63,805 nt of DNA from Thermoanaerobaculia bacterium (GTDB lineage: Bacteria; Acidobacteriota; Thermoanaerobaculia; Gp7-AA8), in assembly GCA_036506455.1 (NCBI GenBank), contig DASXRT010000062.1:1-63805 (forward strand). Direction: 5' to 3'. This document shows positions 1-63,805 of this stretch, in pieces (positions within the stretch are counted from its first letter, which is position 1; every line of letters starts with the position of its first letter). The notes beneath the pieces were generated by a model. That model worked only from the letters and a program-made list of their open reading frames with translations. It was not told where the DNA came from and searched no databases. Made by a program: the position numbers and the translations under genes.

Positions 1-246
1 GTTTCGGGAGTGCTCAGTGGGCCCTTTCTCTATTATGCGAATCGGTCCATCGTTCGTTATGACCAGTTGAACGATGAGCGATTTCAACTGCTCCGAGCCT
101 ATGCCGGAGACGCCGGGTTGCCGTGGTACGCCGTCGTCGGCGATGGCGAGATCGATTTCGAAGGCTTGCAGCAGCGCTTCCGTGGGAGGTGGGCGATCGT
201 CGACCGATTCGAGACGTTCACTGTCTACCGGCTCGATGAGCCTTGA
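1..246 (+). CDS. C-terminal end of an unidentified protein (CDS enters from upstream of the window)
   Basis: Frame open from base 1 to TGA 244-246. A GC hairpin follows at 253-272. No motif recognised. Confidence 0.4.
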   Translation, partial: VSGVLSGPFLYYANRSIVRYDQLNDERFQLLRAYAGDAGLPWYAVVGDGEIDFEGLQQRFRGRWAIVDRFETFTVYRLDEP

Positions 247-252
247 CTGAAA

Positions 253-272
253 GGCGGCGGCGAGCCGCCGCT
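253..272. terminator. GC-rich hairpin between convergent genes (GGCGGCGG-CGAG-CCGCCGC)
   Basis: Inverted repeat read directly. It lies between the stop at 246 (+) and the stop at 281 (-). The same motif plus CTCCAAGNCTATT recurs at 17267-17300. Confidence 0.5.
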
Positions 273-280
273 CTCCAAGT

Positions 281-1489
281 CTATTTCTTCGCTGCTTCGC
301 GCTCGCGACGCTCGGTCGCTTCCTTCTCCGCCTGTGCCGACATCGGTGGGTTGTACGCGGGGATGCCGGTGACCGCTTCGCCGATGATCAGGTTATGGAT
401 GTCGTGTGTCCCTTCGTAGGTCTTCACCGACTCGAGGTTGAGCATGTGGCGGATGACCGGATACTCGTCGCTGATGCCGTTGGCGCCGAGGATGTCGCGG
501 GCCATGCGGGCACATTCGAGGGCGATGTGGACGTTGTTCATCTTGCCCATCGACACGTGCTGCGGCTTGAGCTTCCCCTGATCTTTCAGGCGTCCCATCT
601 GCAGCGCCAGGAGCTGACCTTTGGTGATCTCGGTGATCATCCAGGCCAGCTTGTTCTGCACGAGTTGATGCGCGGCGATCGGTTGTCCCCCGAACTGGAT
701 GCGCGACTTCGAATACTGCAGCGCCGTGTTGTAGACAGCCATCGCCGCGCCGATTCCGCCCCAGGCGATTCCGTAACGCGCCTGCGTGAGGCAGGAGAGC
801 GGATACTTGAGTCCGTTCGTCTCCGGAAGGACGTTGTCCGCGGGAATGCGACAGTCTTCGAAGAAGAGTTGCGAGGTCACTGACGCCCGCAGTGAGAACT
901 TGCCCATGTGGTACGCAGTGCTGAAGCCGGGCGTTTCCTTCTCGACGAGGAACCCGCGCACGGTTCCTTCCGCCTTCGCCCACACGACCGCAACATCGGC
1001 GATCGAGCCATTCGTGATCCACGCCTTGGCGCCATTGAGCACCCATTTGTCGCCATCGCGTCGTGCATAGGTGCGCATGCCGCCAGGATTCGATCCGAAA
1101 TCGGGCTCCGTCAGACCGAAGCAGCCAATCGCCTTGCCTGAGGCGAGTTTCGGGATCCAGTGGTCCTTCTGCTGTTTCGAGCCGTAGCTGTAGATCGGGA
1201 ACATGACCAGCCCCGATTGCACCGACGCGAACGAGCGCAGGCCGGAGTCGCCGCGCTCGAGCTCCTGCATGATCAGGCCGTACGCGACATTGTTGAGTCC
1301 CGGCAGCCCGTAATCGCTGATCGTAGCGCCGAAGAGTCCCATCTCGGCCATTTTCGGAATGAGCTCTTTGGGAAACTTCTCTTCGCGATTCGCTTCTTCG
1401 ATGATGGGGAGAACTTCGTCATCGACGAAGTCGCGCACGGTCTGGCGGACCATCAGCTCTTCTTCGGAGAAGAGCGAATCGATATCCAT
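281..1489 (-). CDS. gcdH: glutaryl-CoA dehydrogenase (acyl-CoA dehydrogenase family)
   Basis: Translation from MDIDSLFSEEELMVRQTVRDF matches the GCDH pattern (CFGLTEPDFGSNPGGM, ARYGIAWGGIGAA, YEGTHDIHNLIIG). I chose the ATG at 1489. The 653-aa track ORF adds an implausible 251-aa extension that overlaps the opposite-strand gene 1604-2059. Confidence 0.9.
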   Translation of the reverse strand: MDIDSLFSEEELMVRQTVRDFVDDEVLPIIEEANREEKFPKELIPKMAEMGLFGATISDYGLPGLNNVAYGLIMQELERGDSGLRSFASVQSGLVMFPIYSYGSKQQKDHWIPKLASGKAIGCFGLTEPDFGSNPGGMRTYARRDGDKWVLNGAKAWITNGSIADVAVVWAKAEGTVRGFLVEKETPGFSTAYHMGKFSLRASVTSQLFFEDCRIPADNVLPETNGLKYPLSCLTQARYGIAWGGIGAAMAVYNTALQYSKSRIQFGGQPIAAHQLVQNKLAWMITEITKGQLLALQMGRLKDQGKLKPQHVSMGKMNNVHIALECARMARDILGANGISDEYPVIRHMLNLESVKTYEGTHDIHNLIIGEAVTGIPAYNPPMSAQAEKEATERREREAAKK

Positions 1490-1603
1490 GTAATCGACGC
1501 CGGGGAACGTTGTCACGGGTGCGAATGATAGCTCAGATGTAACGCTCCGGAGGCGCTCCACATTGCTATAGTTGCGGACCTCAAGAAAGAAGGAGGCGTC
1601 TTT

Positions 1604-2059
1604 ATGCGCGTCGCACGAATGACTCTCATCACGGTCATCCTGTCGGTAGTGGTCGCTTATGGTCAGAGCTTTCTGACGCTCGAGGATCTGATGAACATGC
1701 CGGGCCAGACCATCGGCAAAGGATCCAATACGAACCCCGTCGGTCAATTTGGAGTCAAGAGCTATCACCTCGAAGAGCTGACGCTCACTGCGCCGGTGAT
1801 CGTCGATGGACAGACGATCAACGCGCAGAAGGCGTGGCGCATCAGCATCACCGGCGGACCATTTCCGGTGCGCGCGCAGGGCGCGACGATTTCCGTCGGC
1901 GGCGTCGATCTGCGAACGGCCGTGGAGAACGGCGATCTGTCGGAAGTCGCCGCCATCACCTTCGATGACTCGATGCTCCGCAATGGCGCCACGATCACGC
2001 TCTCGTACGCCGATGACGGCACCAACGTTCCCGACAAACTCAATCGGGGTAACAACTGA
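1604..2059 (+). CDS. secreted hypothetical protein
   Basis: N-terminal signal-like segment MRVARMTLITVILSVVVAYGQ. It sits 9 nt upstream of the hydrolase gene and has GC3-rich coding character. Confidence 0.6.
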   Translation: MRVARMTLITVILSVVVAYGQSFLTLEDLMNMPGQTIGKGSNTNPVGQFGVKSYHLEELTLTAPVIVDGQTINAQKAWRISITGGPFPVRAQGATISVGGVDLRTAVENGDLSEVAAITFDDSMLRNGATITLSYADDGTNVPDKLNRGNN

Positions 2060-2068
2060 GGAGGCGAT

Positions 2069-3772
2069 ATGAAAAACAGAATTCTCATCGCGTCGTTCCT
2101 CTTCGTCGCCGCGGTCGCATTCGCAGCGGATCCTTCCGCTCCCGGTCCACTCGCGGTCAGCAGAGAGGAGTACACGTTCGGCGACACCGCGTTCTTCCCT
2201 ACGAATTTCCCCGGCCCGGTCGAGGTGACGGCCAGCGTTCACTTCCCGACCGGATTACCGGGCGGACCGTATCCGCTCATCGTCTTTCTGCACGGACGCC
2301 ATGCCACCTGCTTCGTTGGCGGCGCGGCATTTCTCGAATGGCCGTGCGTCTCGCCCCGCCTGCCGATTCCGAGTTACCAGGGTTACGACTACATCTCGCA
2401 GGTGCTGGCCAGCCACGGCTACATCATCGTTTCGATCAGCGCCAACGGCATCAATGCCCGCGACAACTTCGTCTTCGATCTCGGCGCCAATGCTCGCGCT
2501 GAGTTGATTCAGCATCACCTCGATCTCTGGAACCAGTTCAACACAGCGGGCGGAGCGCCTTTCGGAACGAGATTCGTGGGCAAAGTCGACTTGACGCGCG
2601 TCGGTACGATGGGACACTCGCGCGGTGGAGAAGGTGTCGTTCGCCACTTCCTGCTGAACGTCTCTGCTGGATCGCCGTACGGAGTGAGAGCGGTCTACCC
2701 GCTCGCGCCGGTCGATTTCAATCGCTCGGTCGCCAACAACGTGTCGCTCGCGGTCATGCTTCCGTACTGCGACGGCGATGTCGCCGACCTGCAGGGCGTG
2801 CATTTCTACGATGACGCGCGCTACAGGGTTGCCGGCGATCCGACGGCGAAACACAACGTGCTCGTCATGGGCGCGAATCACAACTTCTTCAATACCGTAT
2901 GGACGCCCGGATCGAGCAACTCATTTCCCGGGGCTGCCGATGATTGGAACGCGTTCGTGCCCGGTGGTCGCAGCGATCCGCACTGTGGGGTCGTCAAAGG
3001 CAATCAGCGCCTGACTCCGGAGCAGCAGCGTGCTGTCGGTCTCGCTTACATCGCCGGTTTCTTCCGCAATTACATCGGCGGAGAAGATTTCGCCGCGCAG
3101 TTCACTGGCGATGTACGCGCCACGCCGAGCCAGACCTTCGTCATGTATCAGGCGCCTGATCTGCTCACGACTCGTCGCGACGTCAACCGGCTTCTCACCG
3201 CCGCCGATCTGTCGACAGACACCCTCGGCGGCGACGTAACGCAGAGCGGAATCACGCCTTACGAATTGTGCGGTGGCGAAGCGCCGCAGCCGCGGTTCTG
3301 TCTGCCGTTCGAGCGAAATTCGCGGCAGCCGCATACGACGCCGAGCGCGCGATCGCGAACCACGCGCGGCTTGAGCCAATTGCAGGCTGGATGGACTTCG
3401 ACCGCAGCATTCATCGAGAACGATCTGCCGAGAGGGACTCGCGATGTCAGCGCGTTCCACGTGCTGCAGTTCCGCGCCAGCGTGAATTTCGCCGACCTGC
3501 GCAATCCGGTCGGCTTGCCGCAGAATCTCGACGTCGTTCTCACGGATCGGAGGAACCGTAGTGCCTCGGTCCGCGTCAGTGATGTCTCGGGCGCGCTCTA
3601 CTATCCGCCCGGAGAAGTGATCCATGTCCCGAAAGTGCTGCTGAACACGATCAGGGTTCCCCTCACCGGATTTGGCGCCATCGATCTCACGGACGTCGTC
3701 TCGGTTCGTTTCAACTTCGACCGCACCGGCTCCGGCGCGCTTCTCATTTCCGATATCGCATTCGCGAATTGA
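2069..3772 (+). CDS. secreted alpha/beta-hydrolase (lipase/esterase-like)
   Basis: Signal peptide MKNRILIASFLFVAAVAFA. Nucleophile elbow GTMGHSRGGEG (GxSxG). LIVFLHG oxyanion-type motif. Confidence 0.75.
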   Translation: MKNRILIASFLFVAAVAFAADPSAPGPLAVSREEYTFGDTAFFPTNFPGPVEVTASVHFPTGLPGGPYPLIVFLHGRHATCFVGGAAFLEWPCVSPRLPIPSYQGYDYISQVLASHGYIIVSISANGINARDNFVFDLGANARAELIQHHLDLWNQFNTAGGAPFGTRFVGKVDLTRVGTMGHSRGGEGVVRHFLLNVSAGSPYGVRAVYPLAPVDFNRSVANNVSLAVMLPYCDGDVADLQGVHFYDDARYRVAGDPTAKHNVLVMGANHNFFNTVWTPGSSNSFPGAADDWNAFVPGGRSDPHCGVVKGNQRLTPEQQRAVGLAYIAGFFRNYIGGEDFAAQFTGDVRATPSQTFVMYQAPDLLTTRRDVNRLLTAADLSTDTLGGDVTQSGITPYELCGGEAPQPRFCLPFERNSRQPHTTPSARSRTTRGLSQLQAGWTSTAAFIENDLPRGTRDVSAFHVLQFRASVNFADLRNPVGLPQNLDVVLTDRRNRSASVRVSDVSGALYYPPGEVIHVPKVLLNTIRVPLTGFGAIDLTDVVSVRFNFDRTGSGALLISDIAFAN

Positions 3773-3773
3773 A

Positions 3774-4475
3774 TCAGTGACGGAGGACGGGCGGGATCGC
3801 CTGTCCTCCACACGTCGGACAGATCGACGCTGCGAGCCACACCGCCGCCACGGCGATGATCACGATCAGAATCATCATCGCGGCGCGGCCACCTCGCGGG
3901 ACCGGCCAATCGAGGATGAACGTTCCGCCGACGAGATCGCCGACGCGCTGTCGCTGGCTGGTGAACGTCGCGAACAGAAACCCGACGAGATAGAAGCCGA
4001 GGCCATCGACGATCCGCAGGGCATTGCGGATCGCGATCGCTGCCAGCCGGTTGCGGTCTCCTTCGACGCCGACGTGCAGGCCCATCGCCGCTTTTCCGAG
4101 CGTCGTCAGAAGGGCGACCTCACTGAGGAAGTGATAGAGAAACGTCACGACGAAAATCACGCCGCCGAGGGCGGCGGCGTTCGACACAGTCGGCTGGAAT
4201 TGATAGCCGCTCCAGTGATCGGCGGCCCAGGCGCCGCCGACGAGGAGAATGGCGGCGACGACAACGCGGTCGAACAGCAACGCGATCATACGATCGCCAA
4301 CGGCGGCGATCGTCGGTTGCCCGGTGGTGTCTCGGCGTGCGGCCGCGGCGCGCGCTCGGGCCGGTGATCCCGCCGATGCGGCCGCCTTTGCGTCGAGCGA
4401 CGGAAGCGACCTCTCGCAGACGAAGCACTTCGCCTCCCACCGCTCGTTGCTGACGCCGCAATAAGGACAGAACAT
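3774..4475 (-). CDS. RDD-family membrane protein with N-terminal zinc ribbon
   Basis: Starts MFCPYCGVSNERWEAKCFVC (CxxC..CxxC), followed by an RDD-like block (GDRMIALLFDRVVV) and several hydrophobic helices. I prefer the ATG at 4475 to the 4556 start in the track. Confidence 0.7.
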   Translation of the reverse strand: MFCPYCGVSNERWEAKCFVCERSLPSLDAKAAASAGSPARARAAAARRDTTGQPTIAAVGDRMIALLFDRVVVAAILLVGGAWAADHWSGYQFQPTVSNAAALGGVIFVVTFLYHFLSEVALLTTLGKAAMGLHVGVEGDRNRLAAIAIRNALRIVDGLGFYLVGFLFATFTSQRQRVGDLVGGTFILDWPVPRGGRAAMMILIVIIAVAAVWLAASICPTCGGQAIPPVLRH

Positions 4476-4492
4476 GGACGATTCGGCGAATT

Positions 4493-5137
4493 CTATCGCT
4501 TCCGCGCTGTGTAAACGATGTGAGCATGCGGGTAACCAGAATCGACCCGCTTCCACTCGAAATCGACGAAGCCGGCGCGCGCCATCCGCTCACTGATCTG
4601 CTCGCGCGACTCAGGGTGCAGCCCCTCGCCAATGGTGAGGCCGAACGCGCGATCGGAAATCCATTCCTGGATCTGGTTCCACCTCCACTTGAGACGATGG
4701 GCGGGGTCGATATCCTTCAAGAGGAAGATGCCGCCCGGTTTGAGCCGCTCGTAGACACGGGCAAAGAGCGCATCGCGCTGCTCTGGCGCGAGACGATAGA
4801 TGACGTCGTACATCGTCACGACATCGAATTCCCCGCGGATGCAGTCATCGTAACCAGCCACGAAACGAATCCGCGGATGCTCGTATGCGATCAGCACTTT
4901 TCGCAGATCGGGATCGACGGCCACGACATCGGCCGCGCACTCCTCGGCGATCAGCCGCGCCAGCAGACCGTGACCGGCGCCGATATCGAGAACGCCCGAG
5001 CCCGCGGGAATCAGGTCGAGCGTCCGCAGAAATGGCGTGCTGAGAAAACGCCCCAGGATGTGGATGCGGTGCGCGGCGGGATGCGCGCGAAACGTGCGGT
5101 GGAGCAGCGTCAGCGCACGGATATAGCCGAGCGGCAT
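4493..5137 (-). CDS. class I SAM-dependent methyltransferase
   Basis: Motif I VLDIGAGHGLLA, an acidic loop VVAVDPD, and post-I/II blocks (LKPGGIFLL). Confidence 0.85.
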   Translation of the reverse strand: MPLGYIRALTLLHRTFRAHPAAHRIHILGRFLSTPFLRTLDLIPAGSGVLDIGAGHGLLARLIAEECAADVVAVDPDLRKVLIAYEHPRIRFVAGYDDCIRGEFDVVTMYDVIYRLAPEQRDALFARVYERLKPGGIFLLKDIDPAHRLKWRWNQIQEWISDRAFGLTIGEGLHPESREQISERMARAGFVDFEWKRVDSGYPHAHIVYTARKR

Positions 5138-5163
5138 GAGGCGCGGATTATAGTTTTCACCGA

Positions 5164-6906
5164 TTGCGGTCCAGAGAACTGCTCATCGCCCTCGGCGTCT
5201 TCGTGATCGTGTTGTGGTTCGCGATCCCGGCTACGCCGTGGGAATTCGACGAACTGCTGTTCCTCCAGAGCCTCGGGCATTACGATCCGATCGCTCACCA
5301 TCCGCCACCGCCGGGCTATCCACTATTCATTGCCGCCGGAAACTTCTTTCGTCTCTTTGCGCCGAACAGCTTCACCGCGCTCGTGGCGATGAATTTCCTT
5401 GCCTCCGCGATCGGCTTCGTCCTCCTGGCGCTGGCGTTCCGCAACATCTCCGGCGACGCGACGCTCGGTGTGACCGGCGCACTTCTGTTCTACTTTTCAC
5501 CGGCACTGCTCGTTCATTCGACGCTGGCCATGTCCGATCCGGGAGCGATCGCTCTGCTCGGGGGAGCGCTTTACGTAATGTCCGCCGGCGAGTCGCCCGG
5601 ATTGTCCGGCGCATTGGCGGCGCTGACGATCGGATGGCGGCCGCAGTTCGCGATCTTCGTCGTGCCACTGCTCTTCACTCACGTCGCAATGCTGCAAACC
5701 TGGCGGAAGCGCGTGACCGTTCTGGCGATCTTCACGCTGGTGTGTCTCTCATGGCTCGTTCCGCTGGCCTATTCAGTCGGCGGAGTCGATCGGCTCGTCC
5801 GCTACGAGACGACGCAGGCCAGCTATCTCGCGGAACACGATGCCGATGTCTCACGCAGCGGCTGGACCACGCCGCGCGTCGCATTTCGATTCATCGCCCA
5901 TCCGTGGGGAACGAAGATCGCGTCGCTGCCTCTGCTGATCGCCGCGGTTGTCGGGGCGGTGGTGATGATCCGGAGGCGCGAGAGAGGCGCGATCCCGCTC
6001 GCGGTTGGCGCTCTTCTGTATCTCGCCTTCGCGCTCGGTTTCATGGATCCGGCCGATGGCGTTCGGTACGCGATCCCTTTCGTTCTCGGTAGCGCGTTCT
6101 TCGCCGCTGCGGGTATCGTCGAGCTGTCCCGGCGATTCCACGTACCCGCGTACGCGTTCGTCACCCTTTTTGCCGCCGGCTCGGTGATCTACGTCAGCTC
6201 GATCATCTCGCAGCGCGGATCATCCGATTCACCACCGTTTCGCGCTGCGCGTCTGGGGCGATGGCTCTATCCGCGCAACGCAGTCGTGCTCTACGAGCTG
6301 CCACTCTGGCCTCACGCGCAGGTCTTCTTTTCCGATCGGCAGCGGATGCGCGTCAACGACGGATTGGCGTTGTACTTCGATCGCGCTGATGTACCACTCT
6401 TCATCTATGCGGACGGGATCTCGCATGAGCCGGGAGCAAAAACGTTTCGGTGGCAACCGAGCGATGCCTATTCGAAGCTGACGCGAAATCACTACCGCGT
6501 CGTTTCGCTGATTCCGCTTCCGCCGGAGCGCCGCTTTCGTGTCCTGCGTGGCGTCTATGTCCCCGAGCGCGAAGCGGAAGGGGAGGAGTGGCGGTGGCTC
6601 GATTCGCCGGCAGAGCTGCAGTTGCCGCGTGGACCTGCGCGCTCAGTCATGATCCGTCTGGGGTTACCGGTCATCTATCCGATGGAAGTCAATCCGTTGA
6701 CCATCCACGTCGACGGCGCGCTCAGCCAAACGCTGGAGCTTCACCGCGGCAAGCCGATCGACATCGAGCTGAACGTGCCGGCCGGCTCGCCGGTGATTCG
6801 CTTCGACGCTGGACGAGCGTTCATTCCTGCTCGAGTTCCTAAGAGTCTCAATCGCGATCCGCGCCGTCTGGCCGTGAAGCTTTATGACCTGAGGAGCACG
6901 CTCTGA
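5164..6906 (+). CDS. GT-C fold membrane glycosyltransferase (ArnT/PMT/DUF2723-like), paralog 1
   Basis: Many TM helices. After TM1 there is an acidic loop WEFDELLF and an HHPPPPGYPLF motif. It has a soluble C-terminal domain. The start is TTG. Confidence 0.75.
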   Translation: MRSRELLIALGVFVIVLWFAIPATPWEFDELLFLQSLGHYDPIAHHPPPPGYPLFIAAGNFFRLFAPNSFTALVAMNFLASAIGFVLLALAFRNISGDATLGVTGALLFYFSPALLVHSTLAMSDPGAIALLGGALYVMSAGESPGLSGALAALTIGWRPQFAIFVVPLLFTHVAMLQTWRKRVTVLAIFTLVCLSWLVPLAYSVGGVDRLVRYETTQASYLAEHDADVSRSGWTTPRVAFRFIAHPWGTKIASLPLLIAAVVGAVVMIRRRERGAIPLAVGALLYLAFALGFMDPADGVRYAIPFVLGSAFFAAAGIVELSRRFHVPAYAFVTLFAAGSVIYVSSIISQRGSSDSPPFRAARLGRWLYPRNAVVLYELPLWPHAQVFFSDRQRMRVNDGLALYFDRADVPLFIYADGISHEPGAKTFRWQPSDAYSKLTRNHYRVVSLIPLPPERRFRVLRGVYVPEREAEGEEWRWLDSPAELQLPRGPARSVMIRLGLPVIYPMEVNPLTIHVDGALSQTLELHRGKPIDIELNVPAGSPVIRFDAGRAFIPARVPKSLNRDPRRLAVKLYDLRSTL

Positions 6907-8537
6907 AGCAGCTCCCACTTGTCATCGCCGCCGTCATCATTCTTGCGATACAGATCGCCACGCTGCCGAAGACGTTCTGGCAAAGCGAGGAGGTGCGCTT
7001 CGGTCAGGCTCTTCTGACGTTCGATCCGGTGCAGCAACAGCCCGAGCCTCCTGGATATCCGCTCCATGTCGCACTCGGCCGGTTGTTCAACTTCTTCGTC
7101 CACGATCCATTCTTCGCGTTACTGGCGTTGAGCATCGTGGCGTCAGTCGCCGGCGTCATCATCGTCTCCCTTCTGGCGACGGAGCTCCTCGGAGACCTGT
7201 GGAGCGGTGCCGCGGCGGCGCTCGTGCTCTATCTCTCACCGGCGATGCTCGTGTTCGGACCTTTGCCGAACGCCGAGGCGACGGCGATGGCGTTGATCGC
7301 GGGGGCGATGCTGGCATTCGTTCGAGGCGACGCGATCTGGTTCGCCATCTTCGCCGCAGCGGCAATCGGAGCGCGGCCGGAGATCGCGCTGGCGATTCTC
7401 GCAATGGTGTGTGTGGCGCTGGCGATTTCGCCGGGGATGCGGCGCGCGAGCGCTGCCGTCATCGGAGGCGCCACGCTTCTCCTCTGTTTCATCCCCCTCA
7501 TCGAAGCGATCCGAGGACGTTTCGGCGATTACGTGATCACCAATTACGCGGCGCTTCGAACGGCATCGGCCGCCGTGGGCCTGCACGGCCGCGAGCTTGT
7601 CCTGCGATTCATCGCCCATCCGTGGGGATCGAAATGGCTGTCGTTTCCGATCCTGATCGCGGCCGTGGTCGGACTTGGCATGATGAAGAAGCGCGCTCTC
7701 CCGCTCGCAGCGTTCGCTATCAGCCATCTTCTCTTCTGCTTCGCCGTGGCCGATCGTGGTGACGGCGTTCAGCCGGTGATTCCTTCGATGATCGCCGTGG
7801 CGATCTTCGCCGCGGCCGCCTTGTCGCGATGGCCGCGCGCTGCATTCGCCGCCGCTCTCGTCTACGGCGCCGCGGCGTTTCTCTACGCGTGGCCGATCCT
7901 CTACGATCGACATCGTATGCCGTCGCCGGCGGCAGCAGCGATGCGGTACGCGCGGCGGTATCTGCCGGCCGATGCTGTGCTGATGTACGAGCCGCCGCTC
8001 GAAGCCTGGGCGCGCTTCTCGCGAATCGATGTCGCTCCGATTCGCGATTTCGACCGGTACGCCGATCAGAAGACGCCGCTCTTCCTTCTCGCCGACGGTG
8101 GCTCGTCAACGCCACACGCGCGCACGTTTTTCTGGCGCGATAGTGACGCGTATGGAAAAGTGACCACGAATCGTTATCGCGTCGTCACCCTGATCCCTTT
8201 TCCGCCCGCCGCGCGCTATCGGTCGCTCGGCGGCGTCTACCAGTTTGAACGCAGCGGAGACGAGGAGTGGAGATGGCTCGGAAGCGATGCCCTGATCGCG
8301 CTGCCGCCACTGGGACCGCGCGTCGTCCATCTGGTGCTCGCTTTGCCTGCTGACGCGCCGATCGACCGCAATACAGTCAGCATCAACGGAGTTCCTGTGA
8401 CCGTCACGCGCGGACGCCCGCTATCCTTCTCGTTTCCGGCGCGCTCGCCGCTGCGCATTCACTCCGCGCGCTCCTTCACTTCCCCGCGCGATCGCCGCAC
8501 CCTTGCCGTTCAGCTTCTCTCACTCGAGCAGCGCTGA
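6903..8537 (+). CDS. GT-C fold membrane glycosyltransferase, paralog 2 (start uncertain; track start GTG 6993 looks too short)
   Basis: Paralog 1 residues LLIALGVFVIVLWFAIPATPWEFDELLF align with LPLVIAAVIILAIQIATLPKTFWQSEEVRF, which is encoded at 6912-7001 upstream of GTG 6993. The frame opens at 6888. Its only near-cognate start is CTG 6903, which overlaps the upstream TGA. Confidence 0.65.
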   Translation: MKQLPLVIAAVIILAIQIATLPKTFWQSEEVRFGQALLTFDPVQQQPEPPGYPLHVALGRLFNFFVHDPFFALLALSIVASVAGVIIVSLLATELLGDLWSGAAAALVLYLSPAMLVFGPLPNAEATAMALIAGAMLAFVRGDAIWFAIFAAAAIGARPEIALAILAMVCVALAISPGMRRASAAVIGGATLLLCFIPLIEAIRGRFGDYVITNYAALRTASAAVGLHGRELVLRFIAHPWGSKWLSFPILIAAVVGLGMMKKRALPLAAFAISHLLFCFAVADRGDGVQPVIPSMIAVAIFAAAALSRWPRAAFAAALVYGAAAFLYAWPILYDRHRMPSPAAAAMRYARRYLPADAVLMYEPPLEAWARFSRIDVAPIRDFDRYADQKTPLFLLADGGSSTPHARTFFWRDSDAYGKVTTNRYRVVTLIPFPPAARYRSLGGVYQFERSGDEEWRWLGSDALIALPPLGPRVVHLVLALPADAPIDRNTVSINGVPVTVTRGRPLSFSFPARSPLRIHSARSFTSPRDRRTLAVQLLSLEQR

Positions 8538-8554
8538 CGTATCATCGAAGGCGG

Positions 8555-9328
8555 ATGCAGAAGCCGACCATCTCGCTGGTGATCCCGATGTTCAACGAGG
8601 AGGCGAACATCGATCACGCGGTTCGCTACGCGGTCGATGCGCTGTCGCAGCACTCACGCGAGTACGAGATCTTGATCATCGACGACGCATCGACCGATCA
8701 GTCGCCGGAGATCGTTCGTCGCGCCATCGCCGGCAATCCGAAGATCCGTCTGATTCGCCACGATTTCAATCTCAAACTCGGCGCATCCCTCCGCACCGGA
8801 TTCGCCACCGCGCAGCACGAGTTAATCCTCTACATGGATGCCGATCTGCCGTTCGACCCCGACGTTCTGGGCAGAGCGATCCGGGCCATGAATGTCACCC
8901 GTGCGGATCTGATCTCCGGCTACCGCTTCGATCGCACGACCGAAGGATTCCGCCGCACTGTCTACACGATTGCCTACAACTGGCTCATCCGCGTGCTGTT
9001 CGGCATCTACATCCGCGACGTCAACTTCTCATTCAAATTGATGAGGCGTGAGGTTCTGCAAGCGATTCAGCTTCGCTCGGAAGGATCGCTGATCGACGCT
9101 GAGCTGATCGTGAAGGCGCGCAACCATGGCTACATCATCCAGCAGATCGGTCTCGATTACTTCCCACGCGTGCACGGCACGTCGCATCTATCTTCGCCGG
9201 CGGTGATTTTCAAGATCTTTCGCGAGCTCGTGGCGCTGTTTCCGGAGATGAGGAAGAAGGTTGCGCGTGGAGCGCCGCGCGCTTCGCGCGGCGAATCGGC
9301 GGCCGAAGCGGCCGCCGCTCCACAGTGA
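8555..9328 (+). CDS. family 2 glycosyltransferase (polyprenyl-phosphate sugar synthase-like: DPM1/ArnC/HpnI type)
   Basis: ISLVIPMFNEEANI and ILIIDDASTDQS (DxD region) on a GT-A fold of about 257 aa. Confidence 0.85.
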   Translation: MQKPTISLVIPMFNEEANIDHAVRYAVDALSQHSREYEILIIDDASTDQSPEIVRRAIAGNPKIRLIRHDFNLKLGASLRTGFATAQHELILYMDADLPFDPDVLGRAIRAMNVTRADLISGYRFDRTTEGFRRTVYTIAYNWLIRVLFGIYIRDVNFSFKLMRREVLQAIQLRSEGSLIDAELIVKARNHGYIIQQIGLDYFPRVHGTSHLSSPAVIFKIFRELVALFPEMRKKVARGAPRASRGESAAEAAAAPQ

Positions 9329-10071
9329 AGCGCCTGATCGTCACCGCGGACGATGTCGGTCTTCATCGCGGAATGACCGAAGGCGCGATTCGCGCGCATC
9401 GTGAAGGAATCGTCACGGCGTGCAGCGTCGTGGCGAACGGGCGTGCCTTCGGCCACGCTGTGGCACGGCTGCGCGACGTGCCCTCGCTCGAAGTCGGCGT
9501 GCACCTGACCCTGGTGGAAGAGCGGGCGCTCACGACCGGCGATCTGATGCCCAAGAACTATGTCCGATTCATCTTCGCGCGGCACGATGACGTTCATACA
9601 GAGCTGCGTGCGCAGATCGAAACGGTGCTCGAAACCGGACTCCGCGTGACGCATCTCAACAGCCATCAGCATCTGCACATCCTTCCGCGCCTGTTTCAGC
9701 TCGTACAGCATCTCTCGGTTGAATACCGCATCCCTTATGTGCGTACGGTCGTCGATCACGGTGGACACGCGGGACCGATCCGGCGCGCATCAATCGCTGC
9801 TCTCGATTTCTTTGGACGTCGGGCCTCCGGGTCGAATGACCGGACGATCGGCGTACTCGAAGCGGGACATCTGAAAACGATCGAACCGCTGCTCGATCAC
9901 GTCGAAGGCGTCACTGAGCTCGTCGCCCACCCGGGTATCGGCGTCGATGAGTACGCGCACTGGCATTACGAATGGGATGCCGAGACGCGCGCGCTGTGTG
10001 ATCCCGCCTTGAAGGAAGCGATCGCGCGGCGCGGGATTGAGCTCACGACGCCCTCCGCCGTTCGAGCATGA
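9325..10071 (+). CDS. ChbG/HpnK (YdjC) family carbohydrate deacetylase
   Basis: MKRLIVTADDVGL...GVHLTLVEE...HLNSHQHLH is the typical YdjC signature. GTGA overlap with the GT2 stop. Confidence 0.8.
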   Translation: MKRLIVTADDVGLHRGMTEGAIRAHREGIVTACSVVANGRAFGHAVARLRDVPSLEVGVHLTLVEERALTTGDLMPKNYVRFIFARHDDVHTELRAQIETVLETGLRVTHLNSHQHLHILPRLFQLVQHLSVEYRIPYVRTVVDHGGHAGPIRRASIAALDFFGRRASGSNDRTIGVLEAGHLKTIEPLLDHVEGVTELVAHPGIGVDEYAHWHYEWDAETRALCDPALKEAIARRGIELTTPSAVRA

Positions 10072-11197
10072 CGATCGTTTGATCGTCTTCGACCTGTTCG
10101 GAGGTCATCGCATGCACGCGTTCGAGGATCGCATCCACGCCGCGAGCGTCTCGCACGATCTGCGCGAGGCGGTCATAGCCGAGCTGCTCTCCATCCGGCG
10201 TCGTCGCTTCCGGCAAACCGTCCGAGAAGAGCAGCAGCGCATCGCCTTGGCGCAGTGAGAACGTCACCTTTTCATAGGGAATCGACCGCTTCAGTCCAAG
10301 CGGCAGACGCGGACCACCCACGACGATCGTCTCGACCTCGCCGTTCTGTCGAACGACATACGGGTCGGGCACTCCTGCATTCGCGAACGACACGGAGCCG
10401 GTTCGCGGGTCGTAACGCGCGAGTGCCAGCGCGATGAATTCGCGCTTCGGCAGCTCGCCGTTGAATTTCTCATTGAGCGCACACATCGCTTCGTCGACGG
10501 GGCGCGACGCGGCGAGCAGCGGCAGCACCGCCTTCACCGAAGCCATGGTCAGACTGGCAGCGACGCCTTTTCCGGCGACATCAGCGATGGCGACGCCCAC
10601 GGCACCGTCGGCGTACTGAAAAACGTCGTAGAAATCGCCGGCGACGTATCGCGCCGCGAGATTGCGGCTCGTGATGCGATAACTGTCGGCGGCGATCTCC
10701 GGCGCGGGCAGAAGCCGGGCCTGGAATTCGCGCGCGAGCTCGAGCTCCTTCTCGGCGACGATGGTCGTGCGCAGGCGATCTTTCATCGACTCATAACCAT
10801 GGGCGACGAGACCGATGAATGTGCCGACGCCTCCGGTGAACAGTACGGTGATCCAGACCGTGCGCGGCAACCGCAAGGATGAAATGGGTTGTCCCCAGAT
10901 CAGCCAGACGCCGAGAGCGAAGCCGATCGGGAAACCGAGCTGGCCGCCGACGAAGTAGACGAGCGCGCGCCGCCACCATTGACCGGGCGCGGCCTGGACC
11001 CAGCGATGAACGAGCGATTCGCAGAAGATGGCGCCTGAGAAGCACGTCAAGCCGATCAAACCGCCGTGCAGGAGGACCCGCACATTCCAGTGAAGACCGG
11101 AGCTCATCGCCGCGATGAGCGCGCCGCCGACGATCGCGATCGGCGAATACCACGCCACGTCTCGCCAGCGGGTGCGCTCCTTGGGCGGCATGATCAC
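10043..11197 (-). CDS. membrane-anchored PP2C/SpoIIE-family serine phosphatase
   Basis: N-terminal TM helices followed by a PP2C-SpoIIE block (VAGDFYDVF, VAIADVAGKG, LLLFSDGL). Confidence 0.8.
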   Translation of the reverse strand: MIMPPKERTRWRDVAWYSPIAIVGGALIAAMSSGLHWNVRVLLHGGLIGLTCFSGAIFCESLVHRWVQAAPGQWWRRALVYFVGGQLGFPIGFALGVWLIWGQPISSLRLPRTVWITVLFTGGVGTFIGLVAHGYESMKDRLRTTIVAEKELELAREFQARLLPAPEIAADSYRITSRNLAARYVAGDFYDVFQYADGAVGVAIADVAGKGVAASLTMASVKAVLPLLAASRPVDEAMCALNEKFNGELPKREFIALALARYDPRTGSVSFANAGVPDPYVVRQNGEVETIVVGGPRLPLGLKRSIPYEKVTFSLRQGDALLLFSDGLPEATTPDGEQLGYDRLAQIVRDARGVDAILERVHAMTSEQVEDDQTIVMLERRRAS

Positions 11198-11217
11198 ATT
11201 GTAGAATCCGCGCCGCT

Positions 11218-12273
11218 TTGAACAGGAAGATCGCGGTCATCCCGGGCGATGGCATCGGGCCCGAAGTCATCGCCGCCGGACGCAAAATCCTCGAGTCCAT
11301 CAACGATGGCTGTCGACTCGGACTGGAGTTCGTCCCCTTCGGATGGAACGCCGACGAATATCTGCGCACCGGTGTCTCGATGCCGCCGGGCGCGATCGAT
11401 GACATCCGCAACAACTATGCGGCCATCTACCTTGGCGCGTTCGGCGATCCGCGCATCTCCGATATGAAGCACGCTGCCGACATCCTGCTGGGCATGCGCT
11501 TCCAGCTCGATCTCTACGTCAACTACCGTCCCGTGAAGCTTCTCAACGAAAAGCTCTCGCCGCTGAAAGAGAAGGGGACAAAGGAGATCGACTTCGTCAT
11601 CTTCCGCGAGAACACGGAAGGCGCGTACGTCGGCATGGGCGGCAACTTCAAGAAGGGGACTTCCGAAGAGATCGCCGTGCAGGAAGACGTTTCGACGCGC
11701 AAAGGGGTGGAGCGCATCATCCGCTATGCCTTCGACTTCGCGAAACGCACCGGACGGAAGTCCGTGTGCATGTCCGACAAGAACAACGTGATGCGATTCG
11801 GCGGCGACCTGTGGCTACGGACATTCGAGGAAGTGGCCAAGGATTATCCGGCGATCGATCACTTCCACATGTTCGTCGATGCGCTGACGATGCAGATGGT
11901 GCGCGCGCCGGAGATGTTCAGCGTCATCGTCACCAACAACATGTTCGGCGACATCGTCACGGACCTCGGCGCGGCGTTGCAGGGCGGTCTGGGGATGGCG
12001 GCGTCGGGCAACATTCATCCGGGCCGCGTGTCGTTATTCGAGCCGATTCACGGCAGCGCGCCGAAATACGCGGGAAAAGATGTATCGAATCCGATCGGCG
12101 CGATCCTCACGGCGGCAATGATGCTCGAGTATCTCGGTTTCGCGAATGAGGGCAATGCGATCGAACGCGCCGTCATCAGTGCAATTGATGCCGGCGAGAC
12201 GACGCGCGACATCGGCGGATCGCTCGGAACCAGGGCCGCGGGTGAAGCAGTTCTGCGCCGCCTCGAGCTCTGA
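11218..12273 (+). CDS. leuB: 3-isopropylmalate dehydrogenase family (isocitrate/isopropylmalate/tartrate dehydrogenase superfamily)
   Basis: KIAVIPGDGIGPEV, FRENTEGAYVG, NMFGDIVTDLGAALQGGLGMAASGN. Substrate assignment within the family is tentative. Confidence 0.75.
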   Translation: MNRKIAVIPGDGIGPEVIAAGRKILESINDGCRLGLEFVPFGWNADEYLRTGVSMPPGAIDDIRNNYAAIYLGAFGDPRISDMKHAADILLGMRFQLDLYVNYRPVKLLNEKLSPLKEKGTKEIDFVIFRENTEGAYVGMGGNFKKGTSEEIAVQEDVSTRKGVERIIRYAFDFAKRTGRKSVCMSDKNNVMRFGGDLWLRTFEEVAKDYPAIDHFHMFVDALTMQMVRAPEMFSVIVTNNMFGDIVTDLGAALQGGLGMAASGNIHPGRVSLFEPIHGSAPKYAGKDVSNPIGAILTAAMMLEYLGFANEGNAIERAVISAIDAGETTRDIGGSLGTRAAGEAVLRRLEL

Positions 12274-12294
12274 CTTAGAATCCGGTTTCAACTC

Positions 12295-12645
12295 ATGGAC
12301 ATCGGAGCGGAGTGGCTCGTCGAGGCTGGCGGATGCCGTCGCGATGCTTTGGCCGACGTCGAAGTGTTACGCGCGCTCTTCGCGCGCATCATCGATGAAT
12401 TGGAGCTGCATCCACTGCACGATCCGGCCTGGCACGTCTTTCCGGCCCCCGGCGGAATCACCGGCTTCGTGATGCTGACCGAATCGCATCTCGCCTGTCA
12501 CACGTATCCCGAGCACGGCGTCGTCGCGTTCAATCTGTACTGCTGTCGGGAGCGCGACGCATGGCCGTGGGAAATACGGTTGCGCGAAATTCTCGGCGCG
12601 CGCGAAGTGCACGTGCGGACCGTGGCGCGATCGGTGACGAAGTGA
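12295..12645 (+). CDS. speD: S-adenosylmethionine decarboxylase proenzyme (small class 1 type)
   Basis: Self-processing motif LTESHLACHTYPE. Length is 116 aa. Confidence 0.85.
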   Translation: MDIGAEWLVEAGGCRRDALADVEVLRALFARIIDELELHPLHDPAWHVFPAPGGITGFVMLTESHLACHTYPEHGVVAFNLYCCRERDAWPWEIRLREILGAREVHVRTVARSVTK

Positions 12646-14579
12646 AGGTCGCGAATTGTCCGGGATGCGGTGCGCAGATCGAATTCAAGATCGGTTCATC
12701 GCTGGTCCTGATCTGTCCCTATTGCCGCGCCGCGGTTGCCCGCACCGACCGCGATGTCGAGAGTCTCGGCAAAGTGTCGGCGCTCATCGACACCGGCTCC
12801 GTTCTTTCCGTCGGACTGGCCGGTCGGTACGCGGGCACCGGTTACCGTCTCGTCGGTCGCGCCCAGCTTCGCCACGACTCCGGTTCGGTGTGGGACGAGT
12901 GGTACGCAGCGTTTGACGATGGACGGTGGGGTTGGGTCGAGGATGCCGACGGCTATTACTTCGTGACGTTCGAGACGGCGGCGAGCGAAGTTCCGAATGT
13001 GCAGCGCCTGGCCGTTGGCGATCGCATCGACGACATGAGCGTCTTCGAAGCCGGCCGCGCAGAAGTCGTGTCGGCTGAAGGCGAGATGCCCTGGCGCGCC
13101 GTACCGGGAACGACGTATCGATACGTCGATCTCTCCGGACCGGACAAACGATTCGCGACGGTCGAGGCGCGCGGTGCAGCGACACTCGTTTTCAAGGGCC
13201 GTGAAGTCTCGCTCGCCGATCTGGGAGTTCCGATCGATGCGACTCCGCACGCGACGCGCGTGGGCGTGCAGAAAATCTCATGCACAAAGTGCGGTGCGCC
13301 GCTGAATCTGCTCGCGCCGGGGAAGACGGAGCGGATCGTTTGCCCGAGTTGCCGTGCCTTGCACGCCGTGAGACCGGGAAGCATCCTCGAGTTCCTCACC
13401 GCGCAGAAGCAGAAGATCGAGCCGCTGATTCCCATCGGCAGAGAGGGAACGATCGACGGCGTGAAGTACGTCGTGGCCGGGTTCACGACGCGCACCGAGC
13501 GAAGCGGAGTTGATCCGTTCTCCTGGGACGAATACCTTCTCTTCAATCGTTCCACAGGCTTTCGCTACCTGACGCACGACGAATTGCACTGGAGCATCGA
13601 GCAACCGATTCTGCCGGGCGGCATCGTCGACACCGAGCCGATGGGGTCACCGCCGTCGCTCGAGTACGACGGAAGACATTTCAAGTTGTTCGAGCGATCG
13701 GCGCCCGAAGTCACATTCGTGCTGGGCGAGTTCCCATGGAAAGTCTCGCTCGGCGAAACGGTGAAGACTTCCGATTACATCGCCCCGCCGGAAGGCATGT
13801 CGAAAGAGCTCTTCTCGACGAAACAGGGCGATGAGATCAATTACTCGATCGCCCGATACTTTCCTGTCGAGGACGTTGAAGAGGCATTCGGTGTCGGCGG
13901 TCTTCCACGACCGGCCGGCGTGGGATCGATGGAGCCGAACCCGTCTCCGTCGCTTTCCCGCGAGTGGGCGTTGGCCATGACCGCCCTGCTCATCATCGCG
14001 CTCATCGTCGCGATCACGCTTCCGCGACGCCTCGCCTACAAAGACTCGATCGACCTCGGCACCGTCGCCATCAGCGACGTCCCGGGCATCAAGAAATTTT
14101 CGACACGATCATTTCCGCTCAGTGGCCATCGCAATCTCCTCATTCGCGGATATTCGAACGTCGCCAATGGCGATCACGTCGAGCTGGCCGGGGAGTTTGA
14201 TCACGCCGAGAGCGACGTCTCGGAGATGTTCGATCTGTGGATGGAATACTCGTCAGGATCGGACGACGAAGGACCGTGGACCGAGGATGAGCGGACGGAG
14301 GTGGTGTCGCTGCCGGCGTTGCCGGAGGGACATTACACGATTCACTTTGACGCGAAGTACAACGGCGCCACGCCGCCGATCGTCGATCTCGAAATTCACG
14401 AAGGCATCTTTCGCTGGTCGCATCTGATCCTCGCCGTGTTCGGGATCTCGATCATTCCGCTGATCACGGGGCTGCGGCGTCACGGTTTCGAAGTCCGGCG
14501 CTGGAGCGACAGCGATTACAGCCCGTATGCGAAGGCTGGGGGCGACGATGATGACGACGATGACGATGATGATGATTAG
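12642..14579 (+). CDS. DUF4178-type protein with two zinc ribbons, two TM segments and a poly-Asp tail
   Basis: GTG 12642 overlaps the speD stop (GTGA). Zinc ribbons CPGCG..CPYC and CTKCG..CPSC each precede a DUF4178-like block (WDEWYAAFDDGRWGWV; FSWDEYLLFNRSTGFRYL). Hydrophobic segments are LAMTALLIIALIVAITL and ILAVFGISIIPLITGL. The protein ends GGDDDDDDDDDDD. Confidence 0.75.
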   Translation: MKVANCPGCGAQIEFKIGSSLVLICPYCRAAVARTDRDVESLGKVSALIDTGSVLSVGLAGRYAGTGYRLVGRAQLRHDSGSVWDEWYAAFDDGRWGWVEDADGYYFVTFETAASEVPNVQRLAVGDRIDDMSVFEAGRAEVVSAEGEMPWRAVPGTTYRYVDLSGPDKRFATVEARGAATLVFKGREVSLADLGVPIDATPHATRVGVQKISCTKCGAPLNLLAPGKTERIVCPSCRALHAVRPGSILEFLTAQKQKIEPLIPIGREGTIDGVKYVVAGFTTRTERSGVDPFSWDEYLLFNRSTGFRYLTHDELHWSIEQPILPGGIVDTEPMGSPPSLEYDGRHFKLFERSAPEVTFVLGEFPWKVSLGETVKTSDYIAPPEGMSKELFSTKQGDEINYSIARYFPVEDVEEAFGVGGLPRPAGVGSMEPNPSPSLSREWALAMTALLIIALIVAITLPRRLAYKDSIDLGTVAISDVPGIKKFSTRSFPLSGHRNLLIRGYSNVANGDHVELAGEFDHAESDVSEMFDLWMEYSSGSDDEGPWTEDERTEVVSLPALPEGHYTIHFDAKYNGATPPIVDLEIHEGIFRWSHLILAVFGISIIPLITGLRRHGFEVRRWSDSDYSPYAKAGGDDDDDDDDDDD

Positions 14580-14588
14580 GGATTCGCC

Positions 14589-14741
14589 ATGATGAAAAAA
14601 ATCTACACAGCATTGGCTTTTCTGTTATTGGCCACATACGCGTGGGCCGAATTCCGCGGTCTCGACTTTCCGTCCGGCGAGCGTGAGACCGGCGGCGGAG
14701 TTCGCGGCACGCGGCGGTCCGGATTTCATGGAGGCAAGTGA
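14589..14741 (+). CDS. candidate 50-codon membrane/secreted micro-protein (not in ORF track)
   Basis: ATG 14589. Translation is [50 protein letters not shown]. Its TGA (14739-14741) overlaps the GTG/ATG start of the DUF350 gene, and it fills the otherwise empty gap in a tightly coupled operon. Confidence 0.4.
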   Translation: MMKKIYTALAFLLLATYAWAEFRGLDFPSGERETGGGVRGTRRSGFHGGK

Positions 14742-14959
14742 TGGAACTCGCTCCTTATCTCAGAACGTTTCTCAGCACCATCGTGTACACGGTTTTCGGC
14801 CTCGTCGCATTCGGGTTGGCTTTCTGGGTGATCGTGAAGATCTCCCCGTTCTCGATTCGCAAGGAGCTGGAGACGGATCAGAACACGGCCATGGGCATCG
14901 TGATCGGATCGGTGCTTCTCGGACTCGCGCTCATCATCGGCGCGGCGATTCACGGATGA
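14738..14959 (+). CDS. DUF350 (YjfL-like) small membrane protein
   Basis: 73 aa with two hydrophobic helices around [14 protein letters not shown], the typical DUF350 layout. Confidence 0.8.
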
Positions 14960-14960
14960 C

Positions 14961-16463
14961 ATGAAGCGCACGCCGGTGCTCTTTCTGAATGTCCTGGTGA
15001 TCGCGGCGTGTGGCCTCATCTACGAACTGCTCGCCGGCACAGTGGCGAGCTATGTGCTCGGCGATTCCGTCACGCAGTTCTCGCTGATCATCGGCCTGTA
15101 TCTCTTCGCGCTCGGGGCCGGAGCCTGGCTGTCCCGATTCATCGAATCGGATCTCGCCGCGCGCTTCGTCGACGTGGAGCTGGCCGTCGCGCTCGTCGGT
15201 GGATTTTCCGCGCCGCTTCTCTTTCTCGGATTCGCGCGACTGGAATGGTTCTCGCTGTTTCTCTATCTCCTGGTCTTTGTCATCGGTGTCCTCGTCGGTC
15301 TCGAGCTCCCGATCCTGATGCGGATTCTGAACGAACACTTCGAATTCAAAGAGCTCGTGTCGCGCGTGCTCAGCTTCGATTACGTGGGGTCTCTCTTTGC
15401 CGCGATTCTCTTTCCTCTCTTTCTCGTCCCGCGCCTCGGTCTCGTGCGGACATCGATCGCCTTCGGGTTGTTGAATGCCGGCGTCGGCGTCTACGGCACC
15501 TATCTGCTTCGCCCTCTGATTCGCGGAGGAGTCATCGGCTTGCGCGTGCGCGCGCTGATCGTGCTGATCGCACTCGGTGGAGGGTGGGCGGGTGCGCGGA
15601 CACTCACTTCACTTTCCGAAGACGAGCTGTATGCGGATCGAATCATTTACTCCGTCACCACGCGCTATCAGCGGATCGTGATGACGCGGACGATGGGCGG
15701 CTTCGACCTCTTCCTCGACGGCAACCTGCAGTTCAGTTCCGAGGACGAGTATCGATATCACGAGACGCTGGTGCATCCGGCGATGGCCTCCGTCCCCACT
15801 GCTCGCAACGTGCTGATCCTCGGTGGTGGCGACGGTCTGGCTCTTCGCGAGGTGTTGAAATACCGGAGTGTGGAGAACGTGACGCTCGTGGATCTCGATT
15901 CGGAGATGACTCGTCTGGCGAGATCATTCGATCGGCTCGTGGCCCTGAATGCGCGATCGATGTTCGATCGGCGCGTTCACATCGTCAACGACGATGCCAT
16001 GGTCTGGCTGTCCCGGAATCGCGAGACGTTCGACGTCGCCATCGTCGACTTTCCCGATCCGAACAACTACGCCCTCGGCAAGCTGTACACGACTCATTTC
16101 TACAGACTCCTGCGTGCTCGTGTCGCTCCGGAGGGTGCGATCACCGTGCAGTGCACCTCACCTCTGCACGCGCGCCGATCGTACTGGTGCATCGTGCGCA
16201 CGATCGAAGCTTCCGGATTTCACGTGCAGCCATATCAGACGACTGTGCCGTCGTTCGGCGTGTGGGGATTCGTGCTGGCCAGGAAGCATTCGTTCGATCC
16301 GCCAGTCAGCGTTTCGACACCCGTGCGCTACCTCGATGAGGCGACGCTCGCTTCGCTGTTCATCTTCCCGCCGGACATGGCGCCGCTCATCGTCGAGATC
16401 AACCGGCTCGACAATCAGATCCTCGTTCGCTACTACGACGCCGAATGGCGCCGCTGGTCGTAG
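14961..16463 (+). CDS. speE: polyamine aminopropyltransferase (spermidine synthase-like) with N-terminal polytopic membrane domain
   Basis: About 200 aa of TM helices, then a SpeE core: [42 protein letters not shown]. Confidence 0.85.
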
Positions 16464-16472
16464 AATCGAATC

Positions 16473-17267
16473 ATGTTGACCATCATTCTGGCGACCGTCA
16501 TCGGTACCACGTGGTTCGAGCATTACGAACTCGGTGTGCGCCTCGTCGAGCAGGGACAGGCGGCGGCCGCGATTCCGCATCTCGAAGCGGCACTCGCCGC
16601 GCGACAGAGGGAAGGGTTGCAGATCGCGACGCGGCCGCAGCAGTACATCGACTACGTTCCGCATCTTTATCTGGCGATTGCCAGACAAATGACCGGAGAC
16701 GTGGAGAAGGCTCGCCAGGAGCTCGCGCTTGCGGAAACATCGGGTGTTGCCGCGAAGAGCGAAGTCGGGCGTCCGCTTCTCGTGGCCTATCAGCTTCTCC
16801 TGCGCGGCGACACGAATGTTCGTTACAGCAAACCGCGCTACGCCGTGTACACGAAGAAGGCGCCGGTTTTGAGCGAGCAGGAATTCAACATGCTGCGGCG
16901 CGACGTGCTCGAGAAATGCGATGTTCCGCTCGACACGAAACAATCCGAGGCACCGTGGTATGCGAATTACGAGATCGGGCTGGAGCTGGAGCGCAAAGGC
17001 GATTATCCCCGCGCGCTCACGCATTTCATCGACGCCGTCTCCCATCGTCCGAATCCGCAGAAACAGGCGCGGACCTACGGGATGTGGTTGATCGATTACT
17101 ACCCCTACTTCCACATCGCGCGCGCGCACGTCCGGCTGCAGAACTGGGAGTGCGCACGCAACGCGCTCGACATCTCGCAGCGGCTCTCCGAGATTCGGCC
17201 AGGCTCGCCGGAGATGGACGAATACTTATCGCTGCAACGGGAAGCGGAGCGGAAACTGACGAAATAG
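16473..17267 (+). CDS. hypothetical protein, TPR-like helical repeats
   Basis: N-terminal TM followed by helical repeat-like segments (AIPHLEAAL, YPRALTHFIDAV). No catalytic motif. Confidence 0.55.
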   Translation: MLTIILATVIGTTWFEHYELGVRLVEQGQAAAAIPHLEAALAARQREGLQIATRPQQYIDYVPHLYLAIARQMTGDVEKARQELALAETSGVAAKSEVGRPLLVAYQLLLRGDTNVRYSKPRYAVYTKKAPVLSEQEFNMLRRDVLEKCDVPLDTKQSEAPWYANYEIGLELERKGDYPRALTHFIDAVSHRPNPQKQARTYGMWLIDYYPYFHIARAHVRLQNWECARNALDISQRLSEIRPGSPEMDEYLSLQREAERKLTK

Positions 17268-17286
17268 CGCGGCGAAGCCGCCGCAC
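17267..17286. terminator. GC hairpin between convergent genes (GCGCGGCG-AA-GCCGCCGC)
   Basis: Inverted repeat between stop 17267 (+) and stop 17294 (-). Related to the hairpin at 253-272. Confidence 0.5.
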
Positions 17287-17293
17287 TCCAAGG

Positions 17294-18385
17294 CTATTGC
17301 GACTTGAGCCAGTACCACGTGATCACGACCGCGACCGCCGCCAGCACCGCCAGCGTGACCTTGATGACCGAGTATGGTGCTGTGCCTGATGCTTTGCCCG
17401 TGACACCGTTCACGATGTAGCGGTACGGTTTCCCTGCGTACTCGTACGCGGCGATCCACACCGGCAGCAGCGCGTTCTTGTACGCGAGCGCAGAGAACGT
17501 CGTGCTGACGTCGAGGTTCATGTACGTATCGCCGGGAATCTGCCGGATGCACTCGTTGCGAATCTCGCCGCGCATCCTCTCCTTCGCGCTCTCGAGAGCC
17601 TCCGGAAGATCGATGGCGTTCTCTTCCGCGAGAAATCCCGAGAGAAACGACGGCTCGTACGGCGTGAGGTTCGCGGTGGGAAAAGGCTCGATCGCCTTTG
17701 CGAGATTCGGCGGAATTCCGTTCGACGCCGGCACCGGAACGTCATCGAAGAGCTTCGAGAGATTTCCCGATGCCGGTTCCCACCGCGTCCGCTGCACCTG
17801 TTCTTCCACGGTGCGTCCGTTGTCGACCCGCGTGACCGTCTCGTAATAGTAGTAGCCGGCGAGAGCGGTCCACATGGAGTACGTCGCGGCGTCGAACGTC
17901 CAGAACGGGATGTACACACCCTGCATCGACGTCAGTCGCGACTCCGATTGGAAATTGTTCGGACGAAACCAGAGTGACTTGAGCCATCCGCGGAACTTCT
18001 GAATCGCCGAGTTTCGTCCGACTTTGAACGGCAGCAGACCTTCCGGTCGCACGACATTGGCATTCGGCGGCGCATCGACCACCGCGGCGGTTCCGCAAAA
18101 CGCACACGAGCTGGCAGCGATGTGCGGATCGAGCGTCGTGTGCGCGCCGCATCGCTTGCAGATCATCACCTTTCGATCGGCGCCCCATCCGAGGTCGCGT
18201 GGGCTACGCAGAGCGGCGTCGACACTCTTTTCTTGAACCACGCCGGATTGCCGCGCGATCGTTTTCGAATGTCCGCAGAACGGACATGTCATCGCATCCG
18301 CGTCTGGATCCCAGCGGATGTCTGCGCCGCACGACTGGCAAGGGAACTTGCGGACCTTTGCGGAGATCGGTGACGCAGCGCTCAT
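17294..18385 (-). CDS. double zinc-ribbon protein with C-terminal TM anchor (YdjG-like partner of the SPFH protein)
   Basis: I chose ATG 18385, which overlaps the upstream stop (ATGA). Zinc ribbons are CQSCGADIRWDPDADAMTCPFCG and CKRCGAHTTLDPHIAASSCAFCG. C-terminal helix VIKVTLAVLAAVAVVITWYWL. Confidence 0.65.
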   Translation of the reverse strand: MSAASPISAKVRKFPCQSCGADIRWDPDADAMTCPFCGHSKTIARQSGVVQEKSVDAALRSPRDLGWGADRKVMICKRCGAHTTLDPHIAASSCAFCGTAAVVDAPPNANVVRPEGLLPFKVGRNSAIQKFRGWLKSLWFRPNNFQSESRLTSMQGVYIPFWTFDAATYSMWTALAGYYYYETVTRVDNGRTVEEQVQRTRWEPASGNLSKLFDDVPVPASNGIPPNLAKAIEPFPTANLTPYEPSFLSGFLAEENAIDLPEALESAKERMRGEIRNECIRQIPGDTYMNLDVSTTFSALAYKNALLPVWIAAYEYAGKPYRYIVNGVTGKASGTAPYSVIKVTLAVLAAVAVVITWYWLKSQ

Positions 18386-19491
18386 GACTTCGCGGGCGGC
18401 GGGGGTGGGGGAGGCGGTGTCGCCGATCCTCCGAGACCGAGCTCTGCGTAGCTCGTGATTGGAGCCCAGCCGCCTGCGCCTTGACGCCACGCCTGTGTCG
18501 TCGCCGGAACCTGACCCGATTGCACCATCGCGCGCAACGCGTCATCGGTGTAGGGACCGAACGTCTTGCCGTCGATCGAGATCGACCACCGCGCTGCCGC
18601 GCCAGGCGATGGCGGTGGCGGCGGATTGAACGCCTGACCCATCGTGCTGCCGATTGCCATTCCGGCGCCGATGCCGGCGCCCGCTCCCGCGATTCCCCCG
18701 GGATTCGCCGCAGCGACCTTGATGGCATCGGCCGTCTGCAACTGCGCGTATTGCTGCATGCGATCGCCGAGAACTCCGAGTTTCGTCCGCTGATCGATCG
18801 CCGCTTCGACTTCCTCCGGCAGCGAGATGTTCTCGATGTAAAAACGCGCCAGATCCAGACCGTACGCGCCGAACTCGGGTTGCAGGATCTTGACTGCGAC
18901 AGCGGATAGCTCGTCGTACTGCGAGGCCAGATCGAGTGCGGCGATGTGCGCCTCGGCAATCGCGTCGGAGAGCCGCGACAGAATCGTCGATCGAAGCTGC
19001 CCGAGGATCTCCTCGGTACCGGTCAATCCTTGCGTGCCGACGATGTTGGCGAAAAACTTCTTCGCGTCGCTGATTCGAGTCGCGTATGTGCCGTACGCGC
19101 GCACGCGGATCATGCCGAATTCGGGATCGCGCATCATGACCGGATTCGCCGTGCCCCATTTCAGATCCGTGAACAGACGCGTGTTGAAGAAGTAGACCTC
19201 GGCCTTGAACGGCGATTGAAACCCGTACTTCCAGCCGCGCAGTGTCGTCAGGATGGGCATGTTCTGCGTCGTGAGCTGATAGCGGCCGGGCGAGAAGAGA
19301 TCGGCGGCCTTCCCTTCATTGATGAAGAGGGCATGCTGGTTCTCGCGCACGATGAGCTGCGCGTTCATCTTGATTTCCTGGTTATAGACGGGGAAGCGAT
19401 AGACCAGCGTGTTGTTCGAGTCGTCGAGCCACTCGATGATCTCGATGAACTGCGAACCGACCTGTTTGCGCAGGTTGTCAAAGAAGCCCAT
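18382..19491 (-). CDS. SPFH/Band-7 family protein (YdjI / virion-core-protein-like, COG4260 type) with C-terminal GYF_2-like domain
   Basis: Starts MGFFDNLRKQVGSQFIEIIEW (ATG 19491). SPFH core, then a Gly/Ala-rich linker and proline runs, then WSISIDGKTFGPYTDDALRAMVQSGQV..AWRQGAGGWAPI (GYF_2 pattern). Confidence 0.8.
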   Translation of the reverse strand: MGFFDNLRKQVGSQFIEIIEWLDDSNNTLVYRFPVYNQEIKMNAQLIVRENQHALFINEGKAADLFSPGRYQLTTQNMPILTTLRGWKYGFQSPFKAEVYFFNTRLFTDLKWGTANPVMMRDPEFGMIRVRAYGTYATRISDAKKFFANIVGTQGLTGTEEILGQLRSTILSRLSDAIAEAHIAALDLASQYDELSAVAVKILQPEFGAYGLDLARFYIENISLPEEVEAAIDQRTKLGVLGDRMQQYAQLQTADAIKVAAANPGGIAGAGAGIGAGMAIGSTMGQAFNPPPPPSPGAAARWSISIDGKTFGPYTDDALRAMVQSGQVPATTQAWRQGAGGWAPITSYAELGLGGSATPPPPPPPPAKS

Positions 19492-19571
19492 GGAATCCTC
19501 CGTGTGAAGGCGAGTGTACCTTGCCTGGGCGCGTTTCTGCATCAGTCCGAACGATGGCCGGGACATCGCCA

Positions 19572-19807
19572 TCAGGCAGGCCTGACGTACAGAACGATGA
19601 CTTTCGCGCCGAGAGATTGCGCTTTGGCCATCATCGCGTCGACGTCATCGACTTCGACGAACAACTGAACGAGGTTGTGACCCTCGGGAGGTGAGGAAGG
19701 TGAGGGAGGTGAGGGCCACACACCGCCGTCGATGCCGCGCTGTAGAACTTCGTCACGGTCTCCGGATCGCGCGCGACGATCTGCCATTGCACGACGGCGT
19801 TGCTCAT
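19572..19807 (-). pseudogene. decayed VOC/glyoxalase-family gene (frameshifted, internally shortened)
   Basis: The N-terminus MSNAVVQWQIVARDPETVTKFYS is in one frame. The C-terminal GIDGGV..EGHNLVQLFVEVDDVDAMMAKAQSLGAKV is in another. Total span is only about 78 codons. The junction contains a GGTGAGG-type short repeat at 19689-19716. Confidence 0.45.
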
Positions 19808-19839
19808 CGAATCCTCCATTGATCTCGGGCGCACATGAC

Positions 19840-20121
19840 GATCGTGCCCTTGTATAGAAGCTGCTGCAGCGAGACATTCATATCGTCGATCGTGATGCCG
19901 AGCTGTGTCGGCGTCGTTCTCGAGCGCGCAGCAGCGAGCGATTTCGTCAGGCGTCAGCCGCAGCCTTTGGCCCAGCGCGACGATCGCGCGTGTCGTCAGC
20001 CTGCGCCGGCAGCGTGGCGTGATCGGTGTCGAGCATCCGCACGAACGCGCGCAGCGAATAGCGCGGGTTTTTTCCCCCGCCGCCGTTCGAGCTCATCTTG
20101 CAGGATCTGCTGGAACGTCAC
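19840..20121 (-). pseudogene. remnant of an HTH-type gene (N-terminal about 90 codons) split over all three frames
   Basis: Minus-strand pieces are VTFQQILQDELERRRGKK / KNPRYSLRAFVRMLDTDHATL / LTTRAIVALGQRLRLTPDEIARCCALENDAD / TQLGITIDDMNVSLQQLLYKGTIV. They are colinear but in different frames. One shift sits at the GGGGGAAAAAACCC run (plus strand 20066-20079). Confidence 0.35.
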
Positions 20122-20227
20122 TCAGACGGATGCTACTGAAGCTCCCGCCTGACGACAACGATGGTCGACAGAAAAGTGGGGCAAACCCTGATAAGCTCCC
20201 CATCCCAAAATCGAAAGGAGCCTCCTG

Positions 20228-21706
20228 ATGCGCAAGCTCTCTCTCCTTGCCGTAGGTTTGCTTTTCGTCACCACTGCCTTCGCCCAAAAGAACTCCACGG
20301 ACCCCACCTGGTGGGATAAGTATCAGTACTTACTCAACAACGGCCCTGACGCCGCGAGCGGCACGACCACGTCTGCCGCGTTCGGCAGCAATGTCGATGT
20401 GTCGAATGAGTGCGGCCCGCAGAGCGAGACGTACATCACGATCAACACAGCCAAGCCGCAGAATCTCGCCGCCGGATCGAACGAGATCTTCCGCGATCCG
20501 ATGCGCGGCTACTCGTCGAGCGACGGCGGGAACACGTGGGTCGGCGTCGATCTACCGCTCCCGCCGGGCAAGGGATCGGGTGGTCAACGCTTCGGGTCCG
20601 ATCCGACGCTGGCGTTCGATTCGAAGGGCAATCTGTATTACGGTTACATTGTCGTCTTCTTCAGCAAGAGCTTCGGCGGCATCAATGGCACTGAGCTGGC
20701 CGTAGCGAAGTCGACGGATGGCGGCAAAACCTATCCTTCCGTGACGTTCTTTTCGTTTGAAGGCGGTGAGAATCACTTCAACGACAAGCCGATGATCACG
20801 ACTGATCTCAATCAGCGCAGCCCATTCAAGGACAGCGTATACGTCGCCTGGGATGCGGCCATCGGCGGATCGACCAGCGGCGGCATTCGCCTCGCCTTCT
20901 CGCGCGATGGCGGTGCGTCCTTCGACATCACGCGTGCCGATGACCCGCACGGTCCCGGACGCTCGATCGGCGCGGTGCCGTTCATCGGTACGAACGGCGA
21001 GGTCTACGTCGCGTGGAATGACATCGCGCAGAACACCATCGAATTCAACCGCTCGTTTGATGGTGGCCAGACCTGGGATACGCAGCGCACCGTTGCGAAC
21101 AAAGTCATTCCCTTCGATGCCGGCATCCCGGCGGAGTTCGTCCGTCGCGCGTTGATCTATCCGGCGTGCGATGTCGACCGCAGCAAGGGTGCGCATCGCG
21201 GGCGTCTCGTCTGCTCGTGGACCGATACGCTCGACTTCGCTACGACCGACATCCTCACCTCTTTCTCTGATGATAAAGGCACGACCTGGTCGCAGCCGCG
21301 CGCGGCCACCGATCCGATTGCCTATCCGGTGGATCGGTTCAATCAGTGGCTGTCGATCGATCCGACGAACGGTGTTGTGAACGTGTCGTTCTACGACACG
21401 CGCAACGATACGACCGGCTCGCGTTACGAGACGGATACCTATCTGTCGCGCTCCAGCGATGGCGGTTCGAGTTTCGGAGCGAACGTTCTCGTCACAACGG
21501 CGCGTTCGAACGAACACGATTGCAACGGAGTCTTCCCCTGCCGCAGCATCAACTACGGCAATCAGCAGGGTGACTATGAAGGCATCGTCGCCTACGGCGG
21601 CATCGCTCACCCGATCTGGACCGACAGCCGGAGAAACACGGATACGAGCACGGGCTGCGCGCCGCGCGGGTTGATGGAAGAGGTCTTTACGGCCAGCGTG
21701 AAATGA
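20228..21706 (+). CDS. secreted BNR/Asp-box repeat beta-propeller protein (sialidase-like fold)
   Basis: Signal peptide MRKLSLLAVGLLFVTTAFA. Six Asp-boxes: SSDGGNTW, STDGGKTY, SRDGGASF, SFDGGQTW, SDDKGTTW, SSDGGSSF. RBS AAAGGAG. Confidence 0.8.
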   Translation: MRKLSLLAVGLLFVTTAFAQKNSTDPTWWDKYQYLLNNGPDAASGTTTSAAFGSNVDVSNECGPQSETYITINTAKPQNLAAGSNEIFRDPMRGYSSSDGGNTWVGVDLPLPPGKGSGGQRFGSDPTLAFDSKGNLYYGYIVVFFSKSFGGINGTELAVAKSTDGGKTYPSVTFFSFEGGENHFNDKPMITTDLNQRSPFKDSVYVAWDAAIGGSTSGGIRLAFSRDGGASFDITRADDPHGPGRSIGAVPFIGTNGEVYVAWNDIAQNTIEFNRSFDGGQTWDTQRTVANKVIPFDAGIPAEFVRRALIYPACDVDRSKGAHRGRLVCSWTDTLDFATTDILTSFSDDKGTTWSQPRAATDPIAYPVDRFNQWLSIDPTNGVVNVSFYDTRNDTTGSRYETDTYLSRSSDGGSSFGANVLVTTARSNEHDCNGVFPCRSINYGNQQGDYEGIVAYGGIAHPIWTDSRRNTDTSTGCAPRGLMEEVFTASVK

Positions 21707-21711
21707 GCTTT

Positions 21712-21776
21712 GAGGAATGAGGGATGAGGGATGAGGGATGACCGCGAATCATCCCTCATCCCTCGTCCCTCATCCC
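21712..21776. repeat. heptamer-array hairpin, unit GAGGGAT (4 units, 7-nt loop, 4 complementary units)
   Basis: GAGGAATGAGGGATGAGGGATGAGGGATGA-CCGCGAA-TCATCCCTCATCCCTCGTCCCTCATCCC, immediately after the stop at 21706. Confidence 0.85.
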
Positions 21777-21777
21777 T

Positions 21778-21786
21778 TGTTATAAT
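21778..21786 (+). promoter_or_regulatory. candidate extended -10 promoter element (TGTTATAAT) for the yebC-like gene
   Basis: TGnTATAAT consensus read at 21778-21786, 72 nt upstream of ATG 21858. No good -35. RBS AAGAGGAG at 21840-21847. Confidence 0.4.
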
Positions 21787-21857
21787 CCCGCCCCTCAGCC
21801 GAGGCGTGTGGCGTTCGCCCGTCTCTTTCCAACATACCGCAAGAGGAGCGATCTGGC

Positions 21858-22604
21858 ATGTCAGGCCACAGCAAATGGAGCACGATCAAGCACAAGAAGG
21901 GTGCTGCCGACGCGAAGCGCGGCAAGATCTTCACCCGCATCATCAAGGAAATGTCCGTCGCCGCGCGCCTGGGCGGCGGTGACCCGAATTCGAACCCGCG
22001 CCTCCGTGCGGCCGTCGCTGAAGCCAAGGCGAACAACATGCCGAAGGACAACGTCGAGCGCGCGATCAAGCGCGGTACCGGCGAGCTCGAAGGAGCCACC
22101 TACGAAGAGATTACGTATGAAGGCTACGGTCCCGGCGGCGTCGCCCTCATGGTCGAGACCATGACCGACAACAGCAATCGCACTACGCCGGAGATCCGTC
22201 ACATCTTCGAGAAGAATGGCGGCAACATGGGCTCGCCCGGTTCGGTGCGCTTCCAGTTCGAGCGCAAAGGCTACTTCGCCATCGATAAGAAAGTCGCCGA
22301 CGAAGACAAGCTGATGGAGATCGCTCTCGAGGCCGGAGCCGACGATCTTCGCTCCGACGATCCCGACATCTTCGAGATCTATACCTCGCCCGACAACTTC
22401 GAGCACGTGCGCCAGGCGCTGGAGAAGAACAAGATCCCGACGCTCGAAGCGAAGCTCGGACAGATTCCGAGCAACTACGTGAAGCTCGACGAGAACAAAG
22501 CGAAGCAGATGATGCGGCTGATGGAGATGCTCGACGACCACGACGACGTCCAGAACGTCTGGTCGAACTTCGATATCCCTGAAGAGTTGATGGAGACGGC
22601 GTGA
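21858..22604 (+). CDS. yebC: YebC/PmpR family DNA-binding transcriptional regulator
   Basis: [31 protein letters not shown] and [21 protein letters not shown] match across the full family. Confidence 0.9.
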
Positions 22605-24499
22605 TGCGCGGCAGCCTTCTGGCTCTCGCGCTCTTCGCCGCTGTCCCGTCCAATTTAGTCGTCGAGAACGTTCCCGACTTCCCGCCGCCGCTCGTGGAGA
22701 AGATTCGTCCCTACCTCGACTACCGTACGGCGGGGCTGCAGGACTGGAATCCGAATCGCGTCGAAGCGCTCATCTCGACGCGATTCGCCGAGGCTGCGCA
22801 GCTTCACGTCGTGAAGATGCCGGGGGGTGACCGGAAACAGATCACCTTCTTCCCCGATCGCGTCGCCGGCGGCACATATCGCCCGCACGACGGCAATACG
22901 ATCGTGCTGGGAAAAGACATCGGCGGAAACGAGTTCTTTCAGTTCTACAGGCTCGATGTTCCGACCGGGGACCTCACGCTTCTCACCGATGGCCAGTCGC
23001 GCAATCTGCTCAATGCCTGGTCGCGCGACGGAAAGTGGCTCGCGTATTCGTCGACGAAGCGCAATGGCAACGACACCGACATCTGGATCGTCGATCCTTC
23101 GAATCCGCAGAGCGCGAAGATGGCTCTGCAGGTCGAAGGAGGCGGCTGGTTCGCCAGCGATTTCTCGCGGGACAACTCGACAATGCTCGTCGCGAACGAG
23201 GTATCGGCGAACGAGACGTACCTTTATCTGGTCGATGTCGCCAGCGGCACGAAGACTCTGCTGACGCCGAAGGGAAGCGTGCCCGTCGCGTATTCTGCTG
23301 CACGCTTCTCTGCCGACGACGCCGACATCTTCTTCACATCCGACGAAGGTTCCGAATTTCAGCGGCTCGTGCGGATGCACCTCGCCGACCGCGCAAAGCG
23401 AGTGATCACGAATGAAAAGTGGGACGTCGATGCTTTCCGCCTCGACGAGGCCCGGACACGGATCGCTTACACGACCAACGAAAACGGCGCGGCGATTCTG
23501 CACATCAGCGATACGACGGGCCGCGAGATCATGCGGCCGAAGCTTCCGTACGCCGTCATCGACGGTCTTCGCTGGCACCCGAACGGACATCTCCTGGGCT
23601 TCACGATGATGTCGGCGAAATCGTCCGCGGATGTGTTCGCGCTCGATGTCGATACCGGAAGTGTGCAACGCTGGACGGAAAGCGAGACCGGCGGTCTCAA
23701 TCCCGAACGCAACGTCGAGCCGCAACTGGTCACGATGAAGAGTTTCGACGGAACGCAGATCTCCGCGTTCGTCTACCGACCCGACGCAAAGAGGTTTCCC
23801 GGCAAACGGCCGGTCATCATCAATATTCACGGTGGTCCGGAAGGACAGAGCCAGCCGGTTTTCCTCGGGCGCACCAACTACTGGATCAACGAGCTCGGCA
23901 TCGCCGTCGTCTATCCGAACGTTCGCGGATCGATCGGCTACGGGAAGACCTATCTCGCCAGCGACAACGGTTTCAAGCGAGAGGATACGGTCAAGGACAT
24001 CGGTACCGTCATCGACTGGATCAAGAGCGATCCGAATCTCGACGGCGATCGCATCGGCATCTATGGCGGAAGCTACGGCGGGTACATGACGCTGGCAACG
24101 GCGACGCACTACAACGATCAGATTCGCGCCGCCGTCGATGTCGTCGGCATCTCGAATTTCCTGACGTTCCTGCAGAACACGTCGGGATATCGCCGCGACC
24201 TGCGCCGCGTCGAGTACGGCGATGAGCGCGATGCGAAGATGCGCGACTTCCTTCAGCAGATCTCGCCGATGAGCACTGCCTCGAAGATCACGAAGCCGCT
24301 CTTCGTCATCGCCGGGTTCAACGACCCGCGCGTGCCGTGGACCGAGGGGCAGCAGATGGTGCAGACAGTCCGCAGCAACGGCGCGCCGGTGTGGTGGCTG
24401 ATGGCGAAGGATGAGGGTCATGGTTTCGCCAAGCGCAGCAATCAGGATTTTCAGTTCACCGCGATGACGATGTTCTGGCAGCAGTTCCTGTTGCAGTAA
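22601..24499 (+). CDS. S9 family serine peptidase (prolyl oligopeptidase/DPP type) with N-terminal beta-propeller
   Basis: Signal-like N-terminus, TolB-like propeller repeats, catalytic GGSYGGYMT, and C-terminal D..H (AKDEGHGF). Confidence 0.85.
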
Positions 24500-25670
24500 T
24501 CACGATCGCCGCGGCCAGCGCCAGTCCCGCTCCCACCGCGAACGCGGCACGCTGCGACACGTGCTGGTAAATCTCACCGAAGATCAGCGAGCCGGCGAGC
24601 ACACCCAGGCCGCTGACGAGATAGTAGATTCCGAAGCCCTTGCCTCTTGCTTCGGCGGGAAGAAAGTCGCTGATCATCGCGCGCTCCGCTCCTTCGCTGA
24701 ATACAAAGGGAAGCGCATAAAAGACGAAGAGCGCGAAGAACGCTGTCACGCTTTGCGCGAAAGGAAAGAAGAAGTACGTGAGGGCGTAAAGCGTCCAGCC
24801 GATGGCGATGACATGCCGGCGCGGGATGCGATCAGAGAGAGCGCCGCCGTGTGTCGACAGCAGTGACTTCACGACATGATGCGCGGACCAAAGCAGGGGA
24901 AGCATGGCCGTGGAAACGCCCGCGACGTGCGCCTGCAGCAGCAGGAACGCATCGCTCGAGTTCGCCAGCGAGAAGAGCGCGATGGCAAAGATCACGCGGT
25001 GGAACGGGCGTCCGAGGGGAGCGGCGGGTTTCAGCCCGCTGTCCGGCGCATTGAAATGCGCCGCTCCACGCTCCGGCTCTTTCAGCAAGAGCAGCAGCAG
25101 CACCACCGCGATCGCGCCGGGGATCACGGCGATGTAGAACATGTGCCGCATCGTCACGCCCATGCCGCTGAGCAGGAGCGTCGCGATCAAGGGCCCGATC
25201 ACGGCGCCCGTGTGATCCATCGCCCGATGAAAGCCGTACGCGCGCCCACGCTGCTCGGGCGGCGTGACGTCGGAGATCATCGCGTCGCGCGGCGCGGAGC
25301 GGATGCCCTTGCCGGTGCGATCGATCAAACGCGCATTCAACACCGTGATCCAGGTCGACGCCGCGCCGATGAGCGCGCGTGACGCCGCGGCCAGCGCGTA
25401 ACCGGTCGCGATCAGCGGCTTGCGGTGCCGGATTCGATCCGACCATGTGCCCGCGACGAATTTCAGAATGGACGCCAGCGCGTCGGCGGCCCCTTCGATC
25501 AACCCGACGGTGACCGGACTTCCGCCGAGCATCGTCGTGATGAAGATCGGCAGCAGCGGATAGATCATCTCGCTCGCCGAGTCGTTCAGCAGCGAGACGA
25601 CGCCGAGGAGGATGACCTGGGGCTGGAGTTTGCGAAGGGTGGCGGGCGATTCAGCGTTCCCCATCAACAT
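24456..25670 (-). CDS. MFS transporter
   Basis: About 12 hydrophobic helices and the loop 2-3 motif DRIRHRKP. 404 aa. Confidence 0.85.
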   Translation of the reverse strand: MLMGNAESPATLRKLQPQVILLGVVSLLNDSASEMIYPLLPIFITTMLGGSPVTVGLIEGAADALASILKFVAGTWSDRIRHRKPLIATGYALAAASRALIGAASTWITVLNARLIDRTGKGIRSAPRDAMISDVTPPEQRGRAYGFHRAMDHTGAVIGPLIATLLLSGMGVTMRHMFYIAVIPGAIAVVLLLLLLKEPERGAAHFNAPDSGLKPAAPLGRPFHRVIFAIALFSLANSSDAFLLLQAHVAGVSTAMLPLLWSAHHVVKSLLSTHGGALSDRIPRRHVIAIGWTLYALTYFFFPFAQSVTAFFALFVFYALPFVFSEGAERAMISDFLPAEARGKGFGIYYLVSGLGVLAGSLIFGEIYQHVSQRAAFAVGAGLALAAAIVITATGTAARTSSSR

Positions 25671-25764
25671 TCAGCATTCCCCATTGACCATTCAACATTC
25701 AACATTCCCGTTTCCCTGAGGTAAAACAAGAACGAGGAATGTTGAATGTCGAATGTTGAATTGC
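25665..25764. repeat. split heptamer-array inverted repeat, unit CAACATT / GAATGTT (6 units, 30-nt spacer, 4 units) in a divergent promoter region
   Basis: Left arm 25665-25706 (CAACATT CAGCATT CCCCATT GACCATT CAACATT CAACATT) includes the MFS start codon. Right arm 25737-25764 (GAATGTT GAATGTC GAATGTT GAATTGC). Confidence 0.75.
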
Positions 25765-25797
25765 TGATTACAATGTGCCGCTTTTCAAGGAGCCCTC

Positions 25798-26682
25798 ATG
25801 CCAATCAAGAAAGTCGGCGTCCTCGGTTGCGGCCTGATGGGATCAGGCATCGCGCAGGTCGCGGCACAAGCGGGCTACGACACGACGGTGGTCGAGGTCG
25901 AGCAGAAGTTTCTCGACAAGGGAATCTCGGGCATCGACAAGAGCCTCGGCAAGTTCGTCGAGAAGGGGAAGCTCAGTTCCGCGGACAGGGACGCGTGCCT
26001 GTCGCGCATCAAGGGATCGACTTCGCTCCAGGACCTCGCGCAGTGCGACATCGTCGTCGAAGCGATCACCGAGAACCCGCAGATCAAGAAAGAGACGTAC
26101 ACCGCGATCGACTCGATCGTGAAAAAGGACGCGATCTTCGCGTCGAATACTTCATCGCTCACGATCACGGAGCTCTCGATGGCGACGGCGCGTCCGAAGC
26201 AGTTCGTCGGATTGCATTTCTTCAACCCTGTTCCGCTGATGAAGCTCGTCGAAGTTGTGCGGACGATCCTGACGAGCGATGAGGCGTTCAAGACGGCGTA
26301 TGAATTCGCGAAGTCGCTCGGCAAAGAGCCAGTCGCATGCCGCGACAACTCCGGCTTCATCGTCAACCGGCTGCTCGTGCCGTATCTCCTCGACGCCATT
26401 CGCGCTTACGAAGAAGGTGTCGGCTCGATCGAAGACATCGACAAGGCGATGCAGCTCGGTTGCGGCCATCCCATGGGACCGTTCACGCTTCTCGACTTCG
26501 TCGGTCTCGACACGACGTACTACATCACGCAGGTCATGTTCGAGGAGTATCGCGAGAAGCGCTTCGCCTCGCCGGCGCTGCTGCGCAAGATGGTCCTGGC
26601 CGGACGATTCGGGAGAAAGAGCGGGGCGGGGTTTTATGAGTACTCCGGCGAGAAGCCGGCGCCGTTCGACAAGGTGAATTGA
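25798..26682 (+). CDS. hbd: 3-hydroxybutyryl-CoA dehydrogenase
   Basis: VGVLGCGLMGSGIAQV Rossmann motif, NTSSL, and the C-terminal 3HCDH domain. RBS AAGGAG. Confidence 0.9.
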   Translation: MPIKKVGVLGCGLMGSGIAQVAAQAGYDTTVVEVEQKFLDKGISGIDKSLGKFVEKGKLSSADRDACLSRIKGSTSLQDLAQCDIVVEAITENPQIKKETYTAIDSIVKKDAIFASNTSSLTITELSMATARPKQFVGLHFFNPVPLMKLVEVVRTILTSDEAFKTAYEFAKSLGKEPVACRDNSGFIVNRLLVPYLLDAIRAYEEGVGSIEDIDKAMQLGCGHPMGPFTLLDFVGLDTTYYITQVMFEEYREKRFASPALLRKMVLAGRFGRKSGAGFYEYSGEKPAPFDKVN

Positions 26683-27458
26683 TGGAGAACGTAAAGACGG
26701 AGGTTCGCGACGGAGTCCTCTTTGTCACGATCGATCGCCCCAAGGTTCTCAACGCGCTGAACGCGCTCACAGTGGAAGAGATCGGACAGGTGTTCATCGA
26801 CGCGCGCGATGACGACGAGGTGAGGTGCATCATCGTCACGGGTGGAGGGGAGAAAGCTTTCGTCGCCGGCGCAGACATCAACGAGCTGGCCACGATGACG
26901 CCGATCTCCGGCAAATTCATCTCCGAGCGGGGGCAGAACGTATTTCTGCAAATCGAGCGCTTTCCCAAGCCGGTCATCGCCGCGATCAACGGTTTCGCAC
27001 TCGGCGGCGGTTGCGAGCTCGCGCTCGCGTGTCACATCCGCATCGCCTCGGAAAACGCGCAGATCGGATTGCCGGAAGTGACGCTCGGCATCATTCCCGG
27101 TTACGGTGGCACCCAACGCATGGCCCGGCTTCTGGGAAAGGGGAAAGCCTTCGAGCTCGTGTGCAGCGGCGATCGGATCAGCGCCGCGGACGCCGAAAAA
27201 ATCGGCCTCGTGAACAAAGTCGTCCCCGCCGATCAACTCATGAGCGCAGCCGAGGAGATCGCCAAGAGGATTGCGTCGCGGTCGCCGGTGGCGGTGAGCG
27301 CGGCGATCGAGGCCATCAACCGCGGCAGCGACATGTCCTTTGAAGAGGGACAGGTCCTCGAGGCCACCCTCTTCGGCCTTCTGTGTGCAACGGAGGACAT
27401 GAAGGAAGGGATGAAGGCGTTTCTGGAGAAGAGACCGGCAAAATTCCCCGGGCGATAG
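26679..27458 (+). CDS. enoyl-CoA hydratase (crotonase)
   Basis: FVAGADI, AAINGFALGGGCELALACH and PGYGGTQR match the crotonase fold. 4-nt overlap with hbd. Confidence 0.9.
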   Translation: MMENVKTEVRDGVLFVTIDRPKVLNALNALTVEEIGQVFIDARDDDEVRCIIVTGGGEKAFVAGADINELATMTPISGKFISERGQNVFLQIERFPKPVIAAINGFALGGGCELALACHIRIASENAQIGLPEVTLGIIPGYGGTQRMARLLGKGKAFELVCSGDRISAADAEKIGLVNKVVPADQLMSAAEEIAKRIASRSPVAVSAAIEAINRGSDMSFEEGQVLEATLFGLLCATEDMKEGMKAFLEKRPAKFPGR

Positions 27459-27493
27459 TGCCTTCGCGAGAGAGGGCACAGTAAACTGCGCAT

Positions 27494-28738
27494 GTGTTCG
27501 AAGACCTCATCTACGACTGGAACCTCGCGGTCGAGCAGCCGCGGCGTCCGAAGCGCCGCATCGAGTTCGATGACGAAACGCTGCGCGATGGACTGCAGTC
27601 GCCGTCGGTGACCGATCCGACGCTCGAAGAGAAGATCCAGATCCTCCACTTCATGAACGACATCGGCATCGACAACGCCGATATCGGTCTGCCCGGTGCC
27701 GGTCCGCATGTGCAGCGGACCGTCGAAGCGCTGGCGCGCGAGATCGTCACGAATAAGTTGAGCGTCTATCCGAGCGCCGCCGGTCGCACTCATGAGAACG
27801 ATGTACGGCCGATCATCGAGATCTCTCAGCGCGTCGGCATCGCCATCGAAGCCGATCTCTTCATCGGCTCGTCGCCGATCCGGCAATTCACCGAAGAGTG
27901 GGACATCGAGTGGATCGCCGAGCAGTCGTCGAAAGCGGTCCGCTTCGCCACCGAGAACGGCATCCCGGTCATGTACGTCACCGAAGACACGACGCGCGCG
28001 AAACCGGAAGACGTGGAGACGCTGTATACCGCGGCGATCGACGCCGGCGCGAAGCGCATCTGTATCGCCGACACTGTCGGTCACGCCACGCCGTGGGGTA
28101 CACGCAACCTCGTGCACTTCGTCCGATCCCTCGTGGATCGGCTGAATCCCGAAGTGAAGGTCGACTGGCATGGACATCAGGATCGCGCGCTCGGCATCAT
28201 CAACTGCATTGCCGCGCTCGAGGCGGGCGCCGATCGCGTGCACGGTTCAGCATCGGGCATCGGGGAGCGCGTCGGCAACACGCCGATGGATCTGTTGATG
28301 GTCAACCTCAAGCTGATGGGCTGGATCGACAACGACCTGACGAAGCTGCACGACTACGTGCGATTCGTTTCCAAAGTGACACACGTGCCTCTGCCCGACA
28401 ACTATCCTGTGTTCGGGCGCGATGCCTTCCGCACAGGCACCGGTGTGCATGCGGCCGCAATCATCAAGGCGCGCAAGAAGGGAAGCGAATGGCTCGCCGA
28501 CCGCGTTTACTCCGGCGTTCCGGCCGGTATGTTCGGCCTGCAGCAGATCATTGAGGTCGGGCCGATGTGCGGCCTTTCGAACGTCATCTATTGGTTGGCG
28601 GCTCATGGATATTCACAGGAAGAGTCGTTGGCGAAAGAGATCCTTCAGCTCGCGAAGTCGACCAATCGAGTCTTGACCGACGAAGAGTTGCATTCGGCCG
28701 TACAACGTTGGCAAAGCCTGGCCCGAGTGGCGGAATAG
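27494..28738 (+). CDS. DRE-TIM metallo-lyase, 2-isopropylmalate/homocitrate synthase (LeuA-like) family
   Basis: DETLRDGLQSP, ADTVGHATP and HGHQDRALG are metal/substrate motifs of the LeuA/NifV/HMGL clan. The last 18 nt overlap the tRNA-Leu gene. Confidence 0.75.
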   Translation: MFEDLIYDWNLAVEQPRRPKRRIEFDDETLRDGLQSPSVTDPTLEEKIQILHFMNDIGIDNADIGLPGAGPHVQRTVEALAREIVTNKLSVYPSAAGRTHENDVRPIIEISQRVGIAIEADLFIGSSPIRQFTEEWDIEWIAEQSSKAVRFATENGIPVMYVTEDTTRAKPEDVETLYTAAIDAGAKRICIADTVGHATPWGTRNLVHFVRSLVDRLNPEVKVDWHGHQDRALGIINCIAALEAGADRVHGSASGIGERVGNTPMDLLMVNLKLMGWIDNDLTKLHDYVRFVSKVTHVPLPDNYPVFGRDAFRTGTGVHAAAIIKARKKGSEWLADRVYSGVPAGMFGLQQIIEVGPMCGLSNVIYWLAAHGYSQEESLAKEILQLAKSTNRVLTDEELHSAVQRWQSLARVAE

Positions 28739-28807
28739 GCAGACGCAGTGGACTCAAAATCCACCGCCCTTTGGGGCATGCCGGTTCGAGTCCGGCCTCG
28801 GGCACCA
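28721..28807 (+). tRNA. tRNA-Leu (anticodon CAA), class II with long variable arm, CCA encoded
   Basis: GCCCGAG acceptor pairs with CTCGGGC. Anticodon stem-loop GTGGA-CTCAAAA-TCCAC. Variable arm CGCCCTTTGGGGCAT. T-arm GCCGG-TTCGAGT-CCGGC. 3' ACCA. Confidence 0.9.
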
Positions 28808-28821
28808 TTCACAGATCAACT

Positions 28822-31260
28822 ATGCGCCGAACTCTCATCGCCGTTCTCGTTCTGCTGAGTACTTCATCGACGTTTGCGGCGTCGAAACATTTCATCCTCT
28901 CGCCGCAGCGGCTGCTCAATGAACAGGAGCAGGCCGACCTCGCGAAGCGCGGACTGATCATCGAGCGTCCGCTGTCGAACGGCCGCTATCTCGTCCGCCT
29001 CGCGGACGACGCGACGGTCGCTGACGACGATCCGCGCATTCGCGCGCTGGGTCCATTGACCGCAAACTTGAAACTGCATCGCACCGCGGTTCGGGAAGTG
29101 GCCAGCGGCCGGCCGGTCGCGCGTCTCGATGTCTTGTTCCAGGATGACGTCCCGTTCGAAAGCGCGAAGGCCGCGATCGAAGCGGCCGGCGGCTCGTTGG
29201 CCGAGCCGCTGCAGCATGACTTTCATGAGCCGAGGCGCATCTCGGCGCGGATCGCGTCGTCGTCGGTCTCGACACTCGCCGGCGATGAGCGTGTCCTGCT
29301 CGTCTATGGGCCGAGGAATCTGCAGAAGGAGTCGGAGAATGCCACGGCGGCGGTGGAGTCGAACGTCACGCCGCTCTTCTCAGGGCCGTACAACCTCAGT
29401 GGCCAGGGCGTGGCGCTTTCGTACTTCGAGTTTGGACAAGCCGATGCGGCGCATCCGGAGTTCGGCGGACGCCTGACGACGCACATCACCGCTCAAAGCG
29501 ATCGCGATCATGCGACGCACGTTGCCGGGACGATGATCGCGTCGGGAATCGATCCAAAGGCGAAGGGGATGGCTCCCGCGGCGACGCTTCACGAATTCGA
29601 CGCGAACGACGACAACTTTCTCGATCTCAAACAGAGCCTGCCGGCCTTTTCCGCACTCGCCGACAACAACTCCTGGGGATACATCCTCGGCTGGTGTAAC
29701 CACGGAAGCCAGTGCTCCGGGAAGTGGGTGTGGGAAGACAACGAGCTCTACTACGGTGGATACGACGCGCTGGTGACCGCGCCGCTGGACAAGATCACTC
29801 GCACGGCCGGCGTCCTGATGGTTCACTCGGCCGGCAACGACGCCAACAAGCTCGGGCCGGTGTCTGCTCCCTTCGCTCACTCTCATTTCAACGACGATTG
29901 GTCGAAAGTCATCGATGGCTACTGCTATTCGGCTGATGGCAGCGGCAACGATTGCCCGGTGCCGACATGCACCGCGGGATCGAGCTTCTGCGAGACCACA
30001 CGCCATCCACAGATCACGAGTCTCCTGCCGGCGCCGTGGGTCTCGATCGGTCTGACCGCGGGGGCGAAAAATGTGATCGCCGTCGGGGCCGTCGACTCGT
30101 CGAAACAGATCGTGGCATTCAGCTCGCGTGGCCCGACGCGCGACGGGCGGGTCAAGCCCGATCTCGTGGCCAAAGGGATCAACATCTATTCGACGATACC
30201 GGGCAGCAGCTACGGGACGATGAGTGGGACGTCGATGTCCTCTCCGGTCGTGACCGGGACTACGGCGCTTCTCGTCGAACAGTGGCGCCGCACGTTCGGT
30301 GGGGCGAATCCGACTCCTGCGACGCTGAAGACGCTGATGATCGCCACAGCCGACGATCTCGGGAACGTCGGTCCCGATTACACGTACGGCTTCGGTCTGT
30401 TGAACGCAAAAGCGGCGGTGGACACGATCCTGGCCGATGCTGGGCAGGGGCGCCGCATCAAGATCGACAAGGTCGCGACGGGCGAGAAGATCGAGATGCC
30501 GGTCACGCTCAATGCAGCGCAAACGCTGCGCGTGGTCCTCGGCTGGAGCGATCCCGAGGTGCTGACTTTCCCCGATCCGAGTTACGAGGGCGATCCGCTC
30601 GCTGTAGCCACGCTGGTCAACGACCTCGATGTGAAGGTGGTCGATCCGAGCGGCGCGGATGTCCTTCCGTATGTGCTCAGCCGCGACAATCCATCCCAGC
30701 CGGCCACGCGCGGCGTCAACCGAGTCGACAACACCGAAGAGGTCGAGATCGCCGGGGCCGTCGCGGGAACCTACAAGGTCGTCATCACGGGGACGAGCGT
30801 CACGGCGAGCTCACCGCAGACCTTCGTCCTGGTGACGAACGGGGAGCTCGGAGTGGCGGCATTGCCGTGCACCGACGTGTTCGAGCCGAACAATTCGGCC
30901 GATACGGCGTATGGAAACCTCGTCTCCACGCAGACGCTCGACGGCCGGACGTGCGAGCAGGGCGACGTCGATTACTTCAAGTTCCTGGTCGACCGGCCGG
31001 GGACGGTCAGCGTAAGAGTCACAGCGAGCGACACACCTGTTCGCGTCACGCTCACCAGTAATGCCACGGCGGCGGTCACAGTCGATGTTGCGGCCGGTGC
31101 GACGCAAACGGTCAGCACGACGTACAGCGGCACGACAGCGACGACGTTCTTCGCACGCGTCGAGCCGATCGGAACGATCGGCAGCGCGGCTCGGTACACG
31201 ATCACGCCGACGTTCCCATACGCGGCCCATGCGCGGCGGCGTGCCGCCGCGCGACATTGA
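28822..31260 (+). CDS. secreted subtilisin-like (S8) serine protease with C-terminal PPC-type domain
   Basis: ATG 28822 gives the signal peptide MRRTLIAVLVLLSTSSTFA. Motifs DHATHVAGT and GTSMSSPVVTG. C-terminal PNNSADTAY...GDVDYFKF. The longer track ORF reads through the tRNA and is rejected. Confidence 0.85.
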   Translation: MRRTLIAVLVLLSTSSTFAASKHFILSPQRLLNEQEQADLAKRGLIIERPLSNGRYLVRLADDATVADDDPRIRALGPLTANLKLHRTAVREVASGRPVARLDVLFQDDVPFESAKAAIEAAGGSLAEPLQHDFHEPRRISARIASSSVSTLAGDERVLLVYGPRNLQKESENATAAVESNVTPLFSGPYNLSGQGVALSYFEFGQADAAHPEFGGRLTTHITAQSDRDHATHVAGTMIASGIDPKAKGMAPAATLHEFDANDDNFLDLKQSLPAFSALADNNSWGYILGWCNHGSQCSGKWVWEDNELYYGGYDALVTAPLDKITRTAGVLMVHSAGNDANKLGPVSAPFAHSHFNDDWSKVIDGYCYSADGSGNDCPVPTCTAGSSFCETTRHPQITSLLPAPWVSIGLTAGAKNVIAVGAVDSSKQIVAFSSRGPTRDGRVKPDLVAKGINIYSTIPGSSYGTMSGTSMSSPVVTGTTALLVEQWRRTFGGANPTPATLKTLMIATADDLGNVGPDYTYGFGLLNAKAAVDTILADAGQGRRIKIDKVATGEKIEMPVTLNAAQTLRVVLGWSDPEVLTFPDPSYEGDPLAVATLVNDLDVKVVDPSGADVLPYVLSRDNPSQPATRGVNRVDNTEEVEIAGAVAGTYKVVITGTSVTASSPQTFVLVTNGELGVAALPCTDVFEPNNSADTAYGNLVSTQTLDGRTCEQGDVDYFKFLVDRPGTVSVRVTASDTPVRVTLTSNATAAVTVDVAAGATQTVSTTYSGTTATTFFARVEPIGTIGSAARYTITPTFPYAAHARRRAAARH

Positions 31261-31293
31261 TCTAGAACAATGCGGATATTGTCCTAGCACGAT

Positions 31294-32949
31294 ATGCAGA
31301 GAGCCACACTGCTGTTGCTGGCGATCGTCATCGTTCCTGTTCCGTGCGCTGGGCACGCGGTCGTCGACGTCGGTGTCCACTTCGCCGCGCCTGAGTTTGT
31401 CGCGCGCGGGTCGACGGCCTCGATCGAGGTTGTCGTCGATGCCCTCGCGTACGATTCCGCGTATGGCGTCACACTGCAGATTCAGATCAACGACGCCCGC
31501 GCTTCGTCCGGCGATCCGATCTGGCGCTGCATCAGCGGGCCCGAGCTGATTCAGTGTTCAGCGGAAGAGCTGACAGCGGGACCGCATCCGGTGCGCGTCG
31601 ATGTGAAGGTGCCCGCGAGTGCATCGGAGTTTCGCGCGCGGGCGACCGTCGATTCGCTGGGCAGCTTCGATCCGAATGGCGCGAACAATAGCGCCACTGT
31701 GGAGAGCCGGACGTTCGACCCCGCGCGCTGCCAGCAGGCTCCTCCACAGATCGCCGGCGATTTCGAGTGGACTGCTTCGCCGGGCGCGATCACGTACGAG
31801 ATCTTCTACGGGATCGACGGCGAAACGCCGCACGTCGCCGGCAAGACGAGCGACACTCGTGCGCCGCTGAACGTTCCGGGTGGAGAAGTGACATGGTTTG
31901 TGCGTGCGCGATTCGACGGTTGTCCGGCGTTGGACAGTGCCAGATCCAGCTTTCCATCGTTCGGCGCGCCGATGAAGCTCGCTGTAGTGACGTCGTGGCG
32001 CGACGGACTCATGGCGCCTCAGTCAGTGGCCATTTACAGAAGCGGCATCGTCGTCGCCGATCCGCCATCAAGGCGGCTCTACACGTTCGACCCAGCCGGC
32101 CCCGCTCTCGCGCCGCTAAGACTGTTCGGCGACGTCGTCAGCGATCCGCCGGCATTCGACGGCGGGATCACGACCGGACCGGGCGACTATCTGTACGACG
32201 CCGATCGCAGTACGCATTCTGTGCGTCTCGCCGATTCGACGCAGTACATGTACTTCGTGGCTGGACAAGCGAGAGCCGGTGGCACTGTCGACGGCCAGGG
32301 CCTGATGGCACGCTTCGACGCGCCGGCCGCGATCGCGGTCGATGCGAAAGGTTCGTTCTTCATCACCGACAGCGTCAGTCACGTCGTGCGGCGCATGGCG
32401 TACAGCAGCGCCAAATTCGATTTCACCGTGACCACATATGCCGGACTCGCAGGATCCAGCGGATTCGCCGACGGCGGTGGCTCGGCCGCCCGCTTCAACG
32501 ATCCAGCCGGCGTGGCGATGGACGCAGCGGGCAACGTTCTCATCGCCGATCGGGGCAATCACGTCATCCGACGAATCGCCGCTGACGGGACCGTGTCGAC
32601 GATTGCTGGTGCCGCCGGTGTGGCTGGCCATCGCGACGGCGTCGGTGCCAGCGCATTGTTCAACCGGCCGTACGGCGTTGCTCTCGATCCCTGGGGCAAT
32701 CTCTACGTGACTGAAGAAGGCAATCATGACGTTCGCAAGATCGCGCCGAATAGGCGCGTGACCACGGTTGCCGGTGATCCCCAAACGCCGGGCCGCAGCG
32801 ATGGTGTCGGCGCGGCGGCGCACTTCGAGCATCCCGCGCTGCTGGCGATCGCGTCCGACGGGACGCTATGGATTCCCGACGCCGGTAATGGTCGTCTGCT
32901 GCGCGCTGCGCCATCGACGGGCGAGCGGCGCCGGGCCGTGAGACGTTGA
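31294..32949 (+). CDS. secreted NHL-repeat beta-propeller protein
   Basis: Signal-like N-terminus. Repeated D(S/R)xNHV(V/I)RR(M/I)A, FNxPxGVAxD and GNLYVT blocks. Confidence 0.75.
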   Translation: MQRATLLLLAIVIVPVPCAGHAVVDVGVHFAAPEFVARGSTASIEVVVDALAYDSAYGVTLQIQINDARASSGDPIWRCISGPELIQCSAEELTAGPHPVRVDVKVPASASEFRARATVDSLGSFDPNGANNSATVESRTFDPARCQQAPPQIAGDFEWTASPGAITYEIFYGIDGETPHVAGKTSDTRAPLNVPGGEVTWFVRARFDGCPALDSARSSFPSFGAPMKLAVVTSWRDGLMAPQSVAIYRSGIVVADPPSRRLYTFDPAGPALAPLRLFGDVVSDPPAFDGGITTGPGDYLYDADRSTHSVRLADSTQYMYFVAGQARAGGTVDGQGLMARFDAPAAIAVDAKGSFFITDSVSHVVRRMAYSSAKFDFTVTTYAGLAGSSGFADGGGSAARFNDPAGVAMDAAGNVLIADRGNHVIRRIAADGTVSTIAGAAGVAGHRDGVGASALFNRPYGVALDPWGNLYVTEEGNHDVRKIAPNRRVTTVAGDPQTPGRSDGVGAAAHFEHPALLAIASDGTLWIPDAGNGRLLRAAPSTGERRRAVRR

Positions 32950-32981
32950 CGCTGCAGCGGAGGTGCTAATCTCCCCGCGCG

Positions 32982-33749
32982 ATGCCGTACAAAACGCTGC
33001 TGGTCGATGAAGCCGATGGCGTCCTCACCGTCACACTGAATCGTCCCGATGTCCACAACGCGTTCAACGATGAGCTGATCGCGGAGGCGATCGATGCCTT
33101 TTCGAAGGCTTCCGCGGCCCGCGCCGTCGTCCTCCGCGGCAGCGGTCCCACCTTCTGCGCCGGCGCCGATGTGAACTGGATGTCGCGCATGGTCTCCTAC
33201 ACGCGTGACGAGAACATTCGCGATTCGTCGCAGCTAGCGAAGATGTACGCGGTGATCAATGAGTGTCCGCTTCCGGTCATCGGACGGATCACCGGCGCGG
33301 CCATCGGCGGCGGCGTCGGTCTCGTCGCTGTCTGCGACATCGCCATTGCGCAGCCGCAGACGAAGTTCGGACTCTCCGAGGTGAAGCTGGGGATTTTGCC
33401 GGCGGTGATCTCGCCGTATGTGATCACGAAAATCGGACCGTCGCACGCTCGAGCGCTCTTTCTCACCGGCGAGCGTTTCGACGCTGAGCGCGCGCTGCGC
33501 ATCGGCCTGGTTCACCATATCGCCGATGACATCGATGCCGCGGTTGCCGAAACCGTCGCGCAGATCAAGACCTCGGGCCCCGAGGCCGTTCGCGAATGCA
33601 AGAAGCTGGTCGCATACGTCGCCACGCACGACCTGATCGATGCCATTCCTTACACGATCGATGCGATCGCCACGCGCCGCGTATCCGATGAAGGGCAGAG
33701 GGGGATGAAGGCGTTCCTCGAGAAGAAGAAAGCTCCGTGGGCAAGCTGA
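32982..33749 (+). CDS. enoyl-CoA hydratase family (methylglutaconyl-CoA hydratase-like)
   Basis: FCAGADV and GAAIGGGVGLVAVCDI match the crotonase fold. It overlaps the downstream biotin carboxylase gene by 13 nt. Confidence 0.8.
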   Translation: MPYKTLLVDEADGVLTVTLNRPDVHNAFNDELIAEAIDAFSKASAARAVVLRGSGPTFCAGADVNWMSRMVSYTRDENIRDSSQLAKMYAVINECPLPVIGRITGAAIGGGVGLVAVCDIAIAQPQTKFGLSEVKLGILPAVISPYVITKIGPSHARALFLTGERFDAERALRIGLVHHIADDIDAAVAETVAQIKTSGPEAVRECKKLVAYVATHDLIDAIPYTIDAIATRRVSDEGQRGMKAFLEKKKAPWAS

Positions 33750-35188
33750 GGAAGGTGCTCGTCGCCAATCGCGGCGAGATCGCGGTGCGCATCGCTCGCG
33801 CCTGCCGCGAATCGCGTATCACTTCCGTGCTCGCGTATTCTGAAGCCGACGATACGCGTTATGTGCGCCGCTTCTTCGACGAGAGTGTGCCGATCTCGTC
33901 GTATCTCGACGTCCATGCCGTGATCGATGCGGCGCGGCGCTCCGGCGCCGATGCCATTCATCCCGGGTATGGCTTTCTCTCCGAGCGCGCGGAGCTGGCT
34001 GCCGCATGCGCTGACGCGAAGATCGTGTTCATCGGACCGAACGCGTCGTCGATCGCCGCCATGGGTTCAAAAGCCGGCGCCCGCGCTCTGATGCAGCGCC
34101 TCGGCGTCCCCGTGGTCCCCGGCTATGACGGCGAAGATCAGAAAGACGCGACGCTTGCGGCCGAGGCGAAGCGGATCGGTTTCCCGGTGCTGATCAAGGC
34201 GTCGTCGGGCGGGGGCGGGAAGGGGATGAAAATCGTTCGCGACGCGAGCGAGCTGCAGCCGCAGATCGAATCGGCGCGGCGCGAGGCCAAGAAAGCATTC
34301 GGCGCCGATCGTCTGCTGATCGAGAAGTACATCGAGGAGTCGCGTCACGTCGAAGTGCAGATCTTCGGCGATTCGCAAGGCGAGATCGTGCATCTCTTCG
34401 AACGCGACTGCTCGATTCAGCGGCGATATCAGAAGGTGGTCGAAGAGTCGCCGGCACCCGATTACTCCGAAGAGCTGCGGCAGAGGATGACGGCTGCCGC
34501 GATCGCCGCCGCACGCGGCGTCAAGTATGAGAACGCCGGGACGGTCGAGTTCATCGTCACACCCGAGCGCGACTTCTACTTTCTCGAGATGAACACGCGC
34601 CTACAGGTCGAGCATCCGGTGACGGAGCTTGTCACCGGTGTCGATCTCGTGCGCGGACAGCTCGAAGTCGCCTCGGGGAAGCCGATGCCGTGGAAATCAG
34701 TCGAGCAGCGGGGCCACGCGATCGAAGTCCGCATTTATGCCGAAGATCCCGACGATCGCTTTCTTCCCCAGAGCGGCCGCATCGATTACCTGGTCGAGCC
34801 ATCCGGTCCGGGCGTGCGTGTCGACTCCGGTGTGATGCAGGGAAGTGAGATCGGTCTGCACTTCGATCCGATGCTGGCGAAGCTGATCGCGTATGCACCG
34901 ACGCGCGACGCCACGATCGATCGCCTCGACCGCGCCCTCCGCGATTACCTCATCCTTGGCGTCACGACAAACGTCTCATGGCTGCGCCACGTCGTGACCC
35001 ATCGCGCTTTCCGCGAAGGGAAAGTGAGCACGCGATTCCTCATCGATCACGAAGCCGATCTACGGAGAGAAGTGCCGGAGGTCGTCCCTCTGATCGCAAA
35101 CGCACTGGCCCAGCACGACCGACAACCGACAACCAACAACCGACAACGCTCCATATGGGACACACTCGGAACATGGGGTCGCACATGA
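33737..35188 (+). CDS. biotin carboxylase domain protein (acyl-CoA carboxylase alpha type) lacking a BCCP/biotinyl domain
   Basis: KVLVANRGEIAVRI, an ATP-grasp block (GGGGKGMKIV) and EMNTRLQVEHPVTE. The ORF ends at residue 483 inside a CAACCGA heptamer array. No lipoyl/biotinyl AMKM motif. Confidence 0.8.
   Translation: MGKLRKVLVANRGEIAVRIARACRESRITSVLAYSEADDTRYVRRFFDESVPISSYLDVHAVIDAARRSGADAIHPGYGFLSERAELAAACADAKIVFIGPNASSIAAMGSKAGARALMQRLGVPVVPGYDGEDQKDATLAAEAKRIGFPVLIKASSGGGGKGMKIVRDASELQPQIESARREAKKAFGADRLLIEKYIEESRHVEVQIFGDSQGEIVHLFERDCSIQRRYQKVVEESPAPDYSEELRQRMTAAAIAAARGVKYENAGTVEFIVTPERDFYFLEMNTRLQVEHPVTELVTGVDLVRGQLEVASGKPMPWKSVEQRGHAIEVRIYAEDPDDRFLPQSGRIDYLVEPSGPGVRVDSGVMQGSEIGLHFDPMLAKLIAYAPTRDATIDRLDRALRDYLILGVTTNVSWLRHVVTHRAFREGKVSTRFLIDHEADLRREVPEVVPLIANALAQHDRQPTTNNRQRSIWDTLGTWGRT
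35116..35148. repeat. orphan tandem heptamer array (CGACCGA CAACCGA CAACCAA CAACCGA CAACG) with no complementary arm
   Basis: Read directly. It lies in the last 25 codons of the biotin carboxylase ORF. Confidence 0.7.
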
Positions 35189-36288
35189 AACGCATCGCAC
35201 TGCTCCTGTTCGCGTTCGCTGACACAGCCTTCGCCGACACTCTGCTGGTCCTCAACAAGGCTGATGCGACGCTCGCCTTCGTCGACGCGTCGTCATTGCA
35301 AGTGATCTCGAAGATCCCGACAGGCGAAGGCCCTCATGAGGTGGCGACCGATGGCCGAATCGCGCTCGTGGCGAACTACGGCACCGGCCCGAATCCGGGA
35401 AGCACGGTGTCGATCGTCGATGTCGCCACGAGAAAAGAACGGAAACGTCTCGCGCTGCCCGGACTTCTGCGGCCTCACGGAATGTATGCGATCGGATCGC
35501 ATATCTACTTCACCGCCGAAGGCAGCCGCGTCGTTGCGCGCTACGACACTCCTTCATCGTCGATCGATTGGATCAGCGGCACCGGGCAGGACGTCACACA
35601 CATGGTCGTAGTGATGCCGGGAGAGAAGAAGCTATACACCGCAAATATCGGATCCGACAGTGTGAGCGTGATCGATCTCAGCGGTGCGCCACGACGCACG
35701 GGACTCAAGCACATCGCCGTCGGAAAAGGACCGGAAGGAATCGATCTTTCGCCTGACGGACACGAGCTGTGGGTGTCCCATGGCGGCGAGGCATCGCTCT
35801 CCGTCATCGATACCGCGACCGACAAAGTGCTGCGTGTGGTGAGCACGGGAACGAAGTTGGCGAACCGTGTGAAGTTCACGCGCGACGGAAAACGCGCGCT
35901 CGTCTCCGATCCCGGTGCGAATGAAGTGATCGTTCTCGACGCGGCAACGAAAGAGGTCATCAAGCGTGTGACGATGGCGGAGGGTCCGTCGGGAATCCTC
36001 ATCGCGCCCGACGGCAAGCGCGCGTTCGTCGCTTGCAGCGGTGCGGGCATCGTGCAGGTGCTCGATCTCGATTCGCTCTCGATCACCGGCTCGGTGGCCA
36101 CCGGCAATCAACCTGACGGCATGGCTTACGCGCCGCGTTTGCCCAGCGCCTCCGGCGCGCGCACGCGTCCGGCTTCGGCTCGGGATAGAAGCGCGTTCTC
36201 TGACTCGGATCTCGTGGAAACGGGCCGCCATCTTGATGCTGCACAACACGTGAAGAGTTGCGCGGCCTGCCAAGAGAGTTTGACATGA
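35185..36288 (+). CDS. secreted YVTN/YncE-like beta-propeller repeat protein
   Basis: ATG 35185 (ATGA overlap with the upstream stop) gives the signal MKRIALLLFAFADTAFA. Repeated GxGPxGI/EV..SPDG blocks. The C-terminal tail after DGMAYAP looks non-native. Confidence 0.75.
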   Translation: MKRIALLLFAFADTAFADTLLVLNKADATLAFVDASSLQVISKIPTGEGPHEVATDGRIALVANYGTGPNPGSTVSIVDVATRKERKRLALPGLLRPHGMYAIGSHIYFTAEGSRVVARYDTPSSSIDWISGTGQDVTHMVVVMPGEKKLYTANIGSDSVSVIDLSGAPRRTGLKHIAVGKGPEGIDLSPDGHELWVSHGGEASLSVIDTATDKVLRVVSTGTKLANRVKFTRDGKRALVSDPGANEVIVLDAATKEVIKRVTMAEGPSGILIAPDGKRAFVACSGAGIVQVLDLDSLSITGSVATGNQPDGMAYAPRLPSASGARTRPASARDRSAFSDSDLVETGRHLDAAQHVKSCAACQESLT

Positions 36289-36338
36289 CGTGAGACCCTC
36301 GATGAAGAAACCGCGGCGCGGAGTTTCCCAGAGAAACA

Positions 36339-36465
36339 GTTGACGCACCACCAGTGATCGATTGGTACCAGAGGCCATCCAGGAGTGATCGGGAGTAAGC
36401 ATCGGAATCGCCTAGCGCGAGCGGCGTGGATGCTGCCGCTTCATCGCCGCGCCGATCCGGGCTTG
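36339..36465 (+). repeat. 127-bp direct repeat, copy R1 (probable IS91-type element end)
   Basis: Differs from 40217-40343 at 5 positions (my by-eye count). The transposase zinc-finger fragment follows downstream. Confidence 0.8.
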
Positions 36466-36517
36466 CCGTATATCGCCCGCGGAATCCTCAATCGACTCCG
36501 TTGTACGGCCCTGCTCG

Positions 36518-36760
36518 ATGAGCGGTACGAGGCGGTCAAAGGGGAGAGGAGCGTTTCGAAACGCGTTTCGGCTTCTCGCGAGGATTCGTCGATGGAGCGG
36601 TGAACCGCTATCTCGATTGCGGCATTCTGGAGAATGGGTTCGCGCGCGTCCGCTGCGGGGATTGCCATAAGGACATGCTCGTGGCCTTCTCGTGCAAGGG
36701 ACGAGGGATCTGCCCAATGCGGCGACGCCAAACGCGCCGCGCAGATGGCGGCGCGGCTGC
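36518..36760 (+). pseudogene. N-terminal fragment of an IS91/IS801-family (Y2, rolling-circle) transposase, zinc-binding region only, frameshifted
   Basis: ERFETRFGFSRGFVDGAVNRYLDCGILENGFARVRCGDCHKDMLVAFSCKGRGICP matches the family N-terminal Zn-binding motif. The continuation CGDAKRAAQMAARL is in another frame. No catalytic Y2 domain follows. Confidence 0.5.
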
Positions 36761-37067
36761 GTCGGGCCAAATTTCCTGGCGATCGCGTCGATCCCGCGCG
36801 TCTGGTGCGGAAGGTCACGAACGACGAGCCCCGCCGCGAGTGAGTACCCGCATTGGGGGCAGTCACTCTGCTGCGCCGGCGCAGTTTGCTTCCGCAACCA
36901 GGATACGCTCGCCGGTGAGAAGGTGCTCGGTTGGAGCAAGCAGCCGGAGCCGTACCGGCCTTACACCGCGCTCTCGACGCCGCGCATTTCCAGCGCTCCA
37001 GGCCCACGACCGAAGTGTCCCTCGCCCCGCTTGCGGGGCAGAAGGCACTCTCGATCTCGTTTTGCTC

Positions 37068-39977
37068 TTACGTGTCGCGGTGGAACAGGTACTTGGACGT
37101 GCACGGAAGCCACGTGCGGAATGCGAGCAATCGAATGCTGCCGGCGTCCGGGATTTGATCAAAGGCATTCGTAAGCGATCCGCGGGCGTTGTCCGGGAGT
37201 TTGTCGAACCACGTCCGCAGGTCGATGTCATCTCCATTCGCGAGCTCGACCTGCAGGGCGAGAAGTGGTCCGAGGCGCGGGTGGCCCGTAAAGAACGCGA
37301 GTTGGCTGATGCAGATCCTGTATGGGCTGGACGCGTCGGCGGACACGAACGTCTGTTGATCGACGTCGGGCAGGCTGGCCTTCAGCAATCGGTAGATGTT
37401 GACGAAGCGAATCAGTGCCCGCGGCTTGTCGCTGAGCAGCGATTTGACACGGTCCACGAACAGCGCCTCATCGCGCGTGATCCGCAACGGGTCGGGATTC
37501 TCCTCCGCTCGCCGGACCGCCGCCTGAAAACCGTCGGCCGCGTTTGCGATCTCAATACGGTCCGGTAGGGCCTGCGCGCCGCGCAAAGCCTCCTGCGCTT
37601 CTACCTGCCGGCTCTTCGGCTCGGGAGCGGCAGTATTGCCGAGAAGAGATTTAACAACCGCAGCGCGATGGGCCGGGTCGATGGGGCTCATCCAGATCGG
37701 AATCTGGAAGATCTTCTCGAGATAGTCGCCAACCGTCGCACGAGCGCCCCCCTCCTCGTTTTCTCCGCCGAACAGATATTGATGCTTCTGGCGCAGACAT
37801 TTCTCGATCCATCGGGGATCGACCGCCACGACGCAGACAAAGAGAGGGAACGCGAGAAGAAGGTGAACGGCCTCCAGGACCTTCAGGACCGTGTCGACAT
37901 CGCACCGATCGAGATCGTCGATGTAGAGGACGATCCGGTTCAGGAGCGGAGGCCGGCCTTGTTTCTGCGGAGAGCTCCATTCTTCGTTTGCGGCGGCGAT
38001 CAGATCGGAGAGCCGCTCGAAGTCGCGGCGCACGAGCGCGAGGAAGCTGAGCTGCTTGCGGTACTCATCGGTGCCTGACCGGTCCTTGATGAACTCGTCG
38101 AGCAACAGGGCGCTCGATAGTTGTTTCAGCCGCGCCTCAACCTCGCGAAGCTTGACCTCGGCAGACGATCGCTTCGCCACCTTGGCGTCGAGATCCTTTG
38201 TCTGGTCCGCAAGACTTCGCACCGCGGACGCGACCGCCGCTTCGCGGTTGCGCAGGATCGCCTGCTGCTCCTCGAGCGTTGCGCGGAGCGCTGCAACCTT
38301 CGCGGTCCACTCGGCCTGAACCTCCGCCTGCTTTTTTTCCAGCTCGGCGCGACGCTTTGCGATTCTTTTTGCCTCTTCTTCCTCGAGTTGGCGAAGCTTC
38401 GCCTCGAATTCCTTGCGCCGCTCACGGATGAACCCGACGATCCGGGTCATGCTGGCGCTGAGGGCTGCAAAGCCACCGACGAGTGTTGCCCAGGCGCCCG
38501 TCAACCAGTGCGTGAGCCACGCCACGACCGGTGCGACCAGGAGCAGCGCCAGCACAACTGCGCCGCGAACCGAGAACAGCCGCGCGCCAAACGTCCGCCA
38601 GTCCGTGATGCCGCGCAGGAGTGTCTCGCCAGCTGCGCGGACGTTGGCAACGACGGGCGAATCGGTGAGTTGACGTACCGCGACAGCGACTGCGGACCCG
38701 GCGTCGGGTGCGTTTGCGTCCTGCGCAACCGCCTGGATGGCAACGTCGAGCTCTTTGCGTGCCTTCTCGGCCTGCGAGCTCGAATCCTCGAGCTCTTTCG
38801 CCTTCGTGTCGACATCCTTGCGAGCGGAGACGACGTCTTCCTTTGCGCGCTCCACCTCACCGCGGGCGACGACGACCTGTTCCTGTGTTCGCTCGAGTGC
38901 TGTCGCGGCGCCGGCCAGTTCGACTTCTGCCCCGCTCAACTGGAGCAGCACTTCCGCGCGGCGTTGCTCGAGCTCCGTGTCCTTTGCGCCGGGAAGGACC
39001 CGCAGATTGCGGAAGAGGTGATCGACGAGGCTGGCGACGAGGTTGCCTTCGTTGTAGTGCCACGCGTTGAACTCGACCTGGGCGATCTGGCCGTAGTAGA
39101 GCGGAGCATCGGCGGCGGTCGCCTTGCCTGCATCGCGCTTGTCAATCCATGTGCTGACCCGGCCCTGTTCGCGCTCGGCGAGTCCCCAGATTTTCTTGCG
39201 GAGATGGCGCATGAAAAATGACTTGCCGGATCCCCACGGGCCGAACACGCCGATGGATAGAGGTGTCTCGGTACGAGTCGAAGCGATGAGAAGTGCCAGC
39301 GCGTCGACAGTGCGATCGATGTCGAGAAGGTCTTTCTCGGTGTATACATCGGCGCTGAAGGACGTGAGAGGGACCGGCGCGGCGCGGTCGGCGTAAGTGC
39401 TCCAGTACGGTTTCTCGGACACGTACGACTTGGCCATGAAACCACCAAAGGCGCGGCACCAGGCCAGACGGTCGATCCCGAGATCCTCGAAATCCTTGAC
39501 GTGCCAGTCGCGCAGAATCGGATACGCCGCCGCAAGATGCCGGACATCGAGTGCGGGGCCGTCGTCGGGTATCTGGCCGTTGTCGAGTGCGGCCGCGATC
39601 GTCTGCGCCTCTTCAATGGCCCGTCGCGCCGACACGGAGGTCGCCAGCTCAGTTGGTGTCGATTGAAGACTGTGCAGCGACGCCTCGTTGTAGGAACGAC
39701 TGCGACTCTCCGCGATCTTCTTCGCGGTAACGCCGTGGCGCTCGAGCTCCGCCTTGAGCCAGACCGACAAAGTGTCCGTGCCCGTGAGCATGCCGACCAG
39801 GAGCGATGTGAACGACAGCGCCGTCGAATCGCGCGCGTTGACCAACGCGGCCCGGGCGAAGACCCGCGCCAGGTCGGGCGTGACGGAGAGCTTTACACGC
39901 TTCGGAGTCAGGAGTTTGCCCCCGCCCTCCTGGTCGTAGGTCAACGTCACGACGGCTGGCGCTGTGGGTTCATTCAT
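37068..39977 (-). CDS. KAP-family P-loop NTPase with coiled-coil/2-TM/coiled-coil insert and an unassigned 210-aa N-terminal domain
   Basis: Walker A GPWGSGKS (res 246-253; nt 39219-39242). NAWHYN block. Walker B-type VLYIDDLDRC (res 683-692). Between them are charged heptad-like segments flanking hydrophobic helices at about res 467-489 and 494-517. Confidence 0.85.
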   Translation of the reverse strand: MNEPTAPAVVTLTYDQEGGGKLLTPKRVKLSVTPDLARVFARAALVNARDSTALSFTSLLVGMLTGTDTLSVWLKAELERHGVTAKKIAESRSRSYNEASLHSLQSTPTELATSVSARRAIEEAQTIAAALDNGQIPDDGPALDVRHLAAAYPILRDWHVKDFEDLGIDRLAWCRAFGGFMAKSYVSEKPYWSTYADRAAPVPLTSFSADVYTEKDLLDIDRTVDALALLIASTRTETPLSIGVFGPWGSGKSFFMRHLRKKIWGLAEREQGRVSTWIDKRDAGKATAADAPLYYGQIAQVEFNAWHYNEGNLVASLVDHLFRNLRVLPGAKDTELEQRRAEVLLQLSGAEVELAGAATALERTQEQVVVARGEVERAKEDVVSARKDVDTKAKELEDSSSQAEKARKELDVAIQAVAQDANAPDAGSAVAVAVRQLTDSPVVANVRAAGETLLRGITDWRTFGARLFSVRGAVVLALLLVAPVVAWLTHWLTGAWATLVGGFAALSASMTRIVGFIRERRKEFEAKLRQLEEEEAKRIAKRRAELEKKQAEVQAEWTAKVAALRATLEEQQAILRNREAAVASAVRSLADQTKDLDAKVAKRSSAEVKLREVEARLKQLSSALLLDEFIKDRSGTDEYRKQLSFLALVRRDFERLSDLIAAANEEWSSPQKQGRPPLLNRIVLYIDDLDRCDVDTVLKVLEAVHLLLAFPLFVCVVAVDPRWIEKCLRQKHQYLFGGENEEGGARATVGDYLEKIFQIPIWMSPIDPAHRAAVVKSLLGNTAAPEPKSRQVEAQEALRGAQALPDRIEIANAADGFQAAVRRAEENPDPLRITRDEALFVDRVKSLLSDKPRALIRFVNIYRLLKASLPDVDQQTFVSADASSPYRICISQLAFFTGHPRLGPLLALQVELANGDDIDLRTWFDKLPDNARGSLTNAFDQIPDAGSIRLLAFRTWLPCTSKYLFHRDT

Positions 39978-40125
39978 CTTGTCTGGCCTCGCAAAACAGA
40001 ACTAGTGCTCTCGCACAGCGTGTAAGTCTGCCGTACGCAAACCAATCACAATTGATTGCTGAACTGACCATGGAGTGCGCGGCAGCAGCTCAGGCCCTAC
40101 CCTCGATTTTGGAACTCCTAACTTA

Positions 40126-40147
40126 GGCCTCGGGCCTCGGGCCTCGG
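40126..40147. repeat. orphan tandem heptamer array GGCCTCG x3
   Basis: GGCCTCGGGCCTCGGGCCTCGG read directly, upstream (minus sense) of the KAP gene. Confidence 0.6.
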
Positions 40148-40216
40148 ACCCACCACCCTCAGGTCCGCGGGTTTGCTGGCACGAACGACATCGCCCGTTC
40201 AGCCAGCGCGGTGATC

Positions 40217-40343
40217 GTTGACGGACCACGAGTGATCGATTGGTACCAGAGGCCATCCAGGAGTGATCGGGAGTAAGCATCGGAATCGCCTAGCGCGAGC
40301 GGCGTGAATGCTGCCGATTCACCGCCGCGCCGATCCGGGCTTG
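40217..40343 (+). repeat. 127-bp direct repeat, copy R2 (solo)
   Basis: Same orientation as R1. It abuts the truncated M23 gene. Confidence 0.8.
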
Positions 40344-40349
40344 AAGTCT

Positions 40350-40856
40350 ATGATCCGAAGCACGGCCACAATCAAGGCAATCCGAAGGGACTGCAGGCGT
40401 ATGCATTCGACTTCGTCCACGACGCCGATCACAACGGCGTCGGCGAACCCAATCAGCCCGTTCTCGGCCGCGCGCGGCGGCCAAGTGTACGCGTTCGTCG
40501 AATCGGAATCAGGAAATAGCTGGGGCAGCAAGGATCCGTGCAAGCCAGGCGTCGGCAATTACCTCGTCATCGATCACGGCGAGGGCACATACGGCGTCTA
40601 CTGGCATCTCGCGCCGAACGGAGTGCTCGTGAAACTCGGCGACACGGTGAAGACCGGCGATCACATCGCGACCTCCGGCAACACCGGCAATTCCAGCACG
40701 GCTCACATTCACTTCGATGTGCGCACCGGTTGGCATCTCCAGTACACGTGCAGCAATCTGTCGGAGAGTCCGAGCGTCAAGCTGAATTTCCAGGACAAGA
40801 ACCATTCACGCTGGAGGCCGCACGCGGGAGATACGCTGGCGTCGAATAATCAGTAG
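40350..40856 (+). pseudogene. 5'-truncated, frameshifted M23-family metallopeptidase gene
   Basis: AYAFDFVHDADHNGVGEPNQPVL is in one frame. AARGGQVYAFVE..GNYLVIDHGEGTYGVYWHL..GDHIATSGNTGNSSTAHIHFDV is in another. There is no signal peptide or N-terminus, and the coding sequence begins at the R2 boundary. Confidence 0.55.
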
Positions 40857-40873
40857 ATGGGTGATGGCGAAGG

Positions 40874-40909
40874 ATTCCTTGATGGAAGGGGATCCTTCGC
40901 TTCGCTCAG
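40874..40909 (+). terminator. hairpin after the M23 remnant
   Basis: GCGAAGGATTCC-(loop)-GGGATCCTTCGC, a 12-bp stem with one mismatch. Confidence 0.35.
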
Positions 40910-41405
40910 GATGACACTCGTCACGATGCGATCCAGTTGATCAGCGCTCCCCTCCACCGAACGAGCCTCCGCGGGCAACGATGACGTAACCGCCGGCGAT
41001 GCATGCGATGATCACGGCGAGCTTCACCGTGTCGATGATCGTTCCGAGCTGGAACGGCTTCATCCCTCTGCGGAAGCGGCGTCCTCTGATCAGATTCGAT
41101 GCGCCGAGAACGATGTCCCAGAGGATGCGCGCGGCCTTTTCGAAGCCGCTCCACACGCCGAATCCGAGAAGCGTGCCGAAGAATGAGAGGCCGAGGCGAG
41201 CTTCGCGCGGCGCATCGCGCGCGAGCGGCCAGGTGAAGGAGTGGTCGACATGGCCGCAGAAGGAAGTTCCAAGCCGAAGCGATTCCCATGAAGAGCGGCG
41301 CGCTCGCTAACCGAAGCTCTGCAGCCTAGTACACGCCGCAATCGTCCAAAGCGATCGAGGTGACATCGAGGTCGGCGCCACGAACCCGCACCGAGAGAGT
41401 CGCTA

Positions 41406-41653
41406 ACGAAGATGGCGAACCGCGTGAAGTTCACGCGCGACGTCAAGCGCGTTCTCATCTCCGATCGAGCCGCGAATGATGTGGTCGTTCTCGACGTGAC
41501 AACGAAAGAAGTCATCAAGCGACTGACGATGGCAGCAGGTCCTCGATCTCGACACGCTCTCGATCACCGGCTCGGTGGCCACCGGCAATCAACCCGACGG
41601 CATGGCTTACGCGCCGCGTTTGCCCAGCGCCTCCGGCGCGCGCACGCGTCCGG
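41406..41653 (+). pseudogene. decayed second copy of the 3' end of the beta-propeller gene
   Basis: 41406-41540 is about 84% identical to 35851-35987. About 74 nt are deleted relative to 35988-36061. 41542-41653 differs from 36061-36172 at 3 of 112 positions. Weaker protein-level similarity continues upstream to about 41355. Confidence 0.65.
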
Positions 41654-42414
41654 TGACGCCGCACAGGATCAGCAGCGTCACGACATATGGCGTCGCCAAC
41701 AACAAGTGAAAGGCGATGCCGCGATTGGCCGCTTGAAGGGCGTACTGCAGCGCGGCGGCGATCCCGAATAGCGCCGTTCCCGCAACAGCGCCCCGGACGG
41801 TCCATCGACCGAAGATCACGACCGAGAGCGCGATGAAGCCGCGGCCCGCGGTCATGTTCTCGGCGAATCCGTTCGACAGGTTGAGCGCAAGGTGCGCGCC
41901 GGCGAGGCCGACGAGCAGTGCTTCGATCGCCAGAGCGATCCACCGATATCGCGCCGGTGACCATCGCGCCGCGCGCATCGCATCCGGGTTTTCGCCGGCG
42001 GCGCGGATGCGCAGTCCGATCGTCGTCGACCACAGAAGAATCGCCAGCGCGATCGGCACGACGATCCAGGCGATCGGCGTGATGACGTCCAGCGTCATGG
42101 GGGGCGGCGCCGACGATCGCATCTCGCGATAGGCGAAGCCGGTCGCGCCGAGGACGAGTAGGTTGATGGCGGTGCCGGTGACGATCTGATCGGCGTCGAG
42201 GATGATCGTGAAAACACCGAAGAGCAGCGCGACGGCCCATCGCCGCGGTGACGCCGGTCCATACGCCTCCGAACGTCGCGCCGAACGCTGCGGCGAGCAT
42301 CATCCCCTCGATGCCGAGGTTGATCATGCCGCTGCGCTGCACAACGAGCTCGCCTTCGACGGCCAGGAGAAGTGGAGTCGATGCGACGATCGCGAGAAGC
42401 AGGATGCTAAGCAC
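41607..42414 (-). pseudogene. ABC transporter permease (BMP/nucleoside-sugar type) with one frameshift near 42234
   Basis: The N-terminal part (MLSILLLAIVASTPLLLAVEGELVVQRSGMINLGIEGMMLAAAFGATFGGVWTGVTAAMG) and the C-terminal part (VALLFGVFTIILDADQIVTGTAINLLVLGATGFAYREMRSS...) are colinear but offset by 1 nt at GGGCC (42234-42238). This could also be an assembly error. Confidence 0.6.
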
Positions 42415-43360
42415 TCCTCGGTCTCCACGACACGGCGATGATCACGAGAATCACGACCGCTTGTCCGAACGTGGCGATCGCCGCAGGGATGTCTGCAGCG
42501 CGCTGCAGCTCGCCGGCGCCGGTCGTCAGCGCGGCGAAGAAGAATGCCGACGCAATACTCCCCAGTGGATGCAGTGCTCCCAAAAGGGCGACAGCGATTC
42601 CGGAGTAACCGTAGCCGGCGGCGAAACGCTCGAACAGCCGGTGCGTCACCCCGAGAAGCTCGATGCCGCCGGCGGCCCCGGCGATCGCGCCGGAGATGGC
42701 CATGGCGCGCACGAGCTGCGCGGCGACGTTGACGCCGGCAACGCTCGCCGCATGGGGATTGAATCCTGTCGCGCGAAGACGCAGGCCTTCGGTCGTCCGG
42801 TACAGCATCCACCAGCTCGCGATTGCGATGATGATCGACAGGGGCACGCCGGCGTGAACGCTTCCGATCGCCGGCAGTGATGCCGCGGCAGGGTCGCTCT
42901 GCGGATAGCGCGCGCTCGTCTCCCGCAGCGGTCCGTTCACGCACCAGCCGAGCAGATGGATCGCGATGAAGTTGAGAAGAATGGTGGTGAGCACTTCCGG
43001 CGCATTGCGCCACAGGCGCATGGCCGTGGCGATCGAGGCCCACGCGGCGCCGGCGATCGCCGCGGCGAGCAACGCCACGACGGCACCGTAGCGCGACGCG
43101 ATCAGCGCCGCGATCGCACCGACGATGAACTGCCCTTCCGCTCCGATGTTCCAGGCGCCGCCGCGAAAGGCGATCACCACGCTCAAACCGGTCAGGAGCA
43201 GCGGTACCGATTTCAACAACGTTCCTTCGATCGCGAATCGTGATCCGACGGATCCTTCGAGAAGCGTACGTAAGACGAGAGCAGGCGAGTGACCGAACAG
43301 CGACGCGGCGATCGCCAGCAGGACAATCGCTCCGATACAGGCGAGAATCGAGCGCGTCAC
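42407..43360 (-). CDS. ABC transporter permease (BMP/nucleoside-sugar type)
   Basis: 317 aa, polytopic, WNIGAEGQF motif. Overlaps its neighbours by 4-8 nt. Confidence 0.85.
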   Translation of the reverse strand: MTRSILACIGAIVLLAIAASLFGHSPALVLRTLLEGSVGSRFAIEGTLLKSVPLLLTGLSVVIAFRGGAWNIGAEGQFIVGAIAALIASRYGAVVALLAAAIAGAAWASIATAMRLWRNAPEVLTTILLNFIAIHLLGWCVNGPLRETSARYPQSDPAAASLPAIGSVHAGVPLSIIIAIASWWMLYRTTEGLRLRATGFNPHAASVAGVNVAAQLVRAMAISGAIAGAAGGIELLGVTHRLFERFAAGYGYSGIAVALLGALHPLGSIASAFFFAALTTGAGELQRAADIPAAIATFGQAVVILVIIAVSWRPRSA

Positions 43361-44640
43361 GCCACGCCTGCCATCAGAGTGGCGACGCGCGATGCCGCTT
43401 CATCAGGCGTCATACGCACGCTCAGCCGGCCGCGATAGATGACGTGGATGCCGTCGGCGAGCGCGAAAGCCTCATCGAGATCCGACGTGATGAGCAGCAC
43501 CGCGGCGCCGGAGTTGCGGAGTTGCTCGTGCACGAAGCGCGTGGCCTCGATGTCGAGCCCGCGCGTCGGCTCCGCGGCGATGATCAGCTCCGGTTTTCGA
43601 TCGAGCTCCCGCGCGAGGACGACCTTCTGCTGATTGCCGCCCGAAAGCTCGCCGGCGAGCTGCAGCGGGCCGCTCGCCTTGATGCCGTACAGATCGATCA
43701 GTGTTTCCGCGCGCCGTCGTGCTTCATCCGGACGCCAGCGCGCGCTGCCGAGCGCAATGTTCTCGGCAATCGTCATCTCTCCGATGATTCCGTAGCGCGT
43801 CCGATCCTCGGGGATGAAAGCGGTGCGGACTCTCGCCGATCGTCGCACTTCATCCGCGAGCTCACGCTGGCCGTTTCCGGCAACACCGACGACGGCGATG
43901 ATCTCGCCGGGGTGAATGAGGAGAGGTGCGCTGATCAGCGGTGTGGCGGCGCGCTTTAGCGCGCCGACCGGCGGGCTGAAGCCCGCCGCTACACCCACCA
44001 TGGCTTCTGCGATCTGCTGGGCAGTCATGCCGCGCGCGGGCGTATCGGCGACAATCTTGCCGCGGCGCATGATCACCAGCCGCTCCGCGACTTCCAGGAC
44101 TTCGGGAATCTTGTGCGTGATGAAGACGACGGATGTTCCGAGTCTTCGAATCAGATGAAAGAGCTCCGCCGACTCGAGCGGCGTCAGCACCGACGTCGGC
44201 TCGTCGAGGATCAGCAGCTCCGGTTGCGCGGCGACGGCTTTGATCAGCTCGAGCTTCGCGCGCTCGCCCACGCTCAGTTCGGCGGCGCGCCGGTTCACCA
44301 CGGGTAACTCGATGCCGCTGGCGTGGATCGTCTCCACGGCAGCGCGATCGAGGTTCGTGATGATCCGCAGCCCGCGTTCGCGGACGAGCGCCAGGTTCTC
44401 CGCGATCGTGAAGTGCGACACGAGCGCGAAGTGCTGGTGCACCATGCCCACGCCGCGCGGCGCGTCGATCGTGCCGCTGTCTGCGCCGATCTCACCGGCG
44501 GCAACGCGCATGAGCGTCGTTTTGCCGGCGCCGTTCTCACCGATCAGACCGATGATCTCGCCCGGCGCAATCTCCAGCGAGACGTCGTCGACCGCGGGGA
44601 TGGCGCCGAACGATTTCGTTATGTGAGTGAGTCGTAACAT
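43357..44640 (-). CDS. ABC transporter ATP-binding protein (tandem ABC domains)
   Basis: ATG 44640 (MLRLTHITKSFG). Walker A GENGAGKTT. Signature LSVGERAKLE. Second domain GVAGNGQREL and LSGGNQQKV. The track's N-terminal extension translates the hairpin repeat. Confidence 0.85.
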   Translation of the reverse strand: MLRLTHITKSFGAIPAVDDVSLEIAPGEIIGLIGENGAGKTTLMRVAAGEIGADSGTIDAPRGVGMVHQHFALVSHFTIAENLALVRERGLRIITNLDRAAVETIHASGIELPVVNRRAAELSVGERAKLELIKAVAAQPELLILDEPTSVLTPLESAELFHLIRRLGTSVVFITHKIPEVLEVAERLVIMRRGKIVADTPARGMTAQQIAEAMVGVAAGFSPPVGALKRAATPLISAPLLIHPGEIIAVVGVAGNGQRELADEVRRSARVRTAFIPEDRTRYGIIGEMTIAENIALGSARWRPDEARRRAETLIDLYGIKASGPLQLAGELSGGNQQKVVLARELDRKPELIIAAEPTRGLDIEATRFVHEQLRNSGAAVLLITSDLDEAFALADGIHVIYRGRLSVRMTPDEAASRVATLMAGVA

Positions 44641-44720
44641 GGTCGCCGGTCGTGGGTCGTAGGTCGTGGGGGCCTTTTCGCGCTGAGGCCCCCACGACCT
44701 ACGACCCACGACCTACGACC
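44641..44720. repeat. heptamer-array hairpin, unit GGTCGTR (4 units, 16-nt loop, 4 complementary units), copy 1
   Basis: GGTCGCCGGTCGTGGGTCGTAGGTCGTGGGGG-CCTTTTCGCGCTGAGG-CCCCCACGACCTACGACCCACGACCTACGACC. It occupies the whole spacer between the SBP and ATPase genes. Confidence 0.85.
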
Positions 44721-45695
44721 TTAGAATTTACCGCGCGGCACCTTCAACGATCCGCTGCGAATTTCCCGCTCCAATCGTGCAACCTCCGCCACCGTCCCCG
44801 GCGCGATCGTTCCCTTCAGCTTCTCGTTCCAAACGATCGAGACGATTCCTTCCTTCATCCCGAGAGCCTGGATCCGCGGCACGAACTTGTGATCGCGCAC
44901 GAGCGTGGCGATCCGGACGAACGCCGCGGGCACATCGAGGACGGCCGAGGCGACGATGACGTCGGGGGCGAGGTCGTTCTGGTTCTTGTTCGAGCCGAAG
45001 CAGCGCACCTTGCGCTCCGAGCAGGCCTGAAAGACGCCGCGCCCCGCTTCGTTGGCCTGATGAAAGATGAAGTCGCAGCCGGCGTTGATCAGCGACAGAG
45101 TCGCCAGCTTCGCCGCGCCGACATCATCGAAGTTGCCGGTGTAGACCTCCTTGACTTCGAACGCCGGCTTCACCGACTGCGCACCCGCTTTGAACGCGAG
45201 GAACGTCGATGCGATCGACGGCAGATTGATGCCGCCGATCACTCCGGCCTTTCCCGTCTTCGATTCGCGTGCGGCGATGACGCCGAGAAGATATGTGGCC
45301 TGTTCGAGCTCGAAGACCATCGGCGCGACGTTCTTCGCGACCGAACTTCCGGATGTTGTGATGAACACCGTGTTCGGGTATTGCTTGCCGGCGGCCAGGG
45401 CCGCGTCTTGAAACTCGAAGCCATGGCCGAACGCGAGATCGAATCCGCGCGCGCCGTACGAGCGGAAGCCCTCTTCGAACTCTGCCGGCGACTTCGTCTC
45501 CTGATGCGAGATCTCCGCACCGAGCTGCTGTTTGATCCGGAGCAGGCCTTCGTAAGCGATGGCGTTCCAGCCGTTGTCGTTGATGGAACCGGGCGTGAGG
45601 AGGCCGACCTTCAAGATTTTCGGTTGTCGGTTTTCGGTGATCGGTTGCTGACAGGCGAATGTGAGGACGGCAAACAACAGAACAGCACGTTTCAT
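44721..45695 (-). CDS. BMP-family ABC transporter substrate-binding lipoprotein (PnrA/Med-like)
   Basis: Lipobox LTFAC. GSINDNGWN and a periplasmic binding fold of 324 aa. Confidence 0.85.
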   Translation of the reverse strand: MKRAVLLFAVLTFACQQPITENRQPKILKVGLLTPGSINDNGWNAIAYEGLLRIKQQLGAEISHQETKSPAEFEEGFRSYGARGFDLAFGHGFEFQDAALAAGKQYPNTVFITTSGSSVAKNVAPMVFELEQATYLLGVIAARESKTGKAGVIGGINLPSIASTFLAFKAGAQSVKPAFEVKEVYTGNFDDVGAAKLATLSLINAGCDFIFHQANEAGRGVFQACSERKVRCFGSNKNQNDLAPDVIVASAVLDVPAAFVRIATLVRDHKFVPRIQALGMKEGIVSIVWNEKLKGTIAPGTVAEVARLEREIRSGSLKVPRGKF

Positions 45696-45704
45696 CGCTT
45701 CGAT

Positions 45705-45734
45705 GCTAACAGCTAAGAGCTAACAGCTAAGAGC
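45705..45734. repeat. orphan tandem repeat GCTAACAGCTAAGA x2 (heptamers GCTAACA/GCTAAGA)
   Basis: Read directly in the divergent intergenic region 45696-45773. Confidence 0.65.
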
Positions 45735-45773
45735 TTGGTTGTGATACACCAGCGCTCTCACAAGGAGAGTCCC

Positions 45774-45968
45774 ATGGACGACATCGATCGCGACGACGAG
45801 GACGATTACGATGACGAGCAGATCGAGCAGATGATCATCGACAACGGCATCCTTCTGCACAGTCTGGCCACGCTTCTCGTGCGAAAAGGCATCCTCAAAC
45901 AGGAAGAGATCGACTCGGAGATGGACCGCCTCTACGACGAGATGGAAAGCTTCGATCAGCAGAGCTGA
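45774..45968 (+). CDS. small highly acidic hypothetical protein (64 aa)
   Basis: ATG 45774 after AAGGAGAG. Sequence MDDIDRDDEDDYDDEQIEQM..., then a helical C-terminal part. Confidence 0.5.
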   Translation: MDDIDRDDEDDYDDEQIEQMIIDNGILLHSLATLLVRKGILKQEEIDSEMDRLYDEMESFDQQS

Positions 45969-46044
45969 GGGAATGGGAATAGAGGCTTGCTAAAGCTGTT
46001 TGCGCGTGAGACATAGCCGCGAAAAATCCACACGAGGAATGTCC

Positions 46045-47661
46045 ATGAAATCAATCATCCGTACTCTGATTGCCTGCATTGCCTTGGCGATCATCGCCGG
46101 CAGCGCGTTCGCGCAACTTTCGCCGGAGGTTCAGAACTGGGCCAGGGGCCCCGTGCAGTTCATCCTGTCGCCTGAAGAGCAGTCGAAATGGAACCAGATC
46201 AAGACCGACGCCGACGCCAAAGCGTTCATCGATCTGTTCTGGGCTCGCCGCGATCCGACGCCGGGCACGCCGGTCAATGAATATCGCGACAGCTTCGATT
46301 CCGCGGTGAAGTATGCCGACGACCATTTCTCCGAAGGACGTCGCAAAGGATCACTCACCGAGCGCGCCCGCATCCTCATCCTCCTCGGCGCACCGTCGCG
46401 CATCGAGAGAACGGGCGGTTCGGCCTCATCGATCGCCATGCCGGGCGAAGGCACCCGCACGACCGACCAGCAGCAGATCCCGACGCAGATCTGGGTCTAC
46501 GAGACGGGCAAGAGTCCTATTCTCGGAAACCAGCCGTTGCGCGTCGCATTCGCTGATCAGTTCCAGAACAATACGTGGACGCTGCAACGCGGTGGCGGCA
46601 TCGACGTGGCCGATCTGACGCGCCGCTCGCTTCAGGCGACGATCGTGAACCCGAATCTGACAGAGGTGCCGAAACCGCAGGCTGCACCTGCGGCCGAACG
46701 AGCACCCTCTTCGCAGCAATCGCTGCCGACCATGACGCCTGCGGCGGCCAGCATCGGCGCGTTCAAGACCGAATCGCTGAAGACGGCGGTCGAGCAGTTC
46801 AAGACGGCGAAGACGAATCCGTACAAATCCGCCGGCATCACGTACACGGAGCTGCTTTCGCCGACGGGCGATTACTACGTGCCCCTCCAGCTCTACGTCC
46901 CGAAGCCGGCGGGTCTCACCGCCGAGCAGGTGACGACGTTCTTCGGCACGATCGAGGATTCATCAGGGAATGCCGTCGCCATCTTCGAAGAGCCGGCGAC
47001 ACTCTCGACCTCCAACGGTGATCTCTTTTTCGACCGTTCCCTGACGAACTTGAAGCCGGGGACGTACAAAGCGACGCTCGGTCTGTCCGACAAGGACAAC
47101 AAGCCGGTCGTGATGACCACGCAGACGATCGAGCTCAAACCGCTCGCGAAGGAGCAGGCCGGCATCTCCCGGCTCGTGCTCGCCAGCGATGTCCATCAGA
47201 CCGACACGGCCGCGCTGGCCGGCGCGCCGTACGCGTTCGGCCGCGTGAAGATCGTTCCGAAAGGCGATCACGTCTTCTCGAACAAGGATGAGATCACCTA
47301 CTTCGTCGAGGTCGTCAATCCCGGGATCGACCCGGCCACGAACATGCCGAAGCTGCAGGTGAAGCTCGAACTGGTCGGCGCCGGAACGAAGGACAAGCCC
47401 GGCCGCACGATCAGCGCGCCGATCACCGACGCCACGCCGCTACCGCTGACCGGTGCTCCGGGCGTGGGACAGTACGCGATCATGGCCGGCATTCCGCTCG
47501 GCGAGATGAAGACACCGCTTCCTGCCGGCGACTACACGCTGCGCGTGAAGGTCTACGATCAGGTGAGCAAGCAAAGCTGGACGGCGGAGCAGAGTCTGAA
47601 GCTGGCGGCGATTGCGCCGGCGGCTGCGCCCGCCGCAGCAACGACGACGTCGTCGAAGTAA
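46045..47661 (+). CDS. GWxTD-domain secreted protein, paralog 1
   Basis: Signal MKSIIRTLIACIALAIIAGSAFA. FWARRDPTPGTPVNEYRDSF...GSLTERARILILLGAPS is the typical GWxTD-family core. Confidence 0.75.
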   Translation: MKSIIRTLIACIALAIIAGSAFAQLSPEVQNWARGPVQFILSPEEQSKWNQIKTDADAKAFIDLFWARRDPTPGTPVNEYRDSFDSAVKYADDHFSEGRRKGSLTERARILILLGAPSRIERTGGSASSIAMPGEGTRTTDQQQIPTQIWVYETGKSPILGNQPLRVAFADQFQNNTWTLQRGGGIDVADLTRRSLQATIVNPNLTEVPKPQAAPAAERAPSSQQSLPTMTPAAASIGAFKTESLKTAVEQFKTAKTNPYKSAGITYTELLSPTGDYYVPLQLYVPKPAGLTAEQVTTFFGTIEDSSGNAVAIFEEPATLSTSNGDLFFDRSLTNLKPGTYKATLGLSDKDNKPVVMTTQTIELKPLAKEQAGISRLVLASDVHQTDTAALAGAPYAFGRVKIVPKGDHVFSNKDEITYFVEVVNPGIDPATNMPKLQVKLELVGAGTKDKPGRTISAPITDATPLPLTGAPGVGQYAIMAGIPLGEMKTPLPAGDYTLRVKVYDQVSKQSWTAEQSLKLAAIAPAAAPAAATTTSSK

Positions 47662-47666
47662 TTGTC

Positions 47667-47747
47667 AGGTCGTAGGTCGTCGGTCGTAGGTCGTGGGGGC
47701 CTTTTGGCGCTGAAGCCCCCACGACCTACGACCTACGACCCACGACC
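47667..47747. repeat. heptamer-array hairpin, unit GGTCGTR, copy 2 (near-identical core to 44641-44720)
   Basis: AGGTCGTAGGTCGTCGGTCGTAGGTCGTGGGGG-CCTTTTGGCGCTGAAG-CCCCCACGACCTACGACCTACGACCCACGACC, in the same orientation as copy 1. Confidence 0.85.
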
Positions 47748-47754
47748 AAACACC

Positions 47755-48882
47755 ATGATCCGCACGCTGGCCGCACTCCTGATCGCGCTCCCCCTCGCCG
47801 CGCAATCCAATCCACGCGCTTTCGCCAACGGACCGGCGAAGTGGTTGATGACGGCCGACGAGCAGCAGGCCTGGCGAAAGGTCAAGACCGACGACGAGGC
47901 ACGCGATCTCATGGATCTGTTCTTCGCCCGCCGTGATCCGACGCCCGGCACTCCGCGCAACGAGTTCCGAACCGAGTTCGAATCGCGGGTGGCATTCGCG
48001 GACAGGCAATTCAAGGAAGGCGATGTCCGCGGCTCACTCACCGAGCGCGGACGAACTCTCATCGTCCTCGGATTTCCGCGGAACCTGGACGTGCAGGCAT
48101 CGCATCAAAGCAGCCAATCCGGCAACGTACAGGGTTTCGATCCGAACGATCCCACCGGCGGCCGGCAGATGGCGGCGAAAGACGTCTGGACGTACACGCA
48201 CGAAGCGGCAGCGAAGTTCGGCGTTCCGAAGATCGAAGTCGTGTTCATTCATGACTTCACGGGTGATCGCGTGCATCGCGATCCGCAGCGCACCGACTTC
48301 ACGATGGCGCTGCCGGGCGCGATCAGGAGCTACATCGTTTCTCCCGATCTGACGACGGTTCCGGAGTGGGCGGCGTCGCGCCTGACGGACGATCGCACGA
48401 TCGTGCCCGCGCAGGAATCTGCCCAAACGAGTACGACGGAGACGGTGAAGAAGACGCAGACCATCATCGACGCTCCGCGTCCGATTGCCAGGCCCGCTGG
48501 CGCCGGAAAGCTGACGCTGCTCGCGGACACCAATTCGTTGAAACCACAAAGCGGCGCGGATCCCTTCGTGATCGCGTCGCTTGATCACTTCAAAAAGGAT
48601 CAGGACCTCGGCTGGGCTGCCGAATACTGCAGCGGCGTGATCTCGGAGAATGCCCTGCCTGTGAAAGTTCAGTTGAAGCTGGCCGGCAAGGACGGCACGA
48701 TCTCGTCCGATCCCGAAGAATACGTCCCCGATTCGATCAAGGCGTCGCCCGGTTGCTACCTGCTCCGCGGGAGTGTTCCTCTCAGTGACGTCGATCCCGG
48801 CTCATACACGCTGACCGTCGCCATCACCGGCACCGGCGGGCAGCAGAGCTACAATCTCACCCGCGAACTTCGAGTCGAGTAA
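47755..48882 (+). CDS. GWxTD-domain secreted protein, paralog 2
   Basis: ATG 47755 gives the signal MIRTLAALLIALPLAAQ. FFARRDPTPGTPRNEFRTEF...GSLTERGRTLIVLGFP. Confidence 0.75.
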   Translation: MIRTLAALLIALPLAAQSNPRAFANGPAKWLMTADEQQAWRKVKTDDEARDLMDLFFARRDPTPGTPRNEFRTEFESRVAFADRQFKEGDVRGSLTERGRTLIVLGFPRNLDVQASHQSSQSGNVQGFDPNDPTGGRQMAAKDVWTYTHEAAAKFGVPKIEVVFIHDFTGDRVHRDPQRTDFTMALPGAIRSYIVSPDLTTVPEWAASRLTDDRTIVPAQESAQTSTTETVKKTQTIIDAPRPIARPAGAGKLTLLADTNSLKPQSGADPFVIASLDHFKKDQDLGWAAEYCSGVISENALPVKVQLKLAGKDGTISSDPEEYVPDSIKASPGCYLLRGSVPLSDVDPGSYTLTVAITGTGGQQSYNLTRELRVE

Positions 48883-48885
48883 ACC

Positions 48886-50088
<1,203 letters not shown>

Positions 50089-50089
50089 G

Positions 50090-50152
50090 GTGCTGAGTGC
50101 TGAGTGCTGGGTGCTGAGTCCCACCCAGCACTCAGCACCCAGCACTCAGCAC
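50090..50152. repeat. heptamer-array hairpin, unit GTGCTGA (4 units, short loop, 4 complementary units)
   Basis: GTGCTGAGTGCTGAGTGCTGGGTGCTGAGT-CCCA-CCCAGCACTCAGCACCCAGCACTCAGCAC. It fills the ribBA to next-gene spacer. Confidence 0.85.
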
Positions 50153-50154
50153 AT

Positions 50155-50859
50155 ATGACGGCACACACCGGTCCCATCCTTGAAGGCCGCGGCGAGACCG
50201 ATTACGAGCGTTACGTCCGCGTTCCCGAGCTCCTCGAGCTGCAAAAACCGGTCGAGAAGCTCGTCAATCCTGACGAGGCTCTGTTTCAGACAACGCATCA
50301 GGCGGCGGAGCTGTGGCTCAAACAGATCGATTACGAGCTGCACCGCGTGGCCGAGGCGATCGGTCGCGAGCAACTGAACCTTGCCGCGGATCTGCTCGTC
50401 CGTTGCCGCCTGTTGATCGACCTCCTGCGCGAGCAGATCATCATCCTCGAGACGATGGCGCCGGTCGACTACCACGAGTTCCGGGTCGGCGCGCTGGGGC
50501 GGGGGAGTGGGCAGGAGTCGCCCGGATTCAACAAACTGCTCGAGGCGGGAAAGCTGATCTGGCCGCGCTTCGAAGAGCTGCTGCGCAGGCGCTCCGTCAC
50601 CGTGATCGAGATCGAACGCGATCCGCGCACCCACTACGAGGTGTTTCGCCTGATTCAGGCACTGCTCGACTACGACGAAGCATTCATGAAATGGCGATTC
50701 ACGCACATGCGGCTGGCTTTCCGAATCATCGGCTCGAAAGTGCTGTCGCTCAAGGGCGTGCCGGCCGCGCAACTCGAGTCGGGGACACGCGAGCCGCTTT
50801 TCCCCGAGCTGTGGGACACGATCTCGGCGCTCACCAGTGAGTTCAAACCGTCGTACTAG
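50155..50859 (+). CDS. tryptophan 2,3-dioxygenase family protein
   Basis: ATG 50155. DYERYVRVPELLELQKP...DEALFQTTHQAAELWLK matches the TDO helical core. At 234 aa it is shorter than typical KynA. Confidence 0.7.
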   Translation: MTAHTGPILEGRGETDYERYVRVPELLELQKPVEKLVNPDEALFQTTHQAAELWLKQIDYELHRVAEAIGREQLNLAADLLVRCRLLIDLLREQIIILETMAPVDYHEFRVGALGRGSGQESPGFNKLLEAGKLIWPRFEELLRRRSVTVIEIERDPRTHYEVFRLIQALLDYDEAFMKWRFTHMRLAFRIIGSKVLSLKGVPAAQLESGTREPLFPELWDTISALTSEFKPSY

Positions 50860-50864
50860 TGATT

Positions 50865-50943
50865 CGCGGTTGGTCGTTCGTAGTTGGTAGCTGGTGCCTC
50901 CTGCCCAAAGGCATCAGCTACCCGCGACCAACTACCAGCTACG
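50865..50943. repeat. imperfect heptamer-array hairpin (units GGTTGGT CGTTCGT AGTTGGT AGCTGGT / complementary)
   Basis: Left arm 50868-50898, loop about 11 nt, right arm 50910-50943. Several mismatches. Confidence 0.65.
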
Positions 50944-51037
50944 GTTTCTTTCCACCCTAAATGGCTGTCTAACCCACAGCCGTGACGTAAAGTTTTTTTG
51001 AGCGAACTTTTTTCCCTAAGACTTCTGGTTTCAGCGC

Positions 51038-51066
51038 TTGACGGTGAAAAACGCGATCTGTATATT
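51038..51066 (+). promoter_or_regulatory. candidate sigma-70 type promoter of the TPR-TonB-ExbBD operon
   Basis: TTGACG (51038-51043), 17-nt spacer, TATATT (51061-51066), in an unusually AT-rich 215-nt intergenic region about 95 nt upstream of ATG 51160. Confidence 0.5.
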
Positions 51067-51159
51067 CGCCAGCCACATTGCCTGGAGCGGGCCAGCCAAC
51101 AGCCTGACAGCGTCCCGCGGAATCAGTTCGCGAACGACAACCTGGGAGTTCTGAGCTAA

Positions 51160-51984
51160 ATGAAAACGAAGTTGTGCCTTTTCATGGCACTCTCACTTTC
51201 CTTTTTATCCCTCACCAGTTGTCGGAAAGTGGAAGCGCGGATGGAGATCCGCGAAGCGAACAACGCCTACAACCACGAAGACTACAAGGCCGCGCTCGCG
51301 CACTACACGAAGGCGCGACAGATCGATCCGAAGAGCTTTCCCGAGCTGGAGCGGATGATCGGCTACTCCCGTATCGGGATGTACGTTCCGGAAGACAAGT
51401 CGCCGGCCAACGAGAAGAACGCGGACCTGGCCGCGGCCGATCTGCGCCGATATCTGCAGAAGCGTCCCGATGACCGCATCGCCCGCGAGGCGCTGATCAA
51501 TTTGTATCTCAACGCGAACCGCCAGAGCGAAGCGATCAACTACTTCCGCGAATGGCTGAAGACGCATCCCGCCGACATCGAAGCCGTGCGGTCGATCGCC
51601 ACGCTCTATTCGAAGCAGGGGAACTTCAACGAATCGCTGAACTGGTACGAGAAGATCACCCTGCTCGACAAGAACAACCCCGAAGCGTTCTATTTCTACG
51701 GGGTGGTCTGTTTCGACAAAGTGTTAAAGAATCCGCCTGCGGATCCGGCGGAGAAGATGGCCATCATCATGAAAGGCGAAGCGGCATTGCAGCGCGCCAT
51801 CAACATGAGGCCGAATTACGCCGACGCGATCATCTATCTCAGTCTGTTCTATCGCCAGCAGGCGCTCATGGAGACCGATCCAGTCAAGCAGCAAGCCCTG
51901 CTCGCGCAGGCGGACCAGTTGCGAAACAAATACATCGAGATCAAGAAGGCGGAAAAGGCTGCGGCCGCGCAAAAGAAGAGCTAA
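51160..51984 (+). CDS. TPR-repeat lipoprotein
   Basis: Lipobox LSLTSC. TPR-like repeats (YKAALAHYTKARQIDP, NESLNWYEKITLLDKNNPEAFY). Confidence 0.7.
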   Translation: MKTKLCLFMALSLSFLSLTSCRKVEARMEIREANNAYNHEDYKAALAHYTKARQIDPKSFPELERMIGYSRIGMYVPEDKSPANEKNADLAAADLRRYLQKRPDDRIAREALINLYLNANRQSEAINYFREWLKTHPADIEAVRSIATLYSKQGNFNESLNWYEKITLLDKNNPEAFYFYGVVCFDKVLKNPPADPAEKMAIIMKGEAALQRAINMRPNYADAIIYLSLFYRQQALMETDPVKQQALLAQADQLRNKYIEIKKAEKAAAAQKKS

Positions 51985-51990
51985 CCGACA

Positions 51991-52725
51991 ATGTTCGAAA
52001 CCACAGTCGTCGAGTCGCGCAAACACAGGGCCGGGATCCAGAAGTACATGACGCTCCCGGTTTCCATCGCGCTGCACGTGATCGTCATCGCCGGCACGCT
52101 CTTCGGCGCCATCTGGACCGTCGATTTTCCGAACAACTCGCCGGCGCAGGTCGCGCAATATTCGGTTGCCGCTGCCCCGCCGCCCCCGCCCCCTCCACCG
52201 CCCCCACCCAAAGCCGCTCCGAAAGTCGAGCCGGTCAAGCCGGTCGAAGTTCCCAAGGACATTCAGAACCTCGCGCCTACTGTGGTGCCCGATCAGATCA
52301 AGCCGGTCGAGACGCCGGCGACCGTTCAGGGTGCCTCGAGTGGTGTGGAAGGGGGGGTGGAAGGCGGCGTGGAGGGCGGTGTCGTCGGCGGTGTCGTCGG
52401 CGGCGTCATCACCGACACGGCGCCGAAACCGGAGGTGCCGCTGCGCGTCGGCGGCGATGTGAAGGCGCCGGTGGTCATCACCCGCGTCGAGCCGACGTAT
52501 CCGGAGGTGGCGCGCAAGGCGCGCATCGCCGGCATCGTCATCGTGGAGTGCATCATCGACAAGACCGGCAACGTCACGAACGTGCAGGTGCTCAAGCCGC
52601 TGCCGTTCGGCCTCGATCAAGCCGCGGTCGACGCGGTGAAGCGCTGGAAGTTCAAACCGGGGACGCTCAACGGCCAGCCGGTCGATGTCATCTTCAACCT
52701 GACCGTCAACTTCAAACTGAATTAA
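51991..52725 (+). CDS. tonB: energy transducer TonB
   Basis: N-terminal TM, Pro-rich linker (P x12, KAAPKVEPVKPVE), and a C-terminal TonB_C domain (YPEVARKARIAGIVIVECIIDKTGNV...AVKRWKFKPG). Confidence 0.85.
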   Translation: MFETTVVESRKHRAGIQKYMTLPVSIALHVIVIAGTLFGAIWTVDFPNNSPAQVAQYSVAAAPPPPPPPPPPPKAAPKVEPVKPVEVPKDIQNLAPTVVPDQIKPVETPATVQGASSGVEGGVEGGVEGGVVGGVVGGVITDTAPKPEVPLRVGGDVKAPVVITRVEPTYPEVARKARIAGIVIVECIIDKTGNVTNVQVLKPLPFGLDQAAVDAVKRWKFKPGTLNGQPVDVIFNLTVNFKLN

Positions 52726-52776
52726 AGAAACGCGCGTCCGGCCGTGAGGCCGGATTCGCGATGGAGGAACCACACC

Positions 52777-53472
52777 ATGGATATGAGTCCCACCGCGTTA
52801 TGGCATTCGATGGGCAACATGGCCAAGGGCGTCGTCTTCGTCTTGCTCATCATGTCGATCTACTCGATCTGGGTCATGGTCGAGCGCTACCTGGTCTTCA
52901 CGAAGGCGAAGAATCAGTCGGTCAAGCTCCTCGGAGCGCTGTCGAACCTTCTGACGCGCGGAGACTACGGTCAGGCCATCGAGGTCACGAAGAAGTACAA
53001 GGACAGCCATCTGGCGAAGGTCATTGCCGCCGGTCTTCTCGAGTTCGAAGCGACGCGCCGTGACAAACGGACCGGCGATATCGAGGTGGCCGTCGAAGCG
53101 GCCCGACAGGGCATGGACCGCACGGCCATGATCACCGTCGCTGAGATGAAAGAGAATCTCGGCGTGCTCGCGACGATCGGTGCCACCGCGCCCTTCGTCG
53201 GACTGTTCGGAACCGTCATCGGGATCATCAACGCGTTCGGCAAGATGGCTACTTCCGGTGGCGGCATCGCCTCGGTTTCGGCCGGTATCGCCGAAGCTCT
53301 CGTCACGACGGCGTTCGGTCTGTTCGTCGCGATTCCCGCGGTTTGGGCCTACAACTACTTCCAGAACCGCATCGACCGCTTCACTGTCGAGATGTCCAAC
53401 TCCGGCTCGGAGATGTCCATCTACTTCATGAAGGAAGCGGGGGCCGCGCATGATAAGTCATCGGTGGCATAG
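52777..53472 (+). CDS. exbB: MotA/TolQ/ExbB proton-channel protein
   Basis: ATG 52777 after GGAGGA. Conserved LATIGATAPFVGLFGTVIGII and AEALVTTAFGL. Confidence 0.9.
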   Translation: MDMSPTALWHSMGNMAKGVVFVLLIMSIYSIWVMVERYLVFTKAKNQSVKLLGALSNLLTRGDYGQAIEVTKKYKDSHLAKVIAAGLLEFEATRRDKRTGDIEVAVEAARQGMDRTAMITVAEMKENLGVLATIGATAPFVGLFGTVIGIINAFGKMATSGGGIASVSAGIAEALVTTAFGLFVAIPAVWAYNYFQNRIDRFTVEMSNSGSEMSIYFMKEAGAAHDKSSVA

Positions 53473-53899
53473 CTCAGTCGGCAAGTTTCAGAAGGCGGCG
53501 ATGAACTCGGAGATCAACGTCACTCCGCTTGTCGACGTGTGTCTCGTGCTGCTGATCATCTTCATGGTCGTCACGCCCATGCTGCAGAAAGGCGTGCCGA
53601 TCAACCTGCCGGTCACCGAAGAGCCGGAACGGACGCCCGACACCGAGAAGCAGCTCCAGATCTCGGTCAAAGCCGACGGCTCGGTCTATCTAGGCTCGAG
53701 CGTCGTGCGCAAAGATCAGGTGCAGTCCGAATTGGAACAGATCCATCAGCGCACTCCCGATCGCGAGATCGCCGTCAAGGGCGACAAGATGGTGAAGTAC
53801 GGCGACGTTCTCGACGTCCTGAAAGCCTGTCGTGAGGTCGGCTTCAACGATGTCGGTCTCATCGCCCAGCCGAAGAAGGCGCCCGGTCAAGGAACATAA
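53450..53899 (+). CDS. exbD: ExbD/TolR family protein 1
   Basis: EINVTPLVDVCLVLLIIFMV is the motif. Alternative start ATG 53501. Confidence 0.85.
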   Translation: MISHRWHSSVGKFQKAAMNSEINVTPLVDVCLVLLIIFMVVTPMLQKGVPINLPVTEEPERTPDTEKQLQISVKADGSVYLGSSVVRKDQVQSELEQIHQRTPDREIAVKGDKMVKYGDVLDVLKACREVGFNDVGLIAQPKKAPGQGT

Positions 53900-53902
53900 C
53901 CC

Positions 53903-54316
53903 ATGCAAGTAGGTGGCAGCGGTACCGTCAAATCCGACATCAACGTCACGCCGCTCGTCGACGTTGTGCTTGTGCTTCTGATCATCTTCATGGTCATCAC
54001 GCCCGTCGTGCAGATGGGTTACCTGGTGCGCGTTCCGCCGAAGGCGCCGTCGAACCTTCCTCCCTCGGCGATTCAGGATCAGATCGTCCTGCGCCTCGCG
54101 GCGAACAATCGCGTCTTCATCAACAAGGAAGAGATGACCATGGAGCAGTTCCCGAATCGCATTCGCGACATCCTCAAAGGGAACACCAGCAAGATGGTGT
54201 TTTTCTCCGGCGGCCGCGATGTCGACTACGAATCCACGATGACGTTCCTCGACCTCGCCCGCGCCAGCGGCTGCAAGAACATCGGCATCATCGTCGAGGA
54301 CGTGGCGCAGCAGTAG
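53903..54316 (+). CDS. exbD: ExbD/TolR family protein 2
   Basis: DINVTPLVDVVLVLLIIFMV is the motif. Confidence 0.85.
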   Translation: MQVGGSGTVKSDINVTPLVDVVLVLLIIFMVITPVVQMGYLVRVPPKAPSNLPPSAIQDQIVLRLAANNRVFINKEEMTMEQFPNRIRDILKGNTSKMVFFSGGRDVDYESTMTFLDLARASGCKNIGIIVEDVAQQ

Positions 54317-54321
54317 GTGTA

Positions 54322-54402
54322 GGGCCGGTTTCTCGACCGGCCCGTCCGGCGTTTCGCAACCCGCCGGTTTAATAAGCCGGCGCCTACCGCATTTTTGTTT
54401 TT
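54322..54402 (+). terminator. two hairpins after exbD2, the second followed by a T-rich tract
   Basis: GGGCCGG-TTTCTCGA-CCGGCCC (54322-54343). CGCCGG-loop-CCGGCG (54362-54382), then ATTTTTGTTTTT (54390-54401). Confidence 0.45.
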
Positions 54403-54640
54403 CCCTCACCATTTTCGTAGGTATGGACTTACGTACCAACGTCACCCCATAGGCAACAGCCAAATCGTTTCCTATCTCTCGGCATCCGGCGCGGCAACAA
54501 CGCTTGATCTGTCTGGCGACAGCGTTCATCCGTCGGCATACGACGGTAGCGTACCGGGGGAAAGCCTCGTCTTGCCGCGCCCCTCCGATCCTCTTACGCA
54601 AGCGTCCTCTCTCACAACAACCAGTTTGATGGAGGTGCTC

Positions 54641-56023
54641 ATGACTCGACGGGTCGTCCCGTTAGCGTTACTTCTTTGTCTGACTTTTTCTCTCCAGGAT
54701 TTTGCGCAAACCGATCCCGGAGTCCGTGGTGGCGCGCCAGGCGCAGGTCAGCCGCTGGCGTCAGTCGCCGCGAACAATCCGGCCAACATCCTCAACTTCT
54801 TCAATGCCGGTAAAGACGACTTCCAGGAGATCGACTCGGTTTCCGGAACGGTGGCCGGCGAGGAGGGTTCCGGTCTCGGTCCTCGCTACAACTCCAGAAG
54901 TTGCGTCGCGTGTCACGCACAGCCGGCGGTCGGCGGTACGGCTCCGGCGGTCAATCCCGAGATTGCCGACGCGACGGCCGATGGAGCGCGGAATACCATT
55001 CCCTCGTTCATCACGGTCAACGGACCGGTGCGCGAGGCGCGTTTCCCGTTCTTCTTCACCAATGGTGTGCCCGATGTCAATCGTCCCAATGGTGGCGTCG
55101 AAGATCTGTACACGATCACAGGGCGCATAGATGCTGGCAGTTGCACGATCTCGCAGCCCAGCTTCGCGACAGCGGTGGCCACCAACAACGTGATTTTCCG
55201 GATTCCCACTCCAACGTTCGGGTCCGGGCTGATCGAGAACATCGAGGAATCGACCCTGCTCGCCAACGCGGCCGCAAACCTGAACAACAACTTCGGGGTC
55301 ACCGGTACGTTCAACCGCGAGGGCAACACCGGGACGATCACTCGCTTCGGTTGGAAAGCGCAGAACAAGTCGCTGGAGATCTTCGCCGGCGAGGCTTACC
55401 TCGTCGAGATGGGGGTGGCCAACGAACTGTTCACGCAGGAGCGTCCGCTTCCGGGTGAGGGCATGAACCAGGGTCTGCCAGCGGCGTGCAAGATCAATCC
55501 GACGCCGGAAGACATCACGCATTTTGACGGAGTGAGCGAGGGAGTCATGAGCGACACCGTCGCGTTCGCAATGTTCATGCGGCTCCTGGCACCGCCCACG
55601 CCCTCGACGACGACACCCGGCGGAGCGACTTCGATTGCCAACGGGCGAAATCTGTTCAGCGCCGTCGGCTGCGCGACATGCCACACGCCGACGATTCGGA
55701 CCACAGCCTCGAAGTTCACACCCAGTCTGAGTAACGCGAACGCGAATCTATTCAGCGATCTCGAGATTCATCACATGGGGACGGAACTGGCAGACAACGT
55801 CTCGCAGGGTGGCGCGGGTGGTGATGAGTTCCGGACTGCTCCACTGTGGGGTGCCGGACAGCGGATCTTTTTCCTTCATGACGGCCGGACGAGGAATCTG
55901 CGGAACGCGATCCTCGCCCATAACAGCCCCGGCTCGGAGGCCAATACTTCGTCGTTCATCTTTTTCAACAACCTGTCAGCAGCTCAGCAGCAAGACGTCC
56001 TGAATTTCTTACGGTCGTTGTAG
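54641..56023 (+). CDS. DUF1111-family di-haem cytochrome c oxidoreductase (peroxidase-like), secreted
   Basis: ATG 54641 after GGAGG. Signal MTRRVVPLALLLCLTFSL. Two CXXCH motifs (CVACH, CATCH). Confidence 0.8.
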   Translation: MTRRVVPLALLLCLTFSLQDFAQTDPGVRGGAPGAGQPLASVAANNPANILNFFNAGKDDFQEIDSVSGTVAGEEGSGLGPRYNSRSCVACHAQPAVGGTAPAVNPEIADATADGARNTIPSFITVNGPVREARFPFFFTNGVPDVNRPNGGVEDLYTITGRIDAGSCTISQPSFATAVATNNVIFRIPTPTFGSGLIENIEESTLLANAAANLNNNFGVTGTFNREGNTGTITRFGWKAQNKSLEIFAGEAYLVEMGVANELFTQERPLPGEGMNQGLPAACKINPTPEDITHFDGVSEGVMSDTVAFAMFMRLLAPPTPSTTTPGGATSIANGRNLFSAVGCATCHTPTIRTTASKFTPSLSNANANLFSDLEIHHMGTELADNVSQGGAGGDEFRTAPLWGAGQRIFFLHDGRTRNLRNAILAHNSPGSEANTSSFIFFNNLSAAQQQDVLNFLRSL

Positions 56024-56039
56024 GTCTTGCGCTTCCGCA

Positions 56040-56067
56040 GGCCGTTGATGCGCGAACATCAACGGCC
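56040..56067 (+). terminator. 11-bp stem hairpin after the DUF1111 gene
   Basis: GGCCGTTGATG-CGCGAA-CATCAACGGCC, with only a weak T tract after it. Confidence 0.4.
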
Positions 56068-56092
56068 TGCCCCTTTGGGAAAAAGGAGGAAC

Positions 56093-57121
56093 ATGTTCCG
56101 TCGCGAATTCTTGCAACCGGTGTTCCTGTGCTTGTCACTGTTTCTGATCGGATCTCGAAACGTCGCCGCGCAAACGCCGCCCGAACAAGCCTTACCGAAC
56201 GGCGGTGACTTTGCGCCAATGCCGGCCGGCAAACTGCCTACCGGAGTGATTCTCGTGAAAGGCGCGGAGCCGAGTGCGAGCGATCGCGCCACTCCTCTGC
56301 CCGAAGAGGGCCGCGTCGCTCGAAATGTTTATCAGAACCGTTACCTCGGTCTCACCTATCCGCTGCCGCCCGACTGGATGGAGGCTGTCCAGGGTCCGCC
56401 ACCCTCGGACAGAGGCGGCTATGTTCTGGCTCAACTGATCCCAGCGGCGACGTTCAAACGTCCAACTAAAGGGACGGTGCTGATCTCTGCACAGGACATG
56501 TTTTTCGTCCACGCGCCCGCCGGCAATGCACTGGAGATGATCAAGTTCAGCAAGGAACACCTGCAGCCCTACTACGAAGTGGAACGTTCACCAACCGAAG
56601 TCACGATCGCCGGCCATTCGTTCGCGCGCTTCGATTACGTGTCACACGTCGCGCAATTGCATTGGTACGTGCTGGCCACGCAGATCCGGTGTCACACCAT
56701 TCAGTTCGTCTTCACCGGTCAGGATGTCGAGATGCTCGAGAGCCTCATCGGCGACATGAACCGCATGACGTTGCCGGCGGAGGCGGGAGCCACGTCAGGA
56801 AGAGGCGGAGGAGACTCTCCGGTCTGCGTTCAGAACTACGCCTTGGCGAAGAACATCGAGTACAGGACCGATCCGATCTTCGACGTCCGCCGGTTCAATC
56901 CTGTTCCGGTGCGGATCGTCATCGACAAGAAGGGCGCTGTGCGTCACGTCCACGTCATCAGCGCTTTCTCCGATCAAGCCACGAAGATCACCGAGGCGCT
57001 CCTGCAGTGGAAGTTCAAGCCATACGTTCAGGACGGCAAAGCCGTCGAAGTGGAGACCGGGATCATGTTCGGATCTCGAGATGGAATCACTGCGATTCCG
57101 AGCTCGACGAGCCTCGACTGA
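56093..57121 (+). CDS. secreted protein with C-terminal TonB_C-like domain
   Basis: ATG 56093 after AGGAGG. Signal MFRREFLQPVFLCLSLFLIGSRNVAA. C-terminal VRIVIDKKGAVRHVHVISAF..ALLQWKFKPYVQDGKAVEVE. Confidence 0.6.
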   Translation: MFRREFLQPVFLCLSLFLIGSRNVAAQTPPEQALPNGGDFAPMPAGKLPTGVILVKGAEPSASDRATPLPEEGRVARNVYQNRYLGLTYPLPPDWMEAVQGPPPSDRGGYVLAQLIPAATFKRPTKGTVLISAQDMFFVHAPAGNALEMIKFSKEHLQPYYEVERSPTEVTIAGHSFARFDYVSHVAQLHWYVLATQIRCHTIQFVFTGQDVEMLESLIGDMNRMTLPAEAGATSGRGGGDSPVCVQNYALAKNIEYRTDPIFDVRRFNPVPVRIVIDKKGAVRHVHVISAFSDQATKITEALLQWKFKPYVQDGKAVEVETGIMFGSRDGITAIPSSTSLD

Positions 57122-57613
57122 TCACGAAGGCGATGCGGGGAGAGCGGCGGCCTCGGCCGCCGCTTTCTTTTTGCGGAGCCGCTCTTCGATCCGCAGCAGG
57201 GCATCGAGCGAAAATCGTCCGCCGCCGATGAGCACGAGCGCCGCGCATCCCGCGAAGAGAGACAATGGCATCTCGATTCCCTTCATCGCCTCGAAGAATC
57301 TGTTCGCGCCCGGCTGCGCGCCGTTCAGGGCATCGGGGAGTTGCACGACGGCCACTGCCACTGCCATTGTGCAGCCGAGGAGGAAGGCATCGAGACGGGT
57401 GAGAAGGCCGGCGATGAGCAGAATCGCGCCGAAGAACTCGGCGTAGGCGGCGATGTACCCGAGGAAGGCGGGGATGTGATAGCCGGGAAGATCGGCAGCG
57501 AAGGAGGCCACGCCGCCGGAGCCGAAGACCTTCGAGTAACCATGAGGGATGAAGATCAGGCCGATCGCTATGCGCAGAATGAGCGCGGCGATGTCGCCGG
57601 CGTGCTTCGTCAT
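57122..57613 (-). CDS. DoxX-family membrane protein
   Basis: LILRIAIGLIFIPHGYSKVF and four hydrophobic helices. Confidence 0.85.
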   Translation of the reverse strand: MTKHAGDIAALILRIAIGLIFIPHGYSKVFGSGGVASFAADLPGYHIPAFLGYIAAYAEFFGAILLIAGLLTRLDAFLLGCTMAVAVAVVQLPDALNGAQPGANRFFEAMKGIEMPLSLFAGCAALVLIGGGRFSLDALLRIEERLRKKKAAAEAAALPASPS

Positions 57614-58384
57614 GACCGGATCGTCACTCCTCTCGCGCTATTCGTATCGTTCTATCTTGCCATATTCTGGATCGGCCTCTCGATCCGCATCCCGTTCTTT
57701 CAGTGGATCGGATTGATCAGTGCCTGCTGCGCGACCGTGGCGACAATTGCGCTCTGGTATCACGGCCGATGGGATCTCGGACTCCGCGCCGCGCCGCGCG
57801 ATGCGGCGCGTGAACTTTTGTTCGGGATTCTGTTCGCCGTCGCGCTGATCGGCACGGCCGACGTTCTCATCGTCGCGCTCACGCCGCTTCGACACGTGCG
57901 CGGCCATGGATTTCCGGTGGTCGAGACGATCACGGTGTTCATTCCGGCCGCGCTTCATGAAGAGCTGCTGTTTCGCGGTTATCCCTATCAGTTGTTGCGT
58001 TGTTGGAAGCGCTGGTTTGCCATCGCGTCGTCGTCAGTCGTTTTCGCCGCGCTCCACGCGCGCAACTCCGATGTCACCGCGCTTGCACTGCTGAACATCT
58101 TCATCGGCGGCATCGTGCTGGCGCTCGCATATGAGCGCTATCGGCGGCTCTGGATGCCCATCGGCCTGCATTTCGCCTGGAACATGATGTCCGGACCGAT
58201 CCTGGGATACGAGGTCAGTGGATTCGCAGCGCGGGAGTCGCTGTTGACGACGATGGTCATAGGACCGCCTCTGGTGACGGGTGGTGGGTTTGGGATCGAG
58301 GGGAGCATCGTCATGACCGTGGTCGAAGTTGCGGCGATCGCCCTTCTGTGGAGAGGACGAGGAATGTTGAATGTTGAATGTTGA
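57602..58384 (+). CDS. CPBP-family intramembrane glutamic endopeptidase (CAAX/Abi type); start uncertain
   Basis: EELLFRGYPY (EExxxR), FAALHARN (FxxxH) and HFAWN (HxxxN). The GTG 57602 start would overlap the divergent doxX start by 12 nt. The last 8 codons lie in the hairpin arm. Confidence 0.7.
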   Translation: MLRHDRIVTPLALFVSFYLAIFWIGLSIRIPFFQWIGLISACCATVATIALWYHGRWDLGLRAAPRDAARELLFGILFAVALIGTADVLIVALTPLRHVRGHGFPVVETITVFIPAALHEELLFRGYPYQLLRCWKRWFAIASSSVVFAALHARNSDVTALALLNIFIGGIVLALAYERYRRLWMPIGLHFAWNMMSGPILGYEVSGFAARESLLTTMVIGPPLVTGGGFGIEGSIVMTVVEVAAIALLWRGRGMLNVEC

Positions 58385-58450
58385 ATGCTAAATGTTGAAT
58401 GTTGCGCGGGGAATTCAACATTCAACATTCAACATTCAACATTCAGCATT
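58361..58450. repeat. heptamer-array hairpin, unit TGAATGT/ACATTCA (6 units, 7-nt loop, about 5 complementary units)
   Basis: GGAATGTTGAATGTTGAATGTTGAATGCTAAATGTTGAATGTTG-CGCGGGG-AATTCAACATTCAACATTCAACATTCAACATTCAGCATT. Same unit as 25665-25764. Confidence 0.85.
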
Positions 58451-58469
58451 TCGCTTTTGAGGAGCCGAT

Positions 58470-59641
<1,172 letters not shown>

Positions 59642-59645
<4 letters not shown>

Positions 59646-60184
59646 AAAAACTTCTCGTTGTCATTTTGCTGATGGCTGCGCCCGCGATGGCGAGCATCTC
59701 CGTACGCCGTTCTCCGTACAACGCGAAGAGAGTCGACGTCTACATCGTGAAAGAGCCTCTCACCGAGGCCGTCGGCGCACTGGAGATGTACTTGCCGAAG
59801 CACGTCCAGATTCTTCTCGGAAACGATCCGGTCGTGACGTATCGCGCGCGCGAAGTCGCGCCCGAAACCGCGTTGCGTGCTCTCGTCGCCGCCGGGAAGG
59901 TCGAGCTCATTGTCGAGGACGATCGCTACTGGGTGCGCAGTCCCGGTGAGCCGTCTGTGACGATCGACGTCAAGGACGTCGAGGCGCGAGTGATCCTCAA
60001 GTCGATGCAGCGGCAGTGCGGCATCAAGAACCTGCTCATCGATCCGCAGGTGCAGGGCACCGGGACATTTCTCTTCACGAATGTGCCCTGCCGGCAAGCG
60101 TTCGACGTCGTCCTGCGCACGCTCGGTCTGGCCGCGGAGACGTACTCGAACAACATCGTGCACGTCGAGACGGCTCCGCATTGA
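59642..60184 (+). CDS. small secreted protein with secretin-N0/STN-like domain(s)
   Basis: ATGA overlap with the thiolase stop. Signal MKKLLVVILLMAAPAMA. VTIDVKDVEARVILKSMQRQCGIKNLLIDPQVQGTGTFLFTNVPCRQAFDVVLRTLGL resembles the PilQ/TonB-receptor N0 (STN) domain. Confidence 0.55.
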
Positions 60185-60849
60185 TGACGCGTCGCGGGGT
60201 GGCGAAGCTCGCGGTGCTGCTCATCGTCGCCGGTGTGATCGCCGCGATCTACTTTTCTCCGTTTCGCCAACACCTGAATCGCAATGAGGTCCTCGCTGCC
60301 GTGGAGCTCTCCCGCGGCGTCTGGTACGGTCCGCTCATACTGATCGCCCTCTACGCGATCGGCTGCATCTTCGCGATTCCGGCGAGCCTTTTCATCATCG
60401 TCGCCGGCTTCATCTGGGGATGGAAATTGGGCGGCGCCTACGCGATGATCGGCGGCGTCCTCGGCGCGACGATGTCATTCCTCGTCGGACGTTTCGTCGG
60501 CGAGGGCCTGCTGCAGAAATTCGGTCGCGTCGGCACCGCCGTGACGAAGCAGGTTGATCACGCCGGGTTCAAATCGCTGCTCGTCCTTCGCCTGATTCCG
60601 CTCTTTCCGTTTGCTGTGCTCAATTACGGATCGGGCGTCGCCGGCGTGCGTCTCTCGGACTTTGTCTTCGCCACCGCGATCGGCCTCGCGCCGTCGAACT
60701 TCGTCTTTGCCTATTGCTCGGATGCGCTGTTCAACGGGACGATGACCGAGGGCGATGCGTTGAAGCGACTGGCGATCGTGGCCGTCCTCATGATTTCAAT
60801 CGTGCTGATTCCGACGCTGCTCAAGCGGCGCATGCGCCCTCTTACTTGA
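60184..60849 (+). CDS. TVP38/TMEM64 (DedA-related) family membrane protein
   Basis: TGATG overlap. AIPASLFIIVAGFIWG, RLIPLFPFAVLNYGSG. Confidence 0.8.
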   Translation: MTRRGVAKLAVLLIVAGVIAAIYFSPFRQHLNRNEVLAAVELSRGVWYGPLILIALYAIGCIFAIPASLFIIVAGFIWGWKLGGAYAMIGGVLGATMSFLVGRFVGEGLLQKFGRVGTAVTKQVDHAGFKSLLVLRLIPLFPFAVLNYGSGVAGVRLSDFVFATAIGLAPSNFVFAYCSDALFNGTMTEGDALKRLAIVAVLMISIVLIPTLLKRRMRPLT

Positions 60850-61102
60850 TCGAAAGCCGATCGCTGCCCGGATAGACATGCAGCGTGTAAACCTCGTCGC
60901 CCTTCCTCGCCGTCGCAACGCCGTGATAACCCGGGAAGAGGGACACGTCACCGACGATGTGCGCTCCGTCCGTCTCGACGAACTCGAGAAGGACGCGCTC
61001 GGTATCCTCGCCGTCCGCCGAGTGGAAGACCTTCGGCGAGGTATACGGAATCGGTTTGCCGGACGGATCGGTCAGATGTAGCTGCTCGATGATGAATCTC
61101 AC
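60842..61102 (-). CDS. hypothetical protein (86 aa)
   Basis: Clean ORF with GC3-rich codon use. No motif. Converges on the TVP38 gene with an 8-nt overlap. Confidence 0.45.
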   Translation of the reverse strand: MRFIIEQLHLTDPSGKPIPYTSPKVFHSADGEDTERVLLEFVETDGAHIVGDVSLFPGYHGVATARKGDEVYTLHVYPGSDRLSIK

Positions 61103-61221
61103 GCGCTCCTTGCTTATACCCCGGCGCCGGTCTCGTCAAGGCCGGCCTGTGTTGCAACTGAACCTGTGCACGTCGCCGTGTTATATTGATAGACCCGCCG
61201 CTTTGGGGGCGGGACACGGTC

Positions 61222-62253
61222 ATGATCGAGATTCAGGTTCATCCGAGCGACATCCGTCGCCGCGTGCGGTATTTCTTCTTCGACCGCCGCCGCGTGCTGA
61301 TGGGAATCTGTGCGCTCTGCCTCGTTCTGGCCGGCGTGATCGGTTCGATGGTCGCGGCTCCGACCGTCATCCGCCGCGTCTACAAAACCAACTATCTGAA
61401 TTCGATGCGGCAGGAGCGCGATATCCAGCGCCAGCGCCTGCGCGAGAACGTCGTGCAGATGTCCTCGATCGAGCGCACTCTCCAAGAGCACCGCGTCCGC
61501 GTCGAGAAGCTCATCACCGTCTACGGCCTCGACCGCTCCCTCGGACAGGGGGGATTCTCCACTCCGCTGCAGAGCCGTGACACGACCAGCGAGCAGCTCA
61601 CCGACGCGCGTCACCGCGAGATGTCGCTCAAGAACGCCATGAAACGCCTGCAGGAGCAACTCGAGCTGCTCCAGCAATACGAGCGTGCGAACTCGGAGAT
61701 GGTGCGGCACACGCCCTCGATTCTTCCGGTGCCGAACGATCAGTTCGTACTCACGTCACCGTTCGGGTCTCGCATCAATCCGTTTACGCGCGTGACCGAC
61801 TTCCACAGAGGACTCGATCTCTCGGCGCCACGCGGCACGCCCGTTTACGTGACCGCCGATGGCGTCGTAACCTTTGCCGGCCGCTATCCGCTTCGGCGAA
61901 GCGTGAACTGGTGGCGCTTCGGGAACGTCGTGGTCATCAACCACGCCGATCGCTTCATCACCATTTACGGACATCTCGATACGATCAACGTCCGCGCCGG
62001 CCAGCACGTGAAGCAGAGCGACGTCATCGCCACGGTCGGTTCGACAGGATGGAGCACGAACTCCCATCTGCATTACGAGGTGCGCAGCGATCTGGAAGCA
62101 CCCGGGACGTACATTCCCATCGATCCGCGCATTTACATCCTCAATTACGAATGGAACAATGAAGCCTCGCTTCTGATCCGGTCCAGGACGAGCAAGGACT
62201 ACAGCAACTTCGATCCGCTGCCTCCGGCATTCATAGGGAGAAGGAGGGTGTGA
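61222..62253 (+). CDS. M23-family metallopeptidase with N-terminal TM and coiled coil (EnvC/LytM-like)
   Basis: ATG 61222. TM GICALCLVLAGVIGSMVAA. FHRGLDLSAPRGTPVYV, INHADRFITIYGHL, GSTGWSTNSHLHYEV. Confidence 0.85.
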   Translation: MIEIQVHPSDIRRRVRYFFFDRRRVLMGICALCLVLAGVIGSMVAAPTVIRRVYKTNYLNSMRQERDIQRQRLRENVVQMSSIERTLQEHRVRVEKLITVYGLDRSLGQGGFSTPLQSRDTTSEQLTDARHREMSLKNAMKRLQEQLELLQQYERANSEMVRHTPSILPVPNDQFVLTSPFGSRINPFTRVTDFHRGLDLSAPRGTPVYVTADGVVTFAGRYPLRRSVNWWRFGNVVVINHADRFITIYGHLDTINVRAGQHVKQSDVIATVGSTGWSTNSHLHYEVRSDLEAPGTYIPIDPRIYILNYEWNNEASLLIRSRTSKDYSNFDPLPPAFIGRRRV

Positions 62254-62254
62254 G

Positions 62255-62992
62255 ATGAGCGCAGCCGCAGACCAATCGAACTTTCCCACGATGATCATTC
62301 CTCGTGGGACCGAGATCAAACTCAACAATCACGGACAACTCTCCATCAAGACGCCGGGGAACCTCGTCATTCAGAACTCCGGCAATTACTCGGAGATCGA
62401 ATCGACGAACGGCTCGATTCGAATCGAAGAGAATGTCGCCGTCGAAGCGGTGAGCGTGCGGGCCGGCCAGGCTTGCTACATTCAGGGAACGCTGACCGCG
62501 TGGAAGGTCCATGCGAAACGGATCACGCTGGAAGATCGGGCCAAGGCGTTCATCATGGTGCAGGAGTCGGATCTCCTCGAGCTCTCGAAGACAGCGCGTC
62601 TCGTCGGCAATTTCGCCAACGAGAAAGAGCTGTACCTGATGATGGGGAAGTTCACGTCGCAACTTCGCGAGCTGCCCAGCGGCGTCGACATGCACTCGCA
62701 TGCACCGCTCGCTGAGACACGTGCGCCGCAGATCCCGGCGGCGACACCGAAAGCGGCCGATCCCGCCGATCTGCGCGCCGCGCAGTCACTGCTGGAACGC
62801 GAAGTCGCCCGAACCGATCTCGCACCCGGAGAAGCAGAGGCGGTGCGCGAGGTGCTCTACGGTTTGCGCGAGCGCAACCTGCCGCGCGTTTCATCGATTT
62901 TCCGCGATGCCTTCGCCGAGCTGCGCGCGCCCTCAGATACGATCCGCAAGGCGTACGACCATCTCGAGCGCTATTTCGGCGCGAAGGTGTAG
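62255..62992 (+). CDS. hypothetical protein, bactofilin-like beta-helical N-terminal half
   Basis: Alternating short beta-strand pattern (GQLSIKTPGNLVIQNSGNYSEIESTNGSIRIEENVAVEAVSVRAGQACYIQGTLTAWKVHAKRITL). It starts 1 nt after the M23 stop. Confidence 0.45.
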   Translation: MSAAADQSNFPTMIIPRGTEIKLNNHGQLSIKTPGNLVIQNSGNYSEIESTNGSIRIEENVAVEAVSVRAGQACYIQGTLTAWKVHAKRITLEDRAKAFIMVQESDLLELSKTARLVGNFANEKELYLMMGKFTSQLRELPSGVDMHSHAPLAETRAPQIPAATPKAADPADLRAAQSLLEREVARTDLAPGEAEAVREVLYGLRERNLPRVSSIFRDAFAELRAPSDTIRKAYDHLERYFGAKV

Positions 62993-63232
62993 CGGCCGAA
63001 TCCATCACGGCTCGATGCCGCGCCACAATGCGTAGAGCCTCGGCCTGATTTGCGGGCGCTTGTACCCGCAGCTGCGCGCGTCTCGTGCAGAAACTTGCAT
63101 TCGACTTTTATCGGAATAACTTTTCGTTCTTGGCCTGTTCACATGACGGAACAACGGAACTAAGCGAAGCCATCTGTACGCATCTGCGCGGCGTCAACTC
63201 CGAAAAATCCATTCCCAAGGAAGCAATCATTC

Positions 63233-63805
63233 GTGCGATCAATACTCAGCGCTTTGATGCTGTGCTCTGCAGTCGCTTTACACGCAAAACCCACCGTTAC
63301 GGTTTCGCAGGCGTCTTTCAATCCTTCTCTTCATCAGACGGTCACCTATACGTTCACGACGGATGAATCCGGGACACTCAGTGCCGCGATTCTCGATCGC
63401 GATACTTATGTCGTGAAGCAGCTTGCTCGAGATCAGCATGTCGCTGCGGGGAGCACGACGCTGACTTGGGATGGCCGGGATGAGGCTGGAAGCATCGTTC
63501 CCGATGAGGCGTGGAGCCTGCACCTCAGCTTCCGTTCGCCGCGCGGCTCCTGGTCTTATTTTCCGGCCGAGGAATCGGCAGCGATGGTCTCGGTCAGGCC
63601 CGATGTGTATGACCGCCAGACTGGTGTCCTGCGATACATACTCGAAAGGCCGTCGCGCGTTCATCTGCAGGCGGGCATTGCCGATCGCTCATCCAAAGAC
63701 CCGAGAGCCGGCGCGGTTTTCAAGACGATCGTGAATCGTGCTCCGCGTCCCGATGGATCGGTGATCGAGCAATGGACAGGCATGGATGAAAGCAACACGA
63801 TCTAT
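63233..63805 (+). CDS. secreted protein with FlgD-Ig-like domain (5' part; runs off the window; absent from ORF track)
   Basis: GTG 63233 after AAGGAAG gives the signal VRSILSALMLCSAVALHA. Then ASFNPSLHQTVTYTFTTDESGTLSAAILDRDTYVVKQLARDQHVAAGSTTLTWDGRDEAGSIVPDEAW (FlgD_ig pattern). The frame stays open to 63805. Confidence 0.6.
   Translation, partial: MRSILSALMLCSAVALHAKPTVTVSQASFNPSLHQTVTYTFTTDESGTLSAAILDRDTYVVKQLARDQHVAAGSTTLTWDGRDEAGSIVPDEAWSLHLSFRSPRGSWSYFPAEESAAMVSVRPDVYDRQTGVLRYILERPSRVHLQAGIADRSSKDPRAGAVFKTIVNRAPRPDGSVIEQWTGMDESNTIY

Follow-up and report, generated by a model that had tools for sequence, protein, structure and literature searches.

Seven hairpins built of tandem heptamers lie in a 63,805-nt stretch of DNA from an uncultured soil bacterium of the Thermoanaerobaculia, the whole of which was analysed and is called the window here. 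We propose, at a probability of about 60%, that these hairpins are heptanucleotide simple-sequence-repeat arrays in paired inverted form, which are shaped by slippage and arm-to-arm correction and would act as sequence-independent RNA stem-loops at cistron boundaries, where they are tolerated or used.

Results

Heptamer repeats in the window

An initial annotation made from the sequence alone had listed seven tandem-heptamer hairpins, and all seven were found in the window where it had placed them, with about four tandem heptamers per arm. They fold strongly, with RNA folding energies of -37.8 to -77.2 kcal/mol (z -5.2 to -11.7), and of 200 shuffles per element not one reached the stability of the native hairpin. 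The excess of period 7 is far above chance. The window holds 13 period-7 runs, whereas 100 dinucleotide shuffles of it gave a mean of 0.06 and a maximum of 1. Runs at periods 4, 5, 6, 8, 10 and 11 are absent from the window, two occur at period 9 and one at period 12. An inverted partner is present for 10 of the 13 period-7 runs, and the 25 longest inverted repeats of the window all fall at the seven hairpin loci except one pair (9267-9323). In 1.26 Mb of diverse genomes, inverted partners were nearly restricted to 7-mers, with a few 8-mers.

About eight unit types occur within 37 kb. That each locus has a different unit was overstated, since GGTCGTR, GAATGTT and ACCGACA are found at two loci each and a 26-nt core exists in two copies. 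The arm order is biased, the G/T-rich arm leading in 24 of 32 elements (p = 0.007). Odd peptides in the ORF track are six-frame readings of hairpin arms, as had been suggested. These hairpins recur in independent JGI, ENA, NCBI and Logan assemblies and are therefore not assembly artefacts. Heptamer arrays are widespread: a metagenome scan with one arbitrary heptamer unit returned at least 120 matching stretches, and among the matches listed for that unit the loci span 42 to 74% G+C.

Hairpins followed by a U-rich tract

Hairpin 1 (21711..21778, no strand assigned) consists of GAGGGAT x4.4, a 7-nt loop and ATCCCTC x4 (arms 21711-21741 and 21749-21777; -55.2 kcal/mol, z -9.3). A BNR-like gene has its stop 5 nt before the hairpin; behind the hairpin come TTGTTATAAT and, 80 nt on, the YebC start. 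Strain L203 carries A21716G in this hairpin, which restores pairing at an A-C mismatch.

Hairpin 6 (50864..50944, + strand) has degenerate 7-nt-periodic arms of the xGTTGGT/AGCTGGT type (GGTTGGT, CGTTCGT, AGTTGGT, AGCTGGT and complement) at 50871-50905 and 50909-50942, which are 73-79% complementary and fold at -43.2 kcal/mol (z -5.2). The dioxygenase stop precedes it and the conserved U-rich GGTTTCTTTCC comes after it, with the promoter of the next operon downstream. This TDO/TPR site is empty in L205, L206 and L209-L212 and carries other units in L207, L208 and L003, with sharp boundaries between filled and empty sites. The conserved U-rich tail behind hairpin 6 is the same tail that stands behind a small hairpin in the empty-site relatives; by this comparison hairpin 6 has taken the place of the stem at a conserved, putative terminator-like site.

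Hairpin 7 (58361..58452, + strand) consists of GAATGTT x6, an 8-nt loop and AACATTC x5 (arms 58362-58404 and 58413-58450; -49.4 kcal/mol, z -8.7). Its first three units provide the Rce1-like gene with its last codons and its TGA, which bears out the earlier remark that 58361-58384 donates the end of an ORF. Then follow TTTCGCTTTTGAGGAG and the thiolase start. The Rce1/thiolase spacer contains a hairpin in every relative examined, made of GAATGCA, GAATTCA, GAATGAA or GCAGAAT units or, in one relative, of 8-mers in place of heptamers.

The annotation had proposed a role as terminators, attenuators or mRNA stabilisers. This is plausible for hairpins 1, 6 and 7, which are followed by U-rich tracts. 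A single terminator role does not fit the family, because three hairpins without such a tail stand between stop and start codons and one lies between divergent genes. In a scan for canonical hairpin-plus-T-tail sites none of the seven hairpins qualified, and canonical sites were not enriched.

Hairpins spanning stop-to-start junctions

Hairpin 3 (44641..44720, - strand) has GGTCGTR x4 per arm around the core GGGGGCC-TTTTCGCGCTGA-GGCCCCC (arms 44641-44675 and 44686-44720; -77.2 kcal/mol, z -11.7). It makes up, as had been claimed, the whole spacer between the stop of a Bmp substrate-binding gene (44721-44723) and the ATG of an ABC ATPase (44637-44639), its stem lying 0 nt from the former and 1 nt from the latter. 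Hairpin 3 is missing from relatives, in which the two codons overlap or stand right next to each other (0-3 nt apart). Hairpin 4 (47663..47752, + strand), likewise with GGTCGTR x4 per arm, has the core GGGGGCC-TTTTGGCGCTGA-AGCCCCC (arms 47663-47700 and 47715-47752; -68.2 kcal/mol, z -10.4) and extends from 1 nt past the stop of a GWxTD gene to 2 nt short of the next ATG. The 26-nt core GGGGGCCTTTTSGCGCTGARGCCCCC is common to both hairpins. Because unit and core match those of hairpin 4 and the codons abut or overlap in relatives, hairpin 3 is regarded as a copied element.

Hairpin 5 (50090..50152, + strand; GTGCTGR x4, a short loop and YCAGCAC x4) has arms at 50090-50119 and 50123-50152 and folds at -52.8 kcal/mol (z -8.3). 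It starts 1 nt past the ribBA stop and ends 2 nt short of the tryptophan 2,3-dioxygenase ATG; relatives carry GTGCTCR, GTCCTGA or a non-periodic palindrome at this site. That no Shine-Dalgarno-like motif lies beside hairpins 3-5 says little, because such a motif is missing in about half of the relatives' genes.

Hairpin 2 and unpaired arrays

Hairpin 2 (25665..25764, no strand assigned) combines a degenerate CAACATT-type arm of about six units, a 26-31-nt loop and GAATGTT x3.6. Its arms (25676-25713 and 25724-25761, the left one degenerate) are 74% complementary and fold at -37.8 kcal/mol (z -7.0). It is the only one of the seven with the A/C-rich arm first, and it is flanked by divergent MFS (-) and 3-hydroxyacyl-CoA dehydrogenase (+) genes.

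Four unpaired heptamer arrays in the window had been overlooked. ACCGACA x4.3 (35118..35147, + strand) lies in the 3' tail of a biotin carboxylase ORF; all its frames are free of stop codons, and the next ATG is 38 nt downstream. GGCCTCG x3.1 (40126..40147, no strand assigned) lies between divergent KAP NTPase and M23 peptidase genes. A degenerate ACCGAAA/ACCGACA array (45617..45647, - strand; TTTCGGT-like), read directly from the sequence, encodes the linker of the Bmp lipoprotein after the lipobox cysteine. GCTAACA/GCTAAGA x4.4 (45705..45735, no strand assigned) precedes the conserved, promoter-like motif TTGTGATACAC and a conserved 64-aa ORF; relatives have TTCTGCC x3 (L207) or CTACCGA-type arrays (L210, L212) at this site. 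The arrays inside ORFs are those without stop codons.

Comparison of strains and orthologous spacers

Strain L081, with 99.2% identity over 12.8 kb, has one unit more in both arms of hairpin 4 and one unit less in one arm of hairpin 7. Of the 105 columns that differ, about 60 fall within or next to four hairpins, which make up about 2.5% of the length. A generating mechanism that includes slippage, as put forward in the annotation, fits these whole-unit differences. In four lineages the hairpin 4 element has about 2+2, 3+3, 4+4 and 5+5 units.

Across lineages the ribBA/TDO spacer contains GTGCTGA, GTGCTCR or GTCCTGA units, L207 being a mixed intermediate. In the alignment 95% of cells are paired, both sides have changed in 5 of 21 pairs, and the covariation score is 0.286 versus 0.134. 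This covariation does not prove an RNA role, since arm-to-arm copying of DNA alone can give compensating changes. Depending on the lineage, the spacer is occupied by heptamer arrays, a non-periodic palindrome, GC hairpins or REP-like palindromes, mutually unrelated; no lineage examined is without some hairpin. One allele difference between strains at ribBA/TDO is flanked by seven consecutive synonymous differences and looks like a short recombination tract rather than an in-place change. L207 carries GTCCTGA at two loci, and between its enoyl-CoA hydratase (ECH) and AccC genes it offers a second case of copying like that of hairpin 3.

The single-base steps between units, the mixed arrays and the series of unit numbers indicate that orthologous elements evolve in place and are not replaced. 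The view that architecture is kept while sequence is not holds for orthologous spacers too, which carry other units and in one relative 8-mers. Hairpins 3 and 6 are missing from close relatives and are thus dispensable.

Discussion

Proposed origin and action of the hairpins

The origin and upkeep of the hairpins are shown in part: arrays would gain or lose whole units through slippage. Matching of the arms is most likely due to templated correction between them, by quasi-palindrome template switching or gene conversion, possibly assisted by selection for pairing. Single-base variants of the unit would spread to both arms, so that the unit drifts and the palindrome stays, and a whole element may occasionally be copied to another intergenic site. 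A model of origin at the DNA level only may be incomplete, since repeat change in Haemophilus has been argued to need transcription, RNA folding and RNase III (PMC12721329). The choice of period 7 is left unaccounted for by the proposed explanation.

Concerning their action, we infer that no sequence is recognised and that the transcript folds into a near-perfect stem-loop of 28-38 bp. Hairpins 1, 6 and 7 with their U-rich tracts would probably serve as terminators or as stems protecting 3' ends. The stems of hairpins 3, 4 and 5 would hold the stop codon and the next start codon together at their base and would be long enough as substrates for RNase III. They may set the relative expression of cistrons by processing and by protection of the upstream 3' end, and downstream initiation may depend on the upstream ribosome melting the base of the stem. 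As the unpaired arrays and the divergently flanked hairpin 2 make plain, repeat generation runs regardless of whether its product is useful.

Relation to known repeats

The annotation knew of no description of this class, yet heptamer excess, four-unit preference, convergent pairs and several unit classes have been published (PMC4692102, PMC2700814, PMC4679880), and experiments have characterised an RNA hairpin with a heptamer repeat that RNase III cleaves (PMC12721329). Tandem intergenic heptamers with a clear preference for four units are known as GGGAATC in Xanthomonas and GGGGAYT in Nostoc (Rehm et al. 2015, PMC4692102). Xanthomonas genomes each contain 70-75 cases of two convergent arrays forming an inverted repeat; relative to ORFs the repeats show the same strand polarity, and arrays between the same genes of related species vary in length and sequence (PMC4692102). 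The likeness to our elements extends to the unit of hairpin 1, GAGGGAT, which is nearly the same. Those genomes have one dominant unit, read as a G-quadruplex former, whereas the architecture seen here is common to about eight units, most of them free of G-tracts; the four-unit preference therefore cannot concern quadruplexes. The host phylum differs as well, and symmetric unit changes at strain level were not reported (PMC4692102). In Geobacter metallireducens, 3-5 tandem units of 7-9 nt are paired with an opposite-strand copy at variable distance (classes 1-3; Aklujkar et al. 2009, PMC2700814). As here, there are several unit classes per genome and some pairs lie inside operons, e.g. proB/proA; a sister species is without them. 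Each class has 8-24 near-identical pairs, making families larger than any in our window, and that study, unlike ours, made no population or orthologue comparison (PMC2700814). Cyanobacterial STRR heptamers, of several unit types, and TAACTGA of Beggiatoaceae are tandem, intergenic, oriented relative to start codons and patchy across phyla; they are mostly unpaired direct arrays, with 1 of 170 sets inverted in the Guaymas genome (PMC4679880). Heptamer repeats of Calothrix are cited within PMC4692102, and summaries of Mrazek 2007 give heptamers as the commonest unit size of long repeats in many genomes.

Among structures of this kind, the only working model tested by experiment is the hmw 5'-UTR of Haemophilus influenzae, in which a transcribed array (ATCTTTC)n forms one arm of a long RNA hairpin (PMC12721329). 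RNase III cleaves it and expression changes; structure and not sequence matters, and repeat number varies, by a process argued to run through transcription, RNA folding and RNase III rather than polymerase slippage (PMC12721329). In contrast to our hairpins at stop/start junctions, this 5'-UTR element has a G-rich stretch and not a reverse-complement array as its other arm, has at least 11 units and serves adhesin phase variation at one locus.

REP and REPIN elements of enterobacteria and pseudomonads are likewise intergenic palindromes at 3' ends and inside operons that spread within genomes. The REP situated between malE and malF gives stability to the upstream message, which comes from a binding-protein gene; the position of hairpin 3 after the Bmp binding-protein gene parallels this. 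REPs differ in their conserved family sequence, GTAG head, cognate REP-associated tyrosine transposase (RAYT) and lack of an internal 7-nt periodicity; none of these marks of REPs was seen here.

Alternative explanations

It is possible, at odds well short of even, that the elements have no function: an oddity of replication or repair, 7-nt slippage combined with the formation of palindromes, would produce them as neutral by-products, and they would survive where harmless, in spacers, ORF tails and protein linkers. They are hypervariable, vary in presence among close relatives, occur in all contexts, a divergent promoter region and coding sequence among them, and within ORFs are stop-free; the wide occurrence of the arrays and the failure to find a regulatory effect in Xanthomonas (PMC4692102) agree with this. 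Neutrality leaves unexplained why ribBA/TDO and Rce1/thiolase have some hairpin in all lineages examined although the sequence has turned over completely, why arm order is biased, like the polarity in Xanthomonas, and why hairpin 6 should have replaced the stem of a conserved terminator-like site. Persistence, arm bias and replacement suggest some selective filter but are compatible with neutrality. We consider it rather unlikely that the hairpins are non-autonomous MITE- or REPIN-like mobile elements, whose transposase, encoded elsewhere, would read hairpin shape or terminal heptamer arrays, with each lineage colonised by its own families that repeatedly land in the same permissive sites. The lineage-specific insertion of hairpin 3 with the unit and core of hairpin 4, the sharp edges and lineage-dependent units at TDO/TPR, and the recurrence of a unit within a genome but not between genomes (GGTCGTR, GAATGTT and ACCGACA, each twice, in the window, GTCCTGA at two loci in L207) would fit. 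Against this, neither of the two insertions comparable with empty sites shows an evident target-site duplication (at most a possible 4-nt GGTT at hairpin 6), there is no conserved terminal motif among the many unrelated units, and orthologous elements change gradually and in place. No transposase or RAYT domain was found in 58 ORFs of the window, the part of the genome that was covered. The elements do not reduce to one or two ordinary families of dispersed repeats bounded by target-site duplications, in line with the annotation, which had argued against a conventional REP or MITE consensus.

It is very improbable that the arrays are operators, read in contiguous units of 7-8 bp by a DNA-binding protein such as the ribbon-helix-helix proteins omega of pSM19035 and MetJ, or IHF/HU. 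In favour of this reading, the targets of omega are heptads in direct and inverted order, those of MetJ are tandem 8-bp boxes, and the array at 45705 lies just upstream of a conserved promoter-like motif. The paired 7- and 8-mer sites of G. metallireducens were annotated as binding sites of unknown global regulators (IHF/HU) (PMC2700814). A sequence-specific protein could, however, neither read some eight unrelated units in 37 kb nor track units that change between strains, and most elements follow stop codons instead of standing at promoters. Least credible of all are G-quadruplex or i-motif elements, as proposed for GGGAATC and GGGGAYT. Hairpin 1 has four GGG tracts and resembles these units, but the other six hairpins and the four unpaired arrays have the four-unit architecture without G-tracts, and in every hairpin the duplex stem competes with a quadruplex. 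As a general explanation the G-quadruplex is refuted by the unit sequences.

Conclusions

Our analysis adds to the known repeats a Thermoanaerobaculia (Acidobacteriota) host of paired heptamer hairpins, in which 99.2%-identical strains differ by whole units with arms matched to within one unit. The orthologous hairpin persists while its unit drifts by single bases, the other arm compensating, and in hairpin 3 an element has been copied into a stop/start junction whose codons formerly abutted.

Results

Tandem heptamers and their hairpins in the window

Direct reading bears out the seven loci of the initial annotation, each of which comprises approximately four 7-nt units in tandem, a 3-31-nt loop and the reverse-complement units. 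These are hairpin 1 (21711-21778, GAGGGAT), hairpin 2 (25665-25764, CAACATT/GAATGTT), hairpin 3 (44641-44720, GGTCGTR, between the Bmp and ABC ATPase genes), hairpin 4 (47663-47752, GGTCGTR, after a GWxTD gene), hairpin 5 (50090-50152, GTGCTGA, between ribBA and the tryptophan 2,3-dioxygenase (TDO) gene), hairpin 6 (50864-50944, TDO/TPR spacer) and hairpin 7 (58361-58452, GAATGTT, between the Rce1-like and thiolase genes). RNA folding of the seven gave -37.8 to -77.2 kcal/mol (z -5.2 to -11.7), and no shuffled sequence was as stable. Hairpins 2 and 6 are markedly degenerate (73-79% complementary). The window's 25 longest inverted repeats all lie within the seven loci, save one at 9267-9323.

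A periodic-run scan of the window revealed 13 runs of period 7 and none of periods 4, 5, 6, 8, 10 or 11. The mean of 100 dinucleotide shuffles of the window was 0.06 period-7 runs, so that the window is clearly enriched over shuffled sequence. It thus has arrays of at least three head-to-tail heptamers that exceed both chance and other periods, as described for LSSR/STRR repeats. An inverted partner was found for 10 of the 13 runs. Tandem Repeats Finder and direct reading added four unpaired arrays at 35118, 40126, 45617 and 45705, two of them within coding sequence and built from units free of stop codons in every frame. Nine of the 11 elements are intergenic. The notion of a different unit at each locus holds in part: there are approximately eight unit types, but GGTCGTR, GAATGTT and ACCGACA are each present twice. 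Both GGTCGTR hairpins (3 and 4) have a 26-nt core in common, which among the fetched loci recurs only in orthologous hairpin 4 sites.

Hairpins 2 and 7, both of the GAATGTT type, have a 14-nt variant end, CAACATTCAGCATT, in common (25665-25680 and 58436-58450). In hairpin 2 it occupies the outer 5' end of the A/C-rich arm, in hairpin 7 the outer 3' end, a hint of shared ancestry even though the arm order is opposite. A separate tandem repeat at 15119-15198 has a 27-nt period (2.9 copies, 72% matches) and is found close to the 5' end of a 500-aa ORF with a spermidine synthase domain. Rfam at gathering thresholds returned one tRNA and nothing else in the window, and a permissive scan around hairpin 6 gave no more than a chance microRNA-like match, to the hairpin itself. 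Exact-protein look-ups with the Bmp and thiolase proteins gave no match. A greedy gene call of the window was set aside, as several genes were miscalled.

Changes between strains

The contig of a close strain, L081, is 99.2% identical to window positions 46108-58912, and about 60 of the 105 differing alignment columns fall in or beside the four hairpins. Hairpin 4 has one additional unit in each arm in L081 (5+5 versus 4+4 in the window), hairpin 7 lacks one unit of the left arm (5+5 versus 6+5) and hairpin 6 carries three small changes. Indels of 7 nt at two loci between such similar strains are the whole-unit changes that slippage predicts. In another strain, L203, hairpin 1 differs by one base, by which an A-C mismatch is repaired.

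Concerning hairpin 5, all copies of both arms differ, with GTGCTCR/CGAGCAC in L081 and GTGCTGR/YCAGCAC in the window, and the L081 allele is that of lineage L205. The difference (L081 3970-4100, window 50076-50181) is bordered by a stop codon altered from TGA to TAG and, in TDO codons 2-9, by seven synonymous third-position changes in a row; because of the latter, the allele probably arrived via a short recombination tract. The putative tract spans ~100 bp and is centred on hairpin 5, which suggests that hairpins may be recombination break points. An independent assembly contig (L204) begins within hairpin 1 (its position 1 corresponds to window 21759); evidently the palindromes break short-read assemblies.

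Orthologous spacers in relatives

Orthologous spacers were compared among relatives with RibBA identities of 87-95%. The initial annotation had asked whether units turn over while the architecture persists, and at two junctions some hairpin is indeed kept while the sequence is fully turned over. One is the Rce1/thiolase spacer, where every lineage compared has a hairpin, with units GAATGTT, GAATGCA/GAATTCA/GAATGAA, GCAGAAT or the 8-mer GTCTCAAA. The other is ribBA/TDO, where the unit is GTGCTGA or GTGCTCR, or an array mixes GTGCTGA with GTCCTGA; in further lineages the spacer holds a perfect palindrome without periodicity, GC hairpins or REP-like palindromes. Across four ribBA/TDO alleles, 95% of cells are paired and 5 of 21 pairs are altered on both sides. 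The L002 spacer at this junction (11205-11972) extends to ~770 nt, and REP-like palindromes GCCCGCTACGCGGGC and GCCCGCGTAGCGGGC replace the heptamer arrays. The spacer between the GWxTD gene and the next gene retains one unit type in all four lineages, with arms of ~2+2 (core lost), 3+3, 4+4 and 5+5 units and the core common to three.

Occupancy also varies. The TDO/TPR site is occupied in the window, in L207 (GTTGACC) and in L003 (another unit), and is empty in two clades, which retain a small hairpin and an identical U-rich tail. The Bmp/ABC site is empty in all relatives compared, where the stop codon overlaps the start or is at most 3 nt away from it; hairpin 3 was therefore copied recently from the hairpin 4 type. 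An extra hairpin is present in L207 between the ECH stop and the AccC start, with the unit of its own ribBA/TDO element; in the window the two genes overlap. A block at 35185-41500 is apparently missing from relatives such as L207, in which the ABC transporter operon directly follows the biotin carboxylase gene. This possible variable island holds a beta-propeller gene, ORFs of unknown function, a GGCCTCG array, an M23 peptidase gene and, on the minus strand, a gene for a 969-aa KAP P-loop NTPase (37068-39977).

Gene context and predicted RNA structure

Hairpins 3, 4 and 5 bridge the stop codon and the next start exactly: 0-1 nt separate the stem from the stop and 1-2 nt separate it from the ATG. 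Two of the three starts, those after hairpins 4 and 5, agree with independent JGI gene calls, and the ABC ATPase start 3' of hairpin 3 was placed by alignment with the relatives' called start. Hairpins 1, 6 and 7 are followed by a U-rich stretch and a longer spacer. Hairpin 6 separates the TDO stop from a conserved GGTTTCTTTCC, with a conserved promoter downstream. Hairpin 2 is located between divergent genes. The terminator role initially proposed is plausible for hairpins 1, 6 and 7; hairpins 3-5 lack a U-tail and abut start codons. A consensus terminator/promoter scan of 43-59 kb called none of the hairpins as a canonical terminator and gave no enrichment. The hairpin would be a terminator or protective stem at the former three loci, and a processing or coupling stem at the three stop-to-start junctions. 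Predicted stems of 28-38 bp agree with the near-perfect duplex of about 20 bp or more that RNase III cleaves, their transcription being assumed from the intra-operon position. A stem-loop in the transcript would act without sequence recognition. The missing Shine-Dalgarno motif beside hairpins 3-5 was dropped as a sign of coupling; it is uninformative, as only about half of the relatives' genes have the motif.

Two conserved sites adjoin these elements. At 51038-51148, a promoter-like site (TTGACG, 17 nt, TATATT) is strongly conserved, and both it and the ~80-nt leader behind it are kept in all seven lineages aligned. The leader, which has no Rfam match, extends to GGGAGTTC and ATG ~51146, upstream of the TPR/TonB/ExbB/ExbD operon; it may be a cis-regulatory leader, and this ATG, not 51160, is probably the true TPR gene start. 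In a second region (window 45736-45968, L001 8060-8110, L207 8111-8175), a conserved motif, TTGTGATACAC/GTGGTACAC, lies 5' of a conserved acidic 64-aa ORF (45774-45968) without Pfam match. Directly upstream of the motif, every lineage has a heptamer array, its unit varying by lineage.

Breadth, unit number and arm polarity

Across the ribBA neighbourhoods of 80 diverse genomes (1.26 Mb), 7 was the commonest of all run periods, and runs with inverted partners were 7-mers and two 8-mers only. Scanning metagenomes for three GGTCGTN units yielded at least 120 matches. The 80 listed loci range from 42 to 74% G+C, many with adjacent arrays of other heptamers and several forming hairpins. With so many matches to one arbitrary unit and so wide a G+C span, such elements are common among environmental bacteria and have probably been under-annotated. 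Some metagenome contigs carry composite palindromes whose ~85-nt arms comprise several different heptamer arrays in series, and others have two or three arrays of different units directly juxtaposed (L145 8797-8990, L100, L146, L153, L157).

Four units is the modal array length in all sets, the three-unit count being lowered by the detection threshold. The G/T-rich arm comes first in six of the seven window hairpins (5/6 scored by the scan, and hairpin 6 read directly) and in 24 of 32 over all sets (p = 0.007), which are mostly of the GGTCGT type and hence not fully independent. A rule that the G/T-rich arm always has a stop codon, giving stops in all three frames in both directions, was dropped as a general one: it holds in the window (11/13 arrays) but not in the other sets (8/24 and 17/59). 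A/C-rich sense arrays upstream of genes show a weak excess (67 versus 44), from crude longest-ORF calls that are too noisy.

Discussion

In many bacteria the most frequent unit of long repeats is reported to be a heptamer (Mrazek 2007, cited in PMC4679880 and PMC4692102), and heptamer repeats have been noted for decades in cyanobacteria, Xanthomonas, Geobacter and Beggiatoaceae. These reports were never joined up, and there is no agreement on origin and function. Rehm et al. described Xanthomonas GGGAATC repeats that favour four units, form 70-75 convergent pairs per genome, show the same strand polarity with respect to ORFs and vary between species; no function was found for them (PMC4692102). 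Aklujkar et al. reported several classes of paired tandem 7-/8-mers in G. metallireducens (PMC2700814), and MacGregor TAACTGA arrays (PMC4679880). In Haemophilus, an (ATCTTTC)n array is one arm of a long 5'-UTR hairpin cleaved by RNase III, and transcription, folding and RNase III are all required for expression and for repeat-number change (PMC12721329). A literature search found no report of heptanucleotide repeats in Acidobacteria; the window, assigned to the Thermoanaerobaculia (Acidobacteriota) by its Pfam domains and its closest genomes, extends them to a new phylum.

Its elements share intergenic bias, several units and whole-unit copy-number polymorphism with LSSR/STRR, and the seven loci resemble the convergent Xanthomonas pairs, with arrays of about four units forming an inverted repeat near ORF ends. 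Unlike the quadruplex-capable GGGNATC unit of Xanthomonas, GGG tracts occur in hairpin 1 only, and the paired four-unit architecture is thus independent of G-quadruplex potential; a G-quadruplex reading fails on unit diversity. So does an operator array: ribbon-helix-helix-type operators of heptads or 8-bp boxes have a fixed unit, read by a cognate repressor, at promoters, whereas units here vary by locus and strain and mostly follow stop codons. REP/REPIN elements have a GTAG-type head and many near-identical copies; here no consensus is shared among loci, and each unit type has at most two copies in the window.

Arrays change by whole units, with each arm following the other. The units drift in a compensated way, copies of an element can arise at a new site, and at two junctions some hairpin is kept although its sequence has turned over completely. 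Slippage combined with arm-to-arm templated correction probably creates and maintains such hairpins. The arms are inverted repeats as in a MITE, and a hairpin-recognising transposase might move the elements; a possible 4-nt GGTT flanks hairpin 6. However, a Pfam scan of the window found no transposase or RAYT among its 58 ORFs, no related insertion sequence is known and the hairpin 3 insertion shows no evident target-site duplication, and we regard this explanation as unlikely. Pure neutrality, in which the hairpins have no function, has an appreciable if minor chance of being right.

The broadest reading, to which we assign a probability of roughly 15%, would make heptamer-array palindromes a widespread class of bacterial element that renews itself, is recognised by its periodicity and symmetry and not by any sequence, and is used by cells as stop-to-start bridges. 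The elements would owe their origin and their matched arms to a conserved property of the machinery for replication, repair or transcription-RNase III processing. At a stop-to-start bridge the stem would keep both codons adjacent whatever number of units is added, so that translational coupling could be preserved, or cistron ratios set, without a Shine-Dalgarno motif.

Heptamer elements also generate false ORFs and false N-terminal extensions in gene calls. The strains and close lineages form a natural series of unit gain, mirrored gain, compensated drift, copying and loss. If bridging or RNase III processing is true, the hairpins would provide a simple, sequence-free tuning of expression within operons.

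Follow-up and report, generated by a model that had tools for sequence, protein, structure and literature searches.

The window, that is, the whole stretch of DNA analyzed here, comprises 63,805 nucleotides of contig DASXRT010000062.1 from a Thermoanaerobaculia bacterium. The ORF list and translation showed that the minus-strand ORF at 37068-39977, which has an ATG start and encodes a protein of 969 aa, is present as initially annotated. This ORF is a real gene rather than a chance ORF because its product matches the Pfam profile PF07693 (KAP_NTPase) with a score of 96.4 bits (gathering cut-off, 20; E = 2.4e-27; two stretches) and has approximately 60 full-length homologues (42-65% identity), all with a precomputed PF07693 match. 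The features of the gene and its surroundings are listed in Table 1.

The KAP gene is the lone minus-strand gene between plus-strand neighbors, in agreement with its initial description as standing alone and antisense. It is divergent from an M23 peptidase gene (40308-40856) and convergent with both an IS91-family remnant and a YncE-type beta-propeller gene; an ABC transporter gene is also among the neighbors. The patch had been described as bounded by repeats and an IS fragment, and this was borne out. Specifically, the two copies of a 135-nt direct repeat bracket a 3.7-kb unit that combines the IS91 remnant with the KAP gene. The left copy corresponds to the upstream region and first codons of the M23 peptidase gene, encoding MLPLHRRADPGL..., which matches the M23 start. 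Outside this unit lies a second duplication of the beta-propeller 3' end, whose right copy shares 74% and 93% identity with beta-propeller residues 292-337 and 360-400 (tblastn) and marks the far edge of an inserted segment of ~5.3 kb (roughly 36168-41404). Comparison with the empty site in the related contig L091 (~85% nucleotide identity) showed that the ~5.3-kb segment carrying the KAP gene is absent there. The KAP gene thus sits in a recently inserted segment. The IS91 remnant scored 29.1 bits with Zn_Tnp_IS91 (cut-off, 26.3), and no other transposase similarity was found within the window. Pseudogene debris around the KAP gene includes this remnant, a truncated permease and the beta-propeller fragment.

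The upstream region had been regarded as lower in GC. The values of 57-59% in 39900-40199, compared with ~62% overall, are within local scatter, and this point was not upheld. A scan for promoters and terminators gave no promoter-like sites, and terminator-like sites occurred at about the frequency expected from shuffled sequence. The ORF just upstream on the minus strand (40002-40280) is probably spurious as a gene, since it has no Pfam match and shares part of its length with the duplicated sequence upstream of M23. In close homologues, the gene called immediately upstream mostly lies on the opposite strand.

Table 1 Positions of the KAP gene, its encoded segments and the surrounding repeats and remnants in the window.
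Feature	Position	Strand	Residues	Basis and remarks
KAP-family NTPase gene, complete	37068..39977	-		Pfam PF07693; ~60 full-length homologues; stop codon 37068-37070
Beta-hairpin ahead of the Clp-N-like repeat	39882-39956	-	8-32	
Predicted Clp-N-like double helical repeat	39378..39881	-	33-200	AlphaFold2 and Foldseek
P-loop domain, N-terminal half	38988..39335	-	215-330	Translation; includes Walker A (nt 39219-39242)
Arm 1, long helical heptad-like segment from NTPase head to hairpin	38577..38981	-	333-467	AlphaFold2 helices 333-353, 357-421, 426-438 and 441-467
Hydrophobic hairpin	38427..38570	-	470-517	Kyte-Doolittle scan and family values
Arm 2, one long helix from membrane to NTPase head	38082..38426	-	518-632	AlphaFold2 helix 513-632
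Linker helix and P-loop C-terminal half	37668..38063	-	639-770	Pfam and alignment; includes Walker B (nt 37905-37928)
C-terminal helical domain of the KAP module	37071..37667	-	771-969	Pfam, AlphaFold2 and family alignment
IS91-family transposase remnant, N-terminal Zn-binding motif only	36600..36720	+		Pfam Zn_Tnp_IS91; ~40 codons
135-nt direct repeat, left copy (family D1)	36339..36473	.		94% identical to 40217-40351
135-nt direct repeat, right copy	40217..40351	.		Repeat search
Outer duplication, left copy (3' end of the intact YncE-type beta-propeller gene)	35850..36172	.		Repeat families D2 and D3; collinear with L091
Outer duplication, right copy (beta-propeller 3' pseudogene fragment)	41405..41653	.		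tblastn and L091 comparison; 22 codons missing

Domain architecture of the 969-aa protein

By its sequence, the protein is a KAP P-loop NTPase, and the family membership proposed earlier from motifs was confirmed by the PF07693 score. The best stretch of the profile match spans residues 676-861 (profile positions 148-285), and coverage of the 969-aa protein reaches residue 861. The Walker A motif, GPWGSGKS (residues 246-253), lies at exactly the nucleotides given in the initial annotation (39219-39242), and the Walker B motif, LYIDDLDR, is at residues 684-691; the measured spacing of 438 residues agrees with the earlier estimate of about 430. In the family alignment, 27 relatives show no variation in Walker A, Walker B or the motifs that flank them, and the 969-aa ORF retains all family-invariant residues (Walker A, Walker B and the FNAWHY and YLEKIFQIP motifs). 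The catalytic residues are intact, and the protein is predicted to bind and hydrolyze NTP. The two P-loop halves are the best-conserved blocks, with a mean identity of 75% to family members. The C-terminal domain contains a variable loop at ~780-830 and was modeled by AlphaFold2 with pLDDT values of 80-93 over residues 830-960.

An insert of ~350 residues, in which a hydrophobic hairpin lies between two long helical arms, splits the nucleotide-binding fold. The suggested AlphaFold2 analysis of the insert predicted long helices at residues 357-421 and 513-632. Arm 1 measures 137-143 aa across 27 relatives at an identity of only 32%, and the aligned block of arm 2 (residues 517-640; 42% identity) has a length of exactly 124 aa in every one of 27 close relatives. 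The insert had been described as charged and heptad-like; heptad periodicity is significant over residues 335-421 of arm 1 (z = 3.9) and 575-632 of arm 2 (z = 2.3), but not in the E/K/R-rich segment 515-575. The insert is unusually long when compared with the 293-position Pfam KAP model but normal within its own branch. The long predicted helices, partial heptads and conserved lengths are consistent with a possible antiparallel pairing of the arms, in a model with pLDDT below 50 around residues 422-456 and 491-512, toward the membrane end.

The hydrophobic segments were located inside the P-loop domain, between Walker A and Walker B, as had been proposed. Of the two helices initially placed at about 467-517, TM1 (residues 470-493) is strong, with a Kyte-Doolittle value of 2.4 (family median, 2.33), but TM2 (residues 496-517), which is rich in Ala, Gly and Ser, is only marginal (1.45-1.57; family median, 1.58). 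The turn between them is very short, and K/R residues are found at both ends of the hairpin throughout the family. A Foldseek search with the full-length model gave only insignificant matches (best E = 0.013), mostly to long-helix proteins, with low-confidence matches to fragments of RdrA and Hsp104. The whole-family profile matched only coiled-coil proteins among PDB sequences, and close relatives are without a solved structure.

The N-terminal region (residues 1-210) had been regarded as unassigned. AlphaFold2 modeled residues 1-212 with a pLDDT of 89.3 and a pTM of 0.86, and when this model was compared with the PDB by Foldseek, as had been suggested, the top 25 matches were all N-domains of Clp/Hsp104 proteins. 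The best of them had a probability of 1.00 and target-normalized TM scores of 0.70-0.74, with E-values of 4e-3 or worse. Residues 33-200 are predicted from this model to fold like a Clp N-terminal domain. The N-domains of Clp proteins bind substrates or adaptors, and in ClpA, ClpB and ClpC they form a pseudo-twofold repeat of helical bundles. The resemblance has no sequence-level counterpart: a Pfam search at E<=10 with the N-domains of 18 family members returned nothing, Clp_N (PF02861) included, the N-domain profile had no match among PDB sequences, and comparison with the E. coli ClpB N-domain by hhalign gave a probability of 0.8%. The N-domain profile found 319 representative clusters, and all nine that were checked were KAP NTPases, two of them with a TIR domain ahead of the N-domain.

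Distribution and gene neighborhoods of the long-arm branch

At least 566 related loci were found among 185,579 species-representative genomes, with a patchy, sporadic spread over many phyla. A Walker A-B gap of 332-438 aa and a central hydrophobic segment are present in 79 of 80 related loci. What might have been taken for an undescribed one-off architecture is thus a design common to at least 566 loci. An N-terminal TIR_2 domain occurs in 14 of 79 relatives, PG_binding, WD40 and kinase modules in others, and a Trypsin_2 module in one. The TIR domain is at the extreme N-terminus of these cousins, ahead of the Clp-N-like domain wherever the latter is detectable. Relatives occur on conjugative plasmids, and 50,697 phage records gave no hits.

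The gene had been described as stand-alone, and this extends to its homologues: all-against-all clustering of the ORFs within 7 kb at 81 loci revealed no conserved partner gene, the largest cluster being present at 10 loci in varying positions. Ten close homologues are found in ten different gene contexts. Several adjoin transposases, an integrase, caspase/CHAT genes, or TCAD9/BubE/E1-E2/SUKH genes, and several stand among ordinary metabolic genes. No neighbor gene was conserved across 80 loci. Two plasmid relatives are in defence-island contexts, one beside DarT-macro and SIR2 genes and the other with genes for SIR2 and nucleoside 2-deoxyribosyltransferase immediately after it.

The proposed survey for defence-island enrichment covered 135 nearest neighbors at 79 loci. 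Pfam assigned these to 167 families, none present at more than three loci. Matches to defence genes by Pfam and PADLOC were few (type I methyltransferases at 2-3 loci and mad2 at 4 loci), and housekeeping genes (such as EF-Ts, RpiB and DeoC) were also found. The raw counts contain a weak signal, and neither a clear nor a consistent enrichment of defence genes emerged among the 135 neighbors. As for mobile DNA, the orthologue in Nitrospira is followed by an IS91-family Y2_Tnp gene and further transposases, and other homologues are flanked by IS110, IS21/Mu, DDE_5 or IS66 transposases or by integrases. An IS91 element shared with the Nitrospira orthologue was considered and rejected, as the Nitrospira Y2_Tnp proteins had no tblastn match anywhere in the window.

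Comparison with characterized systems

The KAP family of P-loop NTPases was reportedly described by Aravind, Iyer, Leipe and Koonin in 2004, and its members are said to have been proposed in that year as conflict proteins. The protein shares with the family the profile match, the Walker A and B motifs, hydrophobic segments within the NTPase domain, a sporadic spread and a link to mobile DNA. It differs in its insert of ~350 aa, with two arms of ~120-140 residues of strictly conserved length, and in the Clp-N-like domain predicted ahead of the P-loop. The F-plasmid protein PifA, which excludes phage T7, also belongs to the KAP-family NTPases; it is described as a single-protein defence at the membrane that causes membrane depolarization and nucleotide leakage (PMC13001434). 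PifA is said to have no transmembrane helices (PMC13001434), whereas a hydrophobic hairpin is present here. Identity with PifA was rejected, as the PADLOC PifA model aligns with residues 214-280 only (E = 2.7e-5).

The Tmn system, which is reportedly among those of Gao et al. in 2020, was formerly called a KAP NTPase, and the initial annotation had cited it as a KAP-type precedent. Its characterizers now place Tmn in the YobI family, distinct from KAP (PMC13001434), and our protein has no match to Tmn (PADLOC) or YobI (Pfam) at E<=1; the precedent and an identity with Tmn/YobI were both set aside. The likeness lies in the two hydrophobic helices inserted in the P-loop domain, the single-gene, membrane-anchored organization and a coiled-coil “proximal arm” in Tmn. 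[quoted passage not shown]

The suggested PADLOC analysis yielded partial P-loop matches to QatA, PDC-S20 and PifA, but no model covers the 969-aa protein. QatA, the KAP-type ATPase of QatABCD, gave the best partial matches in PADLOC and NCBIfam (E = 3.8e-16 and 1.6e-18, respectively). It was rejected as an identity because the NF041923 score of 66.8 bits falls below the equivalog cut-off of 600, with only the Walker B region aligned; none of qatB, qatC and qatD is near the KAP gene, whose neighbors are the M23 peptidase, the IS91 remnant, the beta-propeller and the ABC transporter. EF_KAP and three KAP NTPases from gut metagenomes were validated against phages in Enterococcus faecalis in a Walker B-dependent manner (PMC13552941). 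As described, these proteins differ in carrying a transmembrane helix at the N-terminus and an unknown region of ~320 aa at the C-terminus, and neither long paired arms nor a Clp-N-like domain were reported for them (PMC13552941). SMC, Rad50, MukB and JetC ATPases offer a geometric analogy only, in that two long helical segments, matched and conserved in length, leave and re-enter a split head; the head here is a KAP P-loop, not ABC-type, and the apex is a membrane hairpin, not a hinge or zinc hook. Matches to SMC, JetC, DndD and Rad50 (E = 9e-4 to 0.5) are confined to arm residues, and an SMC-type identity was rejected.

Candidate functions and significance

The best explanation, which we hold with slightly better than even confidence, is that the protein is a single-protein, membrane-tethered, NTP-dependent KAP switch that most likely serves in inter-genomic conflict (anti-phage or anti-mobile-element defence). 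The TIR domains found at the N-terminus of 14 of 79 relatives and the two plasmid defence-island contexts make a defence role plausible. Both P-loop halves and the arms would be cytoplasmic, and only the tip of the hairpin would enter or cross the membrane, as suggested by the K/R residues flanking both of its ends. The arms may pair in an antiparallel manner like those of SMC or Rad50, and would hold the NTPase head up to ~15-18 nm off the membrane if ~120 helical residues with a rise of 0.15 nm are assumed. After the manner of Clp N-domains, the Clp-N-like domain may bind a protein or peptide trigger or an adaptor, and such binding could alter the NTP state or oligomerization of the head. 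This change would be relayed via the length-matched arms to clustered hairpins, which may perturb the membrane and bring the infected cell to arrest. Membrane leakage would have a KAP-family precedent in PifA of the F plasmid. No recognizable enzymatic effector was found in the long-arm subfamily; in the TIR-bearing relatives, the output would instead be NAD+ destruction. We put forward more tentatively, as a possible but doubtful generalization, that the branch represents phylum-spanning single-protein immune sensors. The Clp-N-like domain would recognize an invader or damaged protein, and the split-head change would be relayed along a ~15 nm SMC-like antiparallel arm to an effector hairpin, with TIR-, protease- and WD40-tipped cousins giving other outputs on the same chassis.

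The membrane-complex assembly or disassembly role first proposed for KAP NTPases in general (PMC13001434) leads to another explanation, in which the protein is no immune protein but a membrane-proximal scaffold or protein-quality-control accessory whose Clp-N-like domain recruits substrates or Clp-type adaptors and whose NTPase regulates the (dis)assembly of membrane complexes. The predicted fold of the N-domain suits this role, as do the metabolic or envelope neighbors (the M23 peptidase in the window; an OmpA-like gene, Wzy_C and a LysR regulator elsewhere), a neighbor survey not dominated by defence genes and the lack of a recognizable enzymatic effector. We nevertheless consider it unlikely in view of the sporadic spread of the at least 566 loci in 185,579 species representatives, patchy across phyla, the absence of a conserved neighborhood, the location of the gene in an inserted segment missing from L091, the TIR, trypsin-like and WD40 fusions, and the plasmid defence-island contexts.

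Somewhat less probable still is that the gene is cargo serving a mobile element rather than the host, by exclusion of competitors or by addiction and maintenance, perhaps moved by an IS91-type rolling-circle element. The IS91 Zn-finger remnant directly downstream, within the unit bracketed by the 135-nt repeats, points in this direction together with the Y2_Tnp and other transposase genes following the Nitrospira orthologue, the IS110, IS21/Mu, DDE_5 and IS66 transposases or integrases beside other homologues, the relatives on conjugative plasmids and the F-plasmid origin of PifA. However, the transposase family varies by locus, many homologues have no mobile-element gene nearby, and only 40 codons of the IS91 gene remain in the window, in the orientation opposite to that in Nitrospira; moreover, cargo of this kind overlaps with the defence switch and does not exclude it. 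It is highly improbable that the gene is merely an inactive leftover of a region undergoing decay and rearrangement, as the nearby debris (IS91 remnant, truncated permease and beta-propeller fragment) might suggest, given its 969 uninterrupted codons and the retention of all family-invariant residues, including Walker A, Walker B, FNAWHY and YLEKIFQIP.

The experimental validation of KAP NTPases as conflict proteins has only just begun (PMC13552941), and membrane-associated defences are still poorly understood (PMC13001434). The gene stands for a large, uncharacterized KAP branch of at least 566 loci with a distinctive, testable design, in which a predicted Clp-N-like domain for input is combined with a split P-loop head that is joined by two long arms of matched length to a membrane hairpin. 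If the favored defence switch is indeed an immune device, it would represent a new way of coupling cytoplasmic sensing to the membrane, in a family missed by current defence-finding profiles. If it is not immune, the branch would still clearly exemplify a putative SMC-like arm built into an NTPase of non-ABC type.

Identity and setting of the KAP gene

The minus-strand ORF at 37068–39977 codes for 969 amino acids, as the initial annotation had described. The Walker A motif (GPWGSGKS, residues 246–253) is located exactly where it had been placed, at nt 39219–39242, and the Walker B motif (LYIDDLDR, residues 684–691) at nt 37905–37928; the spacing of 438 residues agrees with the earlier estimate of about 430. 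The recommended Pfam check gave a two-stretch match to KAP_NTPase (PF07693) with 96.4 bits, well above the curated cut-off of 20. A search among 5.8 billion proteins returned ~60 full-length homologues (957–1042 aa, 42–65% identity), all containing PF07693 and all derived from metagenomes or metagenome-assembled genomes (Nitrospira, Gemmatimonadaceae, Sorangium, and Kofleriaceae). A protein of a Vicinamibacterales genome was among the best matches (62% identity). The Pfam score and these homologues demonstrate that the KAP gene is real and conserved, and rule out an antisense reading frame that is open only by chance in GC-rich sequence. The profile, the motifs, and the inserted hydrophobic segments, which are all the features by which membership can be tested, place the protein in the KAP family.

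The gene is the sole minus-strand gene between plus-strand neighbors, in line with the lone antisense position noticed before; the lower GC content ascribed to its upstream region was indistinguishable from local scatter. Two nested sets of direct repeats enclose the gene (see the table below). The inner repeats contain the upstream region and first codons of the M23 peptidase gene, and the 3.7-kb unit between them consists of an IS91 Zn-finger remnant and the KAP gene. The pseudogene fragment in the outer repeat shares 74% and 93% identity with residues 292–337 and 360–400 of the intact beta-propeller, respectively, and lacks 22 codons. Its halves diverge unequally (84% vs 97% nucleotide identity) and may reflect more than one recombination event. 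Comparison with L091, a related metagenome contig without the KAP-bearing segment (DNA ~85% identical, beta-propeller protein 88% identical), revealed a ~5.3-kb extra segment in the window at roughly 36168–41404. This segment, flanked by the duplicated target, holds the M23 peptidase gene and the KAP gene together with the IS91 remnant. The proposed repeat- and IS-bounded patch was thus confirmed, and its outline was sharpened by the repeats and the empty site in L091.

A second extra segment relative to L091 (3.7 kb, 41889–45601) carries a Bmp/PnrA-type ABC transporter cluster. The last permease ORF (41515–42414) looks genuine for only ~55 codons and then becomes degenerate, so it appears truncated. 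The named relatives of the beta-propeller belong to Thermoanaerobaculia and Acidobacteriota, which, like the Vicinamibacterales match of the KAP protein, suggests an Acidobacteriota source. The beta-propeller ORF has a long low-complexity N-terminal extension and a C-terminus reaching ~50 codons beyond homologues of 305–320 aa (coverage 79–89%); the longest ORF probably does not mark the true start and stop. Elsewhere in the window (28567–32949), genes for an S8 subtilase (897 aa) and an NHL-repeat protein (551 aa) are located between HMGL-like and enoyl-CoA hydratase/biotin carboxylase genes, and because the surroundings otherwise look like a leucine-catabolism-type cluster, this pair may be another insertion.

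Features of the window (nt) and segments of the KAP protein in the full-length AlphaFold2 model (residues).
Feature	Position	Strand	Remark
YncE-type beta-propeller gene	34978–36288	+	One flank of the KAP gene
IS91 Zn-finger remnant, 40 codons	36600–36720	+	Same flank as beta-propeller gene
M23 peptidase gene	40308–40856	+	Other flank of the KAP gene
Inner direct repeats, 135 nt	36339–36473 and 40217–40351		94% identical
Outer repeat	35850–36172 and 41405–41653		Beta-propeller 3′ end and pseudogene fragment (41406–41658, +)
ABC transporter permease	42407–43360
ABC transporter ATPase	43357–44709
ABC transporter substrate-binding protein	44721–45695
Collinear with L091 1–2005	34160–36167
Collinear with L091 1893–2245	41536–41888
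Collinear with L091 2243–7411	45602–50850
Collinear with L091 7429–8467	50942–51967
Beta-hairpin	residues 8–32
Helical N-domain	residues 34–198
P-loop strand and helix			After N-domain
Arm 1 helices	residues 333–353, 357–421, 426–438, 441–467
Hydrophobic helix	residues 470–491
Low-confidence stretch	residues 491–512
Arm 2	residues 513–632		Single 120-residue helix
Linker helix	residues 639–668
Walker B strand	residues 681–687		Followed by remaining KAP module

Arms, hydrophobic hairpin, and N-terminal domain

The full-length AlphaFold2 model was built with 27 relatives, the members of the aligned close family (mean pLDDT 71.8). The P-loop domain is split between Walker A and Walker B by two long helical segments, designated as arm 1 and arm 2, on either side of a hydrophobic hairpin. 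Hydrophobicity is strong over residues 470–493 (Kyte-Doolittle 2.4, family median 2.33) and marginal over the Ala/Gly/Ser-rich residues 496–517 (1.45–1.57, family median 1.58). Lys and Arg residues occur at both hairpin ends throughout the family (2–5 before and 3–7 after; 4 and 7 in the KAP protein), a pattern that fits a predicted hairpin whose two ends would be cytoplasmic.

Heptad periodicity was significant for residues 335–421 (z = 3.9) and 575–632 (z = 2.3). The periodicity test gave no heptad signal for the E/K/R-rich residues 515–575, which are more like a single stable alpha-helix than a classic coiled coil. Mean identity among the 27 relatives is lowest in the arms (32% in arm 1 and 42% in arm 2), compared with 74–77% for both P-loop halves and the linker helix. 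Despite this, the arm 2 block (residues 517–640) has exactly 124 residues and zero indels in 27/27 relatives, and the length of arm 1 is 137–143 residues. The fixed arm length at low identity is the most striking result of the protein analysis. Matched, indel-free arms are expected if both helices pair as in SMC/Rad50 proteins, and by this analogy arm 1 and arm 2 may pair with each other.

No sequence-level match to residues 1–212 came from Pfam (E ≤ 10, 18 relatives), from searching PDB sequences with a profile, or from hhalign against the E. coli ClpB N-domain. A separate model of residues 1–212 was confident (pLDDT 89.3, pTM 0.86), and its top 25 Foldseek matches in the PDB were all Clp/Hsp104 N-terminal domains, including ClpC1-NTD, the MecA-bound ClpC N-domain, ClpD, ClpB, and Hsp104. 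The best matches had a probability of 1.00 and target-normalised TM scores of 0.70–0.74, with modest E-values (≥4e-3). Reading by eye also picked out, at two places in the sequence, an “acidic/Ala-rich helix ... (R)HL..A” pattern similar to Clp_N repeats. From the Foldseek matches and this repeated pattern, residues 33–200 are predicted to adopt a Clp-N-like fold. The N-terminus, described earlier as matching nothing recognised, thus has a predicted fold, which came from the AlphaFold/Foldseek comparison suggested at that time. Searched against 1.84 billion representative proteins, the N-domain profile matched 319 clusters, 171 of them at E ≤ 1e-10. All nine remote matches checked were KAP NTPases, which indicates that the domain is confined to this family within the checked sample; two have a TIR domain ahead of it, and one has WD40 repeats.

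The long-arm branch and its genomic contexts

A scan of 185,579 species, with one genome per species, yielded at least 566 related loci, and those listed belong to Acidobacteriota, Actinomycetota, Bacteroidota, Myxococcota, Pseudomonadota, Planctomycetota, Chloroflexota, and other phyla. Of the 80 loci kept, 79 have a Walker A-to-B gap of 332–438 aa (median 385) with a mid-gap hydrophobic segment; the insert therefore defines a large “long-arm” branch and is no peculiarity of the window gene. The insert is long, as first described, but not unusual in its own branch. The longest gaps of the sample (436–438 aa) are found in the subfamily of the window protein. N-terminal modules among the 79 loci include TIR_2 (14 loci), TIR and ThsB_TIR models (3 each), PG_binding_1 (3), WD40 (2), and protein kinase (1), and one metagenomic relative has an N-terminal trypsin-like peptidase. 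Swappable TIR or protease modules at the N-terminus of a conserved NTPase chassis are characteristic of prokaryotic conflict proteins. In the literature searched, which did not include the founding 2004 KAP paper, a KAP architecture with long arms and a Clp-N-like domain was not described. The sub-architecture is distinctive, widespread, and apparently uncharacterised; suggested earlier to be undescribed, it is not a one-off.

All ORFs up to 7 kb away at 81 loci were clustered without yielding a conserved partner gene, and ten close homologues have ten different neighborhoods. Transposase genes (IS110, IS21/Mu, DDE_5, and, in Nitrospira, an IS91-family Y2_Tnp) are beside some of them; others adjoin integrase or caspase/CHAT proteins, and still others are surrounded by ordinary metabolic genes. 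The neighborhood of the homologue P0008 (JGI 3300056388) is a dense conflict-gene island with TCAD9, BubE, ThiF plus Prok-E2_E, HTH plus Peptidase_M78, and SUKH immunity-type genes, as well as genes for a DDE_5 transposase and a 2518-aa DUF6603 protein. More distant long-arm relatives were found on large plasmids. In Sinorhizobium sp. RAC02 pBSY16_2 (locus L094, 5168–16759), the KAP gene is part of an island, with a DUF4062 gene on one side and DarT-macro, SIR2, and integrase genes on the other; SIR2 is paired with an ATP-binding protein, the DarT and macro-domain pair is DarTG-like, and an SMI1/KNR4 gene is also present. In Rhizobium sp. CC1099 pCC1099_2 (locus L095, 6774–12522), the gene for a 1212-aa long-arm KAP protein has IS66 genes upstream and overlaps a SIR2-family gene at the latter's start. 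Next comes a nucleoside 2-deoxyribosyltransferase gene, and the three may form a KAP-SIR2 system.

A survey of 135 nearest-neighbor genes was heterogeneous (167 Pfam families, each in at most three loci). Defence matches in raw locus counts were type I methyltransferases (2–3) and mad2 (4), and housekeeping neighbors included EF-Ts and RpiB. A conserved housekeeping operon, named initially as the finding contrary to a defence role, was not found around the homologues surveyed, and none of 50,697 phage records matched. Overall, the context is that of a stand-alone gene of accessory and mobile character; it is compatible with a defence role but does not establish one.

The KAP genes of two unrelated genomes both have IS91-family sequences immediately downstream: a Y2_Tnp gene in the Nitrospira metagenome-assembled genome (locus L082, 13541–17474) and the Zn-finger remnant in the window. 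Their orientations differ, and the Nitrospira IS91-family proteins had no tblastn match within the window. This arrangement could be a coincidence or the result of repeated capture by rolling-circle elements.

Known systems and the proposed role

Tmn had earlier been named as a KAP-type NTPase, in line with its label in the 2022–23 literature. However, a 2026 characterisation assigned Tmn to a separate family, YobI, and its layout differs (PMC13001434). Identity with Tmn/YobI was ruled out, as the KAP protein matched no Tmn or YobI model in Pfam or PADLOC at E ≤ 1. QatA gave the best partial matches, but the NCBIfam score of 66.8 bits falls short of the cut-off (600), and QatB, QatC, and QatD genes are absent. 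The alignment with PifA was limited to the P-loop, and matches to SMC-type proteins were confined to the helical arms. Stand-alone KAP NTPases fused to unknown regions give Enterococcus Walker-B-dependent protection from phages (PMC13552941), and PifA was described as causing membrane depolarisation and nucleotide leakage (PMC13001434). Both are precedents for a defence role.

On balance, we lean toward the KAP protein being a single-protein, membrane-tethered NTP switch in conflict or defence. A cytoplasmic head would be held up on the paired arms, the Clp-N-like domain would bind a ligand, NTP-dependent oligomerisation or conformational change would take place, and the clustered hairpins would perturb the membrane; in TIR-bearing cousins, the output might be NAD+ destruction instead. 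A non-immune role as membrane scaffold or in quality control is an unlikely but appreciable alternative, and some homologues reside among metabolic genes, others in conflict islands. Slightly more doubtful is that the gene is cargo serving a mobile element, a reading that overlaps the membrane-tethered switch; the gene lies in a mobile patch, and transposases accompany some of its close homologues. A dead relic is highly improbable.

The initial observation was thus borne out and its interpretation partly supported. Specialists will not be surprised that a KAP gene found in mobile surroundings is a defence candidate. The combination of length-locked arms, a putative membrane apex, and a predicted Clp-N-like input domain represents a well-defined, testable design.
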